From: an uncultured Verrucomicrobiae bacterium
GTDB taxonomy: Bacteria; Verrucomicrobiota; Verrucomicrobiia; Chthoniobacterales; JAATET01
Length of the DNA: 64,000 bases
NCBI GenBank assembly: GCA_963719495.1
Contig: CAVRCI010000009.1
Coordinates: 64,001 to 128,000 of the forward strand
Reading direction: 5' to 3'
The notes under the pieces were generated by a model that was not told the origin of the DNA, ran no database searches, and was given only the letters and a program-made list of their open reading frames with translations. Shown piece by piece: positions 1 to 64,000 of the stretch. Made by a program: the position numbers and the translations under genes. The stretch's first letter is position 1; every line of letters starts with the position of its first letter.

Positions 1-777
1 CCCGCCGCGGAAGACTTCGAAGACCCGCGTCGTCTGGCTTTTGCCAATCTCCGTCGCCGCGATTTCCTTTCCGATCATCGGCGAGCCCGTCTTCACTACC
101 GCCTGACTGCAGAAGCTGCGCGTGTCCTCGCTTGAAAGTAGCGACGACAGCGTCTGCCGATCCGGCAGAATCCGCCGACCGACCGTGAGCATATAAGTAA
201 CGCCGATGATCGAATACACCGCGCCCATTTTCGTGATCTCGAAGATGGAAAATTTCGGCTGCCCCATCTCGTGCGCCACGCCCGAGACCAGAATGTTCGT
301 CGACGTGCCGATGAGCGTCATGGTTCCCCCCAGGATCGCGAAGGTCGAAAGCGGCATCAACAATTTGGAAGAAATGACCCCCGAACTCCGCGAAAACGCC
401 AGCAGCACCGGCAGGAAAACCACCACGACCGGCGTGTTGTTCACGCACGCCGACAGCGGAACCACGACGACCGCCATCAACACCAGCGCCCGGATCTCGC
501 TCTTCCCGGCCAACCGGGTAAAGGCCCGCGCGAGCGAATCGATCGCCCCCGTCCGCTCCAGCGCCGCGCTGAGCACGAACATCGCGCCGATCGTGATCGG
601 CGCGCTGTTGCTGAACAAATTGAGCACGTCCTTCTCGTTCAGGACGCCGAGCGCGATCACCGCGACCAGCGCCCCCAACGCCACCAGATCCGGCGTGACC
701 CACTCCTTCACGAAGGCCATCAGCACCACACCCGTCACGGCGAAGACGGCCAGCATTTGAAAAGTATCGAGCGACAT
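1..777 (-). CDS. SLC13/TrkA-C-type membrane permease (5' part; runs off the window)
   Basis: Manual minus-strand translation from ATG at 777: MSLDTFQMLAVFAVTGVVLMAFVKEWVTPDLVALGALVAVI..., with hydrophobic helices and later NNTPVVVVFLP and GGTMTLIGTSTNILV motifs typical of SLC13 permeases. Confidence 0.8.
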   Translation of the reverse strand, partial: MSLDTFQMLAVFAVTGVVLMAFVKEWVTPDLVALGALVAVIALGVLNEKDVLNLFSNSAPITIGAMFVLSAALERTGAIDSLARAFTRLAGKSEIRALVLMAVVVVPLSACVNNTPVVVVFLPVLLAFSRSSGVISSKLLMPLSTFAILGGTMTLIGTSTNILVSGVAHEMGQPKFSIFEITKMGAVYSIIGVTYMLTVGRRILPDRQTLSSLLSSEDTRSFCSQAVVKTGSPMIGKEIAATEIGKSQTTRVFEVFRGG

Positions 778-931
778 GATGCGAGTCCCCGCAAAAAGCA
801 TCCCCCCGACGGCGCTGTCGAGCGAGAAACGTCCCGCCTCGGTCCCGCCCGATCTGGGACCGCACCCGCCAGCTCTGAGGCTTAATATCAAATGCATTGC
901 GATTGGCGGCACCGCCTATCAGCATTCGCGC

Positions 932-2401
932 ATGAAAGCCTTCCTTGCTCTCGCCCTCGTTGCCCTCGCGTCCAGCTTCACCGCCACCGCCCAGATCCCA
1001 ACCGGTGCCGCCGCCGACCTCGTCCTCGGTCAACCGGATTTCGAAACCAACGGGACCGCCCCAGTCAGCGACACCTCGCTGAACCGTCCGAGGGGGATCG
1101 CCATTGATCCGACCACGGGGAAACTTTTCATTGCCGACACCAACAACAATCGCGTGCTCCGCTATCCATCCATCTCTTCGCTGACGGATGGCACCGCGGC
1201 CGATATCGTCCTCGGGCAAACCAATTTCACCGACGTCGATCCAAACCGAGGGCTAGCAGCTCCGACTGCGAGCACGCTCGACGACCCCAAGGGTCTCGCC
1301 GTTGATGCCGCTGGCAGGCTCTGGGTCGTTGACGAAAACAACAACCGTGTTCTCATGTTCGAGAACGCCTCGGCTCTCACCTCGGGTGCGCCAGCGAGCA
1401 AAGTGCTCGGGCAATCCGACTTCATTTCATTTAACAACGGTTCTTCGGCATCCGGGATGCAGCTCCCAAATAGCCTCCACGTTGATCCAGCCGGGAACCT
1501 CTGGGTCTGCAGTGGGTCAGGAGCCGCCCGAGTAGTCCGCTTCGCAGACGCCGCCAACAAAATGAACGGAGCCGATGCCGATCAAGTCATTGGGCAAGTG
1601 GCCTTCGGCGCGGTTGGCAGCGGACTCGCCGCTGACAAATTTGACAATCCCCAGGGCGTTTTCGTCGACGCGGTCGGCACGCTTTGGGTCGCCGATCATG
1701 CGAACCACCGGGTTGTTGGATTCTCCAATGCCGCCTCACTTGGCAACGGTCCCGACGCCGACCGCGTCTTCGGCCAGCCCGACTTCGTCAGCAACGCGCA
1801 GAACACGACGGCCGACGGGATGGATTCTCCCGTTTCCGTATCGGTCGACCCGTTCGGTGCGCTCTGGGTCATCGAACGCTTGAATAACCGGATGGTCCGA
1901 TTCGACGAAATCTCAACGAAAGCCAACGGAGCCAACGCAGACGGCGTCATCGGGCAAGTCGATTTTGTGTCATCCACCAGCGGTCTTTCGGCCACCAAAC
2001 TTAGTAGCCAATTCACGTCCTCCCTGACCTTCGACGGCTTTGGCAATCTCTGGACGACCGACAATAGCAACAATCGCGCTCTCCGCTTCACCCGCCCACC
2101 AACGCCAGCCGCTCCCCCCGACACGACCCGCCCCGCGATCCGCCTCCGCGGGCGCAAGTCCATCGAGACTCTCCGCAAGCGCGTTGTCGTCCGCGGAACC
2201 GCCACCGACGCCGGCGGCATTTCGGAGATTGACGTCAAGACGCGGCGCGGTGCCGAACTCAAGAAACTGCGGGGAACCATCCGCTGGAAAGCCGTCTTCC
2301 GCGTCACCAAGGACCGCGGACGCGTCGTCGTGAAGTTCCGCGCCGTCGACGCGGCGGGTAATCGCTCCAAAGTCTCCCGCTTCCGCATTCTTCGGCGGTA
2401 G
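932..2401 (+). CDS. Secreted NHL-repeat beta-propeller protein with cationic C-terminal Ig-like module
   Basis: Signal peptide MKAFLALALVALASSFTATA; repeated ADxVLGQxDF...PxGxAxDxxGxLWVxDxxNNRVL units; basic tail ending RILRR. Confidence 0.9.
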   Translation: MKAFLALALVALASSFTATAQIPTGAAADLVLGQPDFETNGTAPVSDTSLNRPRGIAIDPTTGKLFIADTNNNRVLRYPSISSLTDGTAADIVLGQTNFTDVDPNRGLAAPTASTLDDPKGLAVDAAGRLWVVDENNNRVLMFENASALTSGAPASKVLGQSDFISFNNGSSASGMQLPNSLHVDPAGNLWVCSGSGAARVVRFADAANKMNGADADQVIGQVAFGAVGSGLAADKFDNPQGVFVDAVGTLWVADHANHRVVGFSNAASLGNGPDADRVFGQPDFVSNAQNTTADGMDSPVSVSVDPFGALWVIERLNNRMVRFDEISTKANGANADGVIGQVDFVSSTSGLSATKLSSQFTSSLTFDGFGNLWTTDNSNNRALRFTRPPTPAAPPDTTRPAIRLRGRKSIETLRKRVVVRGTATDAGGISEIDVKTRRGAELKKLRGTIRWKAVFRVTKDRGRVVVKFRAVDAAGNRSKVSRFRILRR

Positions 2402-2455
2402 CGGCGAGCCTCCATTTGTCATTCCGCATCTCACATTTCTCAATAGAAGAGACCG

Positions 2456-3859
2456 ATGCTGAATTACATCTGGCTCGGTCTCATCCTCGCGGGCGTCCTT
2501 CTCGGCGCGCTCACCGGGCGGATCGCCGACGTCACGCAGGCGGCGTTCGACTCGACGGAGCTCGCCGTGATGAAGATCGCGCTGCCACTCATCGGCATCA
2601 TGGCCTTCTGGCTCGGCATTATGCGGCTCGCCGAAAAGTCCGGCCTCGTCGCGATCCTCGCGCGCCTCCTCCGACCGGTCCTCACCCGTATTTTCCCCGA
2701 CGTCCCCGCCAGCCACCCCGCGATGGGCAGCATGCTCATGAACATCGCCGCGAACATGCTCGGCCTCGCGAACGCCGCGACGCCCCTCGGCCTCCGCGCC
2801 ATGCAGGATCTCGAGAAGCTCAATCCCCGCCCCGGCACCGCGACCAACGCGATGGTCACCTTCCTCGCGATCAACACCAGCTCCGTGCAGCTCATCCCCG
2901 CCACGACGGTCGCCTACCTCGTCGCCGCCGGATCGCTCAACGCCACCGCCATCATCGGCCCGGCCTTCGTCGCCACCCTCTGCTCCACCATCGTCGGCAT
3001 CACCGCCGCCAAATTCCTGGAAAAACTCCCCACCTACCGCCTCCCCCCGATCCCGGAACCGCCCGAACCACCGAAAAGCGCCGCCGAGCAACCCACCAAT
3101 CACCAGTCACCGGTCACCAATCACGAAACCGAAAAAGCCCCTCCCCCCTTCACCCGCTGGGCCCTCCCCGCCCTCGCCGCGCTTGCGCTCGCCTTCGCGA
3201 CGATCTTCGCGCTCATGGTCTTCACGCCCGAGACGTTCGCCGCCATCGCGAACAACACTCGCGCCGCCCTCGGCCTGGCGGGCGAACCCTTCGCGCTCCC
3301 GGATCGCTGGCTGGGCAATCCCCTCTACCTCCGCGCCATCGACACGATCTCGCTGCTCGCCATCCCGCTGGTGCTGACGTTTTTCCCGCTCTTCGCCGCC
3401 GCGCGCGCCATTCCGGTTTACGAAGAATTCGTCGAAGGCGCGAAGGAAGGCTTCCAGGTCGCGATCCGCATCATTCCATTCCTCGTCGCCATCCTCGTCG
3501 CCATCGGGATGTTCCGTGCCGCCAAGGGGATCGAGCTCATCGCCACCGGTCTCGGGTCGTTCTTCAGCGCCGTCGGATTCCCGGTCGAACTCCTCCCGCT
3601 CGTCCTGATGCGTCCGCTCAGCGGCGGCGGCGCGAGCGGGATCTTCAACGAACTCATCCGCGAGGTCGGACCTGATAGCCTGATCGCCCGGATGGCGTCC
3701 TGCATCATGGGCAGCACGGAGACGACTTTCTACGTGATCGCCGTTTACTTCGGCTCCGTCGCCGTCCGCCGCACGCGCCACGCCGTCCCGGCCGGTCTGC
3801 TCGCCGACGCGACCGGCGTGATCGCGTCGATCATCGTGTGCCGTTTGCTCTTCGCCTGA
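2456..3859 (+). CDS. Fused SpmA/SpmB (nucleoside recognition/gate domain) membrane protein
   Basis: MLNYIW start, NIAANMLGLANAATPLGLRAM (SpmA) and VYEEFVEGAKEG...RPLSGG...GSTETTFYVIAVYFGSV (SpmB) motifs. Confidence 0.9.
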   Translation: MLNYIWLGLILAGVLLGALTGRIADVTQAAFDSTELAVMKIALPLIGIMAFWLGIMRLAEKSGLVAILARLLRPVLTRIFPDVPASHPAMGSMLMNIAANMLGLANAATPLGLRAMQDLEKLNPRPGTATNAMVTFLAINTSSVQLIPATTVAYLVAAGSLNATAIIGPAFVATLCSTIVGITAAKFLEKLPTYRLPPIPEPPEPPKSAAEQPTNHQSPVTNHETEKAPPPFTRWALPALAALALAFATIFALMVFTPETFAAIANNTRAALGLAGEPFALPDRWLGNPLYLRAIDTISLLAIPLVLTFFPLFAAARAIPVYEEFVEGAKEGFQVAIRIIPFLVAILVAIGMFRAAKGIELIATGLGSFFSAVGFPVELLPLVLMRPLSGGGASGIFNELIREVGPDSLIARMASCIMGSTETTFYVIAVYFGSVAVRRTRHAVPAGLLADATGVIASIIVCRLLFA

Positions 3860-3927
3860 GTTGGCTCCCGAACTTTTTGTTGCAACTCGCGGGACATTTC
3901 GGAGAGCTAGAATTCGACCTCCCGCCA

Positions 3928-4620
3928 ATGCCTTTGATCCCCCGCCAACTCTTCGCCGCCACGCTGGTCGTGCTCGCCGCGCTGTCGTCCATCCGCGCCG
4001 GCACGCTCGTGACCATCACCACGCCGGTCGGGACCATGACGCTCGAACTTTATGACGACACGAAGCCCACAACGGTCGCGAATTTTCTCAATTATCTCAA
4101 TAGCGATCGCTACGAAAACCTCTTTGCGCACCGGCTCGATCCCGGGTTTGTTCTGCAGTCCGGCGGATTCACGCTCGTAGGATCAATGCTCACACCGGTC
4201 TCGACCGATCCGCCGATCGCGAACGAATTTACCACCGACGCCCGCTTCAGTAACACGCTGGGAGCCATCGCAATGGCCAAGGTCGGCGGAAACCCTGACT
4301 CCGCCACCTCACAGTGGTTCCTCAACCTCGGCGACAACAGCTTCCTCGATTCGACGAACGGCGGGTTCACCGTCTTTGGACGGGTGGTCTCGGGAATCGA
4401 CGTTCTGCGCAAATTCAACACGGATTTCAATGACAGCACCAGCGGAGCGCAGGGAGTCTACAACAAGAGCGCGGAGTTGGGACCACCTTACGGCGAACTG
4501 CCGCTCCTCGCCGATGCGCTCCAAGTCGGCAACCTCATCTACACAACCGTCGCCATCGTGCCGCCACCACTCCCACCGCCGGGACCCGACGCCCGCCCGG
4601 TCGTAAAGATCAAAGGCTAG
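3928..4620 (+). CDS. Secreted cyclophilin-type peptidyl-prolyl isomerase (stops at a TAG at the start of its C-terminal module)
   Basis: Signal peptide; PTTVANFLNY, HRLDPGFVLQSGG, GAIAMAKVGGNPDSATSQWFLNL, GGFTVFGRV motifs. Confidence 0.9.
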   Translation: MPLIPRQLFAATLVVLAALSSIRAGTLVTITTPVGTMTLELYDDTKPTTVANFLNYLNSDRYENLFAHRLDPGFVLQSGGFTLVGSMLTPVSTDPPIANEFTTDARFSNTLGAIAMAKVGGNPDSATSQWFLNLGDNSFLDSTNGGFTVFGRVVSGIDVLRKFNTDFNDSTSGAQGVYNKSAELGPPYGELPLLADALQVGNLIYTTVAIVPPPLPPPGPDARPVVKIKG

Positions 4621-4860
4621 AAGACCGTAAAAACCAGCCGCTCCCGAATCGTTTTGAAGGGAACCGCCAGCGACGACAACAACGTCGCCAGAATCGAATA
4701 CAAGACCCCCGGGTCAAAATTCACAAAAGCCCGCGGCACCCGCCGCTGGAAGGTCCGCACCCTGCTCCTACCCGGTCGCAACGTCATCAGGATCCGAGCC
4801 GTCGACGCCGCCGGTCAGCGCTCGAAAGTCCAGCGAGTCAAGGTGATCCAGAAAGATTGA
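4621..4860 (+). pseudogene. In-frame continuation of the cyclophilin after TAG 4618-4620: remainder of the cationic C-terminal Ig-like module
   Basis: Same frame; KTVKTSRSRIVLKGTASDD...RAVDAAGQRSK aligns with the tails of five other proteins in the window. Confidence 0.8.
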
Positions 4861-4926
4861 TGCCAAGCGTCCCCTCGCGCTTCCAGCCGATAACCGACCC
4901 AAAGCGAAGCGCAAACTCCGGGAAGT

Positions 4927-5389
4927 TCACCGCTTCCAAGCGTGAAGGATTAGCCCGGAAAAATCACCGGGGGGAATGGACGGCGACGGACGAGTTTCGC
5001 AAAATCGTGGTGGAAAACAGAATAAGACAAAAGCAGCGCCAGCGACCTGGCCACGGCCGCGGGCTCCCGCGTGGATGACGCGATCCACGCAACCCGGCTT
5101 CGCGGACGCAAGATTGGGGGTCGCCCGCATCACGGTAAGCGCGAAGCCCATAGGCTCGACGTCTCCGCTCTCCAAGAGCATTTGAAGCGCCTCGAGCGCT
5201 TTCCGCCTTCGGAACCGAGTAGTGGGTCTGGAAAGCTAAGCAGGCCTCGATGATGGCGATGTCCGCGACCCTGGGTCGATCCGCCCCGCGGAGGCAGCGC
5301 TCCAATTCCTCCCTCGCCTTGGCGGCTTGATCGGGAGGATCTTCCGTCACGAGCCGCACGATGAAGCTCGTATCGAGGGCGGACTTCAT
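4927..5389 (-). pseudogene. PIN-domain (VapC-like) toxin, frameshifted
   Basis: MKSALDTSFIVRLVTEDPPDQA...IIEACLAFQTHYSVPKAE continues in another frame as ALEALQMLLESGDV...KPGCVDRVIH; 3' end uncertain. Confidence 0.7.
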
Positions 5390-5400
5390 CCCTCCGAGTC

Positions 5401-5656
5401 CTAGGCCAGGGCCCGCCCCGCGGAACCTTTGTGTTTCTCGCGGCTCCACGGTTCCTTCGCGCTTCGGGAACATTTCGCGAGAGAGCCGATCCACGAAGAG
5501 CGGCGTTTGACGGGAGGCTTCAGCACCCTGACCGTCTCGCTCTCGTGACGCAGAGGAAGCCATTCCATCGAATTCCCCCGACTGGACTCCCAGCGCCTCA
5601 CAAACCTCGATCGGAAAGGTCGCCTGGCGTTTTGCAGTGAGCTTGATGGTTGCCAT
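5401..5656 (-). pseudogene. AbrB/MazE-type antitoxin, frameshifted
   Basis: MATIKLTAKRQATFPIEVCEALGVQSG is AbrB-like; the likely C-terminus (SMEWLPLRHE...WIGSLAK) lies in another frame after a G5 run. Confidence 0.7.
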
Positions 5657-6019
5657 TGATCACATCGATCACCGACGCCTCACCTGTCAGCCGAAGGTAG
5701 GGCGCTCTCCACGGATGGCCACGTCGCCACCAGGCCCTCATTCGCACCAAGTCCCCGTTTCGACCGAGTTCCGTAAACTCCAACTCCCACCGCGCCGCAG
5801 CGGCTCGCGGGGACGCTCGCCCTCCCCGACCAGCGACTCCCTCACCATTCCCATCGATTCGCATCGATTCGCGTCCATTCGCGGTTCCATTTCTTCCGTT
5901 CCGACAAAATGCAACACCCGCAAAACCCACGGATGACGCGAATGAGGAACTCCGCTACCGTCTCCCACCTGACCTTTCTCCGCGCAGCGCGCGCCGATCT
6001 CCGACAAACCTCACCTTAC

Positions 6020-7876
6020 ATGAATTTCCTCAAACCAATCCTCTGGGGCAACACCGTCGCTCTCTCCTGGATGTGGGGCCTTGGCCTCTTCTTCTCCGTC
6101 CAGTTCACGTCGCAATTCGGTATTCTCGGACTCCTCATGTTCGCGATCCCGAACTTCCTCGGGCTCATGGCGTTCGGCCTCGTGACCCAGGTGATCGCCA
6201 ACCGCGAGTCCGGGAGCGATTCGCTCAACGCCTTTTTCACGAATTGGTCCCGCCCCTTCCGACTCGTCTTCTTCCTTTATCAACTGATCGCCATCACGCT
6301 CACGATCTTCGCGTTCATCCACTACGTCTGGCAGCCCCTCGGCCTCCAGCCCGCCGTCCTTTTTCTCCCGCTCACGCTGCTCATCGTCCTCGCGGCCGCC
6401 ATCCTCTTCGGTGAGGAATTCGACATCCGCCGCATCAAATACTCGCACGCCGTCCTTTTCGGCATCGCCCTGGCCGCCATCCTTGTCCTCATCTTCGGGC
6501 GCGACGATTTCTCCAACCTTTCCTCCCTCACCCCCGACCTCCGTCCCGCCGAGGATCTCAGTTTCTGGGGCTACGTCGTCCCGATCTGCGTTGGCTTCCT
6601 CGTCGGCCCCTGGCTCGACCTGCAGCAGTGGCAGCGCGCCATTCAGATGAACCGCGAGCGCGTCTCGATCGCGTGGTCGTACGTGAGCGGCAGCACGCAA
6701 TTCTTCGCCCTTCTCCTCTTCCACGGCGCCCTCACCCTCTGGGCCCTCGACCTCGGTGCAGCCCAATTCATTCGCACCGGCCTCACCGGCCACACCTACG
6801 GCCAGGACCTCCTCATGCGCTTCTTCTACGAGGCATCGGACAAAGCGCCCTACATCTTCGGTGCCTACTGCGTGTTCGTTTCCGTCTGCGTCCTCACCAC
6901 GCTGGACAGCGGTTACATCGCGCTCCGCTGGTTCCTCCAATCCAACGTCAAAGCCAGCAACCACCCGATCTTCTCGCTCGTCCCGACGAAGCTCGTGACC
7001 TCCCCGATCCCGGCAATGATCGTCTGCGGCGTCATCGGCCTCGCCTCCGCCGTCCTCGGGCTCGAGCTCGAGTATTACATGATTTTCTTCGGCACGTTCT
7101 TCGTCGGCTACGCGACCCTCGGCATCGTCCGTTGCTTCCTCAACAGCCCCGCCAACGCGATCCCGCAGATCAAAATGTTCAGCATCGGCAGCCTCGCGGT
7201 CGTCATTTTCGCGTTCGGTTACTTCCTCCGCAACCCGCTCTTCCAAATGATCGGGTCCATCCTCCCGCTCGCCTACATCCTCTGGCTCCTCCTCAAACCC
7301 GGCTCCGCCGACGAATTCACCACCGACAACGAAGAACTCAACGCCCCCGCCAACCGCTCCTTCGGGGAAGCCACCCCCGACCCTCACCCCACCAATCACC
7401 AGTCACCAGTCACCACTCACGGCTCTGCCCCCGCCCCCCTCACGGCGCACGACCTCGGCGGAAATTTCGAGGAGGACAAGTGGTTCGTCCACCGCTTCAT
7501 TGCCACCTACGCCGACACGAACAGCGTCGGCAACGTCTACTTCGGCATGTACGCCATGTGGGTCGGCAAGACGCGCGAGCTGTTCTTCAACCGCGTGATG
7601 CCGAAGTTCAACATCGCCGAGACCCAGTTCTACATCCTCACCCGATCCTTCGAGCACAAGTTCGTCCGCGAGACCCGCGAGTTCGAAGCCGTGGCCGTCC
7701 GCATCCGGATCTCCAGCTTCAACCGCAAATTCGTGACCCTCGAACACGAGGTCCACGACTCCAAAAACCAACTTTTGGGCAAGGGCAAACAGAGCCTCCT
7801 CTTCGTTGCCTCGTCGGATTATCACATGATCGACATCCCGCACGACGTGCATTCCGCGTTCCTGGTGCACACTTGA
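6020..7876 (+). CDS. Multi-pass membrane transporter-like protein fused to a C-terminal hotdog-fold thioesterase
   Basis: About 430 aa of successive hydrophobic segments, a Pro/Thr linker, then YADTNSVGNVYFGMYAMWVGKTRELFF (4HBT/hotdog thioesterase motif). Confidence 0.8.
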   Translation: MNFLKPILWGNTVALSWMWGLGLFFSVQFTSQFGILGLLMFAIPNFLGLMAFGLVTQVIANRESGSDSLNAFFTNWSRPFRLVFFLYQLIAITLTIFAFIHYVWQPLGLQPAVLFLPLTLLIVLAAAILFGEEFDIRRIKYSHAVLFGIALAAILVLIFGRDDFSNLSSLTPDLRPAEDLSFWGYVVPICVGFLVGPWLDLQQWQRAIQMNRERVSIAWSYVSGSTQFFALLLFHGALTLWALDLGAAQFIRTGLTGHTYGQDLLMRFFYEASDKAPYIFGAYCVFVSVCVLTTLDSGYIALRWFLQSNVKASNHPIFSLVPTKLVTSPIPAMIVCGVIGLASAVLGLELEYYMIFFGTFFVGYATLGIVRCFLNSPANAIPQIKMFSIGSLAVVIFAFGYFLRNPLFQMIGSILPLAYILWLLLKPGSADEFTTDNEELNAPANRSFGEATPDPHPTNHQSPVTTHGSAPAPLTAHDLGGNFEEDKWFVHRFIATYADTNSVGNVYFGMYAMWVGKTRELFFNRVMPKFNIAETQFYILTRSFEHKFVRETREFEAVAVRIRISSFNRKFVTLEHEVHDSKNQLLGKGKQSLLFVASSDYHMIDIPHDVHSAFLVHT

Positions 7877-7919
7877 CGGGGTGTTGTTGGTTGTTGGTTT
7901 TTAGTTATTGGTAGGAGAG

Positions 7920-9242
7920 ATGCCGCACCGCCTCTCTCTCTTACTCTCAATCGTCGTCATTCTCTCCGCCTGCGATCCAGCCCCGCGGTCGGAAAATGCC
8001 GATCCCGCCAATACCCCCACGCCAACACCCCCGCCAATCACCACTCACCAGTCACCAATCACCACCCCCCCCCCACCCCCCACACCCGTCCCGATCCCGG
8101 CAGTCCCCCGCAAACGAATCGACGTCTCCAAGCTCTACAACGACGTCCTCGTCGAATCGAAATTCGTCACCATCCCCAGCGACCGCACCGCAACCCAGGA
8201 TCGCGCCGACGATTCCAGCTACGGACTCAAGCTCACCGTCGAAGCCCGCATCCCGTCACCCAGCGCCGACTTCGCCTCCGTCGCCCGCAACACCCCCAAG
8301 CTTCCCACGGCTCTCCCCGGTCTCGCCGAGCTTTTCTCGACCGCCAAGGTCTCGCCCGCCTTCGCCGAGCTCTACGATCGCAAAGTCACGTACACGAAAG
8401 CCCGCCTCAATCGCCTCGACACCCTCCTCACCCGCCACAACTTCTTCGACTGCGACACGATTCTCGAACTCCAGAATCCCGTCACCGGACGCCGCGCGCT
8501 TTTCCTTCAAGGCGACATGGACGTCAATACCGACGGCTCCGACGGCGACCGCAATTTCACCGTCGACGGCGATTCGCAGTTCTTCCAACCCCAGACCAGC
8601 TACCGCTGGAAACGCCTCACCGACCGCCCCAACCCCTTCCTCGCCCTCACCCAGCGCCTCCTCGCGGAAGCCGAGAAGGAATACGAAATCGTCGGCCTCC
8701 CCGTCGACCGGAACCGCCAGCTCGAAGCCACGATCGCCCACGAGAAAGCCACCCTCTACGAGATCGACGTCTACAGCTTTCTCATCTCCGGAGCCGACCC
8801 CTTCATCGTCCTCCCCGGCTTCATGATCCGCGACGCCACCGGCCCGTTCGCCCCGAAGATCGGCGACTACGCCGCCGTCATCTACGACGGCATCACCTAC
8901 CCCGCCCTCCTCGGCGACGTCGGGCCGTCCTTCAAAATGGGCGAAGCCTCCCTCCGCATCACCAAGGAGCTCAATCCGAGGAGTTCCGCCTTCTCCCGAC
9001 CCGTCAGCACCCTCGACGTCACCTACCTCGTCTTCCCGGGCACCGCCGAGCCGGAGTCCGGCCCACCCGACCTCGCCCACTGGCAATCGAAAGTCACCAC
9101 CTACCTCGCGGATTTGGGACTCAAACCAACGAACCTCCACGCGTGGGAAAACGTCATCCAACCCTGGCCAACCCCCACGCCAAGTCCGACTCCGGCACCG
9201 ACCCCAACTCCGTCCCCCCCGCCAACGCAAAGCCTGAACTAG
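7920..9242 (+). CDS. Lipoprotein with glycoside hydrolase family 75 (chitosanase-like) domain
   Basis: Lipobox ILSAC; DMDVNTDGS, FIVLP, GDYAAVIY...GDVGPSFKMGEASL, VTYLVFPG motifs; AGGAG RBS upstream. Confidence 0.8.
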   Translation: MPHRLSLLLSIVVILSACDPAPRSENADPANTPTPTPPPITTHQSPITTPPPPPTPVPIPAVPRKRIDVSKLYNDVLVESKFVTIPSDRTATQDRADDSSYGLKLTVEARIPSPSADFASVARNTPKLPTALPGLAELFSTAKVSPAFAELYDRKVTYTKARLNRLDTLLTRHNFFDCDTILELQNPVTGRRALFLQGDMDVNTDGSDGDRNFTVDGDSQFFQPQTSYRWKRLTDRPNPFLALTQRLLAEAEKEYEIVGLPVDRNRQLEATIAHEKATLYEIDVYSFLISGADPFIVLPGFMIRDATGPFAPKIGDYAAVIYDGITYPALLGDVGPSFKMGEASLRITKELNPRSSAFSRPVSTLDVTYLVFPGTAEPESGPPDLAHWQSKVTTYLADLGLKPTNLHAWENVIQPWPTPTPSPTPAPTPTPSPPPTQSLN

Positions 9243-9317
9243 GCCTCCCCCGCGCCATCCGCTTCCAGCCGATATATCCCCATTGCGAAGCGCAAATTCC
9301 GCCATCGCGAGATCGAC

Positions 9318-9680
9318 TTACGATCCAGCCGTCGCCGTTTCACGAGCCGCGGCACTCGCACGAGCCGCGCTCCCGCGACCCGCACCCTTCCGGCGATCCG
9401 GACCCGAATAGAGCTCGCCACGTTCCGCCGGCGGAGTCGCCGCGAACTGCGTCCCCAACCGCGCGGAACCCGGGTCGTCCCACCTTTCGATCACCAGCTC
9501 GTCCTCGCGTTTCTTGGGACTGACCAGTGCGAAAAACACTCCGGAGACGACCGCAAGGGCAATGAGAATCGGCCCCACCGCCGTGCCCAGGGTGTTTGTC
9601 CCCGAGATCAACACAACTCCGCGGCAGACGAAAAACGTCGCAAGGCCAAAAATCGCAAATCGAGCAAGGAACCGAATCAT
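9318..9680 (-). CDS. Small hypothetical membrane protein
   Basis: Two hydrophobic segments followed by a charged tail; fills the gap between larger genes. Confidence 0.5.
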   Translation of the reverse strand: MIRFLARFAIFGLATFFVCRGVVLISGTNTLGTAVGPILIALAVVSGVFFALVSPKKREDELVIERWDDPGSARLGTQFAATPPAERGELYSGPDRRKGAGRGSAARASAAARETATAGS

Positions 9681-9817
9681 TCGCCGAACCTACGGCAGAG
9701 TTTCGTGAATGTCCATACGGAGAAACCCCTATCTTCGTCGGTCCCGCGAAATCTCCCCCACCGACCCTCCGGTGATTATCCGTGTCCATCCGCGTCCATC
9801 CGTGGTTCAAATCAGGG

Positions 9818-10564
9818 ATGTCCGACGCTCTCCACACCGCCATCGAAGCCGCCCACGCCGCCGGCGGACTCCTCCGCGCGAATTTCGGTCGCGAGCTCAC
9901 CGTCGACGAAAACCTCGCGCACGACATCAAGATCGAACTCGATAAGCGCTCCCAAACCCTCATCGAGTCCATCCTCCTCGTCAAATTCCCCGACCACGCC
10001 ATCTACGGAGAGGAAGGCGTCACCGGCGACCAATCTTCCGACAACCAATGGATCGTCGACCCCATCGACGGCACGGTAAACTTTTTCTACGGCGTCCCCC
10101 ACTTCGCGATTTCCATCGCCCTCCGCGTCCGCGGCACGATCCAGACCGCCGTCATCTACGACCCCATGCGCGACGAACTCTGGGCCTGCGAACGCGGCCA
10201 AGCCGCCACGCTCAATGGCCTTCCGATCCAGGTCAGCACCCGCACCGCTCTCTCCGAAGCCATCGTTTCCGTCGGCGTCTCCAAGACGCTCGAATCCGTC
10301 AACGACAGCCTCCCCCTCTTTCAACGCATGCTCCGCTCCGCCAAAAAATGCCGCATGCTCGGCAGCGCCTCCCTCGACATCGCCTACGTCGCCTGCGGCC
10401 GCCTCGACCTCTACACCGAGTCGCTCATCTCCCTCTGGGACATCGCCGCCGGCCTCCTCCTCGTCGAAACCGCGGGCGGAAAAGTCGACCTCACGCCCCG
10501 CGAAGACCAACCCGACAAATACGCCATCACCGCCACCAGCGGCAAAATCGACTTCGGCATATGA
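9818..10564 (+). CDS. suhB: Inositol monophosphatase family protein
   Basis: GEE, WIVDPIDGTVNF, GSASLDIAYVACGR, WDIAAG motifs. Confidence 0.9.
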   Translation: MSDALHTAIEAAHAAGGLLRANFGRELTVDENLAHDIKIELDKRSQTLIESILLVKFPDHAIYGEEGVTGDQSSDNQWIVDPIDGTVNFFYGVPHFAISIALRVRGTIQTAVIYDPMRDELWACERGQAATLNGLPIQVSTRTALSEAIVSVGVSKTLESVNDSLPLFQRMLRSAKKCRMLGSASLDIAYVACGRLDLYTESLISLWDIAAGLLLVETAGGKVDLTPREDQPDKYAITATSGKIDFGI

Positions 10565-10621
10565 CCTTCGACCTTGTGACCTTCGACCTTCGACCCTAAT
10601 GACCTTCGACCTTCGACCCCA

Positions 10622-11110
10622 ATGACCACCACCGGCATCGGCTACGACGTCCACCGCTTCATCGAAGGCCGCCCCCTCGTCCTCGGCGGCGTCGAAATTC
10701 CCCATTCCCACGGACTCGACGGTCACTCCGATGCCGACGTCCTCGCCCACGCCATCGCCGACGCGATCCTCGGAGCCGTCGGCGAACCCGACATCGGCCA
10801 CCATTTTCCAAACACCGACGAATCCATCCGCGGCATCAGCAGCCTCGAAATCCTCACCCAGGTCCTCGTCATCGTCCGGGCAAAGGGCGCCACCCTCCTC
10901 AACGTCGACGCCACCCTCATCGCCGAGGAGCCAAAAATCGCCCCCCACCTCGCGGCGATGAAATCCATCCTCGGCTCCACCCTCGACCTCCCCCTCGATT
11001 TCATCGGCATCAAAGCCACCACCAACGAGACGATGGGCTTCGTCGGCCGGTCCGAAGGCATCGCCGCCATGGCCGTGGCCACCGTTGACCGCCCCGGCCC
11101 CCACGCTTAG
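10622..11110 (+). CDS. ispF: 2-C-methyl-D-erythritol 2,4-cyclodiphosphate synthase
   Basis: GIGYDVH, LVLGGV, GHSDADVLAHAIADAILGA, KATTNE motifs. Confidence 0.97.
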   Translation: MTTTGIGYDVHRFIEGRPLVLGGVEIPHSHGLDGHSDADVLAHAIADAILGAVGEPDIGHHFPNTDESIRGISSLEILTQVLVIVRAKGATLLNVDATLIAEEPKIAPHLAAMKSILGSTLDLPLDFIGIKATTNETMGFVGRSEGIAAMAVATVDRPGPHA

Positions 11111-11120
11111 ATTCGCGTTC

Positions 11121-11696
11121 ATGACCGCTCTCCGCAAAGAAGACATCTTCGTCACTCCGGCGGAATACCTCGCCGGGGAAAAACTCAATCCCGGACCCCG
11201 GCGCGAATACGTCGACGGTGTCGTCTACGACATGGCGGGCAGCACCGCCGCGCACTCCCGGATCGCGAGCAGCATCGTCCGTGATCTCGGCACTCAACTT
11301 CGCGGAAAAAAATGCGAAGTCTTCGGACCGGACATCAAGATCCACGTCGTCGCGGATCATTCCGAGTTCTACTACTATCCCGACGTCTCGGTCGATTGCA
11401 GCGGCAGCGCCGACATTCGACGCCTCCACAACGAGGAGCCGGTCGTGATTTTCGAAGTTTTATCCCACGCCACCGAGCGCGTCGACATCGGCGAAAAATT
11501 GCAGAACTACCTGCGGCTTCCGTCGCTCAAGGTCTACGCGCTCGTTGGACAAACCACGCCCTACGTCGTCGTCCACCGCCGCACCGGCGACCAATGGTTC
11601 ACGGAATTCGTCGGCGACCTCTCCGCTACCCTCGACCTCCCCGAGATCGATTGCACCCTCCCCCTCGCCTCGATCTACGAGCGAATGGGCTTCTAG
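11121..11696 (+). CDS. Uma2 family (PD-(D/E)XK) endonuclease-like protein
   Basis: EYL...REYVDGVVYDMAG...H...YYPDVSVDC...FEVLS...D.GEK..Y..LPSL..Y pattern. Confidence 0.9.
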   Translation: MTALRKEDIFVTPAEYLAGEKLNPGPRREYVDGVVYDMAGSTAAHSRIASSIVRDLGTQLRGKKCEVFGPDIKIHVVADHSEFYYYPDVSVDCSGSADIRRLHNEEPVVIFEVLSHATERVDIGEKLQNYLRLPSLKVYALVGQTTPYVVVHRRTGDQWFTEFVGDLSATLDLPEIDCTLPLASIYERMGF

Positions 11697-11715
11697 GCCC
11701 ACCCACCCCTCCGCC

Positions 11716-13134
11716 GTGCCCGCGCTCAATCCGCAATCCGCAATCCGCAATCCGCAATTCTTCAACACCCTCACCCGCCAGATCGAACCCTTCACCCCGA
11801 TCGACCCCGTCGGCAAAGCCGTCTCGATCTACACCTGCGGCCCCACGGTCTACAACCACGCCCACATCGGTAACTTCCGCGCCTACGTTTTCGAGGATCT
11901 CCTCCAACGCCACCTCGAATCCCGCGGCTACGACGTCAACCGCGTGATGAACCTCACCGACGTGGACGATAAAACCATCCGCGGCTCCCGGGAAGCCGGC
12001 GTCCCGCTCGCCGAATTCACCGCCCCATTTAAGCAGGCCTTCTTCGAAGACCTCGACGCCCTCCGCATCAAACGCGCCGACGCGTTCCCCGAGGCCACCG
12101 CCCACGTCGACCGAATGATCACGATGATCACCACCCTCGTCGACCGCGGCCACGCCTACCAGGCCGACGACAAATCGGTCTACTTCCGCATCGCCAGCTT
12201 CCCCGCCTACGGCAACCTCGCGCACCTTGATCTCGACGAACTCCGCCCCACCGGCCGCATCGCCAACGACGAATACGAGAAGGAGGCCATCGGCGACTTC
12301 GCCCTCTGGAAAGCCTGGGACGCCGATGACGGCGACGTCGGCTGGGACAGCCCGTGGGGACGCGGCCGCCCCGGCTGGCACATCGAGTGCAGCGCCATGG
12401 CCACCGAGCTCCTCGGTGACCGCATCGACATCCACTGCGGCGGCGAGGACAACATCTTCCCCCACCACGAAGCCGAGATCGCCCAGACCGAATGCTGCAC
12501 CGGCCAGGCCTTCGTCGGCCTCTGGCTGCACTGCCGCCACCTCATGGTCGACGGACAGAAAATGTCCAAGAGCGCCGGGAATTTCTTCACCCTCCGCGAC
12601 CTCATGGGCAAAGGCTGGACCGGCCGCGAAGTCCGCTACGCCCTCCTCGCCGTCCGCTACCGCGAACCCCTCAACTTCACCGACGATGGCTTGGCGGCAG
12701 CCCGCGCCGCCCTCCACCGCATCGACGAGTGGTCCACCCGCATCGGCGACGCCCGCGCCACCCCGGGCGCGGACCCAGCCACTTTCACGCTCACCGCATT
12801 TTCAGCCCACCTCGACGACGATCTCAACATCTCCGCCGCCCTGGGGGCGCTCTTCACGACCATCACCGAGACCAACAAACGCCTCGACGACGCCGGACTC
12901 ACCGAAGCCGACCTTGGCGAACTCCGGGCGTGGCGCGACGCCATCCAGACCGTGCTGCAATTCCAGCGGGAAAACACCACCATCCCCGCCGCCGTCCAAT
13001 CCCTCGTCGACCAACGCGCCGCCGCCCGCATCGCCAAGGATTTCGCACTCAGCGACCAACTCCGCGACGCTATCACCGGAGCTGGCTGGACCGTCAGAGA
13101 CACGAAAGACGGGCAGAAACTTTCGCTGAATTGA
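11716..13134 (+). CDS. cysS: Cysteine--tRNA ligase
   Basis: YTCGPTVY, HIGN, DFALWK, GRPGWHIECSAM, KMSKS motifs; start taken as the GTG at 11716. Confidence 0.97.
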   Translation: MPALNPQSAIRNPQFFNTLTRQIEPFTPIDPVGKAVSIYTCGPTVYNHAHIGNFRAYVFEDLLQRHLESRGYDVNRVMNLTDVDDKTIRGSREAGVPLAEFTAPFKQAFFEDLDALRIKRADAFPEATAHVDRMITMITTLVDRGHAYQADDKSVYFRIASFPAYGNLAHLDLDELRPTGRIANDEYEKEAIGDFALWKAWDADDGDVGWDSPWGRGRPGWHIECSAMATELLGDRIDIHCGGEDNIFPHHEAEIAQTECCTGQAFVGLWLHCRHLMVDGQKMSKSAGNFFTLRDLMGKGWTGREVRYALLAVRYREPLNFTDDGLAAARAALHRIDEWSTRIGDARATPGADPATFTLTAFSAHLDDDLNISAALGALFTTITETNKRLDDAGLTEADLGELRAWRDAIQTVLQFQRENTTIPAAVQSLVDQRAAARIAKDFALSDQLRDAITGAGWTVRDTKDGQKLSLN

Positions 13135-13567
13135 CCGGCGGCCGATTCGAAATCGCTCGAGGTCGGGAAGGAGCGCCGCGCGTCTCGTGGCCTTCACCCG
13201 GCGCGCCCAATTGTCATATCAACGTCCCCGACGAAAGCGTCTGGAGAGTCACTGAAAACGGGGGGAGGACGTCTCGTCCTCGCGTTTCAATCCTGAGAGC
13301 GGAACGCCCTCTCCCCGCTTGGCTGATCAATTCCTTCGCTTGGTTTGAAAGCGCCCTGGATCGCGAAAGGACCGGGACGAACAGCAGTGCGGTTCACTCG
13401 TTTGCAAAACAAGGGCCGCTCACCCTGAAATGGGGACCGCATTCGCCAAAGTCACCTCAGACCATCCCGTCGTTCTCGTAAATCCTGACCGGCTTGCCTT
13501 TCCAGAATCAAGGCGGGGATGAGACGTTGTCCTTCCACCCGGACCTCCAGCGGAAGTTGCGACTCCC

Positions 13568-14386
13568 CTACCCGGCTCCCGCCACACCCAGCGCCCGCCG
13601 CCGGATTCGGCTCGGCGCGACACCGCGGAACTTTCGAAACTGGCGGCTGAAAAAATACCCATCCCGGTAACCAAGCCGGGCCGCGATCTCCTGCACGCTC
13701 ATTTCCGTTTCACGAAGATACGATTCGGCCCGGGCGAGCCGCTCTTCCACGATGAACCGGTTCGGGCTCAGACCGGTGACCCCTTTGAAGCGCCGGGTAA
13801 ATTGGGAGGAGGAAAGCCGCGCGTCCGCCGCCATTTCGGCGACTGAATAAGCCGCCGCGGGATTCCGCCGGATGCGCTCCACGATTTGGACGACCACCAA
13901 TCCACTCGGATCACTCGGCGGCAATCCTCGCTCGAATTCCAGACTGCGCAGCAGCAAACCCAGCCCGTCACCGAGCACAAACCGGCCCTCGTGCGGCCCC
14001 AGAAAAAAAGTCTCGGTGAGATAGCGGCACAGATGCGAAGCCCAGATGAAGTTTCGTAGCCGCACCGGCGCTCCACCGCGCCCCAGCCGATCCAAAGCTT
14101 CCGCCGCGCACCCGCTGGCGCGCAAATGAGCGGTAAAATTGGTCATTCGCAGCCCACCCGTCGCCCGCGCGACAACGCTCAGACCAGCCGGAAGCAGGAA
14201 CATCGACCCGGCTGAAAATAACCAGCGGCGACCACTCCATTCGAAAACCCCCTCTCCCTCCAACGCCAACCACAAATTGTGATGATCGACTTCCTCCCGA
14301 CGCCAGGACCACTCCGCCGGATGTTCGTAGATCGCGATTCGATCGATTTCGACGCTCTCGCCGATTCGGGCCATCTCGATCGTCAT
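13568..14386 (-). CDS. AraC family transcriptional regulator
   Basis: N-terminal cupin-like region; C-terminal double HTH (LSSSQFTRRFK...SVQEIAARLGYRDGYFFSRQFRKFRGVAP); divergent from the oxidoreductases. Confidence 0.92.
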   Translation of the reverse strand: MTIEMARIGESVEIDRIAIYEHPAEWSWRREEVDHHNLWLALEGEGVFEWSGRRWLFSAGSMFLLPAGLSVVARATGGLRMTNFTAHLRASGCAAEALDRLGRGGAPVRLRNFIWASHLCRYLTETFFLGPHEGRFVLGDGLGLLLRSLEFERGLPPSDPSGLVVVQIVERIRRNPAAAYSVAEMAADARLSSSQFTRRFKGVTGLSPNRFIVEERLARAESYLRETEMSVQEIAARLGYRDGYFFSRQFRKFRGVAPSRIRRRALGVAGAG

Positions 14387-14457
14387 GCGCGGATAGTGCA
14401 AGAACACCTCGTCTCAGTCCATTGCCCAACCGCGCCGATCCGGATTATTTTCTAACC

Positions 14458-15627
14458 ATGAACCTTTCTCCCAAGATTCGTCTCGGCATCATCGGCCTCG
14501 GCAACATGGGGACCACCCACGCGAAGAGCATCCTCGACGGATCGGTCCCCGGACTGGAACTCACCGCCGTTGCAGACTCGGATCCAGCCCGCCTGGAAAG
14601 CTACGCCGATCTCGCCCGCTTCGACGACGGTTTGGCCCTCATCGCCAGCGACGCCGTCGACGCCGTCCTCGTCACCACCCCGCACTACAGCCATACGCCG
14701 CTCGGCGTCGCGGCGCTCGAAGCCGGCCGCCACCTCCTGGTGGAGAAGCCCATTTCCGTTCACAAGCTCGACTGCGAAGAGCTCATCGCCGCATACCGCC
14801 CCGAATCCGGCCAGATCTTCGCCGCCATGTTCAATCAGCGCACCGACCCGCGCTACCGCAAACTCAAGGAGCTCATCAACGACGGCACGCTCGGCACGAT
14901 CCGCCGCATCAATTGGATCATCACCGATTGGTTCCGCACCGAGAGCTACTACCAATCCGGTGGCTGGCGGGCGACCTGGGCCGGAGAAGGCGGCGGCGTC
15001 CTCCTCAATCAGTGCCCCCACAATCTCGATCTCTGGCAGTGGCTCTTCGGCGTACCCGACCGCGTGACCGCCCGCTGCCAGATCGGGCGCTTTCACGACA
15101 TCGAGGTCGAGGATTCCGTCACCGCCCTGCTCGAATACGACACCGGCGTCCAAGGCGTCTTCGTGACGACCACGGGCGAGGCTCCCGGGACCAATCGACT
15201 CGAAGTCGTTGGAGACCATGGCCGCATCGTCATCGACACCGAGCGGCCCGGGCTCACTTTCAAACGCAACGAAAAGTCGAGCGCTACCTTCTCGCGGGAA
15301 AGCACTTCGAGTTTCGCCAAACCGGACGTCTGGGATGTGTCCATTCCCATCACCGGGAACGGCGAACAACACGTCGGAATTCTCGAGAATTTCGCCGCCG
15401 CCATCCGCGGGGAAGAGCCGCTCATCGCCCCCGCCCAGGAGGGCATTCATTCGGTCGAACTCGGGAATGCCATGCTGCTCTCCAGCTTCCGCGACCGACC
15501 GATCTCCCTCCCGCTCGACGCGAACGAATACGCCGCCGAGTTGAAAAAAAAAATCGCTGACTCGACCTTCACGAAGAAGGCTTCGACCTCCGCGGCACCA
15601 GCCGGTGATTTTTCGAAAAGTTACTAG
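14458..15627 (+). CDS. Gfo/Idh/MocA family oxidoreductase
   Basis: GIIGLGNMG, TPHYSH, LVEKP, GGGVLLNQCPHNLD. Confidence 0.93.
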   Translation: MNLSPKIRLGIIGLGNMGTTHAKSILDGSVPGLELTAVADSDPARLESYADLARFDDGLALIASDAVDAVLVTTPHYSHTPLGVAALEAGRHLLVEKPISVHKLDCEELIAAYRPESGQIFAAMFNQRTDPRYRKLKELINDGTLGTIRRINWIITDWFRTESYYQSGGWRATWAGEGGGVLLNQCPHNLDLWQWLFGVPDRVTARCQIGRFHDIEVEDSVTALLEYDTGVQGVFVTTTGEAPGTNRLEVVGDHGRIVIDTERPGLTFKRNEKSSATFSRESTSSFAKPDVWDVSIPITGNGEQHVGILENFAAAIRGEEPLIAPAQEGIHSVELGNAMLLSSFRDRPISLPLDANEYAAELKKKIADSTFTKKASTSAAPAGDFSKSY

Positions 15628-15661
15628 TCGACCCGCACCAAACCCCTGACCTGTTATCAAC

Positions 15662-16741
15662 ATGAGCCGAGATGGAATGAACTACCTCCCCGAGAGCCAG
15701 CCGGCTCCCGTTGTGAAACCGGGCGAATTCGTCTTCGCCGCGTCCCACTTCGACCACGGCCACATCTACGGTCAGGCCCGCGATCTGGCGAATGCGGGTG
15801 GGGTCTGCCGCTACATCTACGAGCCCCGCGAGGAAAAACTCGGCCCACTCGAGAGCCTGATCGATGCCGGCACGAAGGTCGTCGGTTCGTTCGACGAGAT
15901 CCTCGAGGATCCCGAAGTCGCCCTCGTGACCTCCGCCGCGATCCCCAGCGAGCGAGCCGCCATCGGTCTGCGCGTCCTCGATGCGGGCAAGGACTACTTC
16001 ACTGACAAATCACCCGTCACCACCCTCGACCAGCTCGAGTCCGTCCGCGCCAAGGTCGCCGCCACCGGCCGACGCTACATGGTCTGCTACTCCGAGCGGC
16101 TCTGCAACGAGTCGGCCTGGCAGGCGGGCGAGCTCATCCGCGAAGGAGCCATCGGTCGCGTCCTCCAGGTCCTGAACCTTGCGCCGCACAACCTGGCCGC
16201 CTCCAGTCGGCCGGATTGGTTTTTCGAAAAGGAACGCTACGGCGGCATTCTTACCGACATCGGCTCGCACCAATTCGAGCAATTCCTCACCTACGGAAGT
16301 GCCACCGACGCGACGATCAATTCCGCCCGCGTCGAGAATTTTGCCAACCCCGAGCACCCCGGCCTTGAGGATTTCGGCGAAGCTTCGCTCACCCTCGACT
16401 CCGGAGCCTCCGCCTACTGCCGCATCGATTGGTTCAACCCAAGGGCTTCGCGCACTTGGGGCGACGGCCGCACGTTCGTCCTTGGCACCGAGGGTTACCT
16501 CGAACTCCGCAAATACGTCGACGTCGCCCGCGAAGGCGATGGCGACGTGATTTTTCTCGTCAACGACGACGTCGAGACCGAGATCCCCTGCCGAGGCAAA
16601 GTCGGCTTCCCGTTCTTCGGTCAATTCATCCTCGACGTCCTGAATCGGACCGAAAATGCAATGACCCAGGCCCACGCCTTCAAAGCCGCCGAACTCTCGC
16701 TCCAAGCGCAGAAGCTGGCCGACGGTCACAGGAAGGGCTAA
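15662..16741 (+). CDS. Gfo/Idh/MocA family oxidoreductase
   Basis: FDHGHIYG, DYFTDKSP, YGGILTDIGSHQFEQF motifs. Confidence 0.9.
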   Translation: MSRDGMNYLPESQPAPVVKPGEFVFAASHFDHGHIYGQARDLANAGGVCRYIYEPREEKLGPLESLIDAGTKVVGSFDEILEDPEVALVTSAAIPSERAAIGLRVLDAGKDYFTDKSPVTTLDQLESVRAKVAATGRRYMVCYSERLCNESAWQAGELIREGAIGRVLQVLNLAPHNLAASSRPDWFFEKERYGGILTDIGSHQFEQFLTYGSATDATINSARVENFANPEHPGLEDFGEASLTLDSGASAYCRIDWFNPRASRTWGDGRTFVLGTEGYLELRKYVDVAREGDGDVIFLVNDDVETEIPCRGKVGFPFFGQFILDVLNRTENAMTQAHAFKAAELSLQAQKLADGHRKG

Positions 16742-17175
16742 TCCGCCGAGCCTCTTCGCACGACTTCTAAGATCGCGACACAACCAGCCGGCACGACGAG
16801 ATTCGTGATTCCGTCCCGGACCGGCCCCGGTGGCTCGGCCCGCTCCCGCGTCCAGCCGTCGTTTGCCTCCACCTTCCCGAGGTCCGCCACCACCCGCAAC
16901 GTGCGTAACGCGGCGTCACCCGATCGACGCTCGAGCGCCCGCGGATCGACGACGACCGGCTCGTCCCGGTCGAGCGATCGGTTCGCGAAGTGGACGTGGA
17001 CCTTACCCGGCGCGCGGGTCGCCAGCACGTCCAGCGTCGCGATTTTCGACCCGGGTCTGGCCCAGCCGACCTTGAAGGGACGCGCGCGGAAGCGAATACC
17101 GCTCATCGTCGTCTCGAGGAGTTCGTCTCCGCTGTGACGGTGGTAGAAATCGACGACCGCGCTCTGCGCGTTCAT
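16738..17175 (-). pseudogene. Possible glycoside hydrolase C-terminal fragment (GH51-like beta-sandwich)
   Basis: LDVLATR...VHVHFANRSLDRD...VPAGCVAILEV resembles arabinofuranosidase C-termini; no catalytic N-terminal part found. Confidence 0.4.
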
Positions 17176-17549
17176 CACGACCGGGCCAACCCCGTCGCTT
17201 TGGTAACGGCGGCCAGCGGGGGGGGGTTGGGGATTTAGACCGCTGCCCGGGCTCGGCGGCGAAAACCTGAGGCTCGCAAACCACACGCGGACGGAAAGAA
17301 CGCGGGACTGCATTTGAGATGCGCCGCGTAGTTTCTTCGTCATCGCGAAGACTCCCACCGGCGGACAAGTCGGGTCGTGGTCCGCAAGTTGACAATTCAT
17401 CGGGCCGTCGCCGATGGCCAGATTCGAGCGAATCGCGGCCGCGAATTGCTCGACCGACGTGGCGTCGAACGCCCCGCCGAACGTTCAGTGGTCGACGCAA
17501 ATGACGAGCCGCGGTGCGCCGGAGTCGGGTTCGCCGATCATCAGTGGGC

Positions 17550-17810
17550 CTAGATGCCCTTCGTCCGCCGAGCCTCGATGACCTCGGGCGCCAGGGACCA
17601 TTCGAGCAGCTTGTGATCGGCGAAATGCGGGGTGTCCATCGCCGCAGGGCGTTCGTTCTTCGGACATTCGGCGAGCTTTTTTTCGAAATGGTCGAACAGC
17701 CGCTGGAATTTGCATTCCTCGAAGACTGTGACCTTCGGCAGGACGTAGCCCTCGGGGCGGTAGGGTGTGACTTGCTCGGGAGTGATGCGGGGGTTGGAAA
17801 TGGTGCTCAT
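17550..17810 (-). pseudogene. Phytanoyl-CoA dioxygenase (PhyH) family N-terminal fragment
   Basis: ITPEQVTPYRPEGYVL...MDTPHFADHKLLEWSLAPEVI, stopping after 86 codons. Confidence 0.6.
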
Positions 17811-17939
17811 TGGGGCGAACGGTAAGGGAATCCGATTGATCGGTTCGTTCTCCAGAGTGAAAAAATTATGCTCTGGTTTGATATTTAAGTCAGAAAGCTT
17901 CAAAAAAACACCCGCCTGAATAATCCCGAAGGCCACCCC

Positions 17940-19889
17940 ATGATCGAACTCGCCTCGCTCTTCCAAGACCACGCCGTGCTCCAGCGCGACACCCTCATTC
18001 CCTGCTGGGGCTGGACGCAACCCGACACCCTCGTCGTCGCCAAGCTCGGCCCGCACGCCGCGCAAACGCTCAGCAACGACCGGGGCGAATTTTTTCTCAA
18101 ATTCCCCGAAATGCCCGCGGGCGGACCCCACACGCTGCGCGTCGAGATATCCGCGACCGGCGAATCGCGCACGGTCGAGGACGTGCTCATCGGCGAAGTC
18201 TGGCTCGGCTCGGGGCAGTCGAACATGAGATGGAAAACCGCCGACTGCGGCCGCTACGTCGAGCAGCTGGCGGGCGACGCCGAGCATCCCGCGATCCGAC
18301 TCTTCACCGTCGGCAACCGCGATCACCTCGGTCGCCAGACGACCTGCGATGGCGAGTGGCAACTCTGCACCCGTGAGTCCGCGCTCGAGTTCTCCGCAGT
18401 GGCGTTCTCGTTCGCGCGAACGATCCACCAGCAGCTCGCGGTGCCCGTCGGCATCATCTGCAGCGCGTGGGGCGGCACGCGGATCGAGACGTGGATCAGC
18501 GAAGCGGGACTCTCGCAAATCCCGGGGCTCGAACCCGCGCTCCGCGACTACGCCCGGCTCGCCCACTCGCCCGAGCGCTGGGCGCGAATGGACGAGGCCA
18601 ACGCGGACGGCCTGATCTCCAATCTGCCCATCGACGCGGGCAACTGCGGGCTCGAAAACCGCTGGGCGGCCGCGAATTTTGCGGACGACGATTGGCCCAC
18701 GATGGACCTGCCCTGCCGTTGGCAAAACGCGGGCCACGAGCACTCCGGCGTTTTTTGGTTCCGCAAGACCGTGAGGATTCCCGCGTCCTGGGTCGGACGC
18801 GCGCTCACCCTCGACCTCGGCTGCATCGACAAGCTCGACGTCAGTTACGTCAACGGCCGCGAGATCGCACGGACCGGTGCCGATCACGATAGTTCGTTCT
18901 GGAGCGTCGAGCGCAGCTACCCGGTTCCGGCCACCCTCGCGGCGGACAACGAACTCGCCCTCGCCATCCGCGTCGTCTCGTTCAGCGGCGACGGCGGACT
19001 CACCGGCCCCGCCCCGGCCATGCGCCTGCACCCGGCCGACGCACCCGACGACGCGATCTCACTGGCGGGCCAATGGCGATACGCCGTCGAGCAGAACTAC
19101 GGCGTGGTCGACGCCGAACACCTACCCGGCCACCGCAACCCCAACTCCTTCCACCTCCTCTTCGACAACAAGATCTCGCCGCTCGTCCCCTACGCGCTCC
19201 GGGGATTCCTTTGGTATCAGGGCGAATCGAACGCCGCCCAAGCGGCCCAATACGCCACGCTCCAATCCGCGCTCATCGCCGACTGGCGGCGCGCCTGGGC
19301 CCGGCCCGGTCTGCCGTTCAACCTCGTGCAACTCCCGAACTTCGGCGCGCCCGAAGGCTACTCTCCGCACGGCCACTGGCCGAGACTGCGCGCGGCCCAG
19401 GCCGAGGCGGCGGAGCAGCCAAACGTCGGTCTCGCCATCACGCTCGACCTCGGCGACCCGCTCGACATCCATCCCCACGACAAAGCGCCCGTCGGCGAAC
19501 GCCTAGCGCGCATCGCCCTCGCCGACACCTACGGGATGAACATCCGCGCAGACGGTCCGGTGCTCGAGAGCGTCACCCGAAACGGCGGCTCCATCCGCTG
19601 CGCCTTCGCGAACGTCGGCGACAGTCTCCGTTGCCGGGGAGGCGGGACGCTGGAAAACTTTTTCATCGCCGGGAGCGATGGTGATTTCCGGCCCGCCGAA
19701 GCTATCATCGAAGGCACCACGGTCGTCGTCGCCAACCCGTCGATCCCCGAGCCGGAGCAAGTCGCTTACGCCTGGTCCGACTCCCCCCTCCCCGGCCTAC
19801 TCGTCGACGCCGAGGGCCTCCCCGCCGCGCCGTTCCAGCGGCGGATTTCGGATTCTCACGCGAAGCCCCGAAGCCGCGAAGGGATCTGA
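17940..19889 (+). CDS. Sialate O-acetylesterase (SASA family) with inserted sugar-binding domain
   Basis: LFQDHAVLQR, GEVWLGSGQSNM, AWGGTRIETW, WYQGESN, DIHPHDK. Confidence 0.93.
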   Translation: MIELASLFQDHAVLQRDTLIPCWGWTQPDTLVVAKLGPHAAQTLSNDRGEFFLKFPEMPAGGPHTLRVEISATGESRTVEDVLIGEVWLGSGQSNMRWKTADCGRYVEQLAGDAEHPAIRLFTVGNRDHLGRQTTCDGEWQLCTRESALEFSAVAFSFARTIHQQLAVPVGIICSAWGGTRIETWISEAGLSQIPGLEPALRDYARLAHSPERWARMDEANADGLISNLPIDAGNCGLENRWAAANFADDDWPTMDLPCRWQNAGHEHSGVFWFRKTVRIPASWVGRALTLDLGCIDKLDVSYVNGREIARTGADHDSSFWSVERSYPVPATLAADNELALAIRVVSFSGDGGLTGPAPAMRLHPADAPDDAISLAGQWRYAVEQNYGVVDAEHLPGHRNPNSFHLLFDNKISPLVPYALRGFLWYQGESNAAQAAQYATLQSALIADWRRAWARPGLPFNLVQLPNFGAPEGYSPHGHWPRLRAAQAEAAEQPNVGLAITLDLGDPLDIHPHDKAPVGERLARIALADTYGMNIRADGPVLESVTRNGGSIRCAFANVGDSLRCRGGGTLENFFIAGSDGDFRPAEAIIEGTTVVVANPSIPEPEQVAYAWSDSPLPGLLVDAEGLPAAPFQRRISDSHAKPRSREGI

Positions 19890-19929
19890 TACCAAGCGCA
19901 TTCTTCGCGCCATCGCGCCTTCGCGTGAG
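19855..19929. repeat. Inverted repeat built from degenerate 9-mers
   Basis: CTCACGCGAAG...CTTCGCGTGAG perfect 11-bp arms overlapping the esterase stop codon. Confidence 0.7.
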
Positions 19930-20250
19930 CCTAATAATTTCCGGCCAGCGGCCTCGCACTTCGCACTTGAGATCGATGACCACGCTGTCCGACCCGGCGC
20001 GCCCGACGGTGCCGGGCACCGCCGCCCGGGCGGAGTCGCCCGCGGACAGGAGAAGATTCCCGGATTCGACCGCGAACGAAACGGCGTCGGATTTCCGCAC
20101 GATTCGCAGCTCGACGCTCGCGTCCTCCACGCCGGGGTTTTCGACCCACACGTCAAATTCGAAGGCGCTTCCGGACTGATCCAATGCCAAACCGCGCGGC
20201 AGGGCGCGGGCGATCCCCCGGTCGCCGACGCCGGCGTAGGAACGCCCGGC

Positions 20251-20466
20251 TTTGCGAATCACCGGGGCGAACTCGCCGAGAACGGGGATCGTCCGCAGCG
20301 CCCGAAAAATCCCCCCCACCCCGAGCGTGTCCCCGATGGTCTGCTGGAGGCCGTGTTTCTTCGGGATCTCGAAATCACGCACCGTCGAGGGTTTGAAACC
20401 CCCGACCTGGATCGCGCGGATCACGTATTTGGCGTCCCGGATGGCGGCGCGCCGGTCGAGCGTGGA
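20251..20466 (-). pseudogene. Family 4 glycoside hydrolase (MelA-like alpha-galactosidase) internal fragment
   Basis: STLDRRAAIRDAKYVIRAIQVGGFKPSTVRDFEIPKKHGLQQTIGDTLGVGGIFRALRTIPVL is the GH4 signature region; no N- or C-terminus. Confidence 0.85.
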
Positions 20467-20471
20467 TCCGA

Positions 20472-21128
20472 TCAGTCGCCGAGACGACGCAGCCGTTCCT
20501 TCCAACGGGGATCGCCGGCGTCGGCGTCGTATTCCGCCTGCCGCCGCGCGACGGCCGGACGAATGATCTCGGTCCGCACGTCGATGTCGTCCTCGAAGAT
20601 CTCCCGCCACAAGACTTGCGTCTGCGTCGTGTAGTCGGACCCGCTCTCCTCGTCGAAGTTCGGCCGATAAAGGTCCACCGCCAGTTGCAGGTGGCGCTTG
20701 AATTCCTCGGCGGTCGGGTGGCCGGTCTTCCGAATGACGAGGCGGAAGGCCTCCAGGTCCTTCTCCTCAAGCCGACCGATCTTGCTCGTGAGAATGTCCC
20801 ACGCATGCGGAAAAACGAACGTGTGGCTGCGCCGGAGCTCCCGGTGCGCCCGCTCCTCCCAGCCGAGCGCGGTGCGAAAAACGAGCCGGTCGCAGACTTG
20901 GAATTCGAGATCCACCCGTTCGTCGGCGTAGCGCAAGGGTCGGGCGGCCTTCGCGATCTCATCATCGCCGATCACGTCAACGTCGCGGCTGAGAAAAGCC
21001 GGTTCGAGCGTCACCTGCAGCACACCGCTGCCGAATACGACAACCGTGCGGGGTGGCTCGGACGGCAGCGCCTCAGCGAGCTGATCCAATAGGTTCCCGG
21101 CGGGTGATGCCCAGGTGATGGACGTCAT
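20472..21128 (-). CDS. Nucleotidyltransferase-like protein (DUF6036/AbiEii-like)
   Basis: VVVFGSG...SRDVDV nucleotidyltransferase-type motif; DILTSKIGRLEEKD. Confidence 0.7.
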   Translation of the reverse strand: MTSITWASPAGNLLDQLAEALPSEPPRTVVVFGSGVLQVTLEPAFLSRDVDVIGDDEIAKAARPLRYADERVDLEFQVCDRLVFRTALGWEERAHRELRRSHTFVFPHAWDILTSKIGRLEEKDLEAFRLVIRKTGHPTAEEFKRHLQLAVDLYRPNFDEESGSDYTTQTQVLWREIFEDDIDVRTEIIRPAVARRQAEYDADAGDPRWKERLRRLGD

Positions 21129-21315
21129 AAGAATCAATTCCTTCGAAGGCTTGTTTGATCAACCGCGGCGTCACGGCCAGATCGTGACCGAGGATGCGCC
21201 CGACGCGCACGTCCCGCGGAGTCAGCGTCCCGCGGTCCTCGCGCAGGAGAATCCGCGCGGCAATGCGCGACTTCCGCCACGCCCGCGCGATTTGTTTGGT
21301 CTCGACCCGGGTCAT
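21073..21315 (-). CDS. Small hypothetical protein, putative partner of the nucleotidyltransferase
   Basis: 80-aa ORF MTRVETKQIARAWRKSRIAARILLREDRG... overlapping the start of the downstream gene. Confidence 0.5.
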   Translation of the reverse strand: MTRVETKQIARAWRKSRIAARILLREDRGTLTPRDVRVGRILGHDLAVTPRLIKQAFEGIDSYDVHHLGITRREPIGSAR

Positions 21316-21500
21316 CGCTGGCAAACCTAGCGCTGGTAGCACCGGGCCTCAAGGAGCAACGCCGCGGGTTGTGGTCGCGAAAGCGGGCAGAGAAAGCGAG
21401 GGAACACGCGGCGCGAAGTTCCCTACCCAAGTGGGTGGGGCTGGTCGCGCCGCGCCAGCCGACTTCTTCCGCGGTGGCAGCTCCCGCTTCGCCACCGGAG

Positions 21501-23234
21501 TCACCCACCAAGGCGCTGGGAGCGTCGGCCCGCCCACACGAGCAGAGCGCCGACGGCCAGGACGAAGGCGCTGAGCGCAAGGATCACGAGCCGTCCCTCG
21601 GTCGGATTGGGCAGCACCAGAAGCAGCAGGGTAAAAGCGCCGAGAATAAAGGTCACTCGACCGACGAGCCTCGCCTGGATGCTGTCCTTCGACTCGCCGA
21701 TCTCGGCCGCAAAGTCGACCGCGGTCGCCATTTTTTCGAAGAGCGCCCGCTCGCGATCGCGTTGCGCGATGCCCTGAAAACGGGCGAGCGGAATGGAGAC
21801 GAGTGAACCGAGCAGCGCGAACCCGAGCACCCAAGCACCTCGCTCCTGGATCGTCCACTCGTCGCCCGTGACGCGGGCGTCGAGGAACGAGTAGACGGAC
21901 GGGAGCAACGCCGTCCCGGAGATCACGAAATACGACCACGTCGGCAATCGGCGAACGATGAGACCCACCACGAGCGGCATCAGGATCGGCGTGCCGATGA
22001 CCGAGCCGATGAGCAGAAACGTGTCGAAGAGCGCGACTTTTTCCTGACCGGCCAGCAGCAGGCTCATACCGATGACGGTCAGCCCCAGCGCGGTGCTGAT
22101 CAGCCGACAGAGTCGAACGAGAGCGCGGTCTCCGAGCGGTGGGCGGCGGGTCGCCTCGCGGATGCGGGCGATGAGGTTGTTCACGATGATGCCGGTCTGG
22201 CCATTGATGCCGGTGTCCATGCTGCTCATCGTCGCGGCGAACATGGCGGCGATCATGATCCCCATCAGCCCGTTCGGCAGCACGTGCGCGGCGACAACGG
22301 CGTAGGCTCCGGTCGCCGGATCGTTGCCGCCGAGCGCCAACACTTCGTCCGCGTAGAGGAACCGCGCCACCATCGGCGGGATGAACCAGACCGTGCAACC
22401 GATCGCCATCAGGCCGAACGACCACCAGGCGGCGCGAGAGGCTTCGCGTCCATCCTTGACCGACAGATACGGCCCGGCGCTGCCGATGCTCGTGAGGCCA
22501 ACGAGCTGCATGACGAAGATGACGACCGCCCACTGCCACGTGTATTTGTTGTCGGCATATTCACCCTCGGGCTTAATCAAGCGGTAAGCCTCGCTCAGCT
22601 CGGGAGCGTTGTAGTGAGCAATGAGCCCGCTCACGCCTCCCACCTCGCGCAGGGCAAGAAAACCGACGATGAGGGTAATTCCAAAGAGGACGATCCCCTG
22701 GACGACGTCGGTCGCCATCACGGCCCAGCGGCCACCGCTCACCGAGTAGAACAGCACGATCAAACCAACGACGACGATGACGCCCCGCAGCGGGAGGCCG
22801 AACGTCGAACTGACGAAAATCGCCAACGCCCAGAGTTGGATCGCCGACGAGAGCGGCCCTAGAACGAGGCCCGCGAAAACGGAAAACTGCTCGACCGGCG
22901 TGCCGAATCGCTCGCGGATGATGTCCATCGGCGTGTAGGCCCGCGATTGGCGAAACCACCGCGCGAGGAATAACCCGCCGATGGCGAGGGCCGACAAGTT
23001 CGCCAGGTAGATGACGAGCGGGGTGAGCCCGGCGTTGAAGACGGCGGACCCGTTGCCCGTGAACGTAAAAGCACTGATCCCCGCCATCGTCGTGCTCGTG
23101 CCGACCATCCACCACGAACCCTGCGCCCCACCCCGGACGAAGTCGCTGAGGTTCCGGTTGAACCGCGAGAAGACCCCGCCCAGCACAAGGAGAAAGACCA
23201 GGTAGACGGCGAGAGTGGCGGATTCGATGAGCAT
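21501..23234 (-). CDS. Sodium:solute symporter (SSS) family transporter
   Basis: DFVRGG..GSWWMVG...SAFTF, GGRWAVMATDVVQ, AATMSSMDTGIN. Confidence 0.93.
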   Translation of the reverse strand: MLIESATLAVYLVFLLVLGGVFSRFNRNLSDFVRGGAQGSWWMVGTSTTMAGISAFTFTGNGSAVFNAGLTPLVIYLANLSALAIGGLFLARWFRQSRAYTPMDIIRERFGTPVEQFSVFAGLVLGPLSSAIQLWALAIFVSSTFGLPLRGVIVVVGLIVLFYSVSGGRWAVMATDVVQGIVLFGITLIVGFLALREVGGVSGLIAHYNAPELSEAYRLIKPEGEYADNKYTWQWAVVIFVMQLVGLTSIGSAGPYLSVKDGREASRAAWWSFGLMAIGCTVWFIPPMVARFLYADEVLALGGNDPATGAYAVVAAHVLPNGLMGIMIAAMFAATMSSMDTGINGQTGIIVNNLIARIREATRRPPLGDRALVRLCRLISTALGLTVIGMSLLLAGQEKVALFDTFLLIGSVIGTPILMPLVVGLIVRRLPTWSYFVISGTALLPSVYSFLDARVTGDEWTIQERGAWVLGFALLGSLVSIPLARFQGIAQRDRERALFEKMATAVDFAAEIGESKDSIQARLVGRVTFILGAFTLLLLVLPNPTEGRLVILALSAFVLAVGALLVWAGRRSQRLGG

Positions 23235-23255
23235 GGCGGCGGTGGTCGGGACGGC

Positions 23256-23290
23256 AAAAAGGCGATCGGAGGATCATCTCCGACCGCCTT
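23256..23290 (-). terminator. Rho-independent terminator-like hairpin after the PEP-CTERM gene
   Basis: Minus strand AAGGCGGTCGGAG-ATGATC-CTCCGATCGCCTTTTT. Confidence 0.7.
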
Positions 23291-23314
23291 GGAAGGGGGC
23301 AAATTCCTCAGCCG

Positions 23315-24106
23315 TTACGCGCGGCGGCGACGTCTGAAAGCGAGGAGCGCGAGGCCTCCGGCGACCAACGCGCCGACGGTGCTCGGCTCGGGCACGGCGG
23401 CCAAGCTGACGTTATCGAACGACAGCTGCCGATAATTTAGCGCACCAGAATTCCCCGCCGCGACTTGGAAGGATTCGAAACTCGTGCTCGTCGTCGAGTT
23501 GAAGCCAATCGTGGATCCCTGCGAGACCCCGTTCACCGTCAGCGAATACTGCGACGTGTCGAAGTTGATCGCGCCGGAGATCGAGAAGAACCCCGTGACG
23601 TCGTCGAGATCGAAACTCCCCGAGCCATTCGACGCGTTCGTCGCGGACGTGCCGTCGAAGTATTGCAGCCGGCCGTTGTCGAAGATCTGGAGTCGGATCG
23701 CCGTGCCACTGGCCGCGTCGCCCCCGGCGATGCGGATGGTGGCGGATGTCGCGAAATCACTCGTCCCCGGGTTGTTGTCCGAGCGAAGGTCGAACGAGAA
23801 ATTGTAGATTCCGCTGGCCGCGTTCGTTCCGCCGAGGTCCGCAGCGCTCGGCGTGAACGTGTTCGTGATGAAGTTCGCCGGATCGCTGGCGGGCGTCTGG
23901 GCGATCTGATTCCCGGCGTCGTCGACGACGCCAAGCCAAAGACCCGAGCCGGACCACTGGGTGCCGGTCGTGGGTTCGCCGGACAACGCGCCGACCGAGT
24001 AACCCTCCCCGGATTCGAAACCGATCAGGATCGCGTGGGCGCTCGGAAGGAAGCTGGTGGCAAGGAGGGTGGTAAGAAGTGCGGGGGTGAGGAGGTGTTT
24101 TTTCAT
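23315..24106 (-). CDS. PEP-CTERM sorting-domain protein
   Basis: Signal peptide MKKHLL...SAHA; C-terminal AVPEPSTVGALVAGGLALLAFRRRRRA. Confidence 0.93.
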   Translation of the reverse strand: MKKHLLTPALLTTLLATSFLPSAHAILIGFESGEGYSVGALSGEPTTGTQWSGSGLWLGVVDDAGNQIAQTPASDPANFITNTFTPSAADLGGTNAASGIYNFSFDLRSDNNPGTSDFATSATIRIAGGDAASGTAIRLQIFDNGRLQYFDGTSATNASNGSGSFDLDDVTGFFSISGAINFDTSQYSLTVNGVSQGSTIGFNSTTSTSFESFQVAAGNSGALNYRQLSFDNVSLAAVPEPSTVGALVAGGLALLAFRRRRRA

Positions 24107-24283
24107 GGGAGGAGTATTTCTTTTCAAATAACGCAAAGCAGGCTTGGTCGTCAACAAAAAATTCGTTTCTCACACGCGCGATCGCGGATTTGATTTCCAG
24201 CCGCGAGAATCGCGATTTTTAACCGCTTCGGCAGCGGACTGCGAATCGCTTGCCTTTTTGGCCTCAATCAACCTCCCGCCAAC

Positions 24284-24300
24284 TTATTGAATAACAAATA
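24284..24300. promoter_or_regulatory. Candidate operator TTATTGAATAACAAATA (copy 1)
   Basis: Identical 17-mer at 25469-25485; AT-rich, contains TTATT-G-AATAA palindrome; lies in a divergent promoter region. Confidence 0.6.
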
Positions 24301-24401
24301 CAAACCGCTTGACCGCCGGCACCCCGTTGATACGCTCCCCCTCGACGGCGCACCATGCGCGGTCCTACACCCCAAAAATAATCAGTCACCCCCGTATCCC
24401 C

Positions 24402-25193
24402 ATGAAACGACCAATCCCCCTCCCACTCATCGCCCTCCTGGGCTTCACGCCGATCCTGGCCCAAGCCTTCACGACCAGCTTCGAAGCCGGTGAAGGCTAC
24501 ACCGCCGGCGAGCTAGTCGGACAACCTTCCTCCGGCACGACCTGGGGAGGAACGAGCGGCATCGCGACCGTCGTCACCAGCGGGGGCAATCCCAACGGCC
24601 ACGTGAGCCTGGTTGGAGTTTCGTCCGACTTGTCACCCGTCAATTTTGCCCCAACCGACCTGGACTTGGGGGGTGCCACGTTCCCGCAGAGCATCAACTT
24701 CAGCTTCGACATCCGGAACGATAGTTTCGACGGAGGAGGCGACGACTTATTGGGGCGAATCGTCGTCCTGCGGGACGCGGCGGCACCGAACCGGAGCCGC
24801 TCGCTGCGGTTGTCGCTGAACGTGAACGGAACCGTCGAAGTCGTTAGCGACACGTTCGTCGGCGGCTCGCTGAACGTCATGGCCTTCGGCGACGCCACGT
24901 CGTTCAGCAACTTCAGCGGCACGCTGAACTTCGCGGACCAAACGAGCACGCTCTCGATCAATGGTGCGGCCGTGAACGGCGGCAGCCCCTTCAACTTCAA
25001 CGTTCAATCCGGCACCGGCTCGGACGCCTACGGATTCTTCGAAGCGAACGTCGCGGGCGTCGGCAACACGTATTCGCTCGATAACCTCTCGCTCACGGCC
25101 GTTCCAGAACCCGGCACCGCCGGTATCTTCCTCGGTGGACTCGCCGCGCTGCTCGCCTTCCGACGCCTGCGCAGCCGCAAGACCGCCGCGTAA
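24402..25193 (+). CDS. PEP-CTERM sorting-domain protein
   Basis: Signal peptide ending AQA; C-terminal AVPEPGTAGIFLGGLAALLAFRRLRSRK. Confidence 0.93.
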   Translation: MKRPIPLPLIALLGFTPILAQAFTTSFEAGEGYTAGELVGQPSSGTTWGGTSGIATVVTSGGNPNGHVSLVGVSSDLSPVNFAPTDLDLGGATFPQSINFSFDIRNDSFDGGGDDLLGRIVVLRDAAAPNRSRSLRLSLNVNGTVEVVSDTFVGGSLNVMAFGDATSFSNFSGTLNFADQTSTLSINGAAVNGGSPFNFNVQSGTGSDAYGFFEANVAGVGNTYSLDNLSLTAVPEPGTAGIFLGGLAALLAFRRLRSRKTAA

Positions 25194-25468
25194 TTCGCCT
25201 CCACTCGATTCCGATCCTCCGCCGCACTGGGAAAACGCGCGGCGCGAGGGCTGGCCCGCGGGGTCGGATCTCCCAAACGCTTAAAACCTCCTCATCCCAA
25301 CGTCCCCTCGGAATCTGCACGAGATCAGACGACCGTGGCAGCGGCTTCCAGCCGATTACCAAGCCAAAATCGGCTGGAAACCGATTCAGCTCGACACGCC
25401 ACAGCGCTCAAATAATCCCCGATCCGCAAGATTGGGTTGAATTCATCTCCGGGTCGCGTATTCTTCGT

Positions 25469-25485
25469 TTATTGAATAACAAATA
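25469..25485. promoter_or_regulatory. Candidate operator TTATTGAATAACAAATA (copy 2)
   Basis: Ends 6 bp before the ATG of the prepilin-like gene; identical to 24284-24300. Confidence 0.6.
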
Positions 25486-25491
25486 ACCTCC

Positions 25492-26157
25492 ATGTCTTCA
25501 ATTCCCCCCATCAGACTTTCCCGCCGGTCCGTCGGCTTCACCCTCGTCGAGATCCTCGTGGTCGTCTCGATTATCTCCATCCTGACCGCGCTGTCGGTCG
25601 GCGTCTTCCGCTCCGTGTTCGACCGCGCGAAGGAGACTGAGTCAATGGCCTCCCTCCGAAAGGTCGGTCACGCGATCCTGCTCTACACCACCGAAAACGA
25701 GAACCAACTCCCCGGCCCCCTCTACACATCGGTCGTCTCCCGGTTCCGCTCGTCGGACGGGAATCAGCTCGCGACCCGCATCGCGCCCTATCTCGGCTAC
25801 ACCGTCACGGATCAATGGCAGGGGATGCAGGAACTCATCCCCAACAATCGCAAGATCACGCCCGCGCAAGCGGCGCAATCCTCCATTCTCACCTTCAACG
25901 CCAATGTCAACGATTACGTCGTCGACGACGTTCCGCGCCGACCTTTCGGCTATCCAGGCAGCGAGTCCTACTCGGCCCAGCCGCTGCGCATGGTGCAGAT
26001 CACGAAGCCGGACTCCCTGTGGATCTTGAACGAAAAACCCTTCGGAACCCAAGAAGGCAAGGACGCCTACGTCGCGGGGACCGACAAGCGGATGTTCCTC
26101 TTCGCCTCCGGTCGGGTCTCGTTCGAAGCCCCGGACTTCTCGGCGCGCAACCAGTAG
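25492..26157 (+). CDS. Prepilin-type N-terminal cleavage/methylation domain protein (pseudopilin-like)
   Basis: GFTLVEILVVVSIISIL type IV prepilin motif; C-terminal MFLFASGRV resembles the xLFxDGHV end of PVC-group pseudopilins. Confidence 0.9.
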   Translation: MSSIPPIRLSRRSVGFTLVEILVVVSIISILTALSVGVFRSVFDRAKETESMASLRKVGHAILLYTTENENQLPGPLYTSVVSRFRSSDGNQLATRIAPYLGYTVTDQWQGMQELIPNNRKITPAQAAQSSILTFNANVNDYVVDDVPRRPFGYPGSESYSAQPLRMVQITKPDSLWILNEKPFGTQEGKDAYVAGTDKRMFLFASGRVSFEAPDFSARNQ

Positions 26158-26201
26158 CTGCCGTCGATCCGATTCCAATTTCAACTCACCACCACTTCTC
26201 C

Positions 26202-26909
26202 GTGAAAATCCTCTCCGCCGACAACTTCGCCGCCGCCCTGGTCCTCATCGCCTCCGGCGGCTCGCTCCGCGCCGTCACCGTCGACTTCGAATCCGCCGAG
26301 GGTTACGAAGTCGGGAAAACGCTCAACACCCAGCCGAGCGACTCCCGTCCCGTCTGGATCGGGCCTCCCGGGTTCGGCGAGATCGCCGGCGGCGAGGGCG
26401 TCGACGGTGGGCAGGCCGCCCGATTCGCGGAACCCGGTGGCTACGCGACCGCGTGGATGCTGCCGGAGCAACTCGGCGAGATCCCGGAGCAAGTCCGGTA
26501 TTCGTTCGCCGTGATGGTAAACGGATTGACGCCGAACTCGTTCGACGTACCGGTGCGGGTGCGCGCGGGATTGGACGGCGACGCGACGGCGCTGCGGCTA
26601 CAAATCTACGCCGGCGGGAAAATCGAATTCTTCGACGGCGACCAACCCGTGCGGGTGAAGACCGAGGACGGCGAGGATTTCTTCGTCCGCGAGGGAGTCT
26701 ACACGACGTTCACCGGAGAGATCGACTTAGCGAAGTCCACGTTCACGATTGCGGTAGACGAGGTCCCGCAGGGCGAGGCGGATGGGGCCGCGTTTCAATT
26801 CAACGTCCCGGGGGAACGTAAGGGCTTCGGGCGTTTCGAAATCACGAACAGCCAGGCGGGCGATGGGGATTTCTTCGTCGACCGGATCGAGTTCGGGGCA
26901 AAGGAATAG
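26202..26909 (+). CDS. Secreted hypothetical protein paralogous to the PEP-CTERM passengers but lacking the anchor
   Basis: GTG start, signal-like N-terminus, VTVDFESAEGY...QPS...W and ALRLQIYAGGKIEFFDG match the 23315-24106 protein. Confidence 0.75.
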   Translation: MKILSADNFAAALVLIASGGSLRAVTVDFESAEGYEVGKTLNTQPSDSRPVWIGPPGFGEIAGGEGVDGGQAARFAEPGGYATAWMLPEQLGEIPEQVRYSFAVMVNGLTPNSFDVPVRVRAGLDGDATALRLQIYAGGKIEFFDGDQPVRVKTEDGEDFFVREGVYTTFTGEIDLAKSTFTIAVDEVPQGEADGAAFQFNVPGERKGFGRFEITNSQAGDGDFFVDRIEFGAKE

Positions 26910-26961
26910 TTAAGAATCACCGGCGATTTGACAGTGAAACGGCACGGCTCTCGCGGAGATC

Positions 26962-28131
26962 ATGGGTAGCGCGAATCGGCAGACCACGAAAGTCTCGGAC
27001 GTCGCGAAGGCGGCGGGCGTTTCGGCGACGGCCGTCTACTCGCTGCTGAACGGTCGCTACTACGGCAGTGATTCGACGTCGCGGATCGGGCTTTCGGAGG
27101 ACACGCGGGAACGCATCCGCCTCGCCTGCCGGGAGGTCGGCTACGTGCCGGATGACCCGGCGACCCGCGTCCGCGTCCAGCCGGAACTCGGCGGATTCCT
27201 CATGATGCTCTGCGAGGAAGTGCGGGATCAAATTGCCAACCCCTACTTCTCGCCCATCCTCCAGGGTCTGTCGGCGCACGCGGCGAAGGACCGGCGGGGG
27301 TGTTCCTTTTGCTCCTTCGATCTCGAGACCGACTACATGTTCAACCCCGACCAGCTGCCCGACGCGGTGCGCGGGGGATTCGTTAACAAAGTCGTCATCG
27401 CCGGCGCCATCAATTACTCGCTGCTCCTGGCGCTCAACCGGGCGGCGTGCCGGATCGTCTACGCGTCGCGGGTCGTCGGCCTGCCGCACGTCCACGCGGT
27501 GGCGCCGGATTACCGCGAGGCGGCGCGGGCCGCGATGGCGCACTTCGCCGAGCTCGGGCACCGGCAGATCGCGGTGGCCATCCCGTCGTTCGTGAAGGAC
27601 GACGCATTCTACTTCCGCGAACTCACGGTCGGCTGCCGCGAGGCGTGGGCTGCTCTCGGCGGTCCCGACCCGGGGCCAACGCTCGTGCGGGACCAACGCC
27701 CCGCCGACAGCCCGCTGGAATTTTTTGATTGGATCCAGCGCAAACTCCCCGGCGTGACGGCCATTTTTTCCTTCGACGACGCGACGGCCATCAGCCTGCT
27801 CAACTCCGCCCGACGCGCCGGTGTCGACGTTCCGGGTGATCTGTCCCTCATCGGCTGCAACGACGAACTGCGGCCCTACAGCCCGCTGCCGCTGACGACC
27901 GTCCACTTCCCGATTTTGGAAATGGGCGTGCGGGCCGGTGAGTTGCTCGACCGCGCGGTGGCCGGGAGCCTGGGGCGCGAGCAACCCACCGTCGAGGTCC
28001 TGCCGGTCGAGCTTCGCGTGCGGGCGACCACCGCCGTCTGCCGGACGCCCGAGCCGGACGAAGAACCCCCGACCCCGACGCGGGCCACCCGAAACTCGAA
28101 GAACGGCAACGAGGGGCTCCGTGCGAAATAA
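26962..28131 (+). CDS. LacI family transcriptional regulator
   Basis: KVSDVAKAAGVSATAVYSLLNG HTH; LGHRQIA, VPGDLSLIGCND, PLTTV. Confidence 0.95.
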   Translation: MGSANRQTTKVSDVAKAAGVSATAVYSLLNGRYYGSDSTSRIGLSEDTRERIRLACREVGYVPDDPATRVRVQPELGGFLMMLCEEVRDQIANPYFSPILQGLSAHAAKDRRGCSFCSFDLETDYMFNPDQLPDAVRGGFVNKVVIAGAINYSLLLALNRAACRIVYASRVVGLPHVHAVAPDYREAARAAMAHFAELGHRQIAVAIPSFVKDDAFYFRELTVGCREAWAALGGPDPGPTLVRDQRPADSPLEFFDWIQRKLPGVTAIFSFDDATAISLLNSARRAGVDVPGDLSLIGCNDELRPYSPLPLTTVHFPILEMGVRAGELLDRAVAGSLGREQPTVEVLPVELRVRATTAVCRTPEPDEEPPTPTRATRNSKNGNEGLRAK

Positions 28132-30718
28132 TTTCCCGACCCTGTCTCTGCTCGCGCTCGCCGCCAGCTGCGCCTGCCTGCTGCCAACCCGGGCCGCCGA
28201 CCCGCCGCCCGCCGTGCCGGCGGCGGTGATCGACGCTCTGGCGGAGCCCCGCCCGCGATTGCTCATCGACCAGGCTCTGGTCGACTCGTGGCGTGCTGGC
28301 GGGCTGGATCGCGAGCCGCTCAAATCGTGGGCCGCCAAGGCGCGTCGGGAGGCCGACGAGATCCTGCGCCAGCCCGTGGTCGATTACCCGGCGGCGCCGG
28401 CGAGCATCCTGGAATCGGGCAGCCGCGTCGTGCTCGGGCGGACTTACACGCTGGCCTTCGCGTATCTGGTGACTGGCGACCGCCGCTACGCCGACCGCCT
28501 CTGGGCGGAACTCGAGCGCGCGAGCGAGCTGGAATCCTGGCGGCCCAACGCGCAATTCCTCGACACCGCCGAGATGATGCACGCCTTCGCGATCGGCTAC
28601 GATTGGCTGCACGACACGTGGACGCCCGCGCAACGGGACACGCTCCGCCGGGCGCTGGTGACGCACGGCCTCGACGCGGCGCGGGACGCCTACGACGGCA
28701 ACCTCACGAGCTACGCGGGCTGGGCCGCGAAGAACAACTGGAACTTCGTCTGCAACGCGAGCGTGATCACCGCCGTCATCGCGCTGCTCCCCGACGAGCG
28801 CGAACTCGGCGCGGACTTGATCGCCCGGGCCGTCGGCCACCTCCGCCCCGCGCTCGAATCCTTCGGCCGGGACGGCGGTTGGGACGAAGGCCCCACCTAC
28901 TGGGGCTACGCCACGCGCTACGTCGCCCTACTCCTCGAAGTGCTCGGACCCGACGCCGTCGAGCGGTTGGCGCTGCTCGACCGCGCGCCCGGTATCGCGC
29001 CGACGGGCTGGTTTCCGATTTACCTGACCGGCCCCACCGGTCGGGCGTTCGACTTCGCCGACGCGGAGGATCGCCCGACGCGAGCCACCCAATTGTTCGA
29101 TTTCGCCCGCATTTTCGACGAGCCGGCATTCGCCCGTGCGCAATTGGCCTGCGCCTCCGGGACGGTCGGCGACATCATCGCGCTCAGCGCCCTCGGCGAG
29201 ACCGAGTCCGGAGCGCGTCCGCCGCTGGACCGGCTCTTCCGCGACGTCGGCGCGGCGAGTTTCCGCAGCTCGTGGGACGATCCGAACGCGAATTTCTTCG
29301 CCATCAAGGCCGGGTCGAACGGCGCGAACCACGGCCACCTCGACCTGGGAACCTTCGTGTTCGAAGCGCTCGGGCACCGTTGGATCCACGAGGTCGAGAA
29401 GGAAAGCTACGCCGCGCCCGGCTACTTCGAGGTCGGGCCGAAGTCCCGCCGCTGGTCCTACTACCCGTCCCGGGCCGAAGGGCACAACACCCTGGTGCTC
29501 AATCCCTCGCCCGCGCCGGACCAATACTTTCGCGCGAAATCCAAGGTCGTCGCGTTCGAATCCTCGCCGGCCGACGCGTTCATCACGGTCAACCTCACCG
29601 ACGCCTACGCCCCCGCCGGCGTCCGCGTCTGGCGCGGCGCGCGGCTCACGGAGTCCCGGAATCGCCTGCTCCTGCGGGACGAAGTGCGGCTAAAACAACC
29701 GGGCGAAGTCGTCTGGTCCGTGCACGTCCGCGACCCGGTAACGATCTCCGCCGACGGACGCACGGCGACGCTCGCCTTCGAAAACAAACGCCTGCGCCTG
29801 CGGCTGACCGTATCGGCCGAGGCGAAGTTCGAGGTCCTCGACGCCGCCCCGCTCGTCCCGATCCCCGGCGTGACGCAACGCCGCAATCCCGGCCTCGAGA
29901 AGCTCGTTGTGCGCCTGCGCGACGTCACCGAAACGGCGATCTCCGTCTGGTTCGAACCCTTCGTCACGGGCGTCGACCCCGACTACGATGCGGCGACCGA
30001 CTTCGGGCCACTGGCGGATTGGACTCTGGTAAACGGCGAGCCCGCCGGACTCACCGGACTCGCCGTGGGCGGCGAAGCGGTCGGCGGATTCGATCCCGCC
30101 ATTTTTACTTATACCCTCGCGCTGAAAACACCGTCCGTCGCGGTCACGAGGACGCCCGCCAACGATGCTCTCACGGTCGCCGCTCCGGCGTCGCCGGATC
30201 TCCCGACCGCCCTCTGGGCCATCACCGACACAAAGGACGACGCGGCCGCCGCCCGCTACCGCGTCGTCCTCGAGCGGCACGTCGCCCCACCCACGACGCT
30301 GACCCCCACCCCGCCCGCCCGCGAGTTGACGGTGCTCGCGGGCGACGGCGAAACGGGCAACCCGCCCGAAGACGCCTTCGACGGACAATTGACCACGCGG
30401 TGGTCGGCGGAGGGCCGCGACTCGCCGCTCACCATCGACCTCGGCGCGCCGCGCCGCATCGACGAAGTCGGCGTCGCCTACCACCAGGGTGCCGCGCGGT
30501 GGTCGGAATTTTCCGTCGAGGCTTCCGACGACGGGACCACCTGGCAGCCGCTTCTCGGTCGGACGCGCACCTCCGGCGTCACCGAAGCCATCGAGCGCTT
30601 CCGATGCGCGAGTCCGGGTAATTTTCGGTTCGTTCGATTCACCGGGCACGGGAATTCCGTGAACGATTGGAACAGCGTGACGGAATTGGTTTTTCTCCCG
30701 CTGAACGACTCCGACTAG
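28121..30718 (+). CDS. Heparinase II/III-like polysaccharide lyase with C-terminal F5/8 type C (CBM32) domain
   Basis: Signal peptide; FLDTAEM, NNWNFVCN, DGGWDEGPTYWGY, NHGHLDLGTF, GHNTL; AFDGQLTTRWSA...WNSVTE discoidin motif. Confidence 0.88.
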   Translation: MRNNFPTLSLLALAASCACLLPTRAADPPPAVPAAVIDALAEPRPRLLIDQALVDSWRAGGLDREPLKSWAAKARREADEILRQPVVDYPAAPASILESGSRVVLGRTYTLAFAYLVTGDRRYADRLWAELERASELESWRPNAQFLDTAEMMHAFAIGYDWLHDTWTPAQRDTLRRALVTHGLDAARDAYDGNLTSYAGWAAKNNWNFVCNASVITAVIALLPDERELGADLIARAVGHLRPALESFGRDGGWDEGPTYWGYATRYVALLLEVLGPDAVERLALLDRAPGIAPTGWFPIYLTGPTGRAFDFADAEDRPTRATQLFDFARIFDEPAFARAQLACASGTVGDIIALSALGETESGARPPLDRLFRDVGAASFRSSWDDPNANFFAIKAGSNGANHGHLDLGTFVFEALGHRWIHEVEKESYAAPGYFEVGPKSRRWSYYPSRAEGHNTLVLNPSPAPDQYFRAKSKVVAFESSPADAFITVNLTDAYAPAGVRVWRGARLTESRNRLLLRDEVRLKQPGEVVWSVHVRDPVTISADGRTATLAFENKRLRLRLTVSAEAKFEVLDAAPLVPIPGVTQRRNPGLEKLVVRLRDVTETAISVWFEPFVTGVDPDYDAATDFGPLADWTLVNGEPAGLTGLAVGGEAVGGFDPAIFTYTLALKTPSVAVTRTPANDALTVAAPASPDLPTALWAITDTKDDAAAARYRVVLERHVAPPTTLTPTPPARELTVLAGDGETGNPPEDAFDGQLTTRWSAEGRDSPLTIDLGAPRRIDEVGVAYHQGAARWSEFSVEASDDGTTWQPLLGRTRTSGVTEAIERFRCASPGNFRFVRFTGHGNSVNDWNSVTELVFLPLNDSD

Positions 30719-30745
30719 CGGCCTTCCGGTTTTGTCCCTGGCCTC

Positions 30746-31144
30746 ATGAAGACTCCCCTTCACCCAACCCGCGTGGCAGGACGACGCGGTCTTCTACGAA
30801 ATCTACCCGCAGAGTTTCTCCGATCCGAACGGCGACGGGATCGGCGATCTGCCGGTCGACCATCCCGACGTCCAGGCAGGCCACGCACCGGGAACTGCGC
30901 CGCATCGTGACCTACTGGATCGACCAGGGAGCCGATGGATTCCGCGTCCACATGGCCGCGTCGCTCTATCAAGTCCGACGACTCGCGGGAAGCCATCGGC
31001 GGCTTCGGGCAGTCGGTGCGGGGTTGGTCCGACGAGACCTATCCCGAAGCCGTGCTTGTCGTTGAATGGTCGCTGCCGGAGGTCGCGTTGCGGGCCGGGT
31101 TCCACGTGCCGCCCGTAAGTTTTACCGTCTTCCGATCTCGCTGA
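30746..31144 (+). pseudogene. GH13 alpha-amylase/alpha-glucosidase remnant with internal deletion and frameshifts
   Basis: DAVFYEIYPQSFSDPNGDGIGDLP joined almost directly to YWIDQGADGFRVHMAASL and YPEAVLVVEWS, spread over different frames. Confidence 0.85.
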
Positions 31145-31164
31145 GGGCCGCCAGCGCGACGACG

Positions 31165-31350
31165 ACGACTGCACGCCGGAGGCTCGTTTGCGGAATTTGA
31201 GGGGCGTCTTTCCGTTGGCGGACCGGAACCGATGGTGAAAGTGGCTTGGGCTGTCGAACCCGCATTCGAGCGCGATCTCGTGGATGCTCATCCGCGTCGT
31301 CTCGAGCAATCGGCCGGCGTCGCGGATGCGCTCGAGCGTCAGCCATTGCG
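31165..31350 (-). pseudogene. AraC HTH remnant
   Basis: QWLTLERIRDAGRLLETTRMSIHEIALECGFDSPSHFHHRFRSANGKTPLKFRK without a credible N-terminal domain. Confidence 0.7.
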
Positions 31351-31554
31351 GACGGGCAGGTGGAGGACCAACGCAATTTCTCACCGAGCCATCAACCCAG
31401 CGCAGGTCTCCCCGCGGATCGAGAAATTTCGATTCCGGTGCAGCCGTGACCCGATCCTTCGCAACCAAATGCGCCCCGGTCGGCTTCACGCTTTAAATCC
31501 CGCCCCCTCACAACAACGCTCCCCTTCCAGCCGTTCCGCCAATCCACCCAGGAC

Positions 31555-31792
31555 CACCACCGAGCCGATCAGCCGCTACCTCGACGCCGCCATTCTTACG
31601 CCGGAGACGCCTCGCGACCGAGCGGTGGAGGCTCTGGAAACCCGCATCGGGTTCGGAGTTTACAGCGTCTGCGTGCGCTCCTGCGACCTCGAGATCGCCA
31701 CGGATCTCCGCGCCAGCGCCGACACCGGCGACACCGGCGGCTGCGCCGGGGTTTTGCCGGGGAGGATATCCTTCTCCACGCCGGACCTCTGA
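31555..31792 (+). pseudogene. Deoxyribose-phosphate aldolase (DeoC-like) N-terminal remnant
   Basis: ISRYLDAAILTPE...SVCVRSCD, then degenerates and stops; no start codon recognised. Confidence 0.6.
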
Positions 31793-31848
31793 CCGGCGAT
31801 GCGAAATTCACGTTCGCGGTCACCGAGACCCCGACGTCCGCTCCGTCC

Positions 31849-32439
31849 GTGACCAAACGGATGCTCGCTCTGCTGCATTCGCCGCGGATGGATTCGCACT
31901 TTGCCCGGCCGCTCCACGACAACGCCGAAGCGATCCTGGTAGACATCCGCAATCTGCGAACATACGTCGTTGATCTCAAGCCGGTGGAGCCGCGCTACCT
32001 GGTGGAGTCGATCAGCGGCGCCGGCTCCCACACCAAGACGTTACCGGACGATTCTCAGCGTTTCGTCTGGTGGAATCCGGAAGCGACGGACGGCTTCGCG
32101 GTGGCGATCGCCGAGCGGGAGGAATGGATGTGGAACGAGGCAAATGCGAACGCGGACGACCGCTCCGGCTCGCACGTCTGGAGCCCAAAGAGCCACCACT
32201 CGAAATTCCGAATGCGGACGAATTACTTCGGCTTGGGGGAGTTCGTCGAGGACGGCATCCCCGACGGAGCCGCCTGGAGCATCCTCAAATTGATGGGACG
32301 ATTTGATCCCGTCAGCGGGGGGAGGGCGTCCCGCCCTCCTGATCCAAACATGAGGACGCGACGTCCTCAATTCAATCCTGCGCCCATCGAAGAGCGTCGG
32401 AACGAGGCGCGAGACATTAAACGTTCCGCCGACGCTTGA
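31849..32439 (+). CDS. Hypothetical protein or gene fragment
   Basis: Open frame with protein-like composition; 3' part runs into REP-like hairpins and overlaps the atpC end. Confidence 0.3.
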   Translation: MTKRMLALLHSPRMDSHFARPLHDNAEAILVDIRNLRTYVVDLKPVEPRYLVESISGAGSHTKTLPDDSQRFVWWNPEATDGFAVAIAEREEWMWNEANANADDRSGSHVWSPKSHHSKFRMRTNYFGLGEFVEDGIPDGAAWSILKLMGRFDPVSGGRASRPPDPNMRTRRPQFNPAPIEERRNEARDIKRSADA

Positions 32440-32827
32440 CCTTCAACTGGGCCAATGACTTCAACATCATTGCCTGCATCGCGGCGTGATCCTCATCGCC
32501 GAGTTGATCGTCGTTCATCGCGGCCTGGGCCCGCTTGATCGCCTCTTCGGCGGCGGACTCGTCGATCTCGGATTCGTTGATCGCCATGTCCGTCAGGACC
32601 GACACGGTTTCCTGCGTGATTTCGACAAATCCTTCGCCCACCGCAAGCCGCTCCTCAACGCCGTCACGCATGATCCGGAGCTCGCCGGGAAGCAATTTCG
32701 TCATCAACGGAACGTGCTGCGGCAGGACTCCCATCTCGCCGAGCGCGCCCGGGAGCACGACCGAAGACACGTCGCCGGAAAAGGTCTTCGCTTCGGGAGT
32801 TACGATTTCGAGTTTCAGCGTAGCCAT
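32417..32827 (-). CDS. atpC: ATP synthase F1 subunit epsilon
   Basis: LKLEIVTPE...GEMGVLPQHVPLMT; last gene of the atp operon. Confidence 0.97.
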   Translation of the reverse strand: MATLKLEIVTPEAKTFSGDVSSVVLPGALGEMGVLPQHVPLMTKLLPGELRIMRDGVEERLAVGEGFVEITQETVSVLTDMAINESEIDESAAEEAIKRAQAAMNDDQLGDEDHAAMQAMMLKSLAQLKVKRRRNV

Positions 32828-32883
32828 GTGAGGTGAGTTTTAAGGAGCAAGTTTAAAGAATTAAGTGGTGAGCGACTTCTCAG

Positions 32884-32939
32884 ACTTAAAACTTAAAACT
32901 TAATTCTTAATTCTTAATTCTTAATTCTTAATTCTTAAT
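32884..32939. repeat. Heptamer tandem repeat (A/T)CTTAA(A/T) x8
   Basis: ACTTAAA ACTTAAA ACTTAAT (TCTTAAT)x5 between atpD and atpC; reverse-complement copy GAATTAAGT at 32858-32866. Confidence 0.9.
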
Positions 32940-32948
32940 TGTCCGAAG

Positions 32949-34382
<1,434 letters not shown>

Positions 34383-34435
34383 TCAGTCGGGCTGGGTGTC
34401 GTGGTTTGATTTTTCGGCGATTTTGGCGCTCGAGA

Positions 34436-34556
34436 CGGAGGGCAAGGCTCCCGCCGAGCCAGCCGTGACGAGAAACGCGATCTCCGACCGAGAAGTGCCG
34501 ATGCGGCGATCGGTCTTGATCCTCGAACCCAACGCGCCGTCACGGCTCGCCCTCCG
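34436..34556. repeat. REP-like element CGGAGGGC(A/G)AGGCTCC(C)GCCGAGCC with inverted partner
   Basis: Copy at 34436-34460, partial inverted copy at 34544-34556, second full copy at 55790-55814. Confidence 0.7.
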
Positions 34557-34618
34557 ATTGCGGACGGTCGTTGTGGGTGATTTGTTGACCAAAAACATAT
34601 CGAAGAGCGAATCGGCGG

Positions 34619-35482
34619 CTATTGCAGCGCCATTTGCGCCGTGGTGATTTCGAGGAGTTCGCTGGTGATGCTGGCCTGGCGCACCTTGTTGTATTCGAGC
34701 GTCAAATCCTTCACGAGGCTCTTGGCGTTGTCGGTCGCGTTCTTCATGGCGACCATTCGAGCACTGTGCTCCGAGGCCCGGGCGTCGAGGACCATCTGGT
34801 AGACGCCAAAATGCACGTAATATGGAAGGATCGCGTCGAGCACTTCGTGCGCGTCCGGCTCGAAGAGGAAGCCGGAAATCACTCCCTGGGCTTCAGCGGC
34901 TTCGGCTGCCTGGTTAACCATGGTTGGCGAGATCGGCAGAAGCTGGAACGAGCGGGGCTGCTGGGTGAGCGTGTTGACGAAGCGCGAGAAGAGGACGGTA
35001 ACTTTGTCGACTTCGCCTGAGAGGAACTTCTCGATCAGGAACTTCGAGACGGTCTTCGACTGGAGGAACGTCGGCTGGTCGGCGAGTTCGAAGTCGGCGA
35101 GCAGGTTGCGCTTCGTCCGCGCGACGAACTGCTTCGCTTTCCGTCCCGCCGAAGCGAAATCGGTCGTCGCGGTGTCGAACTGCGCCAACTCACGGAAGAG
35201 GTTGGTGTTCAGACCGCCGCAGAGTCCCTTGTCCGTGCTGATCACGAGGACGAGTTCGCGCTTCACCTCCCGCTCTTCGAGGAGCGGATGGAGCGTGTGA
35301 TCGACCCGGTCCTTGAGTGACACCAGCACGCGGTTGAGAAGGTCCGCGTAGGGATGACCCGCCGTCGCGAGCATCTGCGCCCGCCGCATCTTGGAAGCGG
35401 CGACCATCTGCATGGCCTTGGTGATCTGCGCCGTGTTCTTGACGGATTTGATCCGTCGGCGGATGTCGCGGGTGCTGGGCAT
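34619..35482 (-). CDS. atpG: ATP synthase F1 subunit gamma
   Basis: IRRRIKSVKNTAQITKAMQMVAASK, DKGLCGG, SEHSARMVAM. Confidence 0.99.
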   Translation of the reverse strand: MPSTRDIRRRIKSVKNTAQITKAMQMVAASKMRRAQMLATAGHPYADLLNRVLVSLKDRVDHTLHPLLEEREVKRELVLVISTDKGLCGGLNTNLFRELAQFDTATTDFASAGRKAKQFVARTKRNLLADFELADQPTFLQSKTVSKFLIEKFLSGEVDKVTVLFSRFVNTLTQQPRSFQLLPISPTMVNQAAEAAEAQGVISGFLFEPDAHEVLDAILPYYVHFGVYQMVLDARASEHSARMVAMKNATDNAKSLVKDLTLEYNKVRQASITSELLEITTAQMALQ

Positions 35483-35529
35483 TGGATAAGTCGGAAGGTC
35501 TTAAAGTCGGAAGGTCGAAGGTCGGTGAC

Positions 35530-37065
35530 TCAGTTCCAAGTCTGTTTGAATTCGTCGAGGGCGGCCTTGAGCTCTTTCTCGAGGTCGTCGTCGATCTTTT
35601 TCTGGTCGAGAATCTTGGTAAGCAGGTCGGCCTTGCGGGTCGTGAAAAACTCCTGGAGCTTGGCCTGGTAATCGCCGACGCGGTCGACGGGCACCGAGTC
35701 CACGTAGCCGTGCTGCATGGCAAACAAAACCGCGACTTGGAGCTGAACTGGCATCGGGCTGTATTGCTGCTGCTTGAAGAGCTCGACGATGCGGCCGCCG
35801 CGGTCGAGGAGCGCCTTCGTCTTGGCGTCGAGATCGGATCCGAACTGCGCAAAGGCCGCCATTTCGCGGAACTGCGCGAGATCGCCCTTGAGCTTACCGG
35901 CGACCTGCTTCATCGCCTTGATTTGCGCCGCCGATCCCACACGCGACACCGACAAACCGACCGAAATCGCTGGGCGGATACCCTGATAGAACAAATCGGT
36001 CTCGAGGTAGATCTGACCGTCCGTGATCGAGATCACATTCGTCGGGATGTAGGCCGACACGTCGCCGGCCTGCGTCTCGATGATCGGAAGTGCGGTCAAC
36101 GATCCGGCGCCGTAGTCCTTGCCGAGTCGGGCGGAGCGCTCGAGGAGACGGCTGTGGAGGTAGAAAACGTCGCCCGGATACGCCTCGCGGCCGGATGGGC
36201 GCTTGAGGAGGAGCGAAACCTGCCGGTAAGCGACGGCGTGCTTGGAGAGATCGTCGAAGATGATGAGCGCATCCATCCCGTTCTCCATGAAGAATTCGCC
36301 CATGGCCGCGCCGGTGAAGGGGGCGATGAATTGGTTCGTCGCGGTGTCCGAAGCGGGCGCGGAGACGATGATCGTGTATTTGAGGGCTCCGGCGTCCTCG
36401 AGCGTCTTGATGACGCGGGCGACGTTGGAGTTCTTCTGACCAATGGCCACGTAGATGTTGTAAACCGGGCGGTAGTCGGGATCGCCGGAGGCTTCGGCGG
36501 CTTTGTTCGCCTGGGCCTGGTTGATCATCGTGTCGATGGCAATGGTCGTCTTGCCCGTGGCGCGGTCGCCGATGATCAACTCACGCTGACCGCGTCCAAT
36601 CGGGATCATCGCGTCGACGGCCATGATGCCGGTCTGGATCGGCTGGCTGACGCTTTGACGGTCAATGATGCCGTGGGCGATCTTCTCGACGGGATTGAAC
36701 GTGTCGGTCTCGATCGGACCCTTGCCGTCGATGGGTGATCCGGCGGCGTCGACGACGCGACCGAGGAGCGCTTTGCCAACGGGGACCTGGAGCAACTTGC
36801 CGGTCGTCTTGACCTCGTCGCCCTCCCGGATCTTCGTGTAGTCGCCAAGGAGCACCGCGCCGACTTCGGTTTCTTCGAGGTTGAGCGCGAGACCGATGAG
36901 TCCGCCGGGGAACTTGAGCATCTCGTTGAGCATCGCGTCGCTGAGACCCTCGATGCGGGCGACACCGTCACCGATTTCGCGGACGATGCCGACGTTGGAC
37001 CGGGTCGTCGAAGCGCTTTGGATGCCTTCGATTTTCTGTTCGAGTTCTTGCAGGATGGTGCTCAT
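35530..37065 (-). CDS. atpA: ATP synthase F1 subunit alpha
   Basis: [38 protein letters not shown]. Confidence 0.99.
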
Positions 37066-37089
37066 GGCGTGGGTGTCTTGGGTGAAAAT

Positions 37090-37482
37090 TTAAAGCTGTT
37101 GCTTGAGTTGCTGGAGTCGGGAAAACACGGTTCCGTCCCAGACGTCGCTGCCGACCTTCACGCGAAGGCCGCCGAGCAGGCTGGGAGTCACGCGGTATTC
37201 GGTCGTAAGATCGTCGCCGAAGCGCGATTTGAGATCGCGGGCGACCTTGGCCGAGGCTTCGTCCCCGAGCGGCGTCGCGCTCTCGATCACGGCGTGGCGC
37301 TTGGCGAGTTCGAGCCGAACCATGTGCGTAAACGCTTTGAGAATCTGGAAGTAGCCGCGCGGTTTGACCTCGACGAGGCTGTCCGAATACTGCCGCACCT
37401 TGTGTGCGTCGAGCCGTCCCGACGTGAGGCACGCGGTGAACAATTCCCGGGAGGTGCGGCGGGCTTCCTTGCTGATTTTCAT
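37090..37482 (-). CDS. atpH: ATP synthase subunit delta (short form)
   Basis: Position between atpF and atpA; AVIESATPL...LLGGLRVKVGSDVWDGTV. Confidence 0.93.
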   Translation of the reverse strand: MKISKEARRTSRELFTACLTSGRLDAHKVRQYSDSLVEVKPRGYFQILKAFTHMVRLELAKRHAVIESATPLGDEASAKVARDLKSRFGDDLTTEYRVTPSLLGGLRVKVGSDVWDGTVFSRLQQLKQQL

Positions 37483-37525
37483 GGCTTCGTGCGGTCGGCG
37501 GCTGGCGGGCGGAATTGGTGGAAAA

Positions 37526-38035
37526 TCAAGCCGCGAGCTGGCTCGAGGTTTCTTCGTTGAGGCGCCGCTGGTCTTCTTCGGTGAGGACCTTGCCGGTGAC
37601 CTTGGCGGTGGTCTCGACGACGAGGCCGACCATTTCTCTCTTCACGTCGGCGACCATCTGGTTGTGCTCGTTCGTGATGTCGACGCGGGCTTTGGCGATG
37701 ATCTCTTCGGCCTGACGAATGGCATCCTGAGCCTGTTTCTGGGTGAGGGCGTCAGCATTTTCGCGGGCACGATCAATCATCTTCTGCGCCTCGGCGTTCG
37801 CTTTGCGCATGGATTCGTCAAAATGTTTTTCGGCTTCAGCCAGCTGTTTCTTGATCTGCTCCGCGTTGGCCTGGCCCTCTTCGATGACCCGACGGCGCTG
37901 CTCGAGCATCGCGATAATTGGACCAAAAGCGAATTTCTTGAGAATCCAATAGACGATGAGGAACAGGATGACCTGTGCCAGAAACTTCGACCAAACGAGG
38001 CCGAACGTGGTGAAAATGGTTGTGAGTGCTTCCAT
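37526..38035 (-). CDS. atpF: ATP synthase F0 subunit b
   Basis: Single TM, FAFGPI..ML..RR..I, long coiled coil. Confidence 0.96.
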   Translation of the reverse strand: MEALTTIFTTFGLVWSKFLAQVILFLIVYWILKKFAFGPIIAMLEQRRRVIEEGQANAEQIKKQLAEAEKHFDESMRKANAEAQKMIDRARENADALTQKQAQDAIRQAEEIIAKARVDITNEHNQMVADVKREMVGLVVETTAKVTGKVLTEEDQRRLNEETSSQLAA

Positions 38036-38097
38036 CGAATCAAAAGGAATGCCGCCCCGCCCGCTCAGCGGGCCGGACGGCGTAACTTGCGGATCGC

Positions 38098-38343
38098 TTA
38101 GCCGATGATGGCCATGATCAACGCGTAGATCGCGATCGCTTCCGCGAGCGCCATGGCGATGATCGAGAGCGTCAGGATGTTACCAAACGCACCGGGGTTG
38201 CGGCCGACGGCCTCGACGGCCTTCGCTCCGATCATTCCGATTGCGATGGCCGCACCGGCACCCGCGATCGCGAGACCGAGATTGCCCGTAGGACCAGCGA
38301 TAGCGACGGTGTCCGTCGCTGCTGCGATGATTTCTGGATTCAT
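38098..38343 (-). CDS. atpE: ATP synthase F0 subunit c
   Basis: GAGAAIAIG...AVGRNP...ALAEA. Confidence 0.97.
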   Translation of the reverse strand: MNPEIIAAATDTVAIAGPTGNLGLAIAGAGAAIAIGMIGAKAVEAVGRNPGAFGNILTLSIIAMALAEAIAIYALIMAIIG

Positions 38344-38422
38344 GTGATTTCCTCTTGGTTTGTGTGTTGTTTCGTCGCCACCCGCAGTCTTGCCACGGTC
38401 ATGACGACAAATTTTTTAGATT

Positions 38423-39286
38423 CTAATGGTGCGCCTCGTCCTCGTCGTGGGTGGTCGAAAGTTGAATGTAAACGGCACAGAGTAGGGTAAAAACCAGCGC
38501 CTGCAGCAGTCCGATGAGCAGCTCCAGGAAGTAGAACGGGATCGGGATGATGATCGACGAGAGGTAGGCCACAAAGGTCGGCAGCCCGAGCGTGTTGCCT
38601 AGAGTGATCATGGTCGACAGCAGGTTCTCGCCGGCAAAAATATTCCCGAAGAGACGGAGTGAAAGCGAAACTGGACGGAACGCGATCGAAACCACTTCGA
38701 TGACTCCGACCGCGAAGAAAATCGGCGCAAGGCAGAGTGCCATCGTGCCCCGCAGGCCGCCCTTTGTGCCGAAGATGTGCTTGAGCGACCCACCAACACC
38801 CAACTCCGAAACGGACCAATACAGCCACATCACCATGAAGACTGCGGCCATTCCGAGCGTCGAATTGAGATCCGCCGTGCCGGGCCGGAACAGGGGAACG
38901 TCCGCGTGTTCGAGCGAAAGTGGTCCGACCTTCTCACCCCAGCCAATCGATCCGACGCCCGGCAGAAGGCCGAACCAATTGGAAACGAGAATGTAGATGA
39001 AGAGCGTGGCCAGCAGGCTGAAAGTCTTGGCAATCATGTGCTTGCCAACGATGCCCTCGAGCATCGTGTAGAGCAGCGCAATGACAGCCTCGAAAACATT
39101 CTGAGTGCCGGATGGAATCACTTCCATTCGTTTCGTTGCAGCCCGCGAGAGCAGAACGATCACTCCTACGACAATCGCGGAGACCAGTACTGAATTTGTC
39201 AGCCATTCGAGAAACGGCACCATGGCCATTTCTGCCCAGACGGACTGCGCGTTCAGCGGGATCGCGGCGGCGAGTTGAAAATTCAT
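38423..39286 (-). CDS. atpB: ATP synthase F0 subunit a
   Basis: PSGTQNVFE, NWFGLLP, RPVSLSLRLFGNIFAGE, LQALVF. Confidence 0.97.
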   Translation of the reverse strand: MNFQLAAAIPLNAQSVWAEMAMVPFLEWLTNSVLVSAIVVGVIVLLSRAATKRMEVIPSGTQNVFEAVIALLYTMLEGIVGKHMIAKTFSLLATLFIYILVSNWFGLLPGVGSIGWGEKVGPLSLEHADVPLFRPGTADLNSTLGMAAVFMVMWLYWSVSELGVGGSLKHIFGTKGGLRGTMALCLAPIFFAVGVIEVVSIAFRPVSLSLRLFGNIFAGENLLSTMITLGNTLGLPTFVAYLSSIIIPIPFYFLELLIGLLQALVFTLLCAVYIQLSTTHDEDEAHH

Positions 39287-39583
39287 GAGACGGATTATCG
39301 GAATCGGGAAAACGAAGGAGATCGCGCCTGCCGCCGCTCGCAGAGACCAACGATCCGAAAAGGGGCGATGATCTACCGGACGCCGAACGGGGAGAGCGCG
39401 TCGAGTCGTTACAAGTATCGGCTCGCGCGAGCGGTGCAAGCCGAATGTGCCGACTTTGTGAAATTTTTCACAAAGTCCGGCTTCCGGTTGAAAACCTCGC
39501 ATCGGCGAGACCGCGAAAGCCCCGCACGGGGCGAGATAAACGGTTGTCGCTCCGATCGAGACCCAGTATCACTCGCCGCCACG

Positions 39584-40543
39584 ATGCTCTCCATCATCAT
39601 CCCCGTTTACAACGAGCACGAGGCCATCGGCCCGCTCTTCGAGAAGACCGCCGAAGTCATGCGGACGACCAATCGCCCGTGGGAGGTCATTTTCGTCAAC
39701 GACGGCAGCACCGACGGCTCCGAGGAGGTCCTCGACGAGATCGCCGAAGCCAATCCCGAGGTCAAGGTCCTGCATTTCCGGCGGAATTTCGGCCAGACCG
39801 CCGCGATGATGGCCGGTTTCGACTATGCGCTCGGCGACATCATCATCCCGATGGATGGCGATTATCAAAACGATCCGGAGGACATCCCGAAGATGCTCGT
39901 CAAGCTCGACGAAGGCTTCGACGTCGTTTCGGGTTGGCGCAAGGACCGGCAGGACAACGCCATCAAGCGGAATTTCCCGAGCATCATGGCGAACAACCTT
40001 ATCTCGTTCGTTTCGGGTGTGCGCCTCCACGATTTCGGCTGCTCGCTCAAGGCCTACCGCCGCGAGGTGATCGAAGGCGTCCGGCTCTACGGCGAGATGC
40101 ACCGCTTCCTCCCGATCTACACGAGCTGGCACGGCGCGAAGATCGCCGAAGTGGTGGTCAATCACTTCAAACGCCGCACCGGCAAATCCAAATACGGCCT
40201 CGAGCGAGTCCTCAAAGTCCTGCTCGATCTGATGGTCGTCAAATTCCTCGACCGCCATCAGCAGAAGCCGATGTATGTCTTCGGCCTCGCGGGCTTCATC
40301 ATGCTGGCCGCGTCGTTCGGATTCGGACTCTGGGCGCTCATCCTCAACGTCTTCGGCGGCAAACCTTTCATCACGACCCCGCTTCCCCTGATGACGATCT
40401 TCACGCTGATGACCGGCGTCATCTGTGTCCTCATGGGACTGCTCGCCGAAATGATCACCCGCACCTTCCACGAGTCGACCGGCAAGCGAATCTACCTCAT
40501 CCGCGAAAGCCGCAACGTCGACCACGATCCTGAAATTGCGTAG
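39584..40543 (+). CDS. Glycosyltransferase family 2 (ArnC/polyprenol-phosphate glycosyltransferase-like)
   Basis: SIIIPVYNE, VNDGSTDGS, RRNFGQTAA, MDGDYQNDP, two C-terminal TMs. Confidence 0.95.
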   Translation: MLSIIIPVYNEHEAIGPLFEKTAEVMRTTNRPWEVIFVNDGSTDGSEEVLDEIAEANPEVKVLHFRRNFGQTAAMMAGFDYALGDIIIPMDGDYQNDPEDIPKMLVKLDEGFDVVSGWRKDRQDNAIKRNFPSIMANNLISFVSGVRLHDFGCSLKAYRREVIEGVRLYGEMHRFLPIYTSWHGAKIAEVVVNHFKRRTGKSKYGLERVLKVLLDLMVVKFLDRHQQKPMYVFGLAGFIMLAASFGFGLWALILNVFGGKPFITTPLPLMTIFTLMTGVICVLMGLLAEMITRTFHESTGKRIYLIRESRNVDHDPEIA

Positions 40544-40788
40544 CCGGCCCGCGCAGACGGTCTCGATCGGTCACCCTCGGCGAAAGCCCAGCCATCGTCC
40601 AAAGCAGGTAGGGAAGCCGCGCCGCCGGGTTCCGTGACCTGCTCCCAGAGCGCGCGAGCCACCCGTGGCGATTAACCCGCCACGCGGCAACCGAAGTCGA
40701 GGGAAGCCAAAAAAACTCCGTCCAGCGTGGCTTCCCGAACCCTCCAAAGAAAAATCGCCTCGCGCAAAATGGCAAACGCGATCACCGG

Positions 40789-41628
40789 TCAACCCATCAC
40801 CGGCAACGCATCCCGGTAGCTTGGAAACTCCAGCTCCCAGCCCGTCGCCCGCAGCTTCGCATTCGACACCCGCTTGTTCGTCACCCCGCGCTTCCGGTTC
40901 GGATCGACCGCCCCCGGTGGCGGCAGCGGGCGGTCGAAATGCTCCGCCAGCCAGCCGTAGACCTCCCGCTGAGTCGCGCTCACGTCATCGACGACGTTGT
41001 AGACTCCCGGCTGGACCTCGCCGCCGGCCAGGAGAAACAGCGCCCGCGCCGCGTCATCCCGGTGGATTTGGTTGATCCACCGCCCACCCCCGTCTTCGAT
41101 TGTCGCCGAGCCGTCCAAGAATTTCCGCATCAGCACCGACCGGTCCGGCCCGTAGATTCCGCCCAACCGCGCCACCGATCCGCCCGCGTCCAACGCGATG
41201 CGCTCCGCTTCGAGCAGCACCCGCCCCGTCTCGCGATCCGGCTCCGTCGCGCTTGTCTCGTCGACGACGTCCCCGTCCGCCTGCCCGTAGACCGATGTGC
41301 TTCCGGTGAAAACCATCCGCGCCCCCGGACACGCCGCCACGAGGTTGCGCAGACCGTCCCGATACACCCGACGATAGGCATCCACCCCACCCCGCCCCGA
41401 ACTGGCGCAATGAACGACCGAATCGAATGGTCCAAATCTCTCCGCGAACGTCCCGACCGCCCGCGCATCTCCGAGGTCGGAGTCTCCCACGGTGAACGAA
41501 CCTCCACCCAGCGCCTCCGCCGACTCCCGCGAGGCCGTCATCCCAACAACCCGCCAGCCCGTGGACACAAAAAAGCCGACGGCAGCTCCACCAAGGAAGC
41601 CACAGCCGGCGATGAGAACTTTCGGCAC
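40789..41628 (-). CDS. NAD-dependent epimerase/atypical SDR family protein
   Basis: VLIAGCGFLG, STSVYG, RLGGIYGP, NQIHRDDAA. Confidence 0.9.
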   Translation of the reverse strand: MPKVLIAGCGFLGGAAVGFFVSTGWRVVGMTASRESAEALGGGSFTVGDSDLGDARAVGTFAERFGPFDSVVHCASSGRGGVDAYRRVYRDGLRNLVAACPGARMVFTGSTSVYGQADGDVVDETSATEPDRETGRVLLEAERIALDAGGSVARLGGIYGPDRSVLMRKFLDGSATIEDGGGRWINQIHRDDAARALFLLAGGEVQPGVYNVVDDVSATQREVYGWLAEHFDRPLPPPGAVDPNRKRGVTNKRVSNAKLRATGWELEFPSYRDALPVMG

Positions 41629-41643
41629 AGCGTGCGCCTGAAA

Positions 41644-41847
41644 TTAGTTCAGGTTGAAATTGAAGCGGAACTTCTGTTTGGCCTTCTTCGCGTTGGACTT
41701 CGCCTTGCGGCGCATCTTCTGCGTTGGCGTCTCGAATGCGCGTAGACGACGCACCTCTTCCAGCACTCCCTCGGTCTCCAGTTTGGACTTGAGGCGCTTG
41801 AGGGCGCGGTCGATTGGCTCTCCTTTTCGAACGGTAACTTCCGGCAT
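41644..41847 (-). CDS. rpsU: 30S ribosomal protein S21
   Basis: MPEVTVRKGEPIDRALKRLK...FETP. Confidence 0.95.
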   Translation of the reverse strand: MPEVTVRKGEPIDRALKRLKSKLETEGVLEEVRRLRAFETPTQKMRRKAKSNAKKAKQKFRFNFNLN

Positions 41848-42222
41848 GAACTTATTTCACCTACTTTCTTCCAGCCTCGGATTGGTCGATGAGGCGGATT
41901 GCCAAACTGCAACGCTCGCGCAAGTCGATCAAGCGTAAACTTTCCCCAATTCGATCCGATTCCGAATCCAGCTGGCGGCGGCAAAGCCAAATCTCGACCG
42001 CGCACTTCGGGCAACTTGGCGGTCCACGCCGCGTGGAGGAAAAACGCTTCGCTCGCGGGCGGGGTCGCTCGCCAACGCGCGGGGAGCCCCCGCTCCACCC
42101 GCAATCGGCGGACCAAGGCATGATCCTGAAAAGATCCCGGCAACGGGAGGCGGGATTTGAAAATCCCCGCGGCGATCCCGCCGCCTCGTACCCCGATCTC
42201 GACCGGGATCGCAGCCCCGCGG

Positions 42223-44583
42223 CTACACCGGGTCAGCCGTGCCCTTCGATCCACTCGACGTCCGCCGCATCGCCTCGCTCTCGAGCACCTCGCGCCGGAT
42301 GTTCCGACCACGAAGCCGCGTCCACCACAGCACGATCGGAGAGGCCACGAAGATCGACGAGAACGTTCCCACGAGGATACCCATCAGGATCGCAAAGGCG
42401 AAATCCTCCAGCACCGCGCCTCCGAAGAAGAACAACGCGCCGACCGACAACGCCGTCGTGCCGCCCGTCAGGATCGTCCGCCCCAACGTCTCGTTGATCG
42501 CCTCGTTCATGAGCTCCTGCACCGATCCGGACTTGCCCGACTTCAGACTTTCGCGAATTCGATCGAAGACCACGATGGTATCGTTGATTGAATAGCCCGC
42601 GATCGTCAGCACCGCGCCGACCATCACGAGCGATAGCTCGCCGCCGATCAGTGAGAAAAGCCCGAGGGTGATGATCACGTCGTGGAACACCGCCGCAACC
42701 GCGCCGAGCGCGAACGAGAATTCGAACCTCACGGTAACGTAAATCAGAATCCCGACCATGCCGAGGCCGAGCGCCCACAGGGCCTTGGTCGCGAATTCCA
42801 TCCCGATCCGAGCCCCGACCGTGTCCTCACCCTCGACCACGATCCCGCGGTCTGGATAAGCCGCCGCGACGGCTTCGTAGACTTCGCGCCCCTTCCCTTC
42901 CAACGTTCGGAAGGTCAGCATCTCGCTCGTTCCCTCGCGCTCGATTTGAATGACGGTCGATTCGCTCAGGCCCGTCGGCTCGATCGCCGCCCGCGCCTCC
43001 GGCACCGACACCGGCACCTGCGTGTTCACCACCAACAAATCGCCACCCCGGAAATCGATCCCGAAATTATTCGCTCCACGCAGCGCGAAGATGGCGATCG
43101 AACCCACGATCATTCCGACCGAGAGGAAGACCGCCAGTTTTCGCTTCCCGAGGAAATCGATCCGCTTCTCCGGGATGATGTTCATCATCGTCAGTTTGCT
43201 GAGATGACCCTTGTCGATCAGCCAGCGGAACGCCGTGCGCGTCACCAGCAGGGCCGAGAACATCGAGGCGATGATGCCCAGCGTGAGCGTGACCGCGAAG
43301 CCCTTCACCGAGCCGGTCGCCTGAAGAAACAAGATCACCGACGTGATCAGCGTCGTCAGATTCGCATCGAAAATGGCGCTGAACGCTTTTTCGTAGGCCC
43401 CATTCACCGCGGCGGCCATCGATTTGCCAGCGTTCATCTCTTCCCTCAGCCGCTCGTAAATGAGCACGTTGGCGTCCACCGCCATGCCGATCGTGAGAAT
43501 GATGCCCGCGATGCCCGGCAGGGTGAGGACGAAATTGAACATCGCCATCATGCCGAAGAGCAGCAGGATATTCACCGATAGGCCAACGAGCGCGATGATG
43601 CCCGCGAATCGGTAGTAGAGCAGGACAAAGACCACCACGAAACCGAGGCCGAGCAGTCCCGCGTAGAGTCCCGCGCGGATCGAATCGGCTCCCAGGGTCG
43701 GAGACACGCTGCGCGTCTCCTCGATCGCGACCGGCACCCGAAGCGGATTTTCCAGCGAGCTGGCCAGATCCCGGGCCTCCGCCTCGTCGAAGTTCCCCGT
43801 GATGGTCGCCCGCCCGCCAAAGCGATCTTCCTGAAGCGTCGGCGCCGACAGAATCTTGCCGTCCAGAATGATGGCGAGCTGGTTGCCCTTGTTTGCCGAA
43901 GCGAGATTGTCGAACAACTTCGCGCCCTCGGAATTGAATTCCAAACTCACTCCCCAACCCTGCTGATCGTAATACGCGTAGGCCTTCGAGACGAATTCGC
44001 CGCTGAAATCCGCCTTCCGGTTGATCACCATCGGAGTCTCGGTCACGATTCCCTCCGACGACTCGTCCTCGTATTGCCGGACTTCGAGGCCCGGCGGCAT
44101 GATTGCCGTCCCCGCCTCGACCTGCCGCAAGAGGGCCTCGCCACGAGGGTCGACGACGGAAAACTCCAGCTTCGCGACCTGCTGCAGTTTCTCCTTCGTC
44201 CGCTGCATCTGCTCGTTGTCGAGCCCCGGGATCTGGACCATGATCCGGTCGTCACCCTGCGGCGCGATGTCCGGCTCGCCCACGCCATCCTTGTCCACGC
44301 GAGCCCGAATGACCTCCACCGCCTGGTCCAGCAGGTCCTTCGTGATCGGCGGCTGCCCAGGCTCACGCACGAGTCGGATCAGGAACGACGTCCCGCCCCG
44401 CAGATCGAGCCCGAGGCGGATGTGCTTCGACACGGGAAACAGCTCCTGCGCGCAGAAAGCGACGAGCAACACCGTCAGGACGAGACCCAGCCAGCGCTTT
44501 CGCCCGAAGAGTTCAGTGGAAAAATACCAGGCGAAAAGCGCGAGGATCAGCAGGCCAAAAACGAAAACGAGTCCAGGAGACAT
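42223..44583 (-). CDS. secDF: Fused protein translocase subunit SecDF
   Basis: LGLDLRGG, GMAVDANVLIYER, FGIDFRGG, GYSINDTIVVFDRIRE in one ORF. Confidence 0.97.
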   Translation of the reverse strand: MSPGLVFVFGLLILALFAWYFSTELFGRKRWLGLVLTVLLVAFCAQELFPVSKHIRLGLDLRGGTSFLIRLVREPGQPPITKDLLDQAVEVIRARVDKDGVGEPDIAPQGDDRIMVQIPGLDNEQMQRTKEKLQQVAKLEFSVVDPRGEALLRQVEAGTAIMPPGLEVRQYEDESSEGIVTETPMVINRKADFSGEFVSKAYAYYDQQGWGVSLEFNSEGAKLFDNLASANKGNQLAIILDGKILSAPTLQEDRFGGRATITGNFDEAEARDLASSLENPLRVPVAIEETRSVSPTLGADSIRAGLYAGLLGLGFVVVFVLLYYRFAGIIALVGLSVNILLLFGMMAMFNFVLTLPGIAGIILTIGMAVDANVLIYERLREEMNAGKSMAAAVNGAYEKAFSAIFDANLTTLITSVILFLQATGSVKGFAVTLTLGIIASMFSALLVTRTAFRWLIDKGHLSKLTMMNIIPEKRIDFLGKRKLAVFLSVGMIVGSIAIFALRGANNFGIDFRGGDLLVVNTQVPVSVPEARAAIEPTGLSESTVIQIEREGTSEMLTFRTLEGKGREVYEAVAAAYPDRGIVVEGEDTVGARIGMEFATKALWALGLGMVGILIYVTVRFEFSFALGAVAAVFHDVIITLGLFSLIGGELSLVMVGAVLTIAGYSINDTIVVFDRIRESLKSGKSGSVQELMNEAINETLGRTILTGGTTALSVGALFFFGGAVLEDFAFAILMGILVGTFSSIFVASPIVLWWTRLRGRNIRREVLESEAMRRTSSGSKGTADPV

Positions 44584-44631
44584 GGGTGTCGGGAAGAGGG
44601 GAAAAATTGAGAATCGCTAACCGGGTCGGTG

Positions 44632-44970
44632 TCAGGAGGCCTTCTGGCCGATTTCCTTACCTTCCTTGACCACCGTCACGATGCTGCCGCGGTCGAACTC
44701 GAGCTTCACGTTATCCGCCACCCGCACGAGCACCGTGCGGTCCTTGAGGTTCGTGATCACTCCGTGAATGCCCGCGTTCGTCACCACCCGATCCCCGGTC
44801 TCGAGGGCGGCAACCAGTTTCGCCTGATCCTTCGCCTTCTTCTGCTGCGGACGAATCAAGAGGAAGTAGAAGACGACAAAAATGAAAATCAGCGGAACGA
44901 ACTGCATCCACGGAGCCGGAGCCGCCGGATCAGTCGCCTGCGCGAGGAAAAGAAAATCGGTCAGATTCAT
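44632..44970 (-). CDS. yajC: Preprotein translocase subunit YajC
   Basis: FYFLLIRPQQKK, GDRVVTNAGIHG; directly upstream of secDF. Confidence 0.97.
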   Translation of the reverse strand: MNLTDFLFLAQATDPAAPAPWMQFVPLIFIFVVFYFLLIRPQQKKAKDQAKLVAALETGDRVVTNAGIHGVITNLKDRTVLVRVADNVKLEFDRGSIVTVVKEGKEIGQKAS

Positions 44971-45042
44971 AACGAGCCGAGCAAGCTACGCAGCCCCACC
45001 CGCGCTGACAAGCGACAAAGCCACGCCATCGCCGCTCCATCC

Positions 45043-45067
45043 AATTTTGTAAAAAATGGACAAAATT
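45043..45067. promoter_or_regulatory. Inverted repeat, candidate antitoxin operator
   Basis: AATTTTGT-N9-ACAAAATT ending 26 bp before the antitoxin ATG. Confidence 0.55.
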
Positions 45068-45093
45068 TAGCGCAAAGCCTATCGTCTCCTCCT

Positions 45094-45459
45094 ATGAGCA
45101 CGATCGCCGAACGCCATTCCGCCAACACCCTCCGAGACCTGCCCACCGTCTCCGCGACGACGCTCAAAAACTCCATCGGCGACGTCTTCGAGAAACTCGC
45201 CGCCGCCAGCGCGGTCGTGATCAGCCGACACGAGAAGCCCCACGCCGTCCTCCTCTCCGTCGACGAATACGACAAGCTCAGCGCTTACCGCTCGAACACC
45301 ATCCGCGATCTGGAGGAGGAGTATTACCGGATGTTCAAAGCGCAGGACACGCCGGAGGGCCGCGCGAGGATGGCCCGACTAATGAACGCCACATCCGAGG
45401 AACTTGGTGAAGCTGCGGTGCGAGGCGCTCGGACAAAGACTCCAGCCCACGCATCGTGA
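45094..45459 (+). CDS. Phd/YefM family antitoxin
   Basis: TVSATTLKNSIGDVFE...VVISRHEKPHAVLLSVDEY. Confidence 0.85.
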   Translation: MSTIAERHSANTLRDLPTVSATTLKNSIGDVFEKLAAASAVVISRHEKPHAVLLSVDEYDKLSAYRSNTIRDLEEEYYRMFKAQDTPEGRARMARLMNATSEELGEAAVRGARTKTPAHAS

Positions 45460-46115
45460 ACGAGCGCATCATCGTCCTAGCCGGAGTCAACGGTGCTGGG
45501 AAAAGCAGCGTGGGTGGAGAATTCCTACGCGAAGCGGCGTCTAGTTACTACAACCCCGACGAAGCCGCCCGCCAGATCCGCGCCATCCACCCCCGGATCA
45601 CGCTCCCCGACGCCAACGGCCAAGCCTGGCAAATGGGCCGCGCCCTGCTGGAGCGTTCGATCACCGAAAAATTCGCCTTCGCCTTCGAGACCACCCTCGG
45701 CGGCAACACCATCCCAGCCGTCCTCCGCCGTGCCGCCGAAGCGGGCCGCCCCGTCGAAATGTGGTTCGTCGGCCTCGCCACCGTCGACCTCCACCTCCAA
45801 CGGGTCGCCGAACGCGTCCGCAAGGGCGGCCACCCCATCCCCGAAGCCGCCATCCGTCAGCGCTGGACCCGCAGCCGCGAAAATCTCATCGCGCTCATGC
45901 CGCACCTCCATCACCTCCGCCTCTTCGACAATTCCACCGAGGCCGATCCGACCGCCGGCAAATCGCCCGAACCCGTCCTCCTCCTCGAGCTTCGCCAAGG
46001 CCGCATCACGGCCCCCGCCGACCTCACCCGCACCCCCGATTGGGCGAAAAGCCTGATCGCCGCCGCGGTCAAGCTCCAGCAGCGAACCCCCCAGGAAGGC
46101 CCCGCCTCCGGCTAA
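45456..46115 (+). CDS. Zeta-toxin-like P-loop ATPase/kinase
   Basis: LAGVNGAGKSS, NPDE, FAFETTL, RVAERVRKGGHPIPE, LFDNS; GTGA overlap with the antitoxin. Confidence 0.88.
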   Translation: MNERIIVLAGVNGAGKSSVGGEFLREAASSYYNPDEAARQIRAIHPRITLPDANGQAWQMGRALLERSITEKFAFAFETTLGGNTIPAVLRRAAEAGRPVEMWFVGLATVDLHLQRVAERVRKGGHPIPEAAIRQRWTRSRENLIALMPHLHHLRLFDNSTEADPTAGKSPEPVLLLELRQGRITAPADLTRTPDWAKSLIAAAVKLQQRTPQEGPASG

Positions 46116-47473
46116 GTGACCTTCCGGATGAAATTCTCCGCCAGCGCCTCGTAAAGCGCCACCGGGCAGATTTTCCGCGAGACCTCGTAAGCCACGATCG
46201 CCGCCAGCGCCAAAGGCAGGGTGAAAGCGATCGCCCCCGTCATCTCGACGAGGATCACCGCCGCCGTCAGCGGGCTCTGCACCACCCCGGAAAAATAGGC
46301 GACGATGAACAGCAACACCACCGCCTGCGCGGGAGCCCCGGTCCACGCCAGCCACGGCGCGCACATTTTCCCCAAGCCCGCGCCCACCGAAAACGACGGA
46401 TCGAACAACCCACCCGGGATCCCCGTCAGCAACGCCAGCATCGAAGCCGAAGCCCGGTAAACCGGATACATCGGCCCCATCGCCGCCCGGGTTTCCGCAA
46501 TTTCCGCCCGCTCCTCCGCCGACAAAGTCGCGAGATACTCGTCGCTCCCCTCCAAGACCACCGCGCGAGCCTCCGCGTAACCGCTCCCCAGCGTCCGCCC
46601 CCCGGACACCATCGCCAGCGACGCCATCGCCAACCCGAAAATCAAGGCCACCACCCAAAACCGCCGCCGAATCCAGCCCGACACCACCGGCATCGCCCGC
46701 AGCAGCACCCACGAAAATCCCCCACCCAACGCCCCGCCGACCACACCGATCAGCGCGACCGCGAGCCAGGGACCAACCGTCAGAAACTCCAGCGGCATCA
46801 CCCGCCCGAAATCGAGCCGCCCGTAGAAAAAATAATCCCCGAACGGCACCGCGCAGACGACGCAAGCCACCACCACCGTTCGCACCATCGTCCCGATATT
46901 CCCCTTCTCGAACGACCGCCCTATCTCCTCGAAGGAAAAAATCATCCCCGCGATCGGCGCGTTGAACGCCGACGCGATTCCGGCCGCCCCCCCAGCCAGG
47001 ATCATCCCCCGCTGCGCCAGATGGACGGGAAAATTCCCCCACCGAGCCACCAGATTCATGAAGCAAGCTCCCAGCTGCACCGACGGCCCCTCCCGCCCAA
47101 TCGACAAAAACGAAAACAACCCGAGCGTCGTGAGAAGCGCCTTCCCGCCCGCGATCCGCATCGACAGCAGCCGTTCCCGTTCCGCCCCCGGCCCCAGCTT
47201 GAGCGCCGCGATCGTCTGCGGAATCCCCGTACCGTCCGACCCCACGAAATACCGATCCCGCAAAAACAAAATCAACCCCAGCCCCACGGGCATAACGAGA
47301 AACATCCACCCCGGGGAGCCACCCCAAACCCGGCCCCCCGCGACCTCCGACCAACCCTCGGCCCACTCGAAGTAAAGCGCCCCGAGGCCAGCGAAAACCG
47401 CCCCCAAAACCGCCAAAAACCCCGCCCTCATCCAATCCGCAATCCGCAGTCCCAAATCCGCAATCCCCCTCAC
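46112..47473 (-). CDS. ClC family chloride channel / H+/Cl- exchanger
   Basis: GTGIP, GREGPSVQ, GIASAFNAPIAG, PGGLF motifs; start uncertain (GTG 47473 or ATG 47431). Confidence 0.92.
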   Translation of the reverse strand: MRGIADLGLRIADWMRAGFLAVLGAVFAGLGALYFEWAEGWSEVAGGRVWGGSPGWMFLVMPVGLGLILFLRDRYFVGSDGTGIPQTIAALKLGPGAERERLLSMRIAGGKALLTTLGLFSFLSIGREGPSVQLGACFMNLVARWGNFPVHLAQRGMILAGGAAGIASAFNAPIAGMIFSFEEIGRSFEKGNIGTMVRTVVVACVVCAVPFGDYFFYGRLDFGRVMPLEFLTVGPWLAVALIGVVGGALGGGFSWVLLRAMPVVSGWIRRRFWVVALIFGLAMASLAMVSGGRTLGSGYAEARAVVLEGSDEYLATLSAEERAEIAETRAAMGPMYPVYRASASMLALLTGIPGGLFDPSFSVGAGLGKMCAPWLAWTGAPAQAVVLLFIVAYFSGVVQSPLTAAVILVEMTGAIAFTLPLALAAIVAYEVSRKICPVALYEALAENFIRKVT

Positions 47474-48270
47474 GCTCCCATCATCCAAACGTTGGTCGGG
47501 ATCACCTGCAGCAGCCAATCCATGTGCGACGGCAGCACCCGCCGCTCCCCGTCACTCGACCACGGCACGACCAGCAGCTTCGCCCCCGAGTGCTCGACGA
47601 AATCACACGCCGCGAACCCCGTATTCGACCGGATGATCGCCGTATCCGCCTCCCCGTCGAACCCGTCGACTTCGTCCAGCAGCTCCGCGAATTCCTCCTC
47701 GCTCTCCGGCAGCCGCACGCTTCCCGACGAAGCCATCGCCTCGTCGAACGGCGTGATCACGGTAAAAAACGTCACCCGCTTCGAGCCGAGCCGTGCCGCC
47801 AGCTCGCAGGCCCGGTTCAGCGCCGGAACGGACAGATTTTTTAAATCCACCTGCACCAGGATCGTCTCCGTCGCCCGCTCCAGCTCCTCCGGCCGCGGAA
47901 AGAGCAGCAGATCGCAGGAACACCGCTGCAGAAGCTCGCGCGCGACGCCACCCAAAAAATTCCGATGCTCGCTCTCCCGTTCCATCGCACCCGCCAGGAG
48001 CAGATCCACCTGATTCATCCGGCAAGCGTTGAGAATCGCGTCGGCGGGAGTCGCCGCCCGACCCCAGAGCACCGGAGTCTCCGCCGTTCGGTCGAGCGCC
48101 TGCATGGCCCCCGCAAATCTCTCCGCCCGCCCGTCCTCCGCGTCATCCGCGTGAATGATGCTCAACTTCGCCGCCAGCAGCCGCGCCACCCGGTCCGCCT
48201 CCGCCAACACGGCAAGAAACCGCGGCGAAAACGTCGAAGCAACGGCAATATGGCGATAAGCGTCCGGCAT
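47470..48270 (-). CDS. Universal stress protein (tandem Usp domains)
   Basis: YRHIAVA..., ADAIL...VDLLLAG...FLGGVARELLQRCSCDLL. Confidence 0.85.
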   Translation of the reverse strand: MPDAYRHIAVASTFSPRFLAVLAEADRVARLLAAKLSIIHADDAEDGRAERFAGAMQALDRTAETPVLWGRAATPADAILNACRMNQVDLLLAGAMERESEHRNFLGGVARELLQRCSCDLLLFPRPEELERATETILVQVDLKNLSVPALNRACELAARLGSKRVTFFTVITPFDEAMASSGSVRLPESEEEFAELLDEVDGFDGEADTAIIRSNTGFAACDFVEHSGAKLLVVPWSSDGERRVLPSHMDWLLQVIPTNVWMMGA

Positions 48271-48370
48271 CAAAAAAAACGACACCGCCGTTTAATCGCG
48301 AAACCCCACCCCGTCACCAGAAAACGGGGCACCGCTTCCAGCACAGGCGATGGGCAACCGCCAAACCACG

Positions 48371-48431
48371 CTCAAGGAACGGCGATTTGCAATCGCCCAA
48401 CCCCCTCAAGGAACGGCGATTTGCAATCGCC
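48371..48431. repeat. Two direct copies of palindromic CTCAAGGAACGGCGATTTGCAATCGCC
   Basis: 48371-48397 and 48405-48431; GGCGATT-TGC-AATCGCC hairpin; related sequences near 51411 and 52182. Confidence 0.8.
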
Positions 48432-48464
48432 GCACCAACCCAAAGCGAAGCTCAAATCCCCACC

Positions 48465-50015
48465 TCACGGCGTCGCCACCACCACATCCCGGTTCAAAGC
48501 CTCGAGCGCAATCGCGCGATTGATCGCGTTCACGTAAGCCCGCGCGCTCCCCTCGACCACGTCCGTGCTCGCGCCCTTGCCCGTCACCAGTTCGCCGTCG
48601 CCGAAATCGATTTTCACCGTCACTTCACCCAGGGAATCCCGACCACTCGTCACCGCGCCCACGTGATACGAGGCCAGCGTCCCGCTCCGCTTCGAAATCC
48701 GGTCGATCGCCTGCATCGCCGCGTCCACCGCGCCATTCCCCGGACTCGAATCCGTCAACACCTCGTCGCCGTGGCGCAACCGCACCGTCGCCGTCGGCAC
48801 CGTCGTCGTGCCACTCGTCACGTTCAGATATTCCAGCGCGTAGGTCTCGTTCGAGTTCCCGATCGAGTCATCGACCAGTGCCGACAAATCATCGTCGTAG
48901 ACGAACTTCTTCTTATCCCCGACCTCCTTGAACCGCAGAAAAACCGCGCCGACCTCCTCGTCCGTCAACTTGAACCCCAAATGCTCCAACCGCGAAGCCA
49001 TCGCGTGCCGCCCGGAGTGTTTCGTCAGCGGCAGCTCCGTCCCGCCCCAGCCCACCGCCTTCGGGTCCATGATCTCATACGTCTCCCGCTTCTTGAGAAT
49101 GCCGTCCTGATGAATCCCCGACGAATGCGCGAAAGCGTTCTCGCCCACGACCGCCTTGCTCCGCGCCACCTGCAGCCCGCTCATCCGGGCGACCAACCGC
49201 GACGTTTTCAGGATCTCCGTCGAAACCACGCCCGTCGCGGCCCCGCCGAAAAAGTCCGGCCGCGTCTTCAGCGCCATCACCACTTCTTCCAAGGCGCAAT
49301 TCCCCGCCCGCTCACCGATCCCATTGAACGTCCCCTCGACCTGCCGCGCTCCCGCCCGCACCGCCGCCAGCGAATTCGCCACCGCCAGACCCAGATCGTC
49401 GTGGCAATGCACGCTGATCACCGCGTCGTCGATGTTGCGCACGTTCGAGCGCAGGTAGCCGATCAGCTCCGCGTATTGATCCGGCATCGCCCAGCCGACC
49501 GTGTCCGGGATGTTCACCGTCGTCGCCCCCGCCTCGATCGCCGCCTCCACGACCTTGGCCAAAAACTCCGGCTCCGTCCGCGAAGCATCCTCGGGCGAGA
49601 ATTCCACGTCCTTCGTCAGAGCCTTCGCCCGCCGCACGCCCTCCACCGCCATGCGAATGATTTCCTCCTCCGCTTTGCGTAGTTTGAACTCACGGTGAAT
49701 CGCCGAAGTCGCCAGGAAAACGTGAATCCGCCCCCGCTCGCCCGCCGGCTTCACCGCCGCCCCCGCCGCGTCGATGTCCTTCGCCACGCACCGCGCCAGC
49801 CCACAAATCACCGGCCCGCGGACCTCCTCCGCGATGCGCCGCACCGATTCGAAGTCGCCATCGCTAATGACCGGGAACCCCGCCTCGATCACGTCGACGT
49901 TGGCGCGCTCCAGTTGCCGCGCGATTTCCATTTTCTCGCGCAAATTCATCGAAGCGCCCGGGCACTGTTCCCCGTCACGCAAAGTCGTATCAAAAATAAT
50001 TACCTGGTCTGACAT
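48465..50015 (-). CDS. leuA: 2-isopropylmalate synthase
   Basis: FDTTLRDGEQ, HCHDDLG, GIGERAGN, AHSSGIHQDG, C-terminal regulatory domain. Confidence 0.98.
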   Translation of the reverse strand: MSDQVIIFDTTLRDGEQCPGASMNLREKMEIARQLERANVDVIEAGFPVISDGDFESVRRIAEEVRGPVICGLARCVAKDIDAAGAAVKPAGERGRIHVFLATSAIHREFKLRKAEEEIIRMAVEGVRRAKALTKDVEFSPEDASRTEPEFLAKVVEAAIEAGATTVNIPDTVGWAMPDQYAELIGYLRSNVRNIDDAVISVHCHDDLGLAVANSLAAVRAGARQVEGTFNGIGERAGNCALEEVVMALKTRPDFFGGAATGVVSTEILKTSRLVARMSGLQVARSKAVVGENAFAHSSGIHQDGILKKRETYEIMDPKAVGWGGTELPLTKHSGRHAMASRLEHLGFKLTDEEVGAVFLRFKEVGDKKKFVYDDDLSALVDDSIGNSNETYALEYLNVTSGTTTVPTATVRLRHGDEVLTDSSPGNGAVDAAMQAIDRISKRSGTLASYHVGAVTSGRDSLGEVTVKIDFGDGELVTGKGASTDVVEGSARAYVNAINRAIALEALNRDVVVATP

Positions 50016-50061
50016 TTTAAAAATAAAGTTCTCCGGCGAGGAAGAGATGAGGGATCACGGA

Positions 50062-50178
50062 CAAAAGCCGCGTCGCCGGATCGCGGGAATGTCAGTGCGA
50101 CTAAGCAAGAAGGCTAAGTCCGAGGGAACGATGTTCCACCAGAAGGGCAAGCAAAGCAAAGCCACCAAAATTAACCAT
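50062..50178 (-). promoter_or_regulatory. Putative leucine attenuator: Leu-rich leader peptide (50101-50178) plus terminator-like hairpin
   Basis: MVNFGGFALLALLVEHRSLGLSLLA* has 8 Leu codons (5 CTT); followed by CCGCG-N9-CGCGG-CTTTTG before leuA. Confidence 0.6.
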
Positions 50179-50274
50179 TGGCAAAGAAGACACCACCAAA
50201 CCCCAATCGGCAAGGGGGAAAACGGGCATCCCGTCCGGCACCACGCAGGACACCAACCGCCGCTCGACCCGCAT

Positions 50275-50333
50275 GGGGAGCGCACGCGTCCCCGCGTGCG
50301 GGCAGCGGCGTCCCGCCGCTGCAACCCCGGCAA
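50275..50333. repeat. Dispersed double-hairpin REP-like element (copy 1 of 3)
   Basis: GCACGCG-TCCC-CGCGTGC and GCAGCGGCG-TCC-CGCCGCTGC; other copies at 52096 and 54726. Confidence 0.85.
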
Positions 50334-50397
50334 TCCGCGAAGCGGGAGCCGAACCCCAGGCTTCGAACCCACACCCTACCCCGCTACACTCCCAAAA

Positions 50398-51402
50398 ATG
50401 TCCACCCAACCCAACCTCCGTTGGGGCCTCCTCGCCACCGGCAAGATCGCCCACAAATTCGCCACCGACCTCCCCGCCTCCCGCACCGGCGTCCTCCAAG
50501 CCGTCGCCAGCCGCGACCTCACCCGCGCCCAATCCTTCGCCGCCGCCCACGGCCACCCCACCGCCCACGGCGGCTACGAAGCCCTCCTCGCCGACCCCGA
50601 GGTCGACGCCGTCTACATCTCCACGCCCCACCCCGAGCACGCCCGCTGGGCCATCGCCGCCGCCCAAGCCGGCAAACACATCCTTTGCGAGAAACCCATC
50701 GCGATGAACCTCACCGAGGCCACCCAGATCGTCGAAGCCTCCCGCTCCAACAACGTCTTTCTCATGGAAGCCTTCATGGTCCGCTGCCATCCGCAAACCA
50801 CCCGCATCGTCGACCTTGTCCGATCCGGAGCTCTCGGTAAGATTCAGTTCATCGAAGCCACCTTCGGCTTCCGCTCCCCCTACGATCCCGCCGGCCGACT
50901 TTGGAACAAAACCCTCGGCGGCGGCGCCATCCTCGACGTCGGCTGCTACACCACGGCCATGACGCGACTCCTCGCCGGAGCCGCCGTTGATCAGCCCTTC
51001 GCGGAACCCACGGCCATCGCCGCCACCGGAACGCGCCACCCCGAATCCGGCGTCGACGCCTACGCCGCCGCCACCCTCACGTTCCCCGACGGCCTCCTCG
51101 CTCAGATCGCCTGCGGAGTCGGCCTCCAGCTCGCCAACACCGTCACCATCCACGGAACCCGGGCCCGCCTCCACGTTCCCACCCCGTGGATCATCCCCAC
51201 CGAGACCCACCTCGAACTCACCCCCTTTGAAACCAACCACACCGAGAAGATTGCGATCACCAGCACCCGCCCGATCTACGCCCTCGAAGCCGACACCGTA
51301 GCCGATTCCATCCAAGCCGGAAAAACCGAAAGCCCTGCCATGCCAACCGCCGACACCCTCGGAAACATGGCCCTCCTGGACCAATGGCGCACCGCATTCT
51401 AA
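50398..51402 (+). CDS. Gfo/Idh/MocA family oxidoreductase
   Basis: LRWGLLATGKIA, VYISTPHPEH, ILCEKP, LMEAFM, GGGAILDVGCY. Confidence 0.93.
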   Translation: MSTQPNLRWGLLATGKIAHKFATDLPASRTGVLQAVASRDLTRAQSFAAAHGHPTAHGGYEALLADPEVDAVYISTPHPEHARWAIAAAQAGKHILCEKPIAMNLTEATQIVEASRSNNVFLMEAFMVRCHPQTTRIVDLVRSGALGKIQFIEATFGFRSPYDPAGRLWNKTLGGGAILDVGCYTTAMTRLLAGAAVDQPFAEPTAIAATGTRHPESGVDAYAAATLTFPDGLLAQIACGVGLQLANTVTIHGTRARLHVPTPWIIPTETHLELTPFETNHTEKIAITSTRPIYALEADTVADSIQAGKTESPAMPTADTLGNMALLDQWRTAF

Positions 51403-51469
51403 AATTTTCAAAGAACGGCGCGCTTCCAGCCGCCGCACCAACCATATCCGGCAGCCGCCGGACAAACTG

Positions 51470-52006
51470 CTACTCCCCGACAACCCCGTTCTCGTCGACC
51501 GTCTTCACCAGATCGTCATCCACCCGCAGATCGACCAATTTCCAATCCCCCGACCCCGCGTAGAAATAAAATTTCCACCGCAACGGCAGCACGTCGCCTT
51601 TCAGTAGATAAGTCCGCCGCTCCAATGATTTCCCCACCCGCTCCGTCTCCAACAGTTCATACCCGTGCGTCGGCCCGTAGGCATCGAGCGCCGCCTGGGT
51701 CTGATCCCGCAGCCGCGAAGCCTCCTCCGGCCGCGTCGCAACCACGGTTCCCGCCGTCAATTCCTCGTAAGCCGCCTCCACCTCGTCCGCTTCGATCCTC
51801 TCGAAAAATCCAGCCACCATCTCGTCCACCGACCGCACTTCAAATTTCGGCACCACCGGAGTTGCCACCGGTTCCGCCCGCAATTCCCGAGGCATCTTCG
51901 TGTCGCGCACCACATCCTTCGGAACGTCCGCCGGAGCCTCCTGAATCCCCTGAGCCCCCACGGAACCCAGCCCCACCAACATCACCAAAAAGACCGACCA
52001 ACGCAT
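51470..52006 (-). CDS. Secreted hypothetical protein
   Basis: Signal peptide MRWSVFLVMLVGLGSVGA; C-terminal YG...GYE...PLRWKFYFY...WKL. Confidence 0.7.
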   Translation of the reverse strand: MRWSVFLVMLVGLGSVGAQGIQEAPADVPKDVVRDTKMPRELRAEPVATPVVPKFEVRSVDEMVAGFFERIEADEVEAAYEELTAGTVVATRPEEASRLRDQTQAALDAYGPTHGYELLETERVGKSLERRTYLLKGDVLPLRWKFYFYAGSGDWKLVDLRVDDDLVKTVDENGVVGE

Positions 52007-52095
52007 AGCGAGCGACCATCCCCCAACCCCCCGACCCAGACAACCCCAATCCAAGTTCCGGGGAGCGCAAGCGTGGAAAGGGGGATCGCAAGCGT

Positions 52096-52153
52096 GGGGA
52101 ACGCACGCGTCCCGCGTGCGAGCTGCGGCGTCCCGCCGCGGCAACCCGGCAAA
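52096..52153. repeat. Dispersed double-hairpin REP-like element (copy 2)
   Basis: GGGGAACGCACGCGTCCCGCGTGCGAGCTGCGGCGTCCCGCCGCGGCAACCCGGCAAA. Confidence 0.85.
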
Positions 52154-52245
52154 TCGAGCAAAGCGAGAGAGCCGACCATCAAGGAGCGGCGAGTCAAAAT
52201 CGCCGAGCCAGCGCCAATTCCGCGCAGCGGAACAAATCCTTCACC

Positions 52246-52728
52246 TCACCGCCCAAACCCCACCCGCTCCGGATCGATGTGCAGCGTGCCGGAATCCGTC
52301 TCCGTCGGCGAGAAACCGTCACGGTAATTCAGCGAAATCAAGTCGTGCCGCCGGAACACCGGCTCACCCGTCTCCGGCGACCGAACAAACGTCCACCGAT
52401 GACGCACGTCCGCCAGAAGATGCTCCGCTCCGCCGTCCGAACGCCGACGAAACGTGTCCCAAACCATCTCCGAAGTCATCACCAGCGGCGGACCGTCCGA
52501 TTCCACCTGAAAATTGTAGTAGTAATGCCCCTCGTCGAAGAACTGCGACTTCAACCCATCGTGCTCCCGCAAGCCCGGCAGTCCAACCAGCTTCATCGCC
52601 CCCGAACAGATTTCGAAATCCTCCCCCGACGTATGGCCATAAACGATCTCCGGAGCCGCGTGAGCGTCGAAAAAAGCCGCCCACAACCGAATCAATTCAA
52701 TCCCCTCGAACCGACTCACCGCATTCAT
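52246..52728 (-). CDS. Hypothetical protein, possibly NTF2/SnoaL-like fold
   Basis: 160-aa ORF with W..FFD.H, FFDE.H and HRWTFVR pattern. Confidence 0.55.
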   Translation of the reverse strand: MNAVSRFEGIELIRLWAAFFDAHAAPEIVYGHTSGEDFEICSGAMKLVGLPGLREHDGLKSQFFDEGHYYYNFQVESDGPPLVMTSEMVWDTFRRRSDGGAEHLLADVRHRWTFVRSPETGEPVFRRHDLISLNYRDGFSPTETDSGTLHIDPERVGFGR

Positions 52729-52901
52729 CCGGCAGTGATACCAGCGTCCGACCGCAACAGGGAACGCGAAAATCGCTATTCCTTTCGGCATCCTCCGTTG
52801 CGGGCGTTCGGTTGACCCGGTCACGCTCGGTTGCCGTCGCTGTTCCCACAGCTCCGCGCTTCGGGCCACCTATCAGCAGGCTCTGTCGCTCGACTCCCAT
52901 C

Positions 52902-53348
52902 GGCTCCGGTGTTGACTCGCTCGCTCCCGCTCGTCTCGCCCTTCGGGCTGCATTGCAGAGCCAATGCAGTCTGCCCCGAGCGTGGACTCGCGCTCTCCCG
53001 AGCGTCTCGCCCTTCGGGCTGCATCGCAGAGCCGATGCAGTCTGCCCCGAGCCTTCCCAGGCTCCGGTGCTCCCAGGCTCCGGTGTTGACTCGCTCGCTC
53101 CCGCTCGTCTCGCCCTTCGGGCTGCATTGCAGAGCCAATGCAGTCTGCCCCGAGCGTGGACTCGCGCTCTCCCGAGCGTCTCGCCCTTCGGGCTGCATCG
53201 CAGAGCCGATGCAGTCTGCCCCGAGCCTTCCCAGGCTCCGGTGCTCCCAGGCTCCGGTGTTGACTCGCTCGCTCCCGCTCGTCTCGCCCTTCGGGCTGCA
53301 TTGCAGAGCCAATGCAGTCTGCCCCGAGCCTTCCCAGGCTCCGGTGCT
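52902..53348. repeat. Tandem array, 174-bp period (~2.5 units), containing five copies of a 48-bp structured core
   Basis: Units start at 52902, 53076, 53250; cores at 52933, 53004, 53107, 53178, 53281. Confidence 0.95.
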
Positions 53349-53443
53349 CTGTTGATTTCTGTTTTTCATCCCATCATTCCCTCCTTCGCATTCTTTGCGC
53401 CCTTTGCGATCTTCTGTTCAAACCTGTATTCCCGACCACCGCC

Positions 53444-54718
53444 ATGCTCGACATCCGCCAGATCCGCGACAACCCCGACGCCACCAAAGCCCGCCTCCGC
53501 ACCCGCGGAGCCGACCAAGACGCCGACATCGACGCCCTCCTCCAGATCGACGCCGACCGCCGCCGAGCCGAGACCGACCTCCAACAGCTCCAGGCCGACC
53601 GAAAACGCCTCAGCAAACAAATCGGCAGCCTCCGCGCGAAGGGCGAAGACACCGCCGACATCGAAGCCCAGGTCAAAGCCCTCGCCGACGACCTCACCGC
53701 CCTCGCGGCCGCCGCCACCGACGCCGACACCCGCCAGCGCGACCTCCTCCTTGGCCTCCCCAATCTCCCCCAGGAATCCGTCCCCATCGGCCGAACCGAA
53801 GCCGACAACCCCGTCCTCCGCCACGGCGGCGAAAAACCCACCACCGCCACCGGCGAAGACCACCTCGCCATCGGCGCGCGCCTCGGCCTCTTCGACTTCG
53901 AGCGCGCCGCCAAGCTCAGCGGCAGCGCCTTCGTCTGCTACACCGGCCCCGGCGCCCGCCTCGAGCGCGCCCTCGTCAACTTCCTCCTCGATCTCCACAC
54001 CACCCAGCACGGTTACACCGAGATCAGCCCCCCGCTCCTCGTCCGCCCCGAGTGCCTCGTCGGCACCGGCCAGCTCCCCAAATTCGCCGACCAAGTCTAC
54101 CACTGCCCCGAAGACGACCTCTACCTCATCCCCACCGCCGAGGTCCCCGTCACCAACCTCCACCGCGACGAGATCGTCCCGCTCGCCGACCTCCCCCTCA
54201 CCTACACCGCCTACACCCCGTGCTTCCGCCGCGAAGCCGGTGCCGCCGGCCTCGGCACCCGCGGCATCATCCGCCTCCACCAATTCGACAAGGTCGAACT
54301 CGTCCGCATCACCACCCCCGAAGACTCCGCCGCCGCCCTCGAACTCATCACCAGCCAAGCCGAAAAGGTTCTCCAGCTCCTCGGCTTGCATTATCGAGTG
54401 ATCGAACTCTGCACCGGCGACCTCAGCTTCGGCTCGGCGAAGACCTACGACATCGAAGTCTGGGCCCCCGGCCAGGACGCCTACCTCGAAGTCTCGAGCT
54501 GCTCGAATTTCGAGGACTACCAAGCCCGCCGCATGAACCTGCGCACCAAGAACGCCGAAGGAAAAAACCAATTCTGCCACACCCTCAACGGCTCCGGCAC
54601 CGCGCTCGCCCGGCTCTACGTCGCCCTACTCGAGACCCACGCCCAACCCGATGGGACGATCAACCTCCCCGAGCCCCTCCACCCCTACTTCGGCTCGACC
54701 AGAATCCCGGCAAGGTAA
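53444..54718 (+). CDS. serS: Serine--tRNA ligase
   Basis: MLDIRQIR, GTGQLPKF, LIPTAEVP, CFRREAG, HQFDKVE, EVSSCSN, HTLNGSG. Confidence 0.98.
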   Translation: MLDIRQIRDNPDATKARLRTRGADQDADIDALLQIDADRRRAETDLQQLQADRKRLSKQIGSLRAKGEDTADIEAQVKALADDLTALAAAATDADTRQRDLLLGLPNLPQESVPIGRTEADNPVLRHGGEKPTTATGEDHLAIGARLGLFDFERAAKLSGSAFVCYTGPGARLERALVNFLLDLHTTQHGYTEISPPLLVRPECLVGTGQLPKFADQVYHCPEDDLYLIPTAEVPVTNLHRDEIVPLADLPLTYTAYTPCFRREAGAAGLGTRGIIRLHQFDKVELVRITTPEDSAAALELITSQAEKVLQLLGLHYRVIELCTGDLSFGSAKTYDIEVWAPGQDAYLEVSSCSNFEDYQARRMNLRTKNAEGKNQFCHTLNGSGTALARLYVALLETHAQPDGTINLPEPLHPYFGSTRIPAR

Positions 54719-54725
54719 GCTCAGG

Positions 54726-54784
54726 GGGGAACGCACGCCTCCCGGCGTGCGAGCAACGGCGTCCCGCCGTTGCTTCCCGGCAAA
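54726..54784. repeat. Dispersed double-hairpin REP-like element (copy 3)
   Basis: GCACGCC-TCCC-GGCGTGC and GCAACGGCG-TCC-CGCCGTTGC. Confidence 0.85.
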
Positions 54785-54821
54785 GCGCCAGCGAGCCGAC
54801 CGCAGTTCACCTTTCACCCCT

Positions 54822-55817
54822 TTGCGACCTTTGCGACCTTCTGTTCAAAAAGCATTTGAGAACCTCCCCTCGTCGCGCCTGATCCTCGCGATCTCCGGCG
54901 GCCTTGACTCCCTGACCCTCCTCCACGCCCTCGTCGCATCAGGCCGTAAAAACCTCATCGTCGCCCACCTCGACCACCGCCTCCGCGGCCGCGCCTCCAC
55001 CGCCGACGCCACCTTCGTCAAAAAACAAGCCACCCGCCTCGGCCTCCCCCTCTTCACCGGACGCGCCGACACCCGAGCCTACGCCGCTGCCCGCGGCGTC
55101 TCGCTCGAACTCGCCGCCCGCGAGCTCCGCCACACCTTCTTCGCAGCCGCCGCCCGCGCCCACCGCTGCAACGACATCGTCCTCGCCCACCACGCCGACG
55201 ACCAGATCGAGACCATCCTCCACAACTTCCTCCGCGGCACCGGCCCCACCGGACTCACCGGCATGAAGGCGGAGACCCGCCTTCAGGTCGACCACCGCAC
55301 CCTCACCCTCCACCGCCCCCTCCTCGCCATCCGCCGATCCGAGATCGACGCCTACGTCCGCGACCAAAAAATCCCGTTTCGCGAAGACGCCAGCAACCGC
55401 GACCCCGCCCACACCCGCAACCGCCTCCGCCACGAACTCCTCCCCCTCATCGAGCGCACCTACGGCCCCTCCTTCGCCGAAGCCGCCCTCCGCAACGCCG
55501 ACATCCTCCGCGCCGAGGACGCGCACCTCACCGCCCAAGCCGCCACCTTCCCGCTCTCCCCCGAACTCCCCGTCCGCGACCTCCGCGCCGCCCCCGTCGC
55601 CATCCAGCGCCGCGTCATCCGAGCCTGGCTCAAACGTCACGCCATCCCCACCCCCGGCCTCGCCGAAATCGACCGCGTCCTGACTCTCCTCGCCCCCAAC
55701 GGCCCGGCAAAAATCAATCTCCCCGCCAACCACCACGCCCGCCGCCGCCAGGGAACCCTTTTCGTAGAAAAGCCATCCAAGAAAAACACCGGAGGGCGAG
55801 GCTCCGCCGAGCCGTAA
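54822..55817 (+). CDS. tilS: tRNA(Ile)-lysidine synthetase
   Basis: AISGGLDS PP-loop, AHLDHRLR, AHHADDQIET, RPLL, EDASN, RNRLR; start (TTG) uncertain. Confidence 0.95.
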   Translation: MRPLRPSVQKAFENLPSSRLILAISGGLDSLTLLHALVASGRKNLIVAHLDHRLRGRASTADATFVKKQATRLGLPLFTGRADTRAYAAARGVSLELAARELRHTFFAAAARAHRCNDIVLAHHADDQIETILHNFLRGTGPTGLTGMKAETRLQVDHRTLTLHRPLLAIRRSEIDAYVRDQKIPFREDASNRDPAHTRNRLRHELLPLIERTYGPSFAEAALRNADILRAEDAHLTAQAATFPLSPELPVRDLRAAPVAIQRRVIRAWLKRHAIPTPGLAEIDRVLTLLAPNGPAKINLPANHHARRRQGTLFVEKPSKKNTGGRGSAEP

Positions 55818-55900
55818 CCATCACCCAGCGCCCCGCCGCGCCCAAAGAATTTGAACCCTCACCAATCCTCATCTACGTTCCCGACACCAACGCCCGCCGC

Positions 55901-57364
55901 ATGAAAAACCATCTCTTCACCACCCTCGCCGCTCTCGCCACCCTCACTCTGGCGCTCACCACCCCCTCCCGCGCCCAGTTCACCAACGGCCAACCCGCCG
56001 ACCTCGTTCTCTTCCAGCCGGATTTCACCTCCACGGCCAACGGCTCGTCCGCCCGCCGCGCGTTCATACCCGCCGGAATCGCCATCGATCCGACGACCGG
56101 CAAACTCTTCGTCGTCGACAATGGAAACAACCGCGTTCTCCGGTTCGCGAACGTCTTCTCCCTCGTCACCAACGCCGGTGCGGAAGCCGTGATCGGACAA
56201 ACCAATTTTTCGTCGAGCACAAACGCGACTTCGCAGACCGGTCTCGACATGCCCAACGGCATCACCGTGGACCGCTTCGGCCGCCTCTGGGTCGCCGACA
56301 CCGGCAATAACCGCGTCCTCATGTGGGAAGCCGCGTCATCCCGTTCCACCGGCGCAGCCGCTGACGCCGTTTTCGGCCAATCGACGTTCATCGGCAACGT
56401 CGCCACGACCGCCATCAATCGAATGAACGGCCCACGTTCCGTGCTCGTGGACGAAGCCGACCGACTGTGGGTTGTCGATACCAACAACCACCGCGTCCTC
56501 CGATTCGATTCCATCTCGAGCCAGCTCAACGGGACCAACGCCGATGCCGTTCTCGGCCAGTTGAATTTCACCAACAACTCCTTTGGGACGACCGATTCCA
56601 CTCTACGGACGCCCACCGAACTCGCCATCGACGCCACGGGCCGCCTTTGGGTCGCCGACACCTCGAACGCTCGCGTTCTTCGCTTCGACAACGCCGCAGC
56701 CAAAGCCAACGGCGCGGCCGCCGACGGCGTCTTGGGTCAGACCGATTTCGTAAGCGGGACTGCGGCGCCGCCGCTCACGGCCTCAACTCTCGCGGTTCCC
56801 GTTGGCCTCGCCCTCGCTCCCAACGGCGACCTCTGGGTGTCCGATCTCACCGCCGCTCGTGCCATTGGCTTCTCAAACCCGGCCCTCCTCGCGAATGGCG
56901 CGCCCGCCGCGAAAGTCCTCGGGCAAGCCGACTTTGCCAACGTGGAAGCCGCGACCACCGCCGTCGGACCCATCTTCAGCACCGGCCTCACCTTCGACAC
57001 CGCCGGACGCCTCTGGACCTCCAACAACGGCGGCCACCGCGTCCTCCGATTCACCCCGCCGCCCCCCGCGGCGGCCATCGCCGACACGTCCTCACCGACG
57101 ATCAAAGTCCGCGGCCGCAAATCCATCGACTCCACCCGCAACCGCATCGTCCTCCGCGGCACCGCCGCCGACGACACCGCCGTCGCCGGGATCGAATACA
57201 AAGTCTCCGGTCAGCGAGGCCTCCAGTCCGGCAAGGGAACGACCAACTGGAAAGCCATCATCCGCCCCGACAAAAACAAACGCAAAACCGTCGTCCGAGT
57301 CCGCGCCATCGATGCCTCCGGCAACCGATCCCGCTTCCTCAAAATCAAAATCTTCCGCCGCTGA
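55901..57364 (+). CDS. Secreted NHL-repeat protein with cationic C-terminal Ig-like module
   Basis: Signal peptide ending SRA; NHL repeats; tail ending IKIFRR. Confidence 0.9.
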   Translation: MKNHLFTTLAALATLTLALTTPSRAQFTNGQPADLVLFQPDFTSTANGSSARRAFIPAGIAIDPTTGKLFVVDNGNNRVLRFANVFSLVTNAGAEAVIGQTNFSSSTNATSQTGLDMPNGITVDRFGRLWVADTGNNRVLMWEAASSRSTGAAADAVFGQSTFIGNVATTAINRMNGPRSVLVDEADRLWVVDTNNHRVLRFDSISSQLNGTNADAVLGQLNFTNNSFGTTDSTLRTPTELAIDATGRLWVADTSNARVLRFDNAAAKANGAAADGVLGQTDFVSGTAAPPLTASTLAVPVGLALAPNGDLWVSDLTAARAIGFSNPALLANGAPAAKVLGQADFANVEAATTAVGPIFSTGLTFDTAGRLWTSNNGGHRVLRFTPPPPAAAIADTSSPTIKVRGRKSIDSTRNRIVLRGTAADDTAVAGIEYKVSGQRGLQSGKGTTNWKAIIRPDKNKRKTVVRVRAIDASGNRSRFLKIKIFRR

Positions 57365-57444
57365 TCCAATCAAGAGCGGCCCGGCAACTGCCAGACGACC
57401 AACCCGACCGGCGAAGCCGCACTCCCCCCAATCCGAAATTCCGC

Positions 57445-58995
57445 CTACCGCCGCAAAATCCGCACCTTCGCCCGCTTCGACTTCAGCCCCACCCCATCGA
57501 CCGCCCGCAACTTCACGATCACGCGCCCTCGATCCTTCCGCACCCGCAGCACGACCTTGAACTTGTCACCGCCCTTGACCTTCGACTTCGCCACCTTCGC
57601 ACCGCGCGCCCGCACCTCGATCCGCGCGATCCCCGAAGCATCCGAAGCCGTCCCCCGAATTACCACCCGTTTCCGCAACGTCTCGATCGTCTTCCGACCC
57701 CGCACCTTGAGCGTTGGATTCCGGACATCGATCTGCCCGCCGCCCGGAGCCGGCTCCACCACCGGATCGAACGGAAACCGCAGCACGCGGCTATTCTGAC
57801 CGTCTGCCACCCACAGGTCGCCATTCTCGTCGACAAAACTCTGACTCGAAAATTCCAGGTTGAGCCTCCGAGCCGACGGTGGCGGCGTGATTCCGCCGCT
57901 TCCGCTCACGAAATCCGCCTGTCCGATCACCACACTCGCGGTCGCCAGCGTCGGAGGCAACGCCACCGTGTCAAATCGGAGCACCCGATTCTGCGTCGAA
58001 TCCGTGACCCACAACCGCCCGTCGTCGTCCGCGTGCGCCCCAGTCGGCTCGCGCAGCCGTTGGGCCGACACCCCCATCGCCTTCTCCGTGAACGAACTCT
58101 GACCCACCACCACATCGGCAAACGCCCCATCCGACCGGATCGCTGCGTTGAAGTAGCCAACAACCCGGTTGTTGACGGAATCGGCCACCCACAAAATCCC
58201 CCGCGAATCGACCTGAACACTCGTCGGGTTGGCCAGCTTCGATGCCGTGACACCCGGTAGCCGGGTCGTGAAGCTCGTCTGCCCAAAGACCCGGTCCGCC
58301 GCCGCGCCGTTCGCCTTCGACAATGCTGCGGTGAATTTGAGAACCCGGTTGTCGAACTCATCCGCAATCCACAGGTTGCCGACCCCATCCGCCCAAACGT
58401 CGATGGGGGTAAACTCGTCAGCCGACGTTCCAGCCGCGCCGGAAAGCGTCACGAAATCCGGACGCCCCAGCACCAGATCGGCATCGGGGTAATTCCCGAG
58501 ATTTGCCGCGTCGCGAAAGAGCAGAACCCGCTCATTATTCCCGTCGGCCACCCACAGATTTCCACTCGGGTCGACCGACAAACCCTTGGGGCGATTGAGA
58601 TTTTTCCGCGTGGGGAAATTTGTCCCCGCGTTGAAGTCGCCCGAGGTGAAGTCGGGTTGCCCGATCACCGCTTCCGCCGCCGCCCCGTTCCGCAAACCCG
58701 CCCGATCCCCGTAACGCAGGACGCGGTGATTTCGCAGGTCACTCACGAAGACCTTCCCGGACACCGGGTCGATCGCGATGTCCGTCGGACCATTCAGCGA
58801 CGACGCGCTCGTCGGCTCCGGGAACGGGTTCGTGAACCCCGGGTCGCCCAACACTAGGTCCGCACTCGCAAACGTCTCGATCTCACCCCGCGCCCCCGGC
58901 ACCGCCACGACCCACGTGAACCCCACGGCCACCACGCACAACCAATTCCACCTCATCACTTTTGCTCCGTTTGTCCTTTGCATTTTCATTGTCAT
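57445..58995 (-). CDS. Secreted NHL-repeat protein with cationic C-terminal Ig-like module
   Basis: Signal-like N-terminus; NHL repeats; tail ending RILRR; start may be 58956. Confidence 0.88.
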   Translation of the reverse strand: MTMKMQRTNGAKVMRWNWLCVVAVGFTWVVAVPGARGEIETFASADLVLGDPGFTNPFPEPTSASSLNGPTDIAIDPVSGKVFVSDLRNHRVLRYGDRAGLRNGAAAEAVIGQPDFTSGDFNAGTNFPTRKNLNRPKGLSVDPSGNLWVADGNNERVLLFRDAANLGNYPDADLVLGRPDFVTLSGAAGTSADEFTPIDVWADGVGNLWIADEFDNRVLKFTAALSKANGAAADRVFGQTSFTTRLPGVTASKLANPTSVQVDSRGILWVADSVNNRVVGYFNAAIRSDGAFADVVVGQSSFTEKAMGVSAQRLREPTGAHADDDGRLWVTDSTQNRVLRFDTVALPPTLATASVVIGQADFVSGSGGITPPPSARRLNLEFSSQSFVDENGDLWVADGQNSRVLRFPFDPVVEPAPGGGQIDVRNPTLKVRGRKTIETLRKRVVIRGTASDASGIARIEVRARGAKVAKSKVKGGDKFKVVLRVRKDRGRVIVKLRAVDGVGLKSKRAKVRILRR

Positions 58996-59009
58996 TAAAC
59001 CAAGACGCC

Positions 59010-60497
59010 TCACCGCCGCAAGATCCGGAACCGCTCCCGCTTCGATTTCAGCCCGACCCCATCGACCGCCCGCAACTTCGCGACCACCCGACCCCGGTCC
59101 TTGCGCACCCGCAGCACGACCTTGAACGAGTCGTTCCCCTTCACCTTCGACTTCACGACCTTCGCCCCCCGCACCTTCACCTCGATCCGCGCGATCCCCG
59201 ACGCGTCTGCCGCCGTCCCCCGGATCACCACCCGCTTGCGCAGGGTCTCGATCGTCTTCCGACCCCGCACTCGGATCGTCGGCCTCGTCACGTCCGCCAC
59301 GACCACGGGGTCCCGCGGCCGGGAGAATCGCAGCACCCGGTTGTTACCAGCGTCGGCAACCCAAAGATCCCCGTTCGCTTCGACGTGAAGACCACCGTCC
59401 GAGAGTCCCCCCAGCGGGCGATCACTACTCAACCGGTTGGCGGCGAGACCGAAGTCATCCGAATCGAAGTCACTTTGTCCGATCACGGCATCCGCATCGC
59501 CCCCGTTCGGCTTGCTCGCAACCGAGTTAAAGCGAAGGACGCGATTATTTTGATCATCCTTGACCCACAAGGCGCCAAGATCGTCCGTGTAAACGTCCGA
59601 GCACAGGCTCATCCCCGAGGCGGACGTGGTTTGCACTCGCACGGTGAACGAAGTCTGACCCAACAACCGGGTGGCAACCGTATTCGGCAGCGCACCACTC
59701 GCCGTTTCAAAGCCCAGGACGCGGCTATTGAAAATATCGGCAACCCAGAGCGTGCCGTTCGCATCGCGGTCCAGACCGCGCGGCCCATTCAGCGCCGTAG
59801 CTGACCTTCCAGAATCGTCCGTCATGTAATCCGGCTGACCGTAAACGGCGTCAGCCGGGGCACCGTTCGTTTTGTTCGCCGCATCGGTGAAAGCGAGAAT
59901 CCGGTTATGACTGGAATCCGAGACGAACAGATTGCCAAAATCATCGACGGTCACACCGCTCGGCGATCTCATCCCGGTCCGGGTGAGTTGGGACGAATCA
60001 TCGGTCAAATTGGCCTGACCCAAGACCAAATCAGGTAGGAAAGCGACCCCCGGCACCACAACCCGGTTCGCGGCGTTTTCAAACATCAATACGCGATTAT
60101 GAGAGGTGTCCGCGACCCAAAGCCGTCCGGCCGAGTCCAGGGCAACACTGGAGGGACTGTTCAACGATCTCTCACGACCTCCCGGCAGCGGGTTCCCGTC
60201 GAGGTCCATTCTTCCGAAGACGGCCTCGGCATCGGCGTTGTTCGCCAAGGCATCGTTCGACGCAAACCGAAGAATGCGGTCGCGTCGCCGGTCCACCACA
60301 AAGACCTTGCCGGTCGCGGGATCGACCACGACATCGCGCGGTTCTTCCAAGGAGCTCGCACTCGTTGATCGCAGGGTGTTGGTCGTAAAATCCGGTTGAC
60401 CCAACACCAAATCTGCGTTCGCAAAGGTGGGGATCTGCGCCGAAACCGGCACGGCGACAAAACAGGCGCAGCAAAGTAGAGCCTTCAAGGATTGCAT
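59010..60497 (-). CDS. Secreted NHL-repeat protein with cationic C-terminal Ig-like module
   Basis: MQSLKALLCCACFVAVPVSA signal; NHL repeats; tail ending RILRR. Confidence 0.9.
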   Translation of the reverse strand: MQSLKALLCCACFVAVPVSAQIPTFANADLVLGQPDFTTNTLRSTSASSLEEPRDVVVDPATGKVFVVDRRRDRILRFASNDALANNADAEAVFGRMDLDGNPLPGGRERSLNSPSSVALDSAGRLWVADTSHNRVLMFENAANRVVVPGVAFLPDLVLGQANLTDDSSQLTRTGMRSPSGVTVDDFGNLFVSDSSHNRILAFTDAANKTNGAPADAVYGQPDYMTDDSGRSATALNGPRGLDRDANGTLWVADIFNSRVLGFETASGALPNTVATRLLGQTSFTVRVQTTSASGMSLCSDVYTDDLGALWVKDDQNNRVLRFNSVASKPNGGDADAVIGQSDFDSDDFGLAANRLSSDRPLGGLSDGGLHVEANGDLWVADAGNNRVLRFSRPRDPVVVADVTRPTIRVRGRKTIETLRKRVVIRGTAADASGIARIEVKVRGAKVVKSKVKGNDSFKVVLRVRKDRGRVVAKLRAVDGVGLKSKRERFRILRR

Positions 60498-60654
60498 CGT
60501 TAAGGGGTAGCACATCTGGGCAAAAGCGCTTCCGCAATTTTTCGCCCGGACTTCCGGCCGCTCGATCCGCCGGCCGATCGATCCGAAGCCGAAACGGGAT
60601 CGGACCGGTTCAAAGGCCGGGGAGGGCTTCCGCTCACGCCGAAGGTGACTTCAC

Positions 60655-62973
60655 CTACCGCCGCAGGATGCGGAACCTCACCCGCTTCGACTTCAGCCCC
60701 GCCCCGTCGACCGCCCGCAATTTCACAATCACCCGCCCGCGATCCTTCCGGACCCGCAGCACAACTTTGACTGTCCCGTTCCCGCGCACCTTCGCTTTCG
60801 CGACCTTCGCACCCGGAGCCCGCACCTCGATCCGAGCGATCCCCGACGCGTCCGACGCCGTCCCCCGGATCACCACCCGCTTGCGCAACGTCTCGATCGT
60901 CTTCCGACCCCGCACCCGCAACGTGGGTCGCTTCGTGTCGGTCACCCCCGGCGCGACGATTTCCGGCGTGATCGTGAACGCGTAGGCCGCGCCCGAACTC
61001 GCAGCCAAGGCATTGTCCAAGGCGGGGTCATTTACCGGGACAAACGCCGTGCTGTCCTCGAGTCTCGCCCCCACCAGCGCCAACTCCACCGAGATCCCCA
61101 CCGCGCCACCGAAGCGGTCATCCGTCCCGGTGTTCGACGCTTTCAGATAGCTCTGCTGACCCCACACCCCGCCGACCCGACGGAAGACGTAAGCCGCCCC
61201 CGAATTTCCCGCGCCCAGATTCACCTCGCTCCCGTTCACCCCGGTCGAATCGCTGTCCTCGAACTCCGCACCCACGATGAGCGCATCCCCGGAGATCGCC
61301 ACCGACGTCCCGAATTCATTGCCGACCCCGTTGGTCGACGATTTCAGGTAGGCTTGCTGCGGCCACAACGCCCCGCTCCGCGCAAAGACGTAGGCCGCGC
61401 CCGCGTTGTTCGCACCGTCGCCCTCTCCACCATTCACCCCCGTCGCCGGACTGTCCTCGTTCGGAGCGCCGACGATGATTGTGTCGCCCGAGATCGCCAC
61501 AGCGATCCCGAATTCATCGTCCGCCCCCGGCGTCGACGCCTTCAATTGAGCCTCTGGCGTCCATACCCCCAGCGTCCGCACGTAGACGTAGGCCGCTCCT
61601 TCGTCGTCCTCAACGCCATCCTGGTTTCGGGCACCGACCACCGCCCGGTCACCCGACAACCCCACCGAGCCGCCGAAGCGATCCTCATCCCCCGAGTCCG
61701 TCGCCTTCAGGTAGGCCTCCTGATTCCAAATTCCCCCGCTCCGAACGAAAACGTAGGCCGCCCCAACGTTCGTCCCCGTGTCGCCCTCTGCACCGCCCAC
61801 GCCATTGGACGTGCTGTCCTCGAAATCCGCCCCGACCACGAGCGTGTCACCCGAGATCGCGACCGAAATCCCAAACCGATCCCCGCCCCCCGCGTTGCTC
61901 GCTTTGAGAAAACCATCCGGAAACCACAGCGTCCCCGTCCGTCGGAAAACGTAAGCCGCCCCCGAGTTGGCCGCCATGTCGTCCTCCGAGTCCGCTCCGA
62001 CCACCACGCGATTTCCGTCGATCGCCACGGCCCCGCCAAACCCATCCCCGTCGCCGGTGTTCGACGCCTTGAGATACGCCTGAAACTGCCACCCGCCAGC
62101 CGTCCGCACGAAAATGTAGGCCGCCCCCGAGTTCGACGACGAATCGTTCGTCGCGACACCGTTCACGTTCACGGCGTTGCTGTCCTCCTGCGGCGCCCCC
62201 ACCACCGCCGTATTCCCCGAAATGGCCACCGCCGCGCCGAAGAGATCGTTCGCGTCCACCGACGACGCCTTGAAGAGCACCTCCTGCGCCACCGGGTCGA
62301 TCGTCACCGGATACCGCGCCCCCCGCTCGTCCACCTCGATCCGCACCCCGCCATCGCCCGCCGCGACGAACTCGACCGGCAGCCGCCGCCCGTCCGCGTC
62401 CCACGCCAACAATCCGCCGTAGGTCAGCACCACCGCCTCGTCCGCGTTCACGAAGGAGACCGCGCCCGCCTCGACCCGCGGCTTGAGATCGCCTCGCACC
62501 GCCAATTCCAGCCCCAGTCGCGGCCCCGCCGAGTCCCCAGCCGGACGCTCCGTCAACGTCCATCCCTGCTGCAATCCTCCCGCCGAGTTCACGAACCATT
62601 CGTAGATCCCTTCCGCCCGCTTCACCGCCAGCCGGTTCTCATCGGCCCGCATCCAGGCGGCTCCCGACACCGCAGCGGCCTCGTCCCCGAAACCCACCGC
62701 GCTCAACTCCAATCCCCAAGTCCACTCCCCGGTCCGCGCGACGAATCCGCCGTCTTCGAATTCCGCGAGCCAACCCACCCCCGGACGTTCCGCCGCGAAG
62801 CGACCCTCCGACGTTTCGACGAAGGCATGCCGCTTCGCGTCGTAAGCCGCCCGGAGGCCGCTCCAATCCGCGGCACTCACCGCGGACGGTCGATCCGTCG
62901 GAGCCGCGAGCGCCGCGGCACCGGTCAGCGTGAAAATGGAAAGGACTCGGACGAGGAAGGTCGTTGTTTTCAT
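60655..62973 (-). CDS. Secreted FG-GAP (integrin-alpha-like) repeat protein with cationic C-terminal Ig-like module
   Basis: Signal peptide; seven FG.aVAISG...VGA..ED...GAAYVF repeats; tail ending RILRR. Confidence 0.92.
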   Translation of the reverse strand: MKTTTFLVRVLSIFTLTGAAALAAPTDRPSAVSAADWSGLRAAYDAKRHAFVETSEGRFAAERPGVGWLAEFEDGGFVARTGEWTWGLELSAVGFGDEAAAVSGAAWMRADENRLAVKRAEGIYEWFVNSAGGLQQGWTLTERPAGDSAGPRLGLELAVRGDLKPRVEAGAVSFVNADEAVVLTYGGLLAWDADGRRLPVEFVAAGDGGVRIEVDERGARYPVTIDPVAQEVLFKASSVDANDLFGAAVAISGNTAVVGAPQEDSNAVNVNGVATNDSSSNSGAAYIFVRTAGGWQFQAYLKASNTGDGDGFGGAVAIDGNRVVVGADSEDDMAANSGAAYVFRRTGTLWFPDGFLKASNAGGGDRFGISVAISGDTLVVGADFEDSTSNGVGGAEGDTGTNVGAAYVFVRSGGIWNQEAYLKATDSGDEDRFGGSVGLSGDRAVVGARNQDGVEDDEGAAYVYVRTLGVWTPEAQLKASTPGADDEFGIAVAISGDTIIVGAPNEDSPATGVNGGEGDGANNAGAAYVFARSGALWPQQAYLKSSTNGVGNEFGTSVAISGDALIVGAEFEDSDSTGVNGSEVNLGAGNSGAAYVFRRVGGVWGQQSYLKASNTGTDDRFGGAVGISVELALVGARLEDSTAFVPVNDPALDNALAASSGAAYAFTITPEIVAPGVTDTKRPTLRVRGRKTIETLRKRVVIRGTASDASGIARIEVRAPGAKVAKAKVRGNGTVKVVLRVRKDRGRVIVKLRAVDGAGLKSKRVRFRILRR

Positions 62974-63052
62974 AACGTAAGACCACCATCCCCACCGCCC
63001 GCCACCACCTCAACCAATCGAAAGGTCTAAAAGTGCGTTCGTCCTCCCGGAC

Positions 63053-64000
63053 TCACCCCAGCGCCACGAGCAACTCCGTCCGGCTGCGGACCCGATGCCG
63101 CGCGTAGAGCGCCCGCAAGTCGGCCTTCACCTTCGACACATTCACGTCAAGCAGCACCGCAATCTCCCGATCCGTCCGCCCCTGCAGAATGCGCTCCACC
63201 AGCCTCCGCTCGTCCGCCGAGAGATTCACCACCGGCAGCCCGGCGGGTGCTTCGGCCAGAAAACTCACCCGCACCAACTCACCCGCCGAACCCGGCAACC
63301 AACTCACCCGCGCCAGCCAGCCCCCCGACCCCCGCACCAGTCGCGTCTCCCCGCCAACCCGCAGCGCCTCGACCTCCCGCCGCAGAACGTCCGGCAACCT
63401 CGCGACGGCCTCCCCGCCACCCCACCACCGAGCCAGCTCCCCCTCGGCCACCCGGCTCATCACGACGACCTCACCATCAGGCCGCGCCACGACCACGGGC
63501 ACCGGCAGCTTCCGGATAGTCGTCCGCAGCCCCCGCTCCGCCTCACCCACGACCTCGGCTGCCACCACCCGCCGAAGCACCGCCTCCACCTCCGGATGCA
63601 GCGCCTCGAAAACCGCCACATCCTCCGCGGAAAAGTCGCCCTGCCGCGCTGTCCGCAGGGCCGCCACGAACGCCGTCAGATCCCGGCTTGCCGGGTCCGG
63701 CTCCCAAAATGCAAAATTGATCCCGTAGCGCCAGCCCCCCGGCCTCATCACCTCTCGATAAAACGGATGTCGCGCCAGCGCCGCGCCGCGCGGCAGAAAG
63801 TCGCTGATCTTCCCCACCGGGATCCGGGGATTCTCCTCAACGTAATCGTCCGCCGGATTTCCGATCACGATGCTCGGTGCCCGCGCCGACGTGAACCGCG
63901 CTCCGTCGGAATGGATCACGGTCGTCGCCCGATACCCGATCGCCCGGTAACCGAACGCCACCACGTGCACCCGCGTCAACTTCGGCACCAGATCGAAGAT
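63053..64000 (-). CDS. LuxR-type HTH transcriptional regulator (5' end outside the window)
   Basis: C-terminal LSADERRLVERILQGRTDREIAVLLDVNVSKVKADLRALY...RTEL; GAF/PAS-like upstream region. Confidence 0.85.
   Translation of the reverse strand: MFDLVPKLTRVHVVAFGYRAIGYRATTVIHSDGARFTSARAPSIVIGNPADDYVEENPRIPVGKISDFLPRGAALARHPFYREVMRPGGWRYGINFAFWEPDPASRDLTAFVAALRTARQGDFSAEDVAVFEALHPEVEAVLRRVVAAEVVGEAERGLRTTIRKLPVPVVVARPDGEVVVMSRVAEGELARWWGGGEAVARLPDVLRREVEALRVGGETRLVRGSGGWLARVSWLPGSAGELVRVSFLAEAPAGLPVVNLSADERRLVERILQGRTDREIAVLLDVNVSKVKADLRALYARHRVRSRTELLVALG

Follow-up and report, generated by a model that had tools for sequence, protein, structure and literature searches.

The window analysed here, a stretch of 64,000 nucleotides from an uncultured Verrucomicrobiae bacterium, contains six genes for predicted secreted proteins (Table 1), all of which had been recognized in an earlier sequence-only reading and are indeed present. 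Their N-termini resemble signal peptides (judged, as throughout this work, by eye and with a hydrophobicity heuristic), all six have a Pro-containing linker (a Pro-rich one had been claimed), and the passenger domains are those proposed, all above the Pfam cut-offs: four NHL propellers (PF01436), one FG-GAP_2 protein (PF14312) and one cyclophilin (PF00160). The claim that all six proteins end in the same module holds for five of them, in which it is intact and 93-94 aa long, but not for the cyclophilin, where a TAG codon interrupts the frame ten codons into the module. The five intact modules are rich in Arg and Lys, as had been stated (26-34% K+R, net charge +17 to +25), and finish with RILRR in four cases and with KIFRR in one.

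Table 1. Tail-bearing genes of the window and their cationic C-terminal domains
Feature	Position	Strand	Remarks
Secreted NHL-propeller protein with tail	932..2401	+	489 aa
Its cationic Ig-like tail	2120..2401	+	93 aa, net +21, C-terminus RILRR
Secreted cyclophilin-tail fusion	3928..4860	+	broken by in-frame TAG; intact orthologue in G003
Its cationic tail	4588..4860	+	90 codons read through, net +19, C-terminus VIQKD
In-frame TAG within the cyclophilin tail	4618..4620	+	Lys in the G003 orthologue; error or nonsense mutation
Secreted NHL-propeller protein with tail	55901..57364	+	487 aa
Its cationic tail	57083..57364	+	93 aa, net +17, C-terminus KIFRR; row 1 of the folded alignment
Secreted NHL-propeller protein with tail	57445..58956	-	start likely 58956; frame open to 59013
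Its cationic tail	57445..57729	-	94 aa, net +25; shares 87% identity with the FG-GAP tail at 60655, whose passenger is unrelated
Secreted NHL-propeller protein with tail	59010..60515	-	501 aa
Its cationic tail	59010..59294	-	94 aa, net +23
Secreted FG-GAP-repeat protein with tail	60655..62973	-	772 aa
Its cationic tail	60655..60939	-	94 aa, net +25

Past the TAG, the frame of the cyclophilin gene runs on to a TGA at 4858-4860 and ends with VIQKD. Because the orthologue in the genome G003 is an intact tail fusion with Lys at the position of the TAG, no suppressor (CUA) tRNA is found among the genome's 53 tRNAs, and 8 of the 48 tail genes of the genome are interrupted (four by an in-frame TAG, four by apparent frameshifts), this codon is either an assembly error or a recent nonsense mutation. 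Amber recoding was rejected, since no CUA tRNA was found and TAG regularly terminates genes (559 of 2478 called genes longer than 600 nt). No RNA run was among those listed for the stretch; one DNA run shares part of it, with patchy coverage, and its reads do not decide position 4618.

The AlphaFold2 model of the tail is a seven-strand bacterial Ig sandwich (pLDDT 96.2), in agreement with the Ig-like fold proposed from the sequence. The fold comparison (VIA) matched it to 1ulv (Z 11.1, rmsd 1.7 over 83 residues), effectively tied with the sulfite dehydrogenase 8s5s (Z 11.0), and the profile matches include 4p99 (MpAFP RII) and 2yn3 (SiiE BIg). The predicted structure points to a Big-type kinship; among the fold matches listed, no entry is titled as a T9SS CTD. 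At E<=0.01, 15 of 44 tails match Big_7, while a single one exceeds the Pfam gathering cut-off (Big_7, 25.3 vs 24.1) and 43 stay below. The tail is a basic offshoot of Big_7/Glucodextran_B, homologous to these families yet not assigned by Pfam. The proposal of an undescribed sorting or anchoring system has to be qualified: the tail is no unrelated new domain but kin of a very common bacterial Ig repeat that elsewhere occurs internally and in tandem, and part of what the sequence-only reading had named as speaking against its proposal is thus observed. No published description of the tail domain was found in literature listings of freely accessible papers, and ESM Atlas returned only leads under 0.9.

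The genome holds 48 copies of the tail, on 24 unrelated passenger groups. All 48 are single in their proteins and terminal, 0-23 residues from the stop codon (42 within 3; six are followed by C-terminal extensions of 4-23 residues), so that the module is always last, as claimed; the claim that it is always single holds for the genome, but the relatives G008 and G012 hold two copies or a tandem pair. As regards chance matches, reversed ORFs gave none at E<=1e-3 (best 0.0095), and none of 960 shuffled tails scored at E<=10. The net charge of the tails ranges from +11 to +27 (mean +19) and that of the passengers from -7.5 to +1.5 per 100 residues in 43 of 45 passenger frames. Since the highest 19-residue hydropathy window in any tail of the genome is 1.49 (Kyte-Doolittle), the tails have no transmembrane helix, which had likewise been claimed. 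A signal-peptide-like start is present in 39 of the 48 tail frames, the others being interrupted (8) or unresolved (1). The passengers include matrixins, a reprolysin, a GDSL lipase, a 5'-nucleotidase, a pectate-lyase-like protein and adhesive domains, as well as choice-of-anchor A/pAdhesive_15, sorbosone-dehydrogenase-like and large repeat proteins, the longest with a frame of 2858 codons. Two proteins (C6:138088, C9:206908) consist of signal peptide and tail alone. Short standalone homologues account for four of 1153 candidates. Many copies sit in tandem paralogue clusters; among 80 tail pairs at least 60% identical, 52 are on unrelated passengers, and sequence comparison shows the tail to have been shuffled between unrelated passengers.

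In the genome, the matches are many, terminal and mostly in proteins with signal-peptide-like starts and diverse passengers, which the sequence-only reading had named as support. The tail occurs in three genera of one Chthoniobacterales-type family, with 18-83 matches per genome in 14 of 16 genomes and none in the genus g3. Elsewhere in the phylum, homologues score weakly, lie within their proteins, often in tandem, and have a neutral or acidic charge, which is in line with the suggested lineage-specificity. In the 30 best loci of three genomes from other genera, 40 of 40 distinct matches are terminal (mean +17), one frame being cut by the locus edge. By comparison, 19 loci from other Verrucomicrobiota contain 25 domains, none closer than 203 residues to the end and all with net charges between -9 and +3, and the 124 top library matches contain 814 generic homologues with an average net charge of -4.9, 11 of them terminal. 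The search of representatives was swamped by tandem Ig giants and therefore yielded no count for the tail subfamily. Copies of low charge are found in G008 (two in one protein, net +5 each), in G012 (a tandem pair, last 85 residues net +3) and in G437 (a terminal copy, net 0). The two genomes of g3 are uninformative as a natural knockout, as they are also without the NHL family (0/2 at E<=1e-25) and matrixin (0/2); neither the FG-GAP protein nor DUF7453 found a match in any tail-less genome, in searches that had no positive control.

The tails of genus g1 are Arg-rich (R 17%, K 10%) and those of g4 Lys-rich (K 13%, R 9%). Conservation of at least 90% is confined to four alignment columns (Gly, Gly, Trp and Ala), neither an invariant polar motif nor a cleavage motif is found in the tail alignment, and K/R-rich columns are spread across most strands; charge, rather than a motif, is what is conserved. 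With net charges of +11 to +27 and such columns across the strands, the tail would present a large, conserved positive surface like that of the SlpA TAB domain. If the tail were an ordinary Ig spacer, spread by duplication and with a charge of no special role, its homology to common Big repeats and the tandem paralogue clusters would be accounted for; we nonetheless regard this as very improbable, given that position and charge shift jointly against the generic family, that the charge is kept through different residues in three genera, and that closely similar tails are so often found on unrelated passengers.

The tail was proposed to work alongside PEP-CTERM, and both coexist in the genome (32 PEP-CTERM proteins by HMM, 50 by pattern, and two exosortases); the tail even replaces PEP-CTERM on homologous passengers. 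The window cyclophilin and its paralogue C13:584263 agree at 62% over 202 aa, and the latter ends in a PEP-CTERM-like VPES tail that begins at the same Val-Pro as the cationic tail. Cyclophilin copies have VPEP/IPEP tails in G002, G004 and G005 and the cationic module in G003 and G004, and a pair of FG-GAP proteins (42% over 355 aa) has the cationic tail in C7:158097 and PEP-CTERM in C13:312019. At the level of sequence, the cationic tail and PEP-CTERM are thus shown to replace each other at one and the same junction of homologous passengers. Mutual exclusion of the two was not seen, PEP-CTERM being present in 27 of 31 genomes and in all 16 of the family. Sequence-unrelated, equally basic, putative beta-type tails end NHL passengers in G010 and G011, as well as one protein of the genome. 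A different, non-basic domain, the [FY][FY]R (FYR) tail, is found on the same kinds of passengers in other Verrucomicrobiota and coexists with the cationic tail (four in G000; found in 13 of 16 family genomes), so that no mutual exclusion is seen here either, with an FYR profile of 8 rows and low sensitivity.

Two functions had been suggested for the tail, an export signal with its own system and an electrostatic anchor. As an export signal, the tail would be a folded analogue of the T9SS CTD, read by the type II secretion system (T2SS) or a family-specific outer-membrane translocon and possibly removed later. The predicted architecture is consistent with this, as PMC4804311 describes the T9SS CTD as a terminal seven-strand Ig-like sandwich; so are the terminal position of all tails behind mostly signal-peptide-like starts, their all-or-none spread over the family, the replacement of PEP-CTERM, itself a sorting signal, and the two proteins of signal peptide and tail alone. 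However, PorV had 0 matches in the 98.6% complete genome (the positive control matched), none of 44 tails matched the CTD models PF18962, TIGR04183 or TIGR04131 at E<=0.01, and the T2SS secretin occurs in 29 of 31 relatives, among them the two g3 genomes, which have no tail. The SprA_N search had no match in any genome and is therefore uninformative. No non-passenger neighbour recurs across genera, the loci (mostly ~3 kb) showing only passengers, signalling and housekeeping genes; moreover, the tail has no invariant polar residue or cleavage motif, six of 48 copies tolerate extensions, and unrelated basic tails can substitute for it. An export signal with its own system is thus unsupported, and we consider the export function in general rather unlikely. 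It is likewise doubtful, though conceivable, that an undescribed Chthoniobacterales pathway of export and display uses the tail as its address label, i.e. as a Big-derived, independent analogue of the T9SS CTD whose charge and fold are read by the T2SS or a new translocon, in parallel to PEP-CTERM.

The data are best fitted by an anchor function: the tail would stay on the mature protein and, binding non-covalently to an anionic polymer of the surface (LPS, capsule or exopolysaccharide), keep exported proteins there. To this reading we assign a probability of about one half. It is favoured over the export signal because charge and not a motif is kept and because unrelated basic tails fill the same slot. 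The protein would pass through Sec by means of its signal peptide, fold in the periplasm and cross the outer membrane via the general T2SS, the sole suitable route identified in the genome; the Pro-rich linker would keep the mostly acidic passenger off the surface, while the tail domain of about +19 would bind phosphate or carboxylate groups and stay uncleaved. A precedent may be seen in Aeromonas S-layer proteins, which according to PMC13721041 are secreted by the T2SS and held non-covalently on LPS. In evolution, a neutral stalk repeat may have been reduced to one terminal copy and gained Lys and Arg at outward-facing positions, after which numerous surface enzymes and adhesins of the three genera would have acquired it as an alternative to PEP-CTERM. 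Surface exposure of the tail proteins is assumed in this scheme. An export signal would account just as well for the strict terminal position, which simple electrostatics does not require; on its way out of the cell, a domain of +19 would encounter anionic lipids and peptidoglycan too, which is a point against the anchor, and the low-charge or tandem copies in G008, G012 and G437 count against it as well.

The same charge evidence could mean that the tail binds extracellular polyanions (DNA, biofilm matrix, clay or humic particles, other cells) and holds the proteins near the colony instead of on the cell's own envelope. Hydrolytic and adhesive passengers such as the matrixins, reprolysin, lipase, nucleotidase, pectate-lyase-like protein and adhesive domains would suit this, and the only run that overlaps the stretch in part comes from a sediment metagenome, which may be the sample of origin; but the exact exchange with the membrane-anchored PEP-CTERM suggests retention on the cell, and we regard binding away from the envelope as unlikely. 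Less likely still is that the proteins stay in the periplasm, tethered by the basic tail to peptidoglycan, anionic glucans or membrane lipids. The Sec signal alone leads there, the cyclophilin and sorbosone-dehydrogenase-like passengers are plausible there, and no dedicated outer-membrane route was found (PorV is absent and the T2SS secretin is not tied to the tail), yet many passengers, i.e. the choice-of-anchor A/pAdhesive_15 proteins, proteases and large repeat proteins, are typical of the surface.

The tail is an unannotated "choice-of-anchor" module (a term defined in bioRxiv 10.1101/2023.03.06.531300) that marks roughly 20-80 proteins per genome within a single family of uncultured Verrucomicrobiota, and one HMM would therefore list their likely surface proteome. 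As an electrostatic anchor, it would be a diderm counterpart of the Gram-positive basic wall-binding domains and a portable 93-residue display tag; as an export signal, it would bear on the choice of folded cargo by type II secretion, and as an address label it would be the first C-terminal signal for that route that is both simple and portable. The cyclophilin swap provides a natural matched pair for comparing PEP-CTERM with the cationic tail.

Among known systems, the tail is homologous in sequence and predicted fold to Big_7 (PF17957), Glucodextran_B (PF09136), Big_6 (PF17936) and Big_13 (PF19077), with glucodextranase domain B (1ulv/1ug9), SiiE BIg (2yn3) and MpAFP RII (4p99) as probable structural counterparts; generic Big members are internal, often tandem and neutral to acidic, whereas the tail subfamily is terminal, nearly always single and of net charge about +19. 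SLH, GW and choline-binding repeats are non-covalent basic anchors. These and SlpA TAB have folds unrelated to the tail and belong to monoderms, mostly as repeats, whereas the tail is a single Ig domain of a diderm. The C-terminal TAB domain of Lactobacillus SlpA, which binds teichoic acid by way of a highly positively charged region (PMC11181022), is nevertheless a precedent, as a C-terminal basic module on an anionic envelope polymer. The T9SS CTDs of Bacteroidota (TIGR04183/PF18962 type A, TIGR04131 type B) are, like the predicted tail, terminal Ig-like sandwiches on diverse signal-peptide proteins, but the tail matches none of their models, its genome is without PorV, and it is far more basic along its whole length. 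PEP-CTERM/exosortase (TIGR02595, PF09721) is likewise C-terminal, with many copies per genome on signal-peptide proteins, whereas the tail is a predicted folded, soluble 93-aa domain with neither signature motif nor transmembrane helix, and the neighbour genes of its loci revealed no cognate enzyme. Of the attributes listed for tripartite C-terminal sorting signals (PEP-CTERM, LPXTG, MYXO-CTERM; bioRxiv 10.1101/2023.06.07.544157), motif and helix are absent from the tail (maximum hydropathy 1.49, no invariant polar motif), while it shares with them the C-terminal place, the copy number, the signal peptides, the unrelated passengers and the existence of homologues with another tail.

The six secreted proteins that the sequence-only reading had described in the window (genes at 932, 3928, 55901, 57445, 59010 and 60655) are all present, with the passengers (the protein parts preceding the tail) that it had named: four NHL propellers, one FG-GAP_2 domain and one cyclophilin, all above the Pfam cut-offs. 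The cationic tail, a basic Ig-like C-terminal domain that had been placed at the end of all six, is intact in five (93-94 residues, net charge +17 to +25), but in the cyclophilin gene at 3928 it is interrupted by an in-frame TAG, which had gone unnoticed. In the relative G003, the cyclophilin orthologue is an unbroken fusion that has Lys at this position. Since 8 of the 48 tail genes in the window genome are interrupted (four by an in-frame TAG, four by an apparent frameshift), TAG is an ordinary stop codon there, and no suppressor tRNA was found in that genome, the simple reading is an assembly error or a recent nonsense mutation. In Pfam the window tails match only Big_7, below threshold, and an NCBIfam scan of them reported no match over the cut-off.

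A profile built from the six window tails and iterated over the 56,578 stop-to-stop frames of the window genome (cut-off E<=1e-3) converged at 48 matches in 48 different frames, with at most 23 residues between tail and stop codon in every case and at most 3 in 42. As anticipated from the sequence alone, the matches are all C-terminal and follow diverse passengers. Reversed frames gave no match at E<=1e-3, and shuffled tails did not score (0/960). The 48 tails carry a net charge of +11 to +27 (mean +19; Arg 16.9%, Lys 9.6%); passenger charge lies between -7.5 and +1.5 per 100 residues in 43 of 45 frames, the two outliers being near +12. A signal-peptide-like start was recognised, heuristically and by eye, in 39/48 frames; the four TAG-split genes have such a segment upstream, in frame, and four further genes are frameshifted. 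The 45 passengers of sufficient length for comparison form 24 BLAST groups, and the 31 scanned with Pfam include RCC1/DUF5122, BNR, GSDH, reprolysin, matrixin, GDSL lipase, 5'-nucleotidase, DUF4394, DUF7453 and pAdhesive_15, among others. Among 80 tail pairs at least 60% identical, 52 sit on unrelated passengers, and the tails of the window NHL gene 57445 and FG-GAP gene 60655 are 87% identical: tails move between passengers. No paper on this domain was found in the literature searched. The cationic tail is a real, unannotated, lineage-expanded C-terminal module.

Tail homologues bear the names Chthoniobacterales bacterium, Terrimicrobiaceae bacterium and uncultured Verrucomicrobiae. Between 18 and 83 matches were found in 14 of 16 genomes of the same family. 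Neither of the two genomes searched from its genus g3 contains any; g3 also lacks the passengers and is thus no clean contrast for finding a partner of the tail. One of 14 other families gave one weak match; in an order-wide sample, 1-3 matches turned up in 8 of 154 genomes from beyond the family. Among five of these that were looked at more closely, G444 carries two terminal copies that are basic and G437 a single neutral one, also terminal; copies in the others are internal or weak. In the 30 best loci of three genomes from other genera, a top-hit sample, each of the 40 distinct matches lies at the C-terminus (mean +17). The claim that the module is always single-copy holds for the window genome (48 matches in 48 frames) but not for G008 and G012, which contain tandem, low-charge pairs.

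The Ig-like fold proposed earlier is supported by an AlphaFold2 model, a predicted seven-strand sandwich (pLDDT 96.2, pTM 0.84) closest to glucodextranase domain B (1ulv; Z 11.1, rmsd 1.7, 83 residues), with sulfite-dehydrogenase Ig domains tied (Z 11.0). The tail profile also matches Ig repeats of MpAFP, SiiE and Bap. As to a known Pfam domain, Big_7 is matched at E<=0.01 by 15 of 44 tails, but the Pfam cut-off is passed by 1. Of the 22,129 library proteins matched by the profile, the best 150 are all multi-copy; the 814 domains of the top matches have a mean net charge of -4.9, and 11 of them lie at a C-terminus. At 19 loci from other Verrucomicrobiota, 25/25 domains are internal and neutral to acidic. 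In a FastTree tree, 64 of 67 family tails form a group (support 0.895) that contains none of the 25 neutral copies, a split that shared composition may drive. The Ig matches, the internal, neutral or acidic generic copies and the tree split thus identify the tail as a basic, C-terminal subfamily derived from a widespread Ig repeat rather than as a new fold.

We put the probability that the tail serves as a retained electrostatic surface anchor at roughly one half. Over 67 tails, the columns at least 90% conserved are Gly, Gly, Trp and Ala, and K/R-rich columns spread across most strands; the basic residue is mainly Arg in genus g1 and mainly Lys in g4; and sequence-unrelated basic tails end NHL proteins in G010 and G011 and also one protein of the window genome. 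The spread of K/R, the Arg/Lys exchange between genera and the unrelated tails in the same slot favour recognition by charge. No Pfam family covers the four unmatched basic tails (Table). The sources consulted in part offer precedents for non-covalent anchoring in the basic TAB domain of Lactobacillus SlpA (PMC11181022) and in Aeromonas S-layers, T2SS-secreted and LPS-held (PMC13721041). The anchor reading is weakened by the low-charge exceptions and because electrostatics alone does not demand a strictly terminal position.

An export signal is the rival reading, and we think it rather unlikely. The T9SS CTD, as described in the portion of the source consulted, is likewise a terminal seven-strand Ig domain (for the tail, from the AlphaFold2 model), carries its signal in the last two strands and is cleaved (PMC4804311). 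However, T9SS models did not match the tails, and PorV is absent from the window genome. One of its five secretin genes lies in a cluster that we take, by eye, to be a type II secretion operon; this secretin is found in 29 of 31 relatives, tail-less ones among them. At the tail loci compared, no neighbour gene recurs across genera.

Coordinates of features in the window, in the window genome and in relatives G010, G011 and G015 (C, contig; L, fetched locus)
Genome	Position	Feature
Window	4618-4620	in-frame TAG in cyclophilin gene 3928; frame runs on to 4860
Window	63053-64078 (-)	possible regulator: gene whose C-terminus looks, by eye, like a LuxR-type helix-turn-helix, immediately upstream of the three co-oriented tail genes that span 62973-57445
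Window	3094-3124, 7390-7420, 8034-8064	7-base tandem repeat (~4.4 copies), in frame within at least two membrane-protein genes, same short peptide encoded; motif matches 5 vs 0 in 100 shuffles
Window	52902-53329	174-base unit x2.5, copies 100% identical, immediately upstream of a putative seryl-tRNA synthetase gene
Window genome	C6:138088-138510 (L016), C9:206908-207261 (L026)	small tail-only proteins (signal peptide and tail, no passenger)
Window genome	C2:391585-402070	type II-like cluster
Window genome	C2:213570-218694	two adjacent secretin genes (835 and 865 aa) beside PilM/N/O-like genes (labels by eye)
Window genome	C2:356338-357792 (L152), C1:389814-390866 (L153)	strongly basic C-terminal tails in same slot, unmatched by profile
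G011, G010	L126, L130	as preceding row
Window genome	C1:177450, C2:692216, C13:40060, C13:436717	four FYR-tail proteins
G015	C10:115317-145757 (L115, L116)	~30 kb tandem array, some 20 tail genes, diverse passengers, near-identical Lys-rich tails; two PEP-CTERM genes adjoin
G015	C94 (L189)	protein P0210: two acidic internal Ig copies, then a basic terminal domain of another type that appears to end like actinobacterial basic tails; may reflect transfer or bin contamination

The suggestion that the tail works alongside PEP-CTERM in one organism agrees with the content of the window genome, which encodes two exosortases and yields 32 PEP-CTERM matches to an HMM and 50 to a pattern. The window cyclophilin matches a paralogue at 62% over 202 aa, in which a PEP-CTERM-like tail sets in at the same Val-Pro; copies end in PEP-CTERM in G002, G004 and G005 and in the cationic module in G003 and G004, and an FG-GAP protein pair displays the same exchange. 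By these comparisons the module is interchangeable with PEP-CTERM. Elsewhere in the Verrucomicrobiota, NHL, cyclophilin and subtilase passengers carry neutral Ig copies internally and have as their C-terminus the FYR tail, a separate [FY][FY]R-type tail that coexists with the cationic one in 13 of 16 family genomes. Haft lists attributes of C-terminal sorting domains, homologues with another tail included (bioRxiv 10.1101/2023.06.07.544157), and the cationic tail displays all the non-membrane ones in the part of that preprint consulted. It likewise fits the 'choice-of-anchor' sense, as far as the excerpt describes it (bioRxiv 10.1101/2023.03.06.531300). PEP-CTERM, in the section consulted, combines a motif with a TM helix (PMC1569441), whereas the cationic tail has neither and would hold its passengers by charge.
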